Of a stretch of 32,000 nucleotides of DNA, positions 1 through 32,000 are shown one piece after another (the stretch's first letter is position 1; every line of letters begins with the position of its first letter). Position numbers and translations under genes: made by a program. The stretch lies in NCBI RefSeq assembly GCF_001465295.1, contig NZ_CP011034.1, forward strand, positions 930,001 through 962,000, read 5' to 3'. The notes below the pieces were generated by a model. The model saw only the letters and a program-made list of their open reading frames with translations. It was not told the DNA's origin and did not search any database. The stretch is from Pseudoalteromonas translucida KMM 520 (GTDB lineage Bacteria; Pseudomonadota; Gammaproteobacteria; Enterobacterales; Alteromonadaceae).

Positions 1-752
1 CCTAACGAAACTAAGTTCTCTTTTTTACTAATATACGAGCCATAAATAATCATTACACTGGTACCGAGTGATAATGAAAAGAATGCTTGGCCTAGTGCGC
101 TGACTAACAAGTTAGCATCAAAAATAGACGAGAAATCAGGGACTAAATATGCCTTTAAGCCTTCAATAGCGCCATCTTGGGTCATTACATAAATAATTAA
201 TGCAAATAAAATACTGAGCAAAGCAGGCATTAAACGTTTTGACCATTTTTCGATTCCGTTTTCAACGCCGCGACTAATGATAGCAACGGTTAGTACAATA
301 AAAATCATAGTGAAAATGATGTTTCTACTAAGTGACTGCTCACCTAGCCAAGCAGATGCAGAGTTTGCGCCCACTAACGTTGTAATAGGTTCTACTGTTG
401 CACTTAGCATCCAACCAGCAACGATGGCATAAAAGCTTAAAATAAAGCCAGCACATAAAATACCGCCAAAACCAACCGCAAAAGAAAAATGTTTTTGCCA
501 AGGTTTATTTGATATTTTTCTAAGTGAAGAGACCGCATTTGCTTGGCCATGACGACCAATCATTAGCTCCGCCATTAAAGCAGGATAAGCCAAAAAAAAT
601 GCCAGTACTAAATACGCAATTAAAAATGCGGCACCACCATTACTCGCGGTTTGTGTAGGGAAACCCCAAATGTTACCTAAACCTACAGCAGATCCTGCGG
701 CGGCCATTATAAAACCAAAGCGAGAGCTAAACTCGCCTCTTACTGCACTCAT
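1..752 (-). CDS. Sodium-dependent transporter of the neurotransmitter:sodium symporter (NSS/SNF) family; N-terminal part only, the C-terminus lies outside the window
   Basis: Absent from the ORF track because it is open at the window edge. A reverse-strand ATG at 752-750 opens a frame that stays open to position 1. My translation starts MSAVRGEFSSRFGFIMAAAGSAVGLGNIWGFPTQTASNGGAAFLIAYLVLAFFLAYPALMAELMIGRHG. It carries the GLGNIWGFP / NGGxAF TM1 signature of NSS transporters and repeated hydrophobic spans. Confidence 0.85.
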   Translation of the reverse strand, partial: MSAVRGEFSSRFGFIMAAAGSAVGLGNIWGFPTQTASNGGAAFLIAYLVLAFFLAYPALMAELMIGRHGQANAVSSLRKISNKPWQKHFSFAVGFGGILCAGFILSFYAIVAGWMLSATVEPITTLVGANSASAWLGEQSLSRNIIFTMIFIVLTVAIISRGVENGIEKWSKRLMPALLSILFALIIYVMTQDGAIEGLKAYLVPDFSSIFDANLLVSALGQAFFSLSLGTSVMIIYGSYISKKENLVSL

Positions 753-951
753 ATTATTGTACTTCTCTATTTTGTGACGGCGCAGACAATCTACTGGAAA
801 TGTAAAAAAATAAAAAGTGCTAATTTGCTGATCTTGCACAATTACTTTATTAAACTCTGTGTTATGAACATAGATTTTAGTTTAGTAACTTAAAACTAAA
901 AATTAACAGCTTGATATTGTTTAATAATTGTTAATTTACAGTGTGTAGCCT

Positions 952-2250
952 TTACTTTACACTAGGGTGTTGTTGGGCTATTTTTAGGGTGAAACAAGCC
1001 CCGCCTAACTGCTTACTTTTACCTGCATAAACACGGCCGTGATGCCAATCAGCTACTTTTTCAACAATTGCTAATCCGAGGCCATAACTTTTATCAGCTC
1101 GATTACGGTGATTGTTTTCGCGGAAAAAAGGGCTAAATACTTTGCTAAAGTTTTCAGCTGCTATACCTGGGCCATCGTCCTCTACGGTAATAATAATGTG
1201 TTGCTCATTAACAGTGGCACTTACATAAATATGTTGCAGAGCAAAGTCGCAGGCATTATTAATTAAATTAGTAACGGCTCTGGCAAGCCAATGTAAGTCG
1301 GCATAAATAACATCGTTACTGCTATTAAGTTGCACACTGAGTTTGTGGGAGTCTAATTTAGGCGATAGCTGCGCTAAAATATCTTCAAAGTAGCTGCGCA
1401 TATGGGTTGCAGAGTAGGTTAAGCGATTGGCGTTTTGTTCTAGCGTGGCAAAGGCTAGGTAGCTTTTTAGCATAGACTCCATGTGGTCTAAGTCATTTTC
1501 CATACGGGTTAAATATTGCTTCACTTTTGGCATGTCATTGCTATCTATTGCGGCATCTAAACCAAATCGCAGGCAAGCTATGGGGGTGCGAATATCATGG
1601 GATAAACTCGATGCCATGAGCTTGTTTTCAGCAACCAGTTTTTCTATTTGACTCGCCATTCGGTTAAAGGTGAGTTCTACATCTTTTATATACGTAAAAT
1701 GAGAGACTTTGATACGAGTTTTAACATCACCCGATGCAAATTTTTTAGCTGCTTCATTTAACACGCTCAAGCGTTTGGCTAAGGGATAAATAATAAAGCC
1801 CATAAATACACACAGGCCAGCGTAAAATAATAAGGTTAGAATAATATCGTCGCGTTGCTCTGCTTCAAATGAGTTATCGAGGCGCATAGATAAATGATAA
1901 GGGCTTAATGCTTGGTTGCTATAAAGCATATGAAAGCCTTGTTCGCCCTCTAAAATTAATCCACCATGGGTTTGCATTTGCATAAGTAAGGCTGGGCTAA
2001 GCGCTAAGGTGTCGTTTAGCTTATAGGTAAGCGGCAGGCTAAAGTCGTTAGCTAACTTTATAATATAATTACTGCGCTGTGCAGGGGGGAGAGTAGCAAG
2101 CTGCTTGCTAAACCCTGCAATCATTTTACTTTGCATGCTAAATTCGTCTAAGGGGGCGTGTGTATTTTGACTAAAAGCGTCAATAAGCCAGCCTAAAACA
2201 ATAATCGAAAGCAGTGCGCTGCTAAGCAGTGCAATATAAAACTTTTTCAT
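952..2250 (-). CDS. Two-component sensor histidine kinase (two TM helices, HAMP, HisKA, HATPase_c)
   Basis: 432-aa ORF with an N-terminal TM helix and a second TM helix (ILTLLFYAGLCVFMGFIIYPLA). It has the H-box SLSHDIRTP, N-box NLINNACDF, G1 EDDGPGI and G2 GLGLAIV. The start lies 6 nt downstream of the stop of the response-regulator gene, so the two form an operon. Confidence 0.9.
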   Translation of the reverse strand: MKKFYIALLSSALLSIIVLGWLIDAFSQNTHAPLDEFSMQSKMIAGFSKQLATLPPAQRSNYIIKLANDFSLPLTYKLNDTLALSPALLMQMQTHGGLILEGEQGFHMLYSNQALSPYHLSMRLDNSFEAEQRDDIILTLLFYAGLCVFMGFIIYPLAKRLSVLNEAAKKFASGDVKTRIKVSHFTYIKDVELTFNRMASQIEKLVAENKLMASSLSHDIRTPIACLRFGLDAAIDSNDMPKVKQYLTRMENDLDHMESMLKSYLAFATLEQNANRLTYSATHMRSYFEDILAQLSPKLDSHKLSVQLNSSNDVIYADLHWLARAVTNLINNACDFALQHIYVSATVNEQHIIITVEDDGPGIAAENFSKVFSPFFRENNHRNRADKSYGLGLAIVEKVADWHHGRVYAGKSKQLGGACFTLKIAQQHPSVK

Positions 2251-2256
2251 TTGTAG

Positions 2257-2961
2257 CTACCAAGCAGTGGCAACGAGTAAATAGCCTCGTCCCCAAATTG
2301 TTTTAATTTTTTCAGGATTTTGTGGATCGTCATTAAACTTTTTACGCAGCGCAGAAATAAGTACATCAACACTTCGATCAAGGCCGTCGTACTCGCGTCC
2401 TTTGGTTGCTTTAAATACTGCATCGCGCGATACAACTTGCCCTGCGTTACTGGCTAAGTAATGCAGCAATAAATACTCAGCGCTAGATATGTTTATATCG
2501 ATATCGTTAAGTTTAACGCTTCGCGACTCACTATTAATGCTCAAAGCCCCCACATTAATAATACTATGTTGTTTATGAGATTGGCTGCTTTGGGTGGTAA
2601 GTCTAAGGGCTGACTTTATTCTTGCTAGCAATGCACGAGGGCGTACCGGTTTCATTATGTAGTCACTGGCACCTACCTCTAAGCCAATCACTTCATCCAT
2701 TTCGTCATCACGAGCTGTTAGCATAATAATAGGAGCTTGATAAAAGCTACGTAGCTCGCGACAAACGCTTATGCCATCTAGTCCAGGAAGCATAATATCC
2801 AGTAGTATTAACTGCGGTTTCAAGGTTTTAACTTGGCCAATAACTTCATCACCGCGATGACAAACATGTACGTGATAGCCTTGCTCTGTTAAATATTCAG
2901 CCACCCATTGTGCTAGAGAAATATCATCTTCAACGAGTAAAATAGTACCGTAATTATCCAC
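2257..2961 (-). CDS. OmpR/PhoB-family response regulator (receiver plus winged-helix DNA-binding domain)
   Basis: 234-aa ORF. It has the acidic pocket LLVEDD, the phospho-acceptor context LILLDIMLPGLDG, a conserved K in YIMKP, and a C-terminal winged helix ending IWGRGYLL. Confidence 0.9.
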   Translation of the reverse strand: MDNYGTILLVEDDISLAQWVAEYLTEQGYHVHVCHRGDEVIGQVKTLKPQLILLDIMLPGLDGISVCRELRSFYQAPIIMLTARDDEMDEVIGLEVGASDYIMKPVRPRALLARIKSALRLTTQSSQSHKQHSIINVGALSINSESRSVKLNDIDINISSAEYLLLHYLASNAGQVVSRDAVFKATKGREYDGLDRSVDVLISALRKKFNDDPQNPEKIKTIWGRGYLLVATAW

Positions 2962-2973
2962 AAGACTTCCTTA

Positions 2974-3360
2974 TTAAAACAATCGCCAACGGCGTTTTTT
3001 TTGCCTGTTTTGATAAACCCACTGTAACTTTACTTCAGTGGTGGCTATGACTTTTGCAGTATTACTATCAAATAATTCAAATGATAAGCTCTGCTCAGAG
3101 TCAAATGCATAATTAAAAACGCCGTGTTGCTGCTTAAGCCAACATTGCATAATATATTTAGAGGTGGCATCTCGTAAGCAGTAGTTACCTATTGTGGGCT
3201 GCTGCCATGATAAAACCACCTCAGTATAACAGTGGCGGCCTTCACGTAGTGCCACGCAGGTATTAGGTATCGCACTAAGCGCGGTTACCTCTTGGGGCGC
3301 CTCGGCGAGTAAAGTGCCAGGATAAGCTAATAGTAAATAACACCAGCGTCTAAAATACAT
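2974..3360 (-). CDS. Small secreted Cys-containing protein of unknown function (DUF3019-like by position; family recalled from memory, unverified)
   Basis: 128-aa ORF with a signal peptide (LLLAYPGTLLAEA) and four Cys. It overlaps the mipA-like stop by 11 nt and lies between the porin gene and the two-component genes. I recall DUF3019 genes occupying this slot in other gammaproteobacteria. Confidence 0.5.
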   Translation of the reverse strand: MYFRRWCYLLLAYPGTLLAEAPQEVTALSAIPNTCVALREGRHCYTEVVLSWQQPTIGNYCLRDATSKYIMQCWLKQQHGVFNYAFDSEQSLSFELFDSNTAKVIATTEVKLQWVYQNRQKKRRWRLF

Positions 3361-4207
3361 AACGCACGCCTAGCTTGGCTTTGTGTTGGTAACCTTGAGA
3401 AATAATAGGGCTGTCGTCAATTTCTTTAGAAAATAAAGTCGTTAACCAGCCGGCTAAAAACACCCAGTCTTGATTAAGCGGGTACTCAGCATGAAACTCA
3501 AGCATAATACTGCTGCTGGCATTGGCTTTATAAGCAGGGCGCAGCAAGGTAACTTCACTTTGCTCAATACCAAAATAATAGTTAGTAAAGTCAGCAGAGT
3601 AGGCGCTAAAGCCTATGCCAGAGCGAAACTCCCAGTTACGCCAAGGTTGTATTTTGCTAAAAAAAGAATTAAATACCCAGCCATTGTGGGCGTTTGAAAT
3701 ATCATGCAAAAATTCAATAGAAATCTGTGAGCCATCAAATCTGTGGGTAAATCTAAGGCCTGTATTAAAGTCATATTTACGCTTTTTAATGCCGCGCAAT
3801 TCCTCAACCACACCATTGTTATAAAACCCCAAGCCTTTTTGACCAAATCCTGCTTGGGCGTTAGCACCGATTATATCGAGCTCCCAATTATATTTGTTAA
3901 TTAGACTGTAGCCTATAACAAGGCCGCCGCTGAGCTGGTTATGATCATAATCGAGATAAAAGTTATCAAAAGAAACCGCAAGGCTGAGATCTAATTCAAT
4001 ACCATCGTCATAGGAGTCCATGCCGATAAGGTAAGAGTCTTCAATATAATAACCAGCACCGGCGCTCCAGTCCCATGCAAAGCCTTGAATAGGCTCTAAG
4101 GTGTTATCAGCATAATAGCGATTGCTGGCAGTACTGTGGGCACTAAATACACAGGCAAATAATAAGCAGGTGTAACATAAAAAATGGCTAAATATTGAGT
4201 GCTTCAT
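3350..4207 (-). CDS. MipA/OmpV-family outer-membrane beta-barrel protein
   Basis: 285-aa ORF with a signal peptide (LLFACVFSAHS). It shows alternating aromatic/Gly-rich beta-strand patterning and a C-terminal OMP signature, KLGVRYVF, ending in Phe. Size and composition match MltA-interacting protein family members. Confidence 0.7.
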   Translation of the reverse strand: MKHSIFSHFLCYTCLLFACVFSAHSTASNRYYADNTLEPIQGFAWDWSAGAGYYIEDSYLIGMDSYDDGIELDLSLAVSFDNFYLDYDHNQLSGGLVIGYSLINKYNWELDIIGANAQAGFGQKGLGFYNNGVVEELRGIKKRKYDFNTGLRFTHRFDGSQISIEFLHDISNAHNGWVFNSFFSKIQPWRNWEFRSGIGFSAYSADFTNYYFGIEQSEVTLLRPAYKANASSSIMLEFHAEYPLNQDWVFLAGWLTTLFSKEIDDSPIISQGYQHKAKLGVRYVF

Positions 4208-4299
4208 CCTTGGAACCTAAATAAGTAATGGTTATAAAGCGTAGTATATTGTTAAACGTTCCTTAAAGCCTGTAAAAAAATGTAGTGTTTAACTTACGC

Positions 4300-5118
4300 T
4301 TATATCACTTTAATTTTGTCGATTAATATACTGCTTAAATAAAACTGCATCATTGGTGTTAAAGCGCTTATTTCTGTGCGAGTACAAGGGCCTTGCACTT
4401 TAGTAAGTGTGCTAAGCTGGCTCATTGTATTGTATTTAGGAATAGTTACCTTTGTATTTGCATCGGCGCGTGCTAAACGTGCTTGTTCGGTATTTTGCTG
4501 GTGGACAAAGGCGACTACTTCAAGCTCATTAGTAATTTTTTGCTCTTCAGTAAAGCTATAAATCAGTGATTCACGATGAAAGCTAGTGCTATCTAAAGAT
4601 GATTTTGCAAACCAAACCACATCACCAGAGGCTTTGTGTGTTAAGCGCATACTAACTTGCGCTAAAATAGTTGCACACTGCTGGGTTGGAAATTGCTGTG
4701 CAACTTTAGAGTACAGCGCATAAGGTTGTTTAGGCTGATTTAACGTGTATTTACTGTCATCGGTAAACGCTAGATCAACTTGATGAATAGCAAGTGTGTA
4801 ATCACTATCGTTTTTAGTCGTTACTTTTAGTTGTTTGTCATTGAGCGCTTGGCTTATTTGCGCCAGTAAAGTGTCGGTTACACTTACTCTGTCGGTAACA
4901 ATTTTAACCGTTTGGTTTTTCATTACTTTATGAGCTGGTAATTGCACAGACTTTACTTTAGGCGAGGTATGTTGCGCCTCATACTCCAGTTGGTATGTTT
5001 GGCTTTTTAACATTGGTTTTAAGGGCATTGCCAATGGCTCAGCAGGCTGATTTTTTATTGTGGTTATAGCGCAACCCGATGAAAACAATATAAAAAGTGA
5101 TACAACTAAAAAACGCAT
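4300..5118 (-). CDS. Hypothetical lipoprotein
   Basis: 272-aa ORF with a signal peptide plus lipobox (LFILFSSGC, Cys16). I recognise no catalytic motif. It is monocistronic, with intergenic gaps on both sides. Confidence 0.6.
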   Translation of the reverse strand: MRFLVVSLFILFSSGCAITTIKNQPAEPLAMPLKPMLKSQTYQLEYEAQHTSPKVKSVQLPAHKVMKNQTVKIVTDRVSVTDTLLAQISQALNDKQLKVTTKNDSDYTLAIHQVDLAFTDDSKYTLNQPKQPYALYSKVAQQFPTQQCATILAQVSMRLTHKASGDVVWFAKSSLDSTSFHRESLIYSFTEEQKITNELEVVAFVHQQNTEQARLARADANTKVTIPKYNTMSQLSTLTKVQGPCTRTEISALTPMMQFYLSSILIDKIKVI

Positions 5119-5232
5119 AAATACTTTACACTCAGTAAAAGGCCAATAATCAACATATTGTACGTTAGTCTTGATAAAAGTTCATGATATTATGTGCATA
5201 GAAGCAATTAAAAAAAGAAAAAACAGCCAACG

Positions 5233-6378
5233 ATGAAGTACCTTAATTACCCGATTTATTACCTGCTCGCCTTTTGTATTTTAATAACCCACTCAGCGGT
5301 TGCTGCAAATGTAGATCCGGATTGGCCTGCATTTGTAAAAAAGTATGGGCGTTACGCAGAAAAAAAGCTTAAACGAAAAGGTATACCTGGCGCGGCTTTG
5401 TCGATTGTTAATATGCAGTCGAGTGATTATATTCATACCATGGGCTATACCAAAGTGGGTAGCTCTCAAAGGGTTAATCAACATACACGTTTTAGATTAG
5501 CATCGGTGTCTAAAACCTTTGCAGGATCGTTAGCAGCTAAGCTTGCTAGCGAAGGGGAAATAGACTTGTACCAGCCTATTAGCGAATATATTCCTGAATT
5601 TGCTAACACCGACTACAAAGATAATTTAAAGGTTTATCATATTTTAAGTCACTCTAGTGGCTTAGTTCCCAACGCCTACGATAACCTAATTGAATCACGA
5701 ATGAGTTATCCAGATATTGTTGAAAAGCTACTTACGGTAGCGCCCATATGCGATCCTGGGCAGTGTTATGGTTATCAAAATGTGATGTTTAGTTTAATTG
5801 ACGATGTAATTTTAAGGAGCACTCATAAAAGCTACTCTCAGTGGCTAAATGACGCCATTTTTACGCCATTAAAAATGCATGATACTAGTTTAGGCTACGA
5901 CGCTATGGTGCAAGATAAAAACTACGCATTTCCACATGTAAGAGGGAAAAAACGTTGGTATAGCGCTAAGCTGAAAAAAAATTATTATAAAGTAGCGCCC
6001 GCAGCAGGCATAAATGCCAGTGCCGCCGATATGGCAATATGGCTAAAGGCGCAATTAGGCCAGTATCCAAATGTATTATCGCTTGATGCATTAGCGGTAC
6101 AAACACGTCCCTATACGCATACCAAAAAAGAGCAATACCGACGAGTATGGAAGGGTCATCTTAGTGAGGCTTATTATGGGCTAGGTTGGCGGGTATATAA
6201 CTACGATGATGAAACTCTTTATTACCATAGTGGTTGGGTGCAAGGTTATCGCACCGATTTAGTGGTGTTCCCTCATTTAAATGTGGGTTTTAGCTTAATA
6301 ATAAATGCCGAAACCGGGGTTATAAATGAACTTACAACAGAGTTTATAAATAGAGTGCTTAAATATAAGCGAGGCTAA
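5233..6378 (+). CDS. Secreted serine hydrolase, beta-lactamase class C / penicillin-binding-protein-like family
   Basis: 381-aa ORF with a signal peptide (ILITHSAVAANV). It has the SxxK motif ASVSKTF, a YxN motif (AYDN) and an HSG triad equivalent (YYHSGWVQGY). Confidence 0.85.
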   Translation: MKYLNYPIYYLLAFCILITHSAVAANVDPDWPAFVKKYGRYAEKKLKRKGIPGAALSIVNMQSSDYIHTMGYTKVGSSQRVNQHTRFRLASVSKTFAGSLAAKLASEGEIDLYQPISEYIPEFANTDYKDNLKVYHILSHSSGLVPNAYDNLIESRMSYPDIVEKLLTVAPICDPGQCYGYQNVMFSLIDDVILRSTHKSYSQWLNDAIFTPLKMHDTSLGYDAMVQDKNYAFPHVRGKKRWYSAKLKKNYYKVAPAAGINASAADMAIWLKAQLGQYPNVLSLDALAVQTRPYTHTKKEQYRRVWKGHLSEAYYGLGWRVYNYDDETLYYHSGWVQGYRTDLVVFPHLNVGFSLIINAETGVINELTTEFINRVLKYKRG

Positions 6379-6382
6379 AAAA

Positions 6383-6907
6383 ATGATGGTTAAAGATAAA
6401 AGGCTTTTAATTTTGGTGTTACTGGTTATGGTGTTTAATAGCCAATTTGTATTTGCCGCCCCAGATAAAATTTATTTATTTCGCCACAGTGAAAAGCAAG
6501 CAAGTAAAAATCCGTCGCTTACAGTGCTTGGAGCACAACGCGCACAGTATTTGCTACAGTTAGTAAAACAACATAAAAACGTACAGCTATTTAGTAGTAA
6601 TTATAAGCGTACACTACAAACAGCAGCGCCAATGGCTACTTACTTTAACACTACAGTAAAAGTGTATGATGCAGGTGATTTAGCTTTATTTAAAAGTAAA
6701 CTACTAAAATTACAGGGGGTTGTAATTGTTGTGGGGCACAGTAATACCACACCTGAACTTACGGCATTGCTTTCAAATGGGGCGATTAATGCTATGTCTG
6801 AAGATGAGTTTTCGCGCTATTACATACTAGACAAAATACGCGATAAAACCCCAAAAGATGTACCGCAATATAGGGTCAGTGAACTCACTATGGATTTTAA
6901 TAATTAA
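6383..6907 (+). CDS. Secreted histidine phosphatase superfamily protein (SixA / phosphoglycerate-mutase-like)
   Basis: 174-aa ORF with a signal peptide (VMVFNSQFVFAAP). An RHG-type motif (LFRHSEK) follows immediately, and a second catalytic His context (VVGHSNT) is present. The start is 4 nt after the hydrolase stop. Confidence 0.7.
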   Translation: MMVKDKRLLILVLLVMVFNSQFVFAAPDKIYLFRHSEKQASKNPSLTVLGAQRAQYLLQLVKQHKNVQLFSSNYKRTLQTAAPMATYFNTTVKVYDAGDLALFKSKLLKLQGVVIVVGHSNTTPELTALLSNGAINAMSEDEFSRYYILDKIRDKTPKDVPQYRVSELTMDFNN

Positions 6908-6926
6908 TTTAAAAGTGACAGATAAT

Positions 6927-6952
6927 AAAAAACCAGCACATGCTGGTTTTTT
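6927..6952. terminator. Bidirectional intrinsic terminator between convergent genes
   Basis: The perfect hairpin aaaaaaccagca-ca-tgctggtttttt has an A-run on the left and a T-run on the right. It lies between the phosphatase stop (6907) and the yhbY stop (6984). Confidence 0.8.
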
Positions 6953-6983
6953 ATATTACCGGGTAAATCCTACAAGTAGGCGT

Positions 6984-7280
6984 TTAGCCACGCGGTAATT
7001 TAATTTTTTTCTCTTCACTTTGGCGATAAAGCACAATAGTGTGACCAATTGATTGTAATTTAGTTGCGCCAGTTTCACGCACTATTGCTTCAAAAATGAG
7101 CGCTTTAGTTTCGCGATCATCAGTTGGAACCTTCACTTTAATTAATTCGTGAATTTCTAATGCGCTTTGAATTTCTACTACTACGCCTTCGGTTAAACCG
7201 TTAGAACCTAGTAAAACTACAGGCTTGAGGCTATGTGCCTGACCTTTTAAAAACTGCTTTTGTTTGTTTGATAATGTCAT
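6984..7280 (-). CDS. yhbY: Ribosome-assembly RNA-binding protein YhbY (CRM domain)
   Basis: The 98-aa ORF is near-colinear with E. coli YhbY (KQKQFLKGQAHSLKPVVLLGSNGLTEGV..HELIKVKV..DRETK..IVRETGA). It is divergent from rlmE, as in enterobacteria. Confidence 0.9.
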   Translation of the reverse strand: MTLSNKQKQFLKGQAHSLKPVVLLGSNGLTEGVVVEIQSALEIHELIKVKVPTDDRETKALIFEAIVRETGATKLQSIGHTIVLYRQSEEKKIKLPRG

Positions 7281-7306
7281 GTTTATACAAATTTTGCTGA
7301 ATATGG

Positions 7307-7336
7307 CTTGAATTAAGGGTATTCTACCGCCATCTA
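7307..7336 (+). promoter_or_regulatory. Putative sigma32 (heat-shock) promoter of the rlmE-ftsH operon
   Basis: CTTGAAt at 7307-7313 is followed by a 14-nt spacer and then CgCCATcTA at 7328-7336. The consensus is CTTGAAA-N13-15-CCCCATnTA. The site lies about 33 nt upstream of the rlmE ATG. The E. coli ftsJ(rlmE)-ftsH operon is a known sigma32 regulon member. Confidence 0.45.
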
Positions 7337-7368
7337 AAGAATATTACTAATTAGTTGCGTGTTAATTT

Positions 7369-7998
7369 ATGACAAATAAAAAACAGTCAGCCAGTTCACA
7401 GCGATGGCTGAAAGAACATTTTGATGATAAATATGTTCAAGAGGCGCAAAAAAAAGGTTGGCGTTCTCGAGCTGTTTTTAAATTAGATGAGGTCCAAAGT
7501 AGAGACAAGTTACTCCGCCCAGCCATGACTGTTGTTGATTTAGGGGCTGCACCGGGTAGTTGGTCACAATATTTGGCAGAAAAAGTAGGAGATAAAGGCC
7601 AAGTTATAGCGTGCGATATCCTCCCTATGGATTCATTAGCGGGTGTTGACTTTTTACAAGGCGACTTTCGTGAAGAAGCAGTGTTAAGTGCATTGTTAAA
7701 ACGTATTGATGGTAAAAATGTTGATGTGGTACTCTCTGACATGGCACCAAATATGAGTGGTAACAATTCAGTTGATCAAGCTGGTAGCATGTATTTGGTC
7801 GAGCTTGCACTGGATATGTGTAATCAAGTACTAAAGAAAAATGGTGCATTTATTGTTAAAGTATTCCAAGGTGAAGGCTTTGATCAGTTCTTGCAAGATG
7901 TACGTAATAGTTTTAAAGCAGTGAAGATACGTAAACCAGATGCCTCGCGCGCCCGTTCACGGGAAGTATATATAGTAGCGACTGGATATAAACTGTAG
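7369..7998 (+). CDS. rlmE: 23S rRNA (uridine2552-2'-O)-methyltransferase RlmE/FtsJ
   Basis: The 209-aa ORF has the SAM-binding motif [13 protein letters not shown], the SDMAPNMSG motif and a C-terminal KP.ASR..S.E.Y.V. It sits immediately upstream of ftsH. Confidence 0.95.
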
Positions 7999-8055
7999 TA
8001 CAGTTGTTGGGCGTTTAGTTGAATTTAAATTAATTGGATACAAGAGGTTAACCCC

Positions 8056-10002
8056 TTGAGCGATATGGCAAAAAATCTAATACTCTGGCTGGTTATTGCA
8101 GTTGTGCTGATGTCAGTATTTCAGAGCTTTAATGGCGGCGATCAAGTAGATCGTCAAACTAGTTATAGTCAATTTGTTAAAGATGCCCGCAGTGGCTCTA
8201 TACAAGAAGTGGCAATTGAAAGTACCAGTGGCACAATTACAGGTACTAAAACCAGTGGCGAACGTTTTCAAACGATTATGCCAATTTACGACAAAGACAT
8301 TTTAAATGATTTGTTAAAAAGTAACGTGAATGTGAAAGGGGTTAAACCTGAAGAGCAGTCATTTTTAGCAAGTATATTTATTTCTTGGTTCCCTATGATA
8401 CTGCTTATTGGTGTGTGGATATTTTTCATGCGTCAAATGCAAGGCGGTGGCGGTAAAGGGGCAATGTCGTTTGGTAAAAGCAAAGCGCGCTTAATGAGCG
8501 AAGATCAAATAAAAACCACTTTCGCCGATGTTGCTGGTTGTGATGAAGCAAAAGAAGATGTATCAGAATTGGTAGATTTTTTACGCGACCCATCAAAATT
8601 CCAAAAATTAGGTGGCAGCATTCCTAAAGGCGTGTTGATGGTTGGTCCTCCTGGTACAGGTAAAACGTTACTTGCTAAAGCCGTTGCTGGTGAAGCAAAA
8701 GTGCCGTTCTTTACTATTTCTGGTTCGGACTTTGTTGAAATGTTTGTTGGTGTGGGCGCATCTCGAGTACGAGATATGTTCGAGCAAGCTAAAAAAGCAT
8801 CACCCTGTATTATCTTTATTGATGAAATAGATGCTGTAGGTCGTAAACGTGGCGCTGGTATGGGCGGCGGTAACGACGAACGTGAGCAAACGCTAAACCA
8901 AATGCTAGTAGAAATGGATGGTTTTGGTGGTAACGAAGGTATTATCGTTATTGCTGCAACTAACCGCCCAGACGTATTAGATCCAGCCTTACTTCGTCCT
9001 GGTCGTTTTGACCGTCAAGTTGAAGTTGGCTTACCTGATATTCGTGGCCGTGAACAAATTCTTAAAGTACATATGCGTAAAGTGCCATTAGGTGACAACG
9101 TTGAAGCGGCTGTAATTGCGCGTGGTACACCGGGTTTTTCAGGTGCTGATTTAGCAAACCTAGTAAACGAAGCTGCACTCTATGCGGCACGCGGTAATAA
9201 ACGTGTTGTAAGTATGGCTGAGTTTGATGCGGCTAAAGATAAAATCATGATGGGCGCTGAGCGCAAAACCATGGTGATGAGCGAACAAGAAAAAGCAATG
9301 ACAGCGTACCACGAAGCTGGCCATGCTATTGTTGGTCGTATGGTGCCAGAGCATGATCCTGTTTATAAAGTATCTATAATTCCACGTGGCCGTGCGCTAG
9401 GTGTAACTATGTACTTGCCAGAGCAAGACCGTGTAAGCCATTCGAAAGAATTGCTAGAGTCGATGATCTCAAGCCTGTATGGCGGACGTATCGCAGAAGC
9501 ACTTATTTATGGTGCAGATAAAGTAACCACAGGTGCCAGTAACGATATTGAACGTGCAAGTGATATTGCCCGTAAAATGGTAACGCACTGGGGTTTAAGT
9601 GAAAAACTTGGCCCACTACTTTACGCAGAAGATCAAAACGATATGTACATGGGCGGTGGTCGCTCTATGAGTATATCAGATGAAACGGCTAAAATTATCG
9701 ATAGCGAAGTACGTTTGTTGTCAGATCGTAACTATCAGCGAGCAGAAGCGATATTAAAAGAAAATATCGATATTCTACACGCAATGAAAGATGCGCTGAT
9801 GAAGTACGAAACGATTGATGCTAAGCAAATTGATGATTTAATGGCGCGCCAAGAAGTTCGTGAACCACGCGATGCGCATGACCGCCATGAAAAAAAGCCA
9901 GTTAAAGAAGATGTTTCAGCAGAAAAATTAGTTGATGAAGATCAAAAACCAACTGATGAAGCTAAAAAAGATGAAACAAACCTTGATGATAAAGCTGAAT
10001 AA
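8056..10002 (+). CDS. ftsH: ATP-dependent zinc metalloprotease FtsH
   Basis: The protein is near-identical in long stretches to E. coli FtsH. It has Walker A GPPGTGKT, Walker B IIFIDEID, the SRH region and the zinc motif HEAGHA. The start is ambiguous. The TTG at 8056 lies 8 nt after an AAGAGG Shine-Dalgarno sequence, but the homologue-consistent N-terminus [13 protein letters not shown] begins at the ATG at 8065. Confidence 0.97.
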
Positions 10003-10021
10003 TCGTTAAAATAGCTAAACT

Positions 10022-10049
10022 AAAAGCCCCGAACCTCGGGGCTTTTTTG
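10022..10049 (+). terminator. Intrinsic terminator after ftsH
   Basis: GC-rich hairpin gccccga-acc-tcggggc followed by tttttt, 20 nt after the ftsH stop. Confidence 0.8.
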
Positions 10050-10100
10050 TATCAAACGTATAAAGTTAACTTCAGCTAATTCAAACAAAAAAAGGTCATC

Positions 10101-10946
10101 ATGAATAATTTACTAAACTTGCCTCGCAAACGTACACTCAGTTTGGCAAATCCAGTAATTATGGGAATACTTAATGTTACTCCCGATTCATTTTCAGATG
10201 GCGGGAAGTTTATAGACCCTGATATTGCGTTGCAGCGTGCGCTGCAATTGTTAGACGACGGGGCGAAAATTATAGATATTGGCGGTGAGTCGACTCGCCC
10301 AGGTGCTCCTGATGTGAGCCTTGAAGATGAATTAGCACGTGTAATACCAGCGATTAAAGCAATTCGTGAAAACAGTGATTGCGTTATATCTATTGATACC
10401 AGTAAAGCACAAGTAATGCACCAAGCTATTTTAGCTGGGGCCGATATTGTTAATGACGTACGTGCATTACAAGAAAGCGACGCGCTGAGCGTAGTGGCGC
10501 AGTTTCCTGATGTTGCGGTGTGTTTAATGCATATGCAAGGCCAACCTCGCAGCATGCAGGCAGCGCCGCACTATGATGATTTATTTGCAGATATAAAACA
10601 GTTTTTTAGTCAACGAATTGCTGCGTGTAAAACAGCGGGGATTAAGCAAACACAACTTATTCTTGATCCTGGCTTTGGTTTTGGTAAAACACTCAGCCAC
10701 AACTACCAACTACTGGCGCAGTTTAATGACTTTAATCAGTTTGGTTTACCGTTATTAGCGGGATTGTCGCGTAAGTCGATGATTGGCAACTTATTAAACA
10801 GAAATACAAATGAGCGATTGGCCGGCAGTTTAGCGGGCGCATTAATCGCAGCACAAAATGGTGCGCATATTATTCGTGTACACGACGTAAAAGAAACCGC
10901 AGACGTGCTTAACGTACTACAAGCCTGCAAACAAGGAGTACTTTAA
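10101..10946 (+). CDS. folP: Dihydropteroate synthase
   Basis: The 281-aa ORF has the pterin-binding-domain motifs IMGILNVTPDSFSDGG, IIDIGGESTRPGA, NDV, DPGFGFGKT and IIRVHDV. It sits in the conserved position after ftsH. Confidence 0.95.
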   Translation: MNNLLNLPRKRTLSLANPVIMGILNVTPDSFSDGGKFIDPDIALQRALQLLDDGAKIIDIGGESTRPGAPDVSLEDELARVIPAIKAIRENSDCVISIDTSKAQVMHQAILAGADIVNDVRALQESDALSVVAQFPDVAVCLMHMQGQPRSMQAAPHYDDLFADIKQFFSQRIAACKTAGIKQTQLILDPGFGFGKTLSHNYQLLAQFNDFNQFGLPLLAGLSRKSMIGNLLNRNTNERLAGSLAGALIAAQNGAHIIRVHDVKETADVLNVLQACKQGVL

Positions 10947-12296
10947 ATGAAAGAAAGAAAATATTTTGGCACCGATGGTGTACGCGGGCTCGTGGGTGAG
11001 CATCCTATAAATCCTGAGTTTGCAATGAAACTAGGTTGGGCAGCGGGCCGTGTTCTATCAGAAAACGGCACTAAAAAAGTGATGATAGGTAAAGATACCC
11101 GCATTTCAGGTTATATGTTAGAAACCGCATTACAAGCAGGGTTAATTGCTGCAGGAATTGATGTGGTGTTATTAGGCCCTATGCCAACTCCTGCGATTGC
11201 TTATTTAGCACAAACATTTAGAGCCGAGGCCGGCATAGTAATTAGTGCGTCGCACAATCCGTATTACGATAACGGCATTAAGTTTTTTAATTGCCGCGGT
11301 TTAAAGCTTGATGATAAAGTAGAGCTTGAAATTGAAGCCATGCTTGATGAGCCAATGACCTGTGTTGAGTCAGATAAACTAGGAAAAGCAAGTCGCTTAA
11401 CTAGCGCTGATGGTCGTTATATCGAATTTTGTAAAAGCCAATTTCCACAAAGCTTGTCGCTTGAAGGATTAAAGATCGTACTCGATTGTGCTAATGGCGC
11501 AACTTACCATATTGCCCCATCAGTAATGCGCGAACTAGGTGCAAATATAATCACGCATGCGTGTGAGCCCAATGGTGTAAATATTAATCATGAATGCGGT
11601 GCTACTCACGTAGATACACTAAAACGTAAAGTGCTTGAGCATAATGCCGATGTGGGCATTGCCTATGATGGCGATGGCGACCGTGTAATGATGGTTGATC
11701 ATAATGGCCGCGTGTTTGATGGTGATGACTTAGTATACATTATTGCCTGCCAAGCAGCGCAAGATGATAATTTAGGTGGTGGTGTTGTTGGCACTGTTAT
11801 GTCAAACATGGGCCTTGAAAATGCATTAAAAGCCAAAGGTATTGAGTTTGCACGCAGTAAAGTAGGCGACCGTTATGTAATGGAATTGCTACAACAGAAA
11901 GGCTGGACTATTGGCGGCGAAAGCTCGGGCCATGTATTAAACCTTGATTTAATTAGCACCGGTGATGGCATTATTTCAAGCTTGCAAGTACTGGCTGCTA
12001 TGGTTGCGCAAAATAAAACATTACAAGACTTAGGTACTGGTTTTACTAAGTACCCAATGAAAATGATTAACGTGCGTTACACCCCAGGCACTGATCCGAC
12101 AAAAGCACCTGCAGTATTAGCCGCAGTAGCTGAGGTTGAGCAAACTTTAGGTGAAAAGGGGCGTGTGTTACTACGCAAATCAGGCACTGAACCTGTTGTA
12201 CGTGTTATGGTTGAGGCCGAGCAAGAGAAGTTAGTAATCGACAGCGCAGAAAAAATAGCCGCGGTTGTCGAATCTATGAGCAAACAAACTGATTGA
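10947..12296 (+). CDS. glmM: Phosphoglucosamine mutase
   Basis: The 449-aa ORF starts YFGTDGVRG and has the phosphoserine loop [15 protein letters not shown], the metal site DGDGDR and the sugar-binding GGESSGH. Its ATG directly abuts the folP stop. Confidence 0.95.
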
Positions 12297-12321
12297 TAAC
12301 AATAACCTCTTGTAACTTTGG

Positions 12322-12347
12322 GCGAGTCGAGTTAATATCTCGACCGC
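12322..12347 (+). terminator. Weak hairpin between glmM and tpiA (possible partial terminator or attenuator)
   Basis: gcgaGTCGAG-ttaatat-CTCGACcgc forms 9 bp with one bulge and is followed by only ttt. Seen by eye; no energy calculation was done. Confidence 0.3.
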
Positions 12348-12368
12348 TTTCTCATGTGGAGTGGAAAA

Positions 12369-13145
12369 ATGGCAGCACGCAAGGCGATGGTCGCAGGCAA
12401 TTGGAAAATGAATGGCTCTTTAGAGCTGGTTAAACAAATGTCTGATGCTATTAACAATGTTAAATCAAACGAGATAGACATTGTTTTATTTCCTCCGTTT
12501 CCGTTAGTGTCAGCAATGATAGCCAGCGGTGTTTCAACGGGAACTCAAACTGTGTCAGAAAATACACCCGGTGCATTTACTGGTGAAGTTGATGCGCAAC
12601 TTGTTAAAGAGTTGGGCGCCCAATATGTATTAGTAGGTCACTCAGAGCGCCGTAGTATATACAAAGAAAGTAATGATGTCGTAGCTGCAAAATTTGCTCG
12701 CGCACAACAAGTTGGTTTAACGCCAATTTTATGTGTTGGAGAGAGCGAAAGTGAGCAAGAAAACGGTAAAACAGAACAAATAGTTGCTGCACAAATTGAT
12801 GCAGTAATTGAAAAATTAGGTGTAGCAGCACTCAAAGATTCTGTGATAGCATATGAACCCGTTTGGGCCATAGGCACAGGTAAGACTGCTTCGCCAGAAC
12901 AGGCACAAAGCGTTCATAAATTTATCCGTGACAAAATCGCTTCATTAAACAGCGATTTAGCACAAGGGCTAACCATCTTGTATGGTGGTAGCGTTAACGA
13001 AAAAAATAGCGAATTATTATTTGCACAAACAGATATAGACGGCGGCCTTATTGGTGGCGCAAGTTTAAAAGCAGATTCATTTACTGCTATCTGCAACAGT
13101 GCAACAGTGCAAAAGGGACCGTATAAATGTACGAAATTTTACTAG
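12369..13145 (+). CDS. tpiA: Triose-phosphate isomerase
   Basis: Motifs present are VAGNWKMNG, the catalytic H in VLVGHSERR, the catalytic E in AYEPVWAIGTG, and YGGSV. I prefer the ATG at 12369 (GGAG 7 nt upstream, N-terminal length like E. coli) over the ORF-track start at 12354. The 3' end overlaps secG by 19 nt (see finding on the 8-bp duplication). Confidence 0.9.
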   Translation: MAARKAMVAGNWKMNGSLELVKQMSDAINNVKSNEIDIVLFPPFPLVSAMIASGVSTGTQTVSENTPGAFTGEVDAQLVKELGAQYVLVGHSERRSIYKESNDVVAAKFARAQQVGLTPILCVGESESEQENGKTEQIVAAQIDAVIEKLGVAALKDSVIAYEPVWAIGTGKTASPEQAQSVHKFIRDKIASLNSDLAQGLTILYGGSVNEKNSELLFAQTDIDGGLIGGASLKADSFTAICNSATVQKGPYKCTKFY

Positions 13146-13480
13146 TAGTTTATTTAGTTGTAGCTTTAGCGCTTGTTGGAATGGTTTTAATCCAACAAGG
13201 TAAAGGTGCCGATATGGGTTCTTCATTTGGTGCAGGTGCTTCGTCAACTGTTTTCGGATCATCAGGCGCAGGCAACTTTATGACTAAAACAACAACAGTT
13301 TTAGCCTCTGTGTTTTTTGTATTAAGCATAGTATTGGGTAACCTTACTGCAAGTCATATTAAAAAGACTGATGAATGGGAAAACCTTGAAGCAGCACCCG
13401 CTGTAGAAACAGTTATTCCTGTTGAAGAAGATGTGCCAGTTACATCTTCGAAAGAGCAACGCTCTGACGTACCAAATTAA
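13127..13480 (+). CDS. secG: Preprotein translocase subunit SecG
   Basis: The 117-aa ORF has two TM helices and the characteristic LIQQGKGADMGSSFGAGASSTVFGSSGAGNF segment. It is followed by tRNA-Leu, as in the E. coli secG-leuU operon. Confidence 0.9.
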   Translation: MYEILLVVYLVVALALVGMVLIQQGKGADMGSSFGAGASSTVFGSSGAGNFMTKTTTVLASVFFVLSIVLGNLTASHIKKTDEWENLEAAPAVETVIPVEEDVPVTSSKEQRSDVPN

Positions 13481-13565
13481 TTTAGCGTAAAAGCTAAAAC
13501 GTTAAACGATTTATACTCCTCAAATAAATCATAAAGTTTAACACCTAAGCGCAAGCTTAAAAAAT

Positions 13566-13650
13566 GCGGATGTGGTGGAATTGGTAGACACGCCACCTTG
13601 AGGGGGTGGTGCTTTAGGGCATGGGGGTTCAAGTCCCCCCATCCGCACCA
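13566..13650 (+). tRNA. leuU: tRNA-Leu (anticodon GAG), class II with long variable arm, CCA encoded
   Basis: I folded the cloverleaf by hand. Acceptor GCGGATG/CATCCGC; anticodon stem CCACC/GGTGG with loop TTGAGGG (anticodon GAG); 13-nt variable arm; T-arm GGGGG-TTCAAGT-CCCCC; 3' ACCA. Length is 85 nt. Confidence 0.9.
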
Positions 13651-13656
13651 AATTTA

Positions 13657-13687
13657 AAACCCAGTAACTAACGTTACTGGGTTTTTT
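13657..13687 (+). terminator. Intrinsic terminator of the secG-tRNA-Leu transcript
   Basis: Hairpin cccagtaac-taac-gttactggg followed by tttttt, directly after the tRNA. Confidence 0.8.
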
Positions 13688-13895
13688 GCTTTTAGCTAAA
13701 GTTAATCCTTATTACCACAAAACTTCCTCACTACAACACTCATTTAATCTAACAACAGATGCTTTTAGTACGCAGGTTATTACTTGTGCAATCAGTCACG
13801 TAGCATTTTTATATAGCAATAAAATCCTTGGTCCATTTAAACTATGCCGCAATGCTAAATTGATGCTAAGTTGAATTAAAAATAGGAGATGATTT

Positions 13896-14693
13896 GTGTC
13901 AAAAGTAGCGTTTATTTCAGGTGCCAGTAGAGGTATTGGTCGTGCAACTGCCATCGCATTTGCAAAAGCAGGCTATCGAGTAGCAATAACAGCTCGTGAA
14001 TTAGATAGTGAGGTAGCACAGCAAAGTACGCAAGGGAGTTTAAAACAAACAGCCCAAATGATGGAGCAATTAGGTTGTGAAGTCATTGCGCTAAAAATGG
14101 ATTTACTTGATTTTAACTCCGTTGCAAGTGCTCTAAAGCAGGTGCTTGAACACTTTGGTAAAATTGACGTGGTTGTTAATAATGCTATTTATCAAGGTGC
14201 TGGCCTTAATGCTTCTTTATTGGATGTAACGCAGCAAACCCTTGAAAAAGTTGCTAGAGGTTACATAGGTGCGCCAGTGCAAATAGCACAAGCTGTTTTA
14301 CCAAGTATGTTAGCGCAACAAAGCGGCTGTATAATAAATATAACCTCGGGAGCGGGTGAAAAAGATCCGCCTATTCCTGCATCGAAAGGGGGCTGGGGTT
14401 ATGCATACGGTGCAGGTAAGGCTGCGGTGTCGCGACTGTCGGGTATTATTTGCCGTGAGCATGGTCATCAAGGTATTCGCGCTTTTACAGTAAACCCGGG
14501 AGTTGTTAACACTGAAACGCTAAGAGCGACTATTGGCGATCAGGGTATTAAAGGCCTACAGCAGGCTGTAGCCGAACCGGATGAAATAGGTAATGTACTA
14601 TTATGGATTGCAGATAATTCTGCAGCAGATGAGCTGCAGTACAGTACCATCTCCGCACAAAAATTAGCGCGCGAGCTAAACCTGCCTAAATAA
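13896..14693 (+). CDS. Short-chain dehydrogenase/reductase (SDR) family oxidoreductase
   Basis: The 265-aa ORF has a GTG start 8 nt after AGGAGA. It has the cofactor motif SGASRGIG, NNAI, and a catalytic S...YxxxK (ITSGAG ... YAYGAGKAA). Confidence 0.85.
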   Translation: MSKVAFISGASRGIGRATAIAFAKAGYRVAITARELDSEVAQQSTQGSLKQTAQMMEQLGCEVIALKMDLLDFNSVASALKQVLEHFGKIDVVVNNAIYQGAGLNASLLDVTQQTLEKVARGYIGAPVQIAQAVLPSMLAQQSGCIINITSGAGEKDPPIPASKGGWGYAYGAGKAAVSRLSGIICREHGHQGIRAFTVNPGVVNTETLRATIGDQGIKGLQQAVAEPDEIGNVLLWIADNSAADELQYSTISAQKLARELNLPK

Positions 14694-14852
14694 TAATCGA
14701 GTCTCATATGATCTTGCTGCTTTGTACTAGGAAAATTAAGCGCAATTACAGCAAGGTTATAATTAATAGAGCTTTATATTCTACCTGCCAAATTATGGTG
14801 TATTACCATATTAGATTTTAAGTATCATTACCCTCAACAATGGAAGTAAGCA

Positions 14853-16466
14853 ATGAAAACTCAATATGACGTAATTGTGGTTGGCGCCGGTTCTGCAGGG
14901 TGTACATTGGCTTATCGTATTGCGCGTGAAAGTTCGTTACAGGTGCTGTTGCTAGAAGCAGGCAGTACTGACAACAGTCCAATGATCCATATACCTATGG
15001 GTTTTGCATTTTTACTAAAACCGCACAAAAATAATTGGGCCTTTAAAACGTGCCCAGAACGCTTTTTAAACAATCGTATTGTGGATTTACCCCGTGGCAA
15101 AGTATTAGGTGGATGCAGTTCTATTAACGGTATGGTGTATATTCGTGGTCAAAAACAGGACTTTGATCGTTGGGCGCAGCAGGGGAATACAGGCTGGAGT
15201 TACAGTGATGTATTGCCTTATTTTATACGTTCAGAACACAACGAAAGCGGTGCTAACAATTATCACGGCGAAAATGGTCCTTTATGGGTAAGTGTTGTTG
15301 ATGATGAGTTTCCTATTCATCAGGCATTTAGCGCTGCCGCAATTGAAGCCGGGCATTCGTTTAACTTTGATGTGAATGGAGAATCACAAGCAGGTATTAG
15401 TTGGTTTCCACGTACCATTAAAAACGGCCGCCGATTTAGTAGTGCTCGGGCATTTTTGGGAGCCGGTAGTACGCTGACAAACTTAACAGTTATTACCCAC
15501 GCACGCGTCAAACAGTTAATATTTAATGATAACCGCGTTGTACAAATAAAAACGCAGATTAAAAACAAGGACGTGGTATTTAGGGTAAATCACGAGACAA
15601 TTATTAGTGCTGGTGCTATCAACTCACCACTGTTGCTTGAGCGTTCAGGCATAGGTCAAAAGGAACGTCTAGAGGCATTAGGTATAAAGGTCAAATTAGA
15701 TTTACAAGGGGTTGGAGAAAACCTTCAAGATCATTGGAACACCTATATAAAACAGCGTGTAAAAAATACTAAAACTTACTTTAGTGAAGCAAAAGGTATT
15801 GGCTTAATTAAAAACTTAATCAGATATGCATTTACTCGTAAGGGATTTCTTGGCGATTCGGCTGCAACAATGGCCGTGTTTTATAAAACATCTGATAAAC
15901 TTAAAACACCAGATGCACAAATACATTTTGCCCCCGCAGCTTCTAAAATAAATGCTCGCGGTAATATGCAGCCTATTAACGCAATTACGGTCGCCAGTTG
16001 TCTTATTCGCCCAACAAGCCGTGGCAGTGTCCACTTAAGTTCTGTTGATGAAAAACAAGCACCACAAATACAGTTAAACTACTTAGCTAGCCAAAGCGAT
16101 CAGAAATTATCATTGATAGCCTTTCGTAAAGCCAGACATATACTCAAGCAAACCTCTCTTGCAGCAATGCTTGATGGCGAAGCAGAGCCAGGTGAAAAGC
16201 TACAAAGTGACGACTCTCTTTTAGAATACATCAAAAATACGGGGGAACCGGTTCATCATCTAGCTGGTAGCTGTAAAATGGGCTCTGATCCAATGGCTGT
16301 GGTGGATGAGCGATTAATGGTGCACGGTATTAATAATTTACGAGTAGCTGATGCATCGATAATGCCCGATTTGATAAGTGGCAATACGCATGCTACTTGT
16401 GTGATGATTGGTGAGAAGTGCGCAGATTTTGTAATACGCAGTTACTCAGACAAAGCTACTCTATGA
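14853..16466 (+). CDS. GMC-family FAD-dependent oxidoreductase (choline/alcohol dehydrogenase-like)
   Basis: The 537-aa ORF has an N-terminal Rossmann DVIVVGAGSAGC..A.R..E and GMC signature 1 GKVLGGCSSINGMVYIRG. The C-terminal active-site region is HHLAGSCKMG ... GNTHATCVMIGEK. Confidence 0.85.
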   Translation: MKTQYDVIVVGAGSAGCTLAYRIARESSLQVLLLEAGSTDNSPMIHIPMGFAFLLKPHKNNWAFKTCPERFLNNRIVDLPRGKVLGGCSSINGMVYIRGQKQDFDRWAQQGNTGWSYSDVLPYFIRSEHNESGANNYHGENGPLWVSVVDDEFPIHQAFSAAAIEAGHSFNFDVNGESQAGISWFPRTIKNGRRFSSARAFLGAGSTLTNLTVITHARVKQLIFNDNRVVQIKTQIKNKDVVFRVNHETIISAGAINSPLLLERSGIGQKERLEALGIKVKLDLQGVGENLQDHWNTYIKQRVKNTKTYFSEAKGIGLIKNLIRYAFTRKGFLGDSAATMAVFYKTSDKLKTPDAQIHFAPAASKINARGNMQPINAITVASCLIRPTSRGSVHLSSVDEKQAPQIQLNYLASQSDQKLSLIAFRKARHILKQTSLAAMLDGEAEPGEKLQSDDSLLEYIKNTGEPVHHLAGSCKMGSDPMAVVDERLMVHGINNLRVADASIMPDLISGNTHATCVMIGEKCADFVIRSYSDKATL

Positions 16467-16555
16467 ATAAGTGCCTAATTTATTTTGGTAGGATCATATC
16501 AGTAAATTTAAATTCTGAAAGGTGCCTTACTGCACAATCTAGTTACTTATAAATA

Positions 16556-16585
16556 AAAAGGCCTTAATAAATATTAAGGCCTTTT
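16556..16585. terminator. Bidirectional intrinsic terminator between the GMC oxidoreductase and TonB-dependent receptor genes
   Basis: Perfect palindrome aaaaggccttaata-aa-tattaaggcctttt with flanking A- and T-runs, between convergent stops at 16466 and 16605. Confidence 0.8.
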
Positions 16586-16604
16586 CACTATAATAATTGT
16601 TTAA

Positions 16605-18962
16605 TTAATACTCAAAACTAACATCTATACCATAGGTTCTTGGCGTGCCGTATACTTGTGCATCAAAAAAGTTAAAGTTTGAGCCAAATACAGTGTACTC
16701 TTCATCGGTAATATTTTTCCCCCAAAGCGATACTTTAAGGTTTGAACGCTCACCTACCTTGATATTAGATAACGTTAGGCGTGCATTGAGTAGCGCATAG
16801 TTATCACCCACTAAGCTTGGATCAGATACAGAAAATTGATATTCATCTACCATTACATAGTTAGTATTTAATGCTAAATTACCGAAATCTAGCTCAGCTA
16901 TAGTCCAATCCATAGCAACAGATGCAGAATAAGAGGTGTTGTCGGTATAAGTAATATCCGTGTATTTTGTATCTAAGTAACCTAGGCTGGTAGTAAAGAA
17001 TAAATTGTCGGTTGCTGCAAACTTAGCGTCTATTTCAATCCCCATATTTTCAGACTCACCGGTGTTAAGCGAGCGACGAATATTGCCCTCGAACACAGTT
17101 TTTTGTAGATTGGTATTACTATTAAAAAATACTGCGGTATTAAGCATTAAGCGATCATCTAACAACATTGCTTTAACACCAACCTCATACGCAGTAGTAT
17201 CTTCAGGATCTGCCGGTGTGAGTGTACCTTCGTAGTTAGCTTCGCCCATATTTGCTGGATTAAGATAAGCAAATCGGTCGATAGAACCCGGGTTGTAAAC
17301 ACCTGCAGCATAGCCTTGCGAGATACTGGCATACATAGTTAAATCTTGATCGAATACATAATTGAAGAGCAGTGATCCCACTGTTTTTGACCAATTAGTC
17401 TCTGAATGCAGATCGTTTTTTAACATAGCATCATACTTTGCTACGTTAGTCAGTGATTTAGTATCATCTGTGTAGCGTATCCCTGCAACTACGTTAAGCT
17501 CATCTGTTAATTTATAATCAACATTAGCAAAAAGAGCAGATGACTTAGCTTTTACACTATAAAACGCACCAAAAGGCAGCGTTTTACTAAATAATACGTT
17601 AGCGCCTTGGCCAGTAAAAATACCTATGTTCCATGGATTATTCTCTTCACCTTCTTCAGAAAAGTAATAATAACCGGCTACATATTTCAAATCACCTTCT
17701 AAAAACTGTCCTAGTAATTGAAATTCTTGTGATTTTTGCTCTTGTGACTTCACACTAGTATATTGAAACGCTGGAATTGCAATAACATCACTGGCGTCAA
17801 CACTTGGTGGCGAAGTACTGAAATCTAAAGCTGGAGCAAAATAAGCACCGCCATCGGTATCGTAACCTTCTGTTAAATCAGAGTCATAACTGCGAATTGA
17901 GCTGATAGATTTAAAGGTATGGTTGTCAGAAAAATCCCACTCAACTGTTAAGTTATGTCCTTCAATATCAACATACTCACGACCATGTTGATCTAATTCA
18001 AACTCGGTTTGACGACCAGGCGCTTTCTCATTGGCGGCCATCATTGCAAACACGTTGCCGGCATAGAGCTTACCCGTAGATAGGTCCATAGTGGGTACAT
18101 TTGGATCTGTATATTGCGGGCGTACATTGCTAATTTGTACAGGCATAGCGACTGAACTACCATCAGTATTGTCATAGCTGTAGTTAACGGTAAAATCATC
18201 ACCGGCATAACGCAGTGCGACACGCAATGCATCAACATCTTCTGCACCTAAGTTTTTTTCTTTTGCGCCTGCAAAGGTATTGGTAGCCCAACCATCATGC
18301 TCACTGGTCATGTAAGTTAGCCTGGCGGTAAAATCACCAAGTGCGCCGGTATCAATTGATGTGGTTGAGCTAAGTAAGCTGTTATTGCCTGCAGTAATTT
18401 TTTGCTTAAATTGAAAGTCATCTGATGGTTTGCTAGTGACTAAGTTAAGCGCACCACCGGTAGTATTTTTTCCCCACAGTGTGCCCTGCGGACCACGCAG
18501 TACTTCCATGCGTTCTAAATCAACAATATTAAAAATAGCCCCAGAGTTCCGTGCTAAATAAACGCCATCTAAATAAATGCCGACTTTAGGGTCGATAGCT
18601 AATGAAGGCTCTGCCGTACCTAGCCCACGAATATCCATGCCAACGTTAAAAGTACTGCCATATGGAGGAACTATTCTAACGTTAGGTGCTTGCGCATTTA
18701 GATCACTAATATCTTCAATCCCAAGGTTTTCTATTGTTTCTGCGTTAAAAGCGGTAATGGCAATAGGCGTTTCTTGTAATGTGCTAATACGTTTTTGGGC
18801 TGTTACTGAAACACGTTCAATGCCTTTAACGGCGGTCTGTTTAACTTCGGCTTGCTCTGGTTCTTGTGCTGCAAATGCCTGACCAGATACAGCGCATGCA
18901 ATAGCAAACGCTAACGGTTTTATAGTGAGATTTGATGTAAACCTATTGTCATTTAAATTCAT
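16605..18962 (-). CDS. TonB-dependent outer-membrane receptor
   Basis: The 785-aa ORF has a signal peptide (AIACAVSGQAFAAQE). Plug-domain motifs are ERVSVTAQKR, IEDISDLNAQAPNV, RGLG and MEVLRGPQGTLWGKNTTGGALN. A long aromatic/Gly-rich barrel follows, and the C-terminus is TPRTYGIDVSFEY. Confidence 0.9.
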   Translation of the reverse strand: MNLNDNRFTSNLTIKPLAFAIACAVSGQAFAAQEPEQAEVKQTAVKGIERVSVTAQKRISTLQETPIAITAFNAETIENLGIEDISDLNAQAPNVRIVPPYGSTFNVGMDIRGLGTAEPSLAIDPKVGIYLDGVYLARNSGAIFNIVDLERMEVLRGPQGTLWGKNTTGGALNLVTSKPSDDFQFKQKITAGNNSLLSSTTSIDTGALGDFTARLTYMTSEHDGWATNTFAGAKEKNLGAEDVDALRVALRYAGDDFTVNYSYDNTDGSSVAMPVQISNVRPQYTDPNVPTMDLSTGKLYAGNVFAMMAANEKAPGRQTEFELDQHGREYVDIEGHNLTVEWDFSDNHTFKSISSIRSYDSDLTEGYDTDGGAYFAPALDFSTSPPSVDASDVIAIPAFQYTSVKSQEQKSQEFQLLGQFLEGDLKYVAGYYYFSEEGEENNPWNIGIFTGQGANVLFSKTLPFGAFYSVKAKSSALFANVDYKLTDELNVVAGIRYTDDTKSLTNVAKYDAMLKNDLHSETNWSKTVGSLLFNYVFDQDLTMYASISQGYAAGVYNPGSIDRFAYLNPANMGEANYEGTLTPADPEDTTAYEVGVKAMLLDDRLMLNTAVFFNSNTNLQKTVFEGNIRRSLNTGESENMGIEIDAKFAATDNLFFTTSLGYLDTKYTDITYTDNTSYSASVAMDWTIAELDFGNLALNTNYVMVDEYQFSVSDPSLVGDNYALLNARLTLSNIKVGERSNLKVSLWGKNITDEEYTVFGSNFNFFDAQVYGTPRTYGIDVSFEY

Positions 18963-19530
18963 TACACTTCCTCGATGATTTTTATATTTATTTCAGCGAT
19001 AGGCATCCACTAACTACTGCAAACCTCATTGAGTAAAGCTTATCAAAGAGGAAATGCCTAACCGCTATTTTGTTGTACTTTTTTTACACTGCGGTTTGAA
19101 AGTAGCGATAAGTGATCTGTTGAGCATCACGCATTTGGACTAGGCGTAATTTAGCCATGATGAAAGTCAAATGTTATCGTAATAGCTCAAGCGCTAAGCG
19201 TGGTCGCTGTTATTCGGTTATTTAGGAGATAAATAGCTGTAGTTGCAAAAACTGTATTGTTTATATTTAAGTGTTTGAATTTATTATAAAGAAAATCACT
19301 AACCGCAGAGAAAGCAAAAATAATTGACTGCCCGGATAAAAGCTCAGTTATTTTTTATTTAGCTATCAGTAAGGCAGCCAGACTGGTAATGAGCCGCAAT
19401 TAATTGGAAGTTTTAGTGCTTAGTCCATATTGACGATGAGAGATAGTGGCTAGTGTGAAAATCTGGTGTTAAGCAAGTTGGTGAGTTTAACCAGTGCAAT
19501 TGCGCGCTAATTCTATGAAGGATAACAACC
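18963..19530. promoter_or_regulatory. 568-bp divergent control region (promoters of the TonB-dependent receptor and the monooxygenase operon; sites not mapped)
   Basis: This is the longest non-coding stretch in the window and it separates divergently oriented genes. There is an AAGGA Shine-Dalgarno sequence 8 nt before the ATG at 19531. I could not identify a convincing operator. Confidence 0.4.
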
Positions 19531-20751
19531 ATGAGTGTTCCATATAAAATTGATATTACAGGTATCTCAGATGATTTTCTTACACCAGAAGCTAATCGTC
19601 TCATCGCAGCGGCAGAGAAGTTGGTTCCTAACTTACTTGAGCGCGCCCAAGCTGCCGAAACTGCCGGTAAAGTACCTGATGAAACAATAAAAGAAATGAT
19701 TGCAGCAGGTTTGTTCCGTGTTTTACAACCTAAACGTTGGGGCGGCTATGAGCTTGACCCTAGAGTATTTTATATTATTCAAATGACGCTAGCGCAAGGC
19801 TGTATGTCTACCGCTTGGATTTATGGTGTTATTGGCGTACATAACTGGCAAATTGGCTTGTTTGATGAAAGAGCACAAATAGAAGTGCTTGCTGAAAACC
19901 CAGAGATATTAATTGCTTCTACTTATATGCCAGTGGGCAAAGTAGAAAAAGTGGAAGGTGGTTTTAACTTTTCAGGCCGTTGGGGTTTTTCAAGCGGTGT
20001 AGAACACTGTGAATGGATATTTTTAGGTGGCTTAGTGCCTAAATCACCAGGCAGTAAAGAGCTGGAACATAGAACATTTTTATTACCTAAATCTGATTTT
20101 AAAGTGGTAAAAAACTGGGATGTACTTGGACTACGCGCTTCTGGTAGTCACGATATTGTGGTTGAAGGGGCATTTGTTCCTGAGTATCGCACCCATCAAA
20201 CAAATGACTACAGCGATGCAGCTTGTAAAGGGCGCGCGATTAATGATAACTGGTTATACCGTATCCCATTTGTGCAAATATTTCAGCGTGCTGTATCTAC
20301 CGCGTGTATTGGCGCACTTGATGGCGCTGTTACTGAGTTTCGTCATCGCTGCGCTGAACACGTGGGTAAACACGGTGGTAAAACAGCAGAAGACGTGAAT
20401 GCACAAATGGCAGTAACCGAAGCAATAATGACCAGTGATCAGTTAAAGCTGGTGTTGTTTCGTAATTTTGCAGAAGTGGTTAAGCATACTCAAAATGGCG
20501 AAATGATGCCGGTTAATGACCGTTTACTACAGCGCGCGCAATCTGCAGCTGTACCTAAACAGTGTAGTGAAAGAATTAACGAGATTATGCGCGCTTGTGC
20601 AGCGTCGGGAACTTATAAAGGTAACCCGATTGAGCGAATTTTTCGCGATATAAATCAGTCTCGTGGCCATATTGCTAACAATACAGATACTTACATGCGT
20701 GCACATGGCACTGTAATGCTAGGTTTACCTAACTCAGATCCTTTTGTATAA
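19531..20751 (+). CDS. Acyl-CoA-dehydrogenase-fold, two-component flavin-dependent monooxygenase, oxygenase subunit (HsaA/TesA2-like)
   Basis: The 406-aa ORF has a size and blocks (LQPKRWGG, VIGVHNWQIGLFDERAQ.EV, GRWGFSSG, DVLGLRASGSHD, C-terminal RIFRDINQ...HIANN) that match my recollection of the group D flavin monooxygenases typified by HsaA of the steroid 9,10-seco pathway. It lacks the acyl-CoA dehydrogenase catalytic-Glu context. Confidence 0.65.
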   Translation: MSVPYKIDITGISDDFLTPEANRLIAAAEKLVPNLLERAQAAETAGKVPDETIKEMIAAGLFRVLQPKRWGGYELDPRVFYIIQMTLAQGCMSTAWIYGVIGVHNWQIGLFDERAQIEVLAENPEILIASTYMPVGKVEKVEGGFNFSGRWGFSSGVEHCEWIFLGGLVPKSPGSKELEHRTFLLPKSDFKVVKNWDVLGLRASGSHDIVVEGAFVPEYRTHQTNDYSDAACKGRAINDNWLYRIPFVQIFQRAVSTACIGALDGAVTEFRHRCAEHVGKHGGKTAEDVNAQMAVTEAIMTSDQLKLVLFRNFAEVVKHTQNGEMMPVNDRLLQRAQSAAVPKQCSERINEIMRACAASGTYKGNPIERIFRDINQSRGHIANNTDTYMRAHGTVMLGLPNSDPFV

Positions 20752-20765
20752 GCTAGGGAGTCGCT

Positions 20766-21836
20766 ATGTCTCGTTATCATAATTTAACTGTTGCTGAAGT
20801 AATACAAGAAACCGCTGATGCGAATTCTATTGTATTTGACGTACCAGCATCGTTAACCGAGCAATTTGACTATCAGCCGGGTCAGTTTTTGACCCTTAAA
20901 CTCCCTTATGAAGGGGCGTTTTTGATGCGTTGTTACTCTATGTCGAGCACGCCAAGTCAAGATACAGGATTACGTGTCACGGTTAAGCGTGTAGCAGACG
21001 GGCGAGGTTCAAACTGGATTTGCGATAATCTTAAAGCGGGTAGTAATATAGAAGTGATGCAACCTGCTGGGCTGTTTGTGCCAAAAGATTTAGCTGAAGA
21101 TCATCTGTTATGTGCAGGGGGCAGTGGTGTTACTCCTGTGTTGTCTATTTTGCGACATGTGTTAATTAATGGCACTGGAAAGGTGCGGGTTATATACGCT
21201 AATCGCGATGAAGCCTCGGTTATATTTCAACAAACATTTAAGGCATTATCGGCGCAGTACCCAGAGCGTCTTGAAGTAATTCATTTATTAGATTCGTTAC
21301 AAGGTATTCCTTCATTGTCACTGTTAACTTCGTTAGCCGATGGTATGCAACAAGGACGTGCTTTTATTTGTGGCCCTGGGCCATTTATGGATGCAATGGA
21401 ATTGGCCGTTAAAGCCGCTAAATTTCCTGCTAGTCGTATTCATATTGAACGCTTTTCTAGTGCAGTGCCAAAAATCACAACAAAACCGGTACCAGCCAAT
21501 TTATTAGAAACACCGATTCAAGACAATGATGCAGAACTTGTTGTTGATGAAACAAATATGCCAGCGGCAACAATACAACTTGAACTTGATGGCGAACATT
21601 ATGTTATTGCTTGTGAGAGCGGGCAAACCGTGCTCGATGCAGCTGAAAAAATAGGTATTGAATTGCCGTACTCTTGTCGCGAGGGTATGTGTGCCTCGTG
21701 CATGTGTGAAGTGGTGTCAGGGCAAGTAAAACTTAATAATAATGATGTGCTCGATGAAAAAGATTTAGCAAACAACTTAACGCTAAGTTGCCAAGCAGTG
21801 CCTTTAACCAGTGAACTTAAGCTCAAATATACTTAA
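20766..21836 (+). CDS. Ferredoxin-NAD(P)H reductase with C-terminal plant-type 2Fe-2S domain (KshB/PaaE-type oxygenase reductase)
   Basis: The 356-aa ORF has FAD-binding RCYSMSS and GRGSNW, and NAD-binding LCAGGSGVTPV. The C-terminal cluster is C-x4-C-x2-C...C (SCREGMCASCMCEV ... LSCQAV). It starts 14 nt after the monooxygenase stop. Confidence 0.85.
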   Translation: MSRYHNLTVAEVIQETADANSIVFDVPASLTEQFDYQPGQFLTLKLPYEGAFLMRCYSMSSTPSQDTGLRVTVKRVADGRGSNWICDNLKAGSNIEVMQPAGLFVPKDLAEDHLLCAGGSGVTPVLSILRHVLINGTGKVRVIYANRDEASVIFQQTFKALSAQYPERLEVIHLLDSLQGIPSLSLLTSLADGMQQGRAFICGPGPFMDAMELAVKAAKFPASRIHIERFSSAVPKITTKPVPANLLETPIQDNDAELVVDETNMPAATIQLELDGEHYVIACESGQTVLDAAEKIGIELPYSCREGMCASCMCEVVSGQVKLNNNDVLDEKDLANNLTLSCQAVPLTSELKLKYT

Positions 21837-21926
21837 TACCTAATACTAATATCAGTAACGCAACGCGTTATCACTCATTCACTCAGTGCAACATTGTTTG
21901 CACATTTCCGATATAAGGAATTTCCC

Positions 21927-22697
21927 ATGCAATCTCGTTTTAAAGATAAAGTCGCTTTCGTAACAGGTGGTGGCAGCGGAATTGGTGCAGCTACTGCACA
22001 GCGACTTGCACAAGAGGGCGCCACAGTAATTATTTGTGGTCGCAGTAAAGCACCATTAGACGAAGTAGTAGCGACTATTCGCCAGCAAGGCGGTAACGCC
22101 CATGCAGTACAAGCCGATGTAAGCAACGAGCAAGCATTTGTTACAGCGCTTGAGCAAACGGCGCAGCAATATGGTGGCCTCGATATTTTAGTTAATAATG
22201 CCATGGCCTTTTCGTATGGGGCAATTGAAGACATGAGCACCGAACAGTGGCATAGCAACTTTACAACCTCGGTCGACGGTACATTTTGGGGTACCCGAAC
22301 AGCAATGCAATTAATGAAAGAAAAAGGCGGTGCTATTGTTAATATTTCATCTATTTGTGGTGAATTAGGTACGCCGATGATGGCCGGATATAGCGCTTCT
22401 AAAGCAGCAGTAGTTAACTTTTCACGTGCGGCTGCGGCAGAAGGTGCAGCGCACAATATTCGCGTTAATGTGGTAGTACCCGCAGTAGTAGAAACCCCCG
22501 CAACGGCAGGTATGTTAAGTGACGAAGGTATGCTTAATAATACTAACAGACTTATTCCTATGGGCCGTGTTGGCCGCGCTGATGAGCTAGCCAGTGCAAT
22601 TGCCTTTTTAGCCAGCGATGACGCATCTTATATAACAGGGGCTTCTTTACCTGTTGATGGTGGCCGTACTGCAGTATTGGTAACCGCTTTAGATTAA
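21927..22697 (+). CDS. SDR family oxidoreductase
   Basis: Motifs are VTGGGSGIGAA, NNAM and the catalytic S...YSASKAA. The ORF-track start at 21894 is a TTG with no Shine-Dalgarno sequence. The ATG at 21927 has AAGGAA 6-7 nt upstream and gives the normal distance to the Gly-rich loop. Confidence 0.85.
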   Translation: MQSRFKDKVAFVTGGGSGIGAATAQRLAQEGATVIICGRSKAPLDEVVATIRQQGGNAHAVQADVSNEQAFVTALEQTAQQYGGLDILVNNAMAFSYGAIEDMSTEQWHSNFTTSVDGTFWGTRTAMQLMKEKGGAIVNISSICGELGTPMMAGYSASKAAVVNFSRAAAAEGAAHNIRVNVVVPAVVETPATAGMLSDEGMLNNTNRLIPMGRVGRADELASAIAFLASDDASYITGASLPVDGGRTAVLVTALD

Positions 22698-22706
22698 GGA
22701 CATTGT

Positions 22707-23774
22707 ATGACCACAAAGAACCCACTATTAACCCCATGCAAATTGGGTGATATAGAAATAGCAAACCGAGTAATAATGGCCCCAATGACGCGTAATCGCG
22801 CTGATGCAGATGGCACACCTAATAGCATAATGCGTGACTATTATGCACAGCGAGCAAGTGCTGGGCTGATTGTAGCTGAAGGCTCGTGGCCTGTTGTTAC
22901 AGGGCAAGCATATAATCGTCAACCGGGAATAGAAACGCCAAAGCAAATTCAAGCATGGCGCGAGATAACTGATGCAGTGCATCAGGCGGGCGGTAAAATA
23001 GTGCTGCAAATTATGCATGCAGGGCGTATTGGCTCGCACCATATTAAAGGTAGTGATATAGCTACTGTTGCTCCTTCAGCAATAAAAGCCCGTGGCGAAG
23101 TGTATACCGACAGTGCGGGTATGCAGCCATTTGATATGCCTGAGGCCTTAACCACAGAGCAAGTGTGGCAAGTAATAGATGAGCATCGTCAAGCTGCCGA
23201 AAATGCAAAAGAAGCTGGTTTTGATGGTGTTGAACTGCATTGCACCAGTGGCTACTTACCTATGCAGTTTTTGTGTTCTGATTCAAACCAACGCAACGAC
23301 GAATTTGGTGGTAGCGCTCAAGCACGCGCTAAATTTGCCAGTGAATGTATACGAGCTATGGCAACGATATTTGGCGCAGGGCGAGTTGGTTTACGGATGA
23401 ATCCGGGAAACCGCTTTAACGATACCAAAGATGAAAATCCAGCAGAAAGTCATTTGGCTTTACTGCATGCGGTGGCCGATTTAGATCTTGCTTATTTGCA
23501 TATCATGCGTGCGCCGACAGCCGATATCGACGCCTTTAAAATGGGCAGAGAAGCATTTAAAGGCGCTCTGATTATTAATGATGGTTTTGATGGTGAGTCT
23601 GCTGCTGAGGCTGTTATTTCAAATCAAGCCGAAGCGGTTTCATTTGCTCGTCATTATGTTGCTAACCCCGATTTAGTAACACGCTTTGCAGCGCAATTAC
23701 CGCTGGCAAAGTTTAAACGTGAAACACTTTATACCCCTGGTGCGGCAGGCTACACCGATTATCCAAACGCATAA
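22707..23774 (+). CDS. NADH:flavin oxidoreductase, Old Yellow Enzyme family (alkene/enone reductase-like)
   Basis: The 355-aa ORF has the OYE blocks MAPMTRNRA, QIMHAGR, GFDGVELHCTSGYLPMQFL, NQRNDEFGGS and VSFARHYVANPDL. It starts 9 nt after the SDR stop. Confidence 0.85.
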   Translation: MTTKNPLLTPCKLGDIEIANRVIMAPMTRNRADADGTPNSIMRDYYAQRASAGLIVAEGSWPVVTGQAYNRQPGIETPKQIQAWREITDAVHQAGGKIVLQIMHAGRIGSHHIKGSDIATVAPSAIKARGEVYTDSAGMQPFDMPEALTTEQVWQVIDEHRQAAENAKEAGFDGVELHCTSGYLPMQFLCSDSNQRNDEFGGSAQARAKFASECIRAMATIFGAGRVGLRMNPGNRFNDTKDENPAESHLALLHAVADLDLAYLHIMRAPTADIDAFKMGREAFKGALIINDGFDGESAAEAVISNQAEAVSFARHYVANPDLVTRFAAQLPLAKFKRETLYTPGAAGYTDYPNA

Positions 23775-24061
23775 CAGAGTACTGTTATTGAGTGTTGCAA
23801 CATAATAGGTACAGCAACACTCAGTAGTCTCATTTCATCATTTGTCATAGTTTTCATACAATAAACTTAATCGTTAAAATAGATTAATATTACTTTAGTT
23901 AGACTAAATGATAATCAAGGAGTCACTTGCAAACCTTGCTAATAACGGTGATAGTGGAGTAAGTGAAATATTAAATAGCAGTATAAATTAATAATATAGC
24001 ATGCTTATTTTTTTGTTTTATTTTCAAGTTTTAATCAAAAAAAATAACTATAGGTTGAAAA

Positions 24062-25222
24062 ATGGCACAATTAGATATAAGTCTCGATGCATATAATGAA
24101 TTAATAAATGCATTATACGAAGCGTCGGCAGATACCAGTTCTTCAAGTTGGAATATCCCTCTTAAGCTAATCCAAAGCATACTTCAAGCAAACTATGTCA
24201 CCTTAATATTAAAAGTTCCCGAGGAAGACGATTTGGGATTAATGATCGCAGTAGGTGAAGGCTTAGAAGAAGGGGACACCGTTCAGCATTTACCCTATCA
24301 ATATAAATTAACCCCTTTTGCTGATCAACCACTTGATACCGTGTTAACTGTTGCGGATTTTATGGATGAAAACGAATGGAAAAACTCATCATATAGGGAA
24401 CACTGGTGCGAAAAAAATAACATATACCATGTACTAACTGCCGATATTAGCACCCCTAATGTTGGTCATTTAAGGTTTAGGGTTACGCGAACCGATGCAC
24501 AAGAAGATTTTTCTCCAGCTGATAAAGCGTTTGTAGAGTTACTTATCCCGCATTTTAGACGCGCAATTACCACCTTTTTACAACTCAATAGTAGTGCCTC
24601 TTTGGGCTCGTTATATTCTCGTGCTATTGGTCGTTTGTCTATTGCTACTATTACTATTGATGAGCATGGCAAAGTACTCGATAAAAACGTATTTGCTAGC
24701 CATATACTCGATGCCGAAGACGGGCTTAAAATAATTGGCGGTAAACTAACCGCGCAAGATAACAGTGATAATCGCGAGTTAAAACGCTTAATTAAAGCAA
24801 CGTTTGCTAATGCCGATGGCAAGCAAACTATGCCAGAGGCAATGTCGATTACTCGTCCATCAGGCGAAATAGCTCTTGGTGTAGTAATTGAAGTTATTCC
24901 ATCATTAGGTTGGGCTGAAGGTAAAGGGCAAAACAAGGCCGTAATTTACATTCGCGATGCGGTAGGTAAATCGACCACCAGTATTGAAATATCGAAAAAG
25001 CTATTTGGTTTAACGCCGGCAGAAACTGCGTTATCACTGCAGTTAACTAATGGTTTATCGTTAGAAGAAGCCGCCGAAGAGCTAAATATTCGCCGTAACA
25101 CAGCGCGTGCTCACTTACGTTCTATATTTTCTAAAACCGGTGTACGCAGGCAAACAGAGTTAGTTAGATTGTTTTTAAATAGTGTCGCTGCGCTGGGCTA
25201 CGACGACAGAAATAGCTTGTAG
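24062..25222 (+). CDS. LuxR/FixJ-family transcriptional regulator with a large uncharacterised N-terminal domain (TeiR/TesR-like architecture)
   Basis: The 386-aa ORF has a C-terminal GerE-type HTH, LTPAETALSLQLTNGLSLEEAAEELNIRRNTARAHLRSIFSKTGVRRQTELV. The first ~310 aa have no receiver-domain Asp pocket and no autoinducer-binding motifs that I recognise. Confidence 0.8.
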   Translation: MAQLDISLDAYNELINALYEASADTSSSSWNIPLKLIQSILQANYVTLILKVPEEDDLGLMIAVGEGLEEGDTVQHLPYQYKLTPFADQPLDTVLTVADFMDENEWKNSSYREHWCEKNNIYHVLTADISTPNVGHLRFRVTRTDAQEDFSPADKAFVELLIPHFRRAITTFLQLNSSASLGSLYSRAIGRLSIATITIDEHGKVLDKNVFASHILDAEDGLKIIGGKLTAQDNSDNRELKRLIKATFANADGKQTMPEAMSITRPSGEIALGVVIEVIPSLGWAEGKGQNKAVIYIRDAVGKSTTSIEISKKLFGLTPAETALSLQLTNGLSLEEAAEELNIRRNTARAHLRSIFSKTGVRRQTELVRLFLNSVAALGYDDRNSL

Positions 25223-25273
25223 ACTATATTACAAAACGATTCCTGCCTTACCTTAAAGTAAAAACGAGTAGGC

Positions 25274-25299
25274 AAAAAAAAGCCAGCTAAATGCTGGCT
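25274..25299 (-). terminator. Intrinsic terminator of the minus-strand enoyl-CoA hydratase gene
   Basis: Hairpin agccagc-taaat-gctggct. The preceding A7 run on the plus strand reads as a T-run after the hairpin on the minus strand. It lies 62 nt downstream of the stop at 25361. Confidence 0.65.
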
Positions 25300-25360
25300 A
25301 AAATTAACAAAGGGGAGTGTTAATTAATTTAAATAAATGGGTAATAAAAAACTAGTAACC

Positions 25361-26146
25361 TTACTTTCCGCTAAATACAGGATGGCGTTTTTGTAAAAAC
25401 GCTTCCATACCTTCACGTTGATCTTTTGATGCAAATAATAACGCATTTGCTTTGCGCTCCAGCGCCATAGCACTGGCAAGTGGAGCGTCCATTCCTGCTA
25501 AAATAACTTCTTTTATTTGCTCTGCCGCTAGCGGAGGCATACGTGCTATACGACGACAATTTGCTAGTGCCTGTTTATATACATCTTCATCTTCGCACAG
25601 CTCACTTACCAGTCCGCCTACCCAAGCATCGTAAGCACTAATAGGCTTGCCTGTAAGCGCCATTTGCATTGCTTTAGCTTTACCTACTGCACGTACTAAA
25701 CGCTGCGTGCCACCAATACCCGGCATTATGCCAATGGCTATTTCGGGCTGGCAAAAACTTGCGCCTTTACCGGCAATAATAATGTCGGCCAACATGGCCA
25801 GTTCACAGCCACCGCCATACGCGTAGCCATTTACTGCAGCAACTACAGGTATTGGGCATTGCTCAATAGGTGCCCATAGTCGCTCTGTATGGCGTTGGTA
25901 AATCTCAATTGGGTCTGCATCTATTAAGCTAGTAATGTCGCCGCCTGCAGCAAATACTTTGTCGCCACCGGTTAATAAAATACAGCGAATGTCTTTATTG
26001 TCTGCCAGCTCAGTAAAGTACTTAGATAGTAATGTTTGCAGCTCTAAGCTTAATGCATTGGTGGCACTGGGTCGGTTTAACGTTAACTCGGCCACACCAG
26101 GCTCAGGGAAACTTAGTAAAACGCTAGGCTCGTTTGTATCCGTCAT
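25361..26146 (-). CDS. Enoyl-CoA hydratase/isomerase (crotonase superfamily)
   Basis: The 261-aa ORF has an oxyanion-hole segment FAAGGDI. Both catalytic Glu contexts are present in AYGGGCELAMLADIIIAG...FCQPEIAIGIMPGIGGTQRL. Confidence 0.9.
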   Translation of the reverse strand: MTDTNEPSVLLSFPEPGVAELTLNRPSATNALSLELQTLLSKYFTELADNKDIRCILLTGGDKVFAAGGDITSLIDADPIEIYQRHTERLWAPIEQCPIPVVAAVNGYAYGGGCELAMLADIIIAGKGASFCQPEIAIGIMPGIGGTQRLVRAVGKAKAMQMALTGKPISAYDAWVGGLVSELCEDEDVYKQALANCRRIARMPPLAAEQIKEVILAGMDAPLASAMALERKANALLFASKDQREGMEAFLQKRHPVFSGK

Positions 26147-26307
26147 TCATTACTCCAAAACATTGCTAGGCAACGCACAGTAAAATTTCTATGTTGTTAT
26201 TGTCACTTGTTGTCGCCAAACACAGCATCGTCCATTTAGACGAAGCTGGTTATCTAATACTGCCTGTACACTGTTTTTATGGAATTATTTTATGACAAGG
26301 CTTAATT

Positions 26308-27090
26308 ATGCATGCGAGTAAAAACTATAAAGATAAAGTGGTACTCATAACCGGCGGTACTAAAGGCATTGGCCTTGGTATAGCACAAGGTTTCTTGTCG
26401 GCAGGCGCTAAAGTAGTAGTGTGTGGTCGTGAACAAGTAGAGCAGCTACCACAGGTAATCCTTGATGGAAAAACTCGTCAGGCACACTTTATTCAAGCTG
26501 ATGTGAAAGACATTGATAGCACCGCGGCCATGTTTAGCACCATAGTAAAAGAATATGGCACGCTTGATGTACTTATTAATAATGCCGGTGGCAGTCCGTT
26601 TGCTTTGGCAGACAAAGCATCTCCTCGTTTTCATGAGGCTATTCTTAAGCTTAATTTAATTGCACCGTTAAACGTAGCACAGCAAGCAAACGAAATTATG
26701 CAAGCAAATAACAGTGGCTGCATTATTTTTATAGGCAGTATTAGTGCCATGCGTGCTTCACCAGGTACGGCGGCTTATGGCGCTGCTAAAGCGGGTATTT
26801 TATCTTTAGTAAAATCACTTGCAGTAGAGTGGGCGCCTAAAGTGCGTGTTGTGGCGGTAAGCCCAGGGTTAGTACATACCGAAAACTCACACCTGCATTA
26901 CGGTGACGAGGCCGGAATTGCCGCAGTAAGCGCAACAATTCCTGCAGGGCGTATGGCGCAACCAGATGATATTGCTAACGCTTGTTTGTTTTTAGCTTCA
27001 GCAGAAGCAAGTTATGCAAGTGGCTGTAATTTACTGCTAAATGGCGGCGGTGAAATGCCCGCTTTTCTTAGTGCTAGCGAAACTAACTAA
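26308..27090 (+). CDS. SDR family oxidoreductase
   Basis: The 260-aa ORF has ITGGTKGIGLG, NNAGG and the catalytic S...YGAAKAG. It is divergent from the crotonase gene across a 161-bp region. Confidence 0.85.
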   Translation: MHASKNYKDKVVLITGGTKGIGLGIAQGFLSAGAKVVVCGREQVEQLPQVILDGKTRQAHFIQADVKDIDSTAAMFSTIVKEYGTLDVLINNAGGSPFALADKASPRFHEAILKLNLIAPLNVAQQANEIMQANNSGCIIFIGSISAMRASPGTAAYGAAKAGILSLVKSLAVEWAPKVRVVAVSPGLVHTENSHLHYGDEAGIAAVSATIPAGRMAQPDDIANACLFLASAEASYASGCNLLLNGGGEMPAFLSASETN

Positions 27091-27145
27091 ATAATTAATA
27101 ATTTTAATTTTTAGAATTTATCTTGATAAATGCAGGAGACGAACA

Positions 27146-28132
27146 TTGGCTAAATATGAATGGTTTGCAGAAATAGAAGCGATGATAGGGCGACAATATG
27201 GTCGTATCTATGCGTGGGACAAGGTTAATGAAGCTATGGTACGTCAGTGGTGTGAAATTATGGGGGTAGAAAACCCACTTTACACCGATGCAGACTACGC
27301 GGCAACAACCGAGTATGGGCAACTAGTAGCACCACCAGCAATGCTACAAAGTTGGTGTTTAGCGGGCTTTGGTGACAAAATTTTAGCACCGGGTTCAACT
27401 ACCGAAAATCCGTATGGCGTGCTCGAAATACTTGAAAAAAATGGCTACCCAGCGGTCGTGGCCGTTAATTCTAATTTAACGTTTGATCGCTACATTACTA
27501 TGGGTGAAAAGCTTTATTACACCACAGTACTCGATAGCATCAGTGAAGAAAAAACCACCGCACTGGGCACCGGCTTTTTTGTCACGCTAAAAATGACTTA
27601 TTTCTCAGAAAAAACCAATGGTGAAGCCGACGAAAAAGTGGGCGACATGATGTTTAGAGTCATTAAGTTTAAACCGGCGCAAAAACCTGAGCAAACAGCA
27701 CCCGCTAAAGAGGCTCCGGCCAGAAAACGTCCTAAGCCTGGGATCAGCGATGATAACCGCTTCTTTTGGGAAGGATTTAGCGAGCAAGAGCTGCGTATTC
27801 AACATTGTATAAGCTGCGACAAATTACAACACCCACCAGCACCTGTGTGCATGCATTGCCATTCGTTTGAACTCGATTACCAAGTAGCTAGCGGTAAGGG
27901 TGAGCTGTATTCATTTGTGATAATGCACTACCCACATGTAGCCCCATTTGATAGCCCAAATCCTATTGGTTTGATTGAGCTTGAGGAAGGCGTACGTATT
28001 CCTGCAGGCTTAATCGGAGTTGAAGAAGGTGTAGCCCCTAAAATTGGCCAAAAAGTGCAAGTCGAATATCACACATTTGATGGTGAGCTGACCTTGCCAC
28101 AATTTAGACTTGTTCCAACTAAGGAGTCGTAA
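27146..28132 (+). CDS. Fusion protein: N-terminal MaoC_N-type hotdog domain plus C-terminal DUF35 zinc-ribbon/OB-fold domain (ChsH2-like architecture)
   Basis: The 328-aa ORF has a TTG start 6 nt after AGGAGA. A hotdog-like N-terminal half (aa 1-175) lacks a hydratase Asp/His motif. A Pro/Lys/Ala linker (KPAQKPEQTAPAKEAPARKRPKPG, nt 27671-27742) follows. Next is a C-x2-C...C-x2-C ribbon (CISCDKLQHPPAPVCMHC, nt 27806-27859), then an OB-like tail (GELYSFVIMHYP). Confidence 0.75.
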   Translation: MAKYEWFAEIEAMIGRQYGRIYAWDKVNEAMVRQWCEIMGVENPLYTDADYAATTEYGQLVAPPAMLQSWCLAGFGDKILAPGSTTENPYGVLEILEKNGYPAVVAVNSNLTFDRYITMGEKLYYTTVLDSISEEKTTALGTGFFVTLKMTYFSEKTNGEADEKVGDMMFRVIKFKPAQKPEQTAPAKEAPARKRPKPGISDDNRFFWEGFSEQELRIQHCISCDKLQHPPAPVCMHCHSFELDYQVASGKGELYSFVIMHYPHVAPFDSPNPIGLIELEEGVRIPAGLIGVEEGVAPKIGQKVQVEYHTFDGELTLPQFRLVPTKES

Positions 28133-29265
28133 TGGATTTTAATTTAAGCGAAGAGCAATCAGCCATTGCAGAAATGGCCAATAGCTTATTTACCGATACC
28201 TGTACCGATGACTTTCTTCGTGATTATGACGAAGCAGGCCAAGGCACCATGACGCAGTTATGGAACTCGTGTATAGAAACCGGGCTGCATGGGGTAATTA
28301 TTCCCGAAGCAATTGGTGGCATTGACTTGGGTATGACCGAGCTGAGCTTAGTGTTACAGGCGCAAGGCGGGGCGTTAGGGCAAGTTCCTTTATGGCGTCA
28401 TCAGCTGGTGGCCACTGCTATTGCAAAGTTTGCGGGTACAGAGCTACAAACTGCTGCACAAGCAGCGGCTGAGGGCACAAACTTATTAACGCTGGCATTT
28501 AACTTAGTAAATACTCACAGCGAAGCGACGCTCAACGTAGAAAAAACGAATGACGGCTTAAGCATTAATGGCTTGGTGCAGTCGGTTGCAGTTGCAGGAC
28601 TCGCTGACTTTGTTTTACTGCCACTGACCCTTGATGAGCAAACACGCTGGGCACTAGTGGCAACAACAGCGCCAGGTTTAACCCTAGTTAAAGGGCAGAT
28701 GACCCAAGGCGAAGAAGTTGCAGACTTACAACTAAATAACCTGCTTGTAAATAATGCAGCGTTACTCGATAGCAAAGCTAATGACTGGTTAGTGCCAAGA
28801 ATATTCGCCTCTTTAGCATCGTTACAGTTAGGTGTAAGTGAAGCGCAAATTAAAAAAACTGTTGAATATATTAGTGAGCGCCAACAGTTTGGTCGCGCTA
28901 TAGGCACTTTTCAAGCAGTACAAATGACCATGGCCGATACCAAAATTGCCCTTGAGGCATTACGTAGCAATGTATGGCAGTTGTGTTATCGCCTTGATAA
29001 CAACTTAGGCTGCGATCACGAAGCGTTAGCAACAGCGTGGCACGCCTGCGAAGCGGGTCATTCTATTGGCCACAAAGCGCAGCATGTGCATGGCGGTTTT
29101 GGTGTAGATGTTAGTTACGTTATCTACCGATACCTCTATTGGGGCCGGGCTATTAGCCTAAACTTGGGCGGGAGTCCCGCATTATTGGCAAAACTTGGCG
29201 ATGCCTTAACCGAAAATAATAAGCTGGGGTGGAAATATGACCTTGATGAAAACAATGCAATTTAA
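28132..29265 (+). CDS. Acyl-CoA dehydrogenase-fold protein, degenerate (probable non-catalytic subunit of a heteromeric ACAD)
   Basis: The 377-aa ORF has its ATG overlapping the upstream stop (TAATG). ACAD landmarks are retained (N-terminal helical domain, ERQQFGRAIGTFQAVQ, QHVHGGFGV). The S/TEPxxGSD flavin motif and both known catalytic-Glu positions are substituted (see finding). Confidence 0.75.
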   Translation: MDFNLSEEQSAIAEMANSLFTDTCTDDFLRDYDEAGQGTMTQLWNSCIETGLHGVIIPEAIGGIDLGMTELSLVLQAQGGALGQVPLWRHQLVATAIAKFAGTELQTAAQAAAEGTNLLTLAFNLVNTHSEATLNVEKTNDGLSINGLVQSVAVAGLADFVLLPLTLDEQTRWALVATTAPGLTLVKGQMTQGEEVADLQLNNLLVNNAALLDSKANDWLVPRIFASLASLQLGVSEAQIKKTVEYISERQQFGRAIGTFQAVQMTMADTKIALEALRSNVWQLCYRLDNNLGCDHEALATAWHACEAGHSIGHKAQHVHGGFGVDVSYVIYRYLYWGRAISLNLGGSPALLAKLGDALTENNKLGWKYDLDENNAI

Positions 29266-29656
29266 CGACATAAACGTAGGTGACAAGCTACCTGAAAAAG
29301 CGATTCCAATTACCGTGGCACTTATCTCTAATGGGGCTTTAGCAACGCGTGATTTTTTTCCAGGCCATCACGATAAAGATGCCGCTATTGCGCTGGGCTC
29401 ACCGCATATTTTTATGAATATTTTAACCACTAATGGCTTAGTGCAAAGTTATGTAGAAGGCTGGAGCGGCCCACAAAGTCGTTTAAAAAATATTGATATT
29501 AAGTTAGGTATGCCTAATTACCCTGGCGATGTTATGACCTTTATGGGCGAAGTAACCGCAACCGATGCCACAACCCGCACTGTGGATGTAGGTTTAGCCG
29601 GCAAAAATAAATACGGCATGCATGTTACAGGTACCGTGCAATTGGTATTGCCATAA
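29237..29656 (+). CDS. MaoC-like (R)-specific enoyl-CoA hydratase, single hotdog domain (ChsH1-like catalytic subunit)
   Basis: The 139-aa ORF has a hydratase-2-type Asp-x4-His motif, RDFFPGHH (D at 29351-53, H at 29366-68). It overlaps the upstream ACAD by 29 nt. Alternative in-frame ATGs exist at 29246 and 29255. Confidence 0.75.
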   Translation: MTLMKTMQFNDINVGDKLPEKAIPITVALISNGALATRDFFPGHHDKDAAIALGSPHIFMNILTTNGLVQSYVEGWSGPQSRLKNIDIKLGMPNYPGDVMTFMGEVTATDATTRTVDVGLAGKNKYGMHVTGTVQLVLP

Positions 29657-29673
29657 AATTTAGGAGAGACAAG

Positions 29674-30849
29674 ATGAATGAGTCAATTAGTGGTAAAGCT
29701 GCCATTGTGGGTCTGGGTGCCACAGAGTTTTCTAAAAATTCAGGGCGTACTGAATTACGTTTAGCCATGGAGGCAACATTAGCAGCTTTAAAAGATGCGG
29801 GAATTGATCCCAGTGAAGTGGATGGCTTTAGTAGTTACTCAGTTGATAAAGTACCAGAGTACGAAATTGCGCGTTTATTAGGCTGTAAAGAGGTTAAGTT
29901 TTTTTCACAAATACCTCATGGCGGCGGCGCAGCGTGTGCACCTATAGTGCATGCAGCAATGGCTGTGGCCAGTGGTGTGGCTAAAACCGTAGTGGTATAT
30001 CGGGCGATGAACGAGCGTTCTTGGTATCGTTTTGGTACTGGCGATTATGGTTTTTCATCAACCCCTATTTTTGAAAATGTGAATTACGGTTATTACATGC
30101 CCCATGGTTTTCATACTCCTGCAAGTTGGGTGGGTATGTTTGCACAGCGTTATATGCATGAGTATGGCGCTACATCAGAAGATTTTGGTCTTGTTGCGGT
30201 TGCCGCACGTGACTTTGCAGCAACTAACCCTGCGGCATTCTTTTACGAAAAACCAATTACTTTGGCCGATCACCAAGCGTCTAAGTGGATTTGTGAGCCG
30301 CTACATTTACTTGATTGTTGTCAAGAATCTGATGGTGCGGTAGCAATGATTATTACCAGTGTTGAGCGTGCAAAAACGCTAAAAAATAAACCTGTAGTAA
30401 TTAAAGCCGGTTCGCAAGGTATTGCCGAAGGTCAGCAAAGTATGACCTCGTATTATCGCGACGACATTACCGGTTTACCCGAAATGGGCATAGTAGCAAA
30501 AGAGCTTTATGCACAATCAGGCCTAGGGCCTGATGATTTTCAAACCGCGATTATTTACGATCACTTTACCCCTTTTGTATTACCACAACTTGAAGAGTTT
30601 GGGTTTGTGGAACGTGGTAAAGCAAAGGAGTTTATTCGCGCAGGTCATCATCAGCGTGGTGGTAAGTTACCTATTAATACCCATGGAGGACAGTTAGGTG
30701 AAGCCTATATCCATGGTATGAATGGCGTGGCCGAAGCAGTACGACAAGTGCGTGGTACAGCAGTAAACCAAGTTGATAATGTTGAAAATGTACTCGTTAC
30801 AGCGGGCACTGGTGTACCAACCAGCGGCTTAATTTTAGGCGCAGAGTAG
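29674..30849 (+). CDS. Thiolase-fold protein of the SCP-x/lipid-transfer (Ltp) type, likely a retro-aldolase rather than a thiolase (Ltp2/Sal-like)
   Basis: The 391-aa ORF has thiolase-fold landmarks (AIVGLGATEF, DCCQESDGAVAMII, NTHGG). The NEAF block reads YDHF, and the C-terminal catalytic C-x-G-G-G block reads TAGTG (30799-30813). Confidence 0.75.
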   Translation: MNESISGKAAIVGLGATEFSKNSGRTELRLAMEATLAALKDAGIDPSEVDGFSSYSVDKVPEYEIARLLGCKEVKFFSQIPHGGGAACAPIVHAAMAVASGVAKTVVVYRAMNERSWYRFGTGDYGFSSTPIFENVNYGYYMPHGFHTPASWVGMFAQRYMHEYGATSEDFGLVAVAARDFAATNPAAFFYEKPITLADHQASKWICEPLHLLDCCQESDGAVAMIITSVERAKTLKNKPVVIKAGSQGIAEGQQSMTSYYRDDITGLPEMGIVAKELYAQSGLGPDDFQTAIIYDHFTPFVLPQLEEFGFVERGKAKEFIRAGHHQRGGKLPINTHGGQLGEAYIHGMNGVAEAVRQVRGTAVNQVDNVENVLVTAGTGVPTSGLILGAE

Positions 30850-30858
30850 GAGTGCAAA

Positions 30859-32000
30859 ATGTTCATTGATTTAACACCAGAACAACGGGCGTTACGCCTA
30901 GAAGTACGTGATTATTTTTCTCAATTAATGACACCCGAACTGCGTCAAAAGCTAAGAGGCAGTGAAGGCGGCGAAGACTTCCGTAAGGTTGTACGTCAAA
31001 TGGGTAAAGACGGCTGGTTAGCTGTTGGTTGGCCAAAAGAGCACGGCGGCCAAGGTTATCAAGCCACCGAGCAGCTAATCTTTTTTGAAGAAGCCAATAT
31101 TGCAGGCGCGCCCCTACTATTTGTTACTATTAGCACAGTAGGTCCTGCGTTAATGGAATACGGTACTGAGTTACAAAAAGAAAAGTTTTTACCGGGTATT
31201 GCTAATGGCGAAATTCATTTTGCTATTGGTTATTCAGAGCCAAATGCGGGCTCTGATCTAGCCACTTTAAAAACCAAAGCTAGCTTAGAGGGCGACAACT
31301 TTATTGTTAATGGCAATAAGCTATGGACCTCAGGCGCTGAGTCGGCCGACTATATTTGGTTAGCGGCACGGACTGATCAAGAGCTGGCGCGTCACAAGGG
31401 GGTTTCTATTATGATTTTAGATACCCAAAGTGAAGGCTTTAGCAGCACAGTTATTCCAACGTGTTCAAACCCAACCGCGGCTACTTATTACGACAACGTA
31501 AAAGTACCTCAAGAAATGCTGGTGGGTGAATTAAATGGCGGTTGGCGTTTAATTACTTCGCAACTTAACCATGAACGTTTAGGTTTAGGATCGTGGTCAG
31601 ATAAAGTGGTTGGATTATTTCGCCGAGTGTATTTGTGGGCTAATACCGCAGATGAGCAAGGCAAGTCTGCTGCTAATAATCCTTGGGTGCGCGCAGCGTT
31701 AGCTGAGTGTTACGCTAAGTTAGAAGCCATGCGCTTAATTAACTTTCGTATCGCCGCCGATTTAGAAAAAGGCCATATGGATATTGCTCTGGCGTCAATT
31801 ACTAAAGTATATGGCTCAGAATGCTCAATTGAAATACTGCGTAAGCTGATTGATATTGTGGGAATGAATGGCATGGTGCGCGATGATTCTGCCGCGTCAT
31901 TTTTAATGGGTGAGCTGGAATACGAAGTGCGTGCCTCGGTTACCTTAACCTTTGGTGGTGGTGCTAATGAGTTACAAAGAGAACTAATAGCCCAATTTGG
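30859..32000 (+). CDS. Acyl-CoA dehydrogenase (FadE-like); C-terminus beyond the window
   Basis: Absent from the ORF track because it is open-ended. The ATG at 30859 lies 7 nt after GGAG, and the frame stays open to 32000. My translation starts MFIDLTPEQRALRLEVRDYF. It contains the flavin/substrate motif GYSEPNAGSD (31231-31257), NGNKLWTSGA and LNHERLGLG. Confidence 0.85.
   Translation, partial: MFIDLTPEQRALRLEVRDYFSQLMTPELRQKLRGSEGGEDFRKVVRQMGKDGWLAVGWPKEHGGQGYQATEQLIFFEEANIAGAPLLFVTISTVGPALMEYGTELQKEKFLPGIANGEIHFAIGYSEPNAGSDLATLKTKASLEGDNFIVNGNKLWTSGAESADYIWLAARTDQELARHKGVSIMILDTQSEGFSSTVIPTCSNPTAATYYDNVKVPQEMLVGELNGGWRLITSQLNHERLGLGSWSDKVVGLFRRVYLWANTADEQGKSAANNPWVRAALAECYAKLEAMRLINFRIAADLEKGHMDIALASITKVYGSECSIEILRKLIDIVGMNGMVRDDSAASFLMGELEYEVRASVTLTFGGGANELQRELIAQF

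Follow-up and report, generated by a model that had tools for sequence, protein, structure and literature searches.

What is the function of the genes that fill the right-hand part of the window, the 32,000 nucleotides of the Pseudoalteromonas translucida KMM 520 chromosome analysed here? An earlier note, made from the letters alone, had proposed a probable steroid or bile-acid catabolic cluster for positions 13896-32000, and all 15 genes it described were found in place and with the folds it gave. Our analysis leads to the same reading. The region from 13.7 to 32 kb is very probably the left half of a chromosomal cluster of ~42 kb, orthologous to that of the sister strain TAC125, for aerobic steroid catabolism of the 9,10-seco type. 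Its inferred substrates are steroids with a carboxylic side chain, bile acids such as cholate being the most likely. The cluster is already known: the annotations of KMM 520 and TAC125 assign it to steroid degradation, and it has been in print as such since 2016, so that the view of this pathway as much less studied in marine Alteromonadales was overstated. Of 11 complete window proteins looked up, 10 were exact KMM 520 matches (ALS32279-32295), the exception, TpiA, being absent from the collection searched.

The left boundary is formed by a tRNA-Leu gene and a terminator-like hairpin 3' of it (~13656-13688, read from the sequence); the cluster begins just past this tRNA gene. The features at this end are:

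13566..13650, + strand: tRNA-Leu(GAG), detected by ARAGORN
13896..14693, + strand: SDR1, short-chain dehydrogenase, candidate hydroxysteroid dehydrogenase
14853..16466, + strand: GMC (choline-dehydrogenase-like) oxidoreductase (NCBIfam PRK02106: 558.6 bits, under its cut-off of 605)
16605..18962, - strand: outer-membrane receptor of the TonB-dependent family, transcribed divergently from tesA2; may serve in the uptake of steroids or bile salts

The orthologous locus of TAC125 lies on chromosome I (CAI85956-CAI85968 onward) and has the same gene order, as far as accession order tells. TesA2 and GlmM are identical in both strains, and the other proteins share 90% clusters. The TAC125 orthologs carry names such as ‘Steroid degradation protein’ and ‘LuxR-type transcription regulator required for testosterone degradation’. 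SDR1 corresponds to CAI85956, its 90% cluster includes TAC125 and P. nigrifaciens sequences, and in-cluster homologs with 52-57% identity were found in Halomonas and Zoogloea. In the case of the GMC gene, which KMM 520 has in addition between SDR1 and the receptor and which TAC125 apparently lacks, the 90% cluster holds four members, KMM 520 being the sole named one. Because the SDR1 cluster, by contrast, includes TAC125 and P. nigrifaciens, the GMC oxidoreductase was set outside the conserved cluster: the earlier gene list was right about its presence, but it is probably a strain-specific insert and unlikely to be a core member. The divergent arrangement of receptor and tesA2 is also found in Thalassotalea.

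The next genes include those for ring degradation:

19531..20751, + strand: TesA2/HsaA ortholog, ACAD-fold flavin monooxygenase (NCBIfam HsaA: 345.9 bits, under its cut-off of 450)
20766..21836, + strand: ORF17/KshB-type reductase, FNR with C-terminal plant-type 2Fe-2S domain (Pfam FAD_binding_6, NAD_binding_1, Fer2)
21894..22697, + strand: SDR2, classical SDR; the start is probably the ATG at 21927 rather than 21894
22707..23774, + strand: OYE-family alkene (enone) reductase, NemA-like
24062..25222, + strand: LuxR-type regulator, C-terminal GerE HTH at residues 319-370 (Pfam GerE 26.1 bits, cut-off 23.5)

By orthology, the product of 19531..20751 is the predicted oxygenase of the 3-HSA 4-hydroxylase of the 9,10-seco pathway. 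Its resemblance to HsaA/TesA2, already proposed, holds at 69.8% identity to a Comamonadaceae TesA2 in the canonical tesGFEDA1/tesA2HI-SDR-ORF17-ORF18 context, with matches to the HsaA structures 2rfq/3afe at E about 1e-69 (best 2.5e-69). The annotation reads 3-HSA 4-hydroxylase oxygenase in KMM 520 and ‘Steroid degradation protein’ in TAC125. The adjoining reductase was likewise correctly recognised as KshB-type: it is 52.9% identical to the Comamonadaceae ORF17 (predicted KshB) and is annotated ‘3-ketosteroid 9alpha-monooxygenase subunit B’. Regarding the following genes, the SDR2-OYE-LuxR triad is kept in Glaciecola and Endozoicomonas, and a Zoogloea locus shows SDR2-OYE only. The LuxR protein has syntenic homologs in other genera (34-77% identity) and is likely a TesR/TeiR-like candidate activator of the cluster, in line with the earlier assignment, its GerE domain and the TAC125 name citing testosterone degradation.

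Gene content beyond position 32000 was read from same-species contigs, which are 97.7% identical at the nucleotide level to the window end. These carry Scd1AB-like ACADs, a 5beta-delta4-KSTD-like flavoenzyme and a CoA ligase. Compared with the Comamonadaceae genome of tes layout, a TesD-like protein (54%), Shy (53%) and Sal (67%, with a YDCY motif) could be identified. A TesB/HsaC-like protein scored 281 bits. It counts against the reading that the proteobacterial proteins miss the NCBIfam equivalog cut-offs (HsaA 345.9 vs 450, HsaC 281 vs 450, HsaD 178 vs 400). IpdAB-like genes are present (IpdA-like: 6co6, E 3e-64), as are an amidase and a beta-oxidation set for rings C and D comprising enoyl-CoA hydratases (PRK08290 and PRK07938), IpdE-like ACADs and a thiolase. 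The degradation genes are followed by the housekeeping genes rpsT-murJ-ribF-ileS. Thus, of the genes expected past 32000, those for the TesB/HsaC-like and TesD/HsaD-like enzymes, the CoA ligase and the IpdAB-type HIP functions were found in these contigs, but KstD and KshA were not.

The ~42 kb of contiguous cluster, as read from the same-species contigs, include no KstD, KshA, TesA1 (a flavin reductase), TesEFG, TesI or Sad (an aldehyde dehydrogenase). This would fit an incomplete or cooperative pathway, in which side chains are removed and seco-steroid or HIP-type intermediates of other organisms are processed, or in which TesA2 is served by the neighbouring FNR/2Fe-2S reductase rather than by a flavin reductase of TesA1 type; no full autonomous 9,10-seco pathway would then exist. 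A gap of 14 nt separates the two genes, which are neighbours in Thalassotalea as well, whereas in Comamonadaceae the ortholog of this reductase, ORF17, coexists with TesA1. Against incompleteness, TAC125 was predicted to be a steroid degrader (Bergstrand 2016) on a criterion of at least 6 of 8 key enzymes, including KshA and HsaC. As its genome holds a KshA homolog and A/B- and C/D-ring genes of P. haloplanktis lie in separate clusters (Bergstrand et al.), the missing genes are probably located elsewhere, and we consider these alternatives improbable.

The last part of the window holds a module for the C3 side chain; the TA441 ORF numbers name equivalent genes:

25361..26146, - strand: enoyl-CoA hydratase (crotonase, ECH), divergent from SDR3 (NCBIfam PRK08138: 411.9 bits, over its cut-off of 355)
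26308..27090, + strand: SDR3, with which, by synteny, the side-chain operon conservedly begins (NCBIfam PRK07856: 385 bits, over its cut-off of 255)
27146..28132, + strand: ChsH2, TA441 ORF40 (PDB 6ok1_B E 7.7e-29, 4wnb_A E 3.5e-24)
28132..29265, + strand: ChsE1/Scd2B-type heteromeric steroid ACAD subunit, TA441 ORF41 (PDB 6wy8_A E 6.2e-56, 4x28_D E 7.3e-42)
29237..29656, + strand: ChsH1, MaoC hydratase partner subunit, TA441 ORF42 (PDB 4w78_B/4wnb_B E about 5e-30)
29674..30849, + strand: Ltp2/Sal2, TA441 ORF43 (PDB 6ok1_A E 3.6e-162; NCBIfam PRK07855: 681.5 bits, over its cut-off of 469)
30859..32000, + strand: ChsE2/Scd2A-type ACAD subunit, TA441 ORF44 (PDB 6wy8_B E 1.3e-115, 4x28_A E 1.8e-111)

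ChsH2 combines a hotdog/MaoC-like N-terminal domain with a DUF35 zinc ribbon and an OB fold (Pfam zf-ChsH2, OB_ChsH2_C, FAS1_DH_region). Ltp2/Sal2 is, judged from its sequence, the retro-aldolase predicted to release propionyl-CoA and form the 17-keto steroid. Its best solved relative is the T. curvata steroid aldolase 6ok1, and it retains both the YDHF motif (residue 295) and the second catalytic tyrosine, Tyr345 (equivalent to Tyr344). The chsE2 gene is cut by the window end; since the full-length protein has 389 aa in the same-species contig L086, the gene would end ~28 nt beyond 32000. The closest characterised relatives of the ACADs are the steroid enzymes Tcur3481/3483 (6wy8) and 4x28. 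The side-chain set ChsH1/ChsH2/Ltp2/ChsE was therefore rightly identified from the start. The block ECH/SDR3/chsH2/chsE1/chsH1/ltp2/chsE2, the crotonase being a conserved member, is syntenic in most of 80 related loci from at least 12 genera, and chance co-location was dismissed on this ground.

Degradation of non-steroid branched or alicyclic acyl-CoA (of the ibuprofen, alkylbenzene, cyclohexane-carboxylate or naphthenic-acid type) could be considered too, as such pathways also use DUF35 and SCP-x-type thiolase pairs and heteromeric ACADs, as weak NCBIfam matches exist to BbsA/BbsB (30.6 and 118 bits) and to pimeloyl-CoA and cyclohexanecarboxyl-CoA dehydrogenases, and as the block is common in Pseudomonas, Thauera, Aromatoleum and Zoogloea, known aromatic or terpenoid degraders; it is nevertheless very improbable, because Ltp2 scores 543 bits against 158.5 for the next match, 4u4e, and 95.6 for benzoylsuccinyl-CoA thiolase, its specific catalytic motif is kept, the gene order is that of TA441 ORF40-44, orthologs of TesA2, ORF17, TesB, TesD, Sal, Shy and IpdAB share the cluster, and Zoogloea and Azoarcus are themselves reported as bile-acid degraders. 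The best matches were to the steroid enzymes 6ok1, 4w78/4wnb, 6wy8, 4x28 and 2rfq/3afe rather than to ibuprofen, alkylbenzene or cyclohexane-carboxylate enzymes. Together with the TA441 gene order and the TAC125 annotation, this supports a steroid or bile-acid cluster.

In the case of Comamonas testosteroni TA441, ORF40-44 follow the same order as chsH2-chsE1-chsH1-ltp2-chsE2 (27146->32000), and knock-outs there have demonstrated their role in C3 side-chain removal from cholate (PMC12502768). The TA441/CNB-2 mega-cluster (tesA2, ORF17, tesR, ORF40-44, sal/shy, tesB, tesD, scdL1L2) also has in common a LuxR-type regulator inside the cluster. The Pseudoalteromonas cluster is much more compact (~42 kb vs ~120 kb), leaves tesH, tesI, tesA1, tesEFG and kshA outside, and, unlike Comamonas, has ORF17 right behind tesA2 and the TonB-dependent receptor divergent from it. 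The igr region of M. tuberculosis (ChsE1-ChsE2, ChsH1-ChsH2, Ltp2) and Thermomonospora curvata (6ok1, 6wy8, 4w78) share the folds, the MaoC+DUF35 fusion in ChsH2 and identical Ltp2 catalytic residues, but their gene order differs and the matches are distant except for Ltp2 (88-390 bits vs 543). The likely substrate here is a bile acid and not cholesterol as in the Mtb-type system; cholesterol was not metabolised by Proteobacteria of this type. The inventory of the bile-salt cluster of Pseudomonas (Stutzerimonas) stutzeri Chol1 (StdA1/2, Scd1AB, Scd2AB, Shy1, Sal1, Sad, bile-salt amidase) is matched in two ACAD pairs, Shy/Sal, CoA ligase and an amidase at the cluster edge, although the contiguous Pseudoalteromonas cluster has one CoA ligase only and no Sad-type aldehyde dehydrogenase.

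TAC125 served as a reference steroid degrader in Holert 2018, and the literature names Pseudoalteromonas among bile-acid degraders, P. haloplanktis being credited with multiple clusters. As no experiments on KMM 520 or TAC125 were found in the literature searched, the range of substrates (cholate, further bile salts, androgens) is an inference. Cultures of the marine gammaproteobacterium Shewanella pealeana, in which side-chain genes for cholate are predicted, metabolised both cholate and testosterone; two genes of the KMM 520 cluster have close homologs in the sister species S. halifaxensis.

Taken as a pathway, the steroid would be carried through the outer membrane by the TonB-dependent receptor. 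Ring hydroxyls and double bonds may be adjusted by the SDRs and the small OYE and, beyond the window, by a 706-aa OYE/Fe-S flavoenzyme of the 5beta-delta4-ketosteroid-dehydrogenase type, as suggested by family membership. The C5 side chain would be activated with CoA and shortened by the downstream ACADs and Shy/Sal, assigned by orthology. The remaining C3 chain (2-methyl-propionyl-CoA) would be dehydrogenated by ChsE1-ChsE2, hydrated by ChsH1-ChsH2(MaoC) and finally cleaved by Ltp2-ChsH2(DUF35) to propionyl-CoA and the 17-ketosteroid; here orthology, gene order and catalytic residues support the step, and the TA441 knock-outs its function. Opening of ring B would need KstD and KshA from other loci together with the ORF17/KshB-type reductase of the cluster. 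The aromatic seco-steroid would then be hydroxylated by TesA2 and its ring A cleaved by the TesB-like and TesD-like orthologs, and rings C/D would be degraded by the downstream IpdAB-like and beta-oxidation enzymes. Regulation may involve the TesR/TeiR-like activator, possibly through a conserved promoter box.

This 18-nt box, CATCGTCC(A/G)TT(C/T)AGAC-N-A, is kept in promoter regions of the cluster in at least 12 genera of Beta- and Gammaproteobacteria and may be a new observation. Its copies in the window are:

13827..13842, + strand: degenerate copy CTTGGTCCATTTAAAC with 3 mismatches, 54 nt upstream of SDR1
19423..19438, - strand: copy CATCGTCAATATGGAC, 93 nt upstream of tesA2
26226..26243, + strand: 18-nt box CATCGTCCATTTAGACGA in the divergent promoter region between the crotonase gene and SDR3

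Between the end of the 16-nt core of the last copy (26226-26241) and the SDR3 ATG lie 66 nt. Upstream of tesA2 in Thalassotalea (L084) and Comamonadaceae (L082), a copy has the same orientation and lies similarly far from the gene (about 85-95 nt).

Using an ORF listing together with family scans, every gene type that the earlier note had read from the translations was recovered, and its coordinates proved correct. The features are as follows.

Features of the cluster and its left edge in the window
13566-13650, tRNA-Leu(GAG), followed by a terminator hairpin (region 13566-13688)
13896-14693, short-chain dehydrogenase SDR1
14853-16466, GMC oxidoreductase (choline-dehydrogenase-like)
16605-18962, minus strand, TonB-dependent receptor
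19531-20751, ACAD-fold flavin monooxygenase (TesA2-like)
20766-21836, FNR/2Fe-2S reductase
21894-22697, short-chain dehydrogenase SDR2
22707-23774, OYE
24062-25222, LuxR/GerE regulator
25361-26146, minus strand, crotonase (ECH)
26308-27090, short-chain dehydrogenase SDR3
27146-28132, hotdog+DUF35 protein (chsH2)
28132-29265, first ACAD (chsE1)
29237-29656, small MaoC protein (chsH1)
29674-30849, thiolase-fold "lipid-transfer" protein (ltp2)
from 30859, cut by the window end, second ACAD (chsE2)

Because the housekeeping genes rlmE, ftsH, folP, glmM, tpiA and secG and the tRNA-Leu lie upstream, the cluster begins directly after the tRNA. Exact-sequence look-ups placed GlmM, SecG, SDR1, GMC, the TonB-dependent receptor, the TesA2-like protein, the FNR/2Fe-2S reductase, OYE and Ltp2 among the deposited KMM 520 proteins ALS32279-ALS32295, and the orthologous genes of the sister strain TAC125 (P. 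haloplanktis/translucida) are CAI85956-CAI85968. Database names in these two strains already include "Steroid degradation protein" and "3-ketosteroid 9alpha-monooxygenase subunit B".

In the block from 27146 to 32000, five adjacent genes encode a MaoC-DUF35 fusion, an ACAD, a small MaoC protein, a thiolase-fold aldolase and an ACAD. Their order, chsH2-chsE1-chsH1-ltp2-chsE2, is identical to that of ORF40-44 in Comamonas testosteroni TA441, whose disruption assigned a dehydrogenase, a hydratase and an aldolase to removal of the propionyl residue of the cholate side chain (PMC12502768). In the case of ChsH2, Pfam domains describe a MaoC-like hotdog (FAS1_DH_region, 13-154), a DUF35 zinc ribbon (zf-ChsH2, 208-244) and an OB fold (OB_ChsH2_C, 246-308), with PDB matches to 6ok1_B (ChsH2(DUF35)) and to the ChsH hydratase chain 4wnb_A; the small MaoC protein matched the partner hydratase chain at E 5e-30. 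In the case of Ltp2, the PDB search returned the steroid aldolase of Thermomonospora curvata (6ok1_A) at E 3.6e-162, the second-best match standing at E 2.4e-45 and a benzoylsuccinyl-CoA thiolase at E 3.2e-26. The catalytic residues are kept: the YDHF motif at residue 295 and Tyr345 correspond to Tyr294 and Tyr344 of TcLtp2 in the 6ok1_A alignment (offset +1). In sequence, the two ACADs resemble the two chains found in the steroid ACAD structures 6wy8 and 4x28, and from this similarity ChsE1E2 is predicted to be an alpha2beta2 ACAD with one catalytic subunit that would act on 3-oxo-pregnene-20-carboxyl-CoA. With closest solved relatives that are steroid enzymes and a gene order equal to that of TA441, the steroid side-chain gene set claimed by the earlier note is upheld. 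As order and catalytic residues are kept, the 2025 TA441 knock-out assignments (ChsE1E2, ChsH1H2, Ltp2) transfer gene by gene to the marine cluster. It can be added that chsH2 and chsE1 share one base (28132) and that chsE1 runs 29 nt into chsH1 (29237-29265), an arrangement of reading frames that suggests translational coupling of the subunits in two heteromeric enzymes.

Contigs were scanned with ChsE2, using a flank of 10 kb per locus. The ECH/SDR3/chs block was complete and syntenic, with a ChsE2 of 77-95% identity, in Pseudoalteromonas, Thalassotalea, Colwellia, Glaciecola, Marinobacterium, Endozoicomonas, Halomonas, Shewanella, Pseudomonas, Thauera, Aromatoleum and Zoogloea. The wide spread, including Pseudomonas, Thauera, Aromatoleum and Zoogloea, raised the suspicion of a non-steroid module. 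This was rejected because KstD-like, IpdE-like, TesD-like and BaiCD-like genes adjoin the block in the genomes of those genera, and because the literature reports bile-acid degradation by Zoogloea and Azoarcus. Published work counts several of the block-carrying genera as degraders of steroids or bile acids, by prediction or by test.

Regarding the genes for ring degradation, the TesA2-like protein carries the domains Acyl-CoA_dh_N and Acyl-CoA_dh_2 (Pfam), thus the make-up of an ACAD-fold group D flavin monooxygenase, and matched HsaA structures at E ~1e-69 (2rfq, E 2.5e-69; 3afe, E 5.5e-68). With 345.9 bits it misses the NCBIfam HsaA equivalog cut-off of 450 bits, and therefore bears the NCBI name 'acyl-CoA dehydrogenase family protein'. 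In a direct BLAST it was 69.8% identical, across 394 aa, to the TesA2 of a Comamonadaceae locus (L082) with a textbook tes layout, in which sal-shy and tesG-F-E-D-A1 lie on one strand and tesA2-tesH-tesI-SDR-ORF17-ORF18 on the other. The adjacent reductase shows the order FNR-type FAD and NAD domains, then a C-terminal plant-type 2Fe-2S domain (Pfam), and is 52.9% identical (BLAST) to ORF17 of the same Comamonadaceae locus, a predicted KshB; a PDB search with it was uninformative, since no KshB structure is deposited. Both the HsaA/TesA2 and the KshB-type assignments of the original reading are thus borne out. As to their partners, no Flavin_Reduct gene for an HsaB/TesA1 was found in the window or its same-species continuation, where the neighbour of tesA2 is the FNR/2Fe-2S reductase, and no Rieske gene for a KshA in the window or in the three same-species contigs that continue the cluster (L086, L089 and L090). 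As a weaker possibility, TesA2 in such compact marine clusters might be served by the adjacent FNR/2Fe-2S reductase instead of a TesA1 flavin reductase.

The continuation beyond position 32000 was read from Logan contigs by homolog searches and contig look-ups; these contigs have 97.7% nucleotide identity to the last 1.9 kb of the window and 98-100% to each other. After chsE2 come two more ACADs (Scd1AB-like), an SDR and a flavoenzyme of 706 aa (OYE/Fe-S/FAD) that belongs to a type described as 5beta-delta4-ketosteroid dehydrogenase. These are followed by a TesD-like hydrolase (54% to TesD), an SDR, a SnoaL-like protein, a long-chain acyl-CoA synthetase, and then Sal (67% identity, YDCY motif) and Shy (53%). 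Next in order, on L086, are an HsaC/BphC-type extradiol dioxygenase (HsaC-like, 281 bits) and an IpdAB-like CoA-transferase pair (IpdA-like against 6co6, E 3e-64), so that HsaC/TesB, HsaD/TesD and IpdAB (ScdL1L2) of the 9,10-seco nucleus pathway are all present on this contig. Then follow two crotonases, an NMO-type reductase, two IpdE-like ACADs, a thiolase, an SDR and, as the last cluster gene, a 521-aa signature-amidase (PF01425; L089 13109-14674, ~24 kb beyond the end of the window). Other bile-acid clusters (Chol1, Chol11) have genes for bile-salt amidases at their edges, and by analogy the amidase may deconjugate tauro- or glyco-bile salts. Since rpsT-murJ-ribF-ileS come after the amidase (L090 5060-7000), the cluster ends there.

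The expectation that the genes missing from the window lie past 32000 was therefore right in part: the TesB/HsaC-like and TesD/HsaD-like enzymes and the CoA ligase were found, KstD and KshA were not. As a whole, KstD, TesI, KshA, TesA1, TesEFG and Sad were absent from the ~42 kb contiguous cluster (window plus same-species contigs), consistent with a published remark that the ring-degradation genes of P. haloplanktis sit in separate clusters. This gives an explicit map of what a compact marine cluster holds and lacks.

Altogether the observation on the cluster is confirmed and its steroid/bile-acid reading is supported. The finding is already known, because of the annotation in the deposited genomes and of three papers. 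P. haloplanktis TAC125 (NC_007481) is one of the 265 predicted steroid degraders of Bergstrand et al. 2016, whose list demanded six or more of eight key enzymes with KshA and HsaC among them; in Holert et al. 2018, TAC125 serves as one of the five "steroid degraders" taken as reference; and Feller et al. 2021 place Pseudoalteromonas among bile-acid degraders. Little is thus added as a genome finding, the locus being annotated as steroid degradation and its TAC125 ortholog belonging to the published marine reference set. The sole item of the analysis that may deserve follow-up is a conserved box in the promoters.

This 18-nt box, CATCGTCC(A/G)TT(C/T)AGAC-N-A, is common to intergenic regions of the cluster. 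An exact copy, CATCGTCCATTTAGAC, lies at 26226-26241 (plus strand; 26226-26243 in the 18-nt form), 66 nt upstream of SDR3, and weaker copies lie at 19423-19438 (minus strand), 93 nt upstream of tesA2, and at 13827-13842 (plus strand), 54 nt upstream of SDR1: three matches in the window against 0.18 expected. Across 90 related loci (1.63 Mb), 150 matches at ≤3 mismatches were obtained, compared with 5 after shuffling, and the majority of the 150 occupy the same promoter positions. These fixed positions are between ECH and SDR3, between tesD and the SDR, upstream of tesB, and about 85-95 nt upstream of tesA2, where the Comamonadaceae gene has the box at a like distance in the same orientation. 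Further copies were located in L086 at 8430 (plus), 8469 (minus) and 14135 (minus) and in L082 at 9900 (minus), and a copy lies close to the ECH/SDR3 junction in most of the related loci L002-L081. In total, steroid/bile-acid clusters from at least 12 genera carry the box, all of them Beta- or Gammaproteobacteria. Of the 129 unique instances, 126 have an A at position 18, which the search pattern did not cover, and the location matches that of a class-II activator site that overlaps the -35 element. Among the papers of the searched library, none has this string.

A regulator that may act at the box is encoded in the cluster itself. The LuxR regulator (386 aa), syntenic in many genera, has a GerE domain at residues 319-370 (Pfam, 26.1 bits against a cut-off of 23.5), and thus the C-terminal LuxR/GerE HTH, the length of about 390 aa and the position inside a steroid cluster that mark TesR/TeiR; through the database name in TAC125 it is a candidate of this type. 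We tentatively propose, with somewhat less than even confidence, that the box is a previously undescribed candidate operator of TesR/TeiR-type LuxR regulators, which would define a steroid/bile-acid regulon common to Beta- and Gammaproteobacteria, from Comamonadaceae to Pseudoalteromonas. If so, steroid regulons would become predictable in proteobacterial genomes, and steroid biosensors could be built. As a separate matter, the deposited KMM 520 regulator (ALS32289.1) has 329 aa, the ORF here and those of all other strains 386 aa; judged from these lengths, the deposited start is probably mis-called.

In the case of the GMC oxidoreductase, the 90% cluster has four members, namely KMM 520 as the only named one and three short contigs, and in TAC125 the stretch from secG to the TonB-dependent receptor has one gene only (SDR1, CAI85956). 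The GMC gene, the only strain-level difference, thus appears particular to strain KMM 520 and is probably not a core part of the cluster. A role as cholesterol-oxidase-like entry enzyme was considered and, because of this apparent strain specificity, rejected as a core part.

Some minor observations concern the left flank and the gene starts. The minus strand encodes an RstAB-like two-component system at 952-2961, and the five ORFs that follow (2974-6907) had no NCBIfam match at E ≤ 1e-30. The SDR2 ORF opens at TTG 21894 (267 aa), and the 256-aa length of the Thalassotalea ortholog would fit a start at the internal ATG 21927. A tRNA-linked mobile island was also considered; no integrase was seen, and the idea is left as a note only. 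The G+C content is 0.44-0.45 in the chs region, slightly above the 0.38-0.42 of the left flank, and Ltp2 amino-acid identity is 82-98% across classes, which together suggest horizontal spread.
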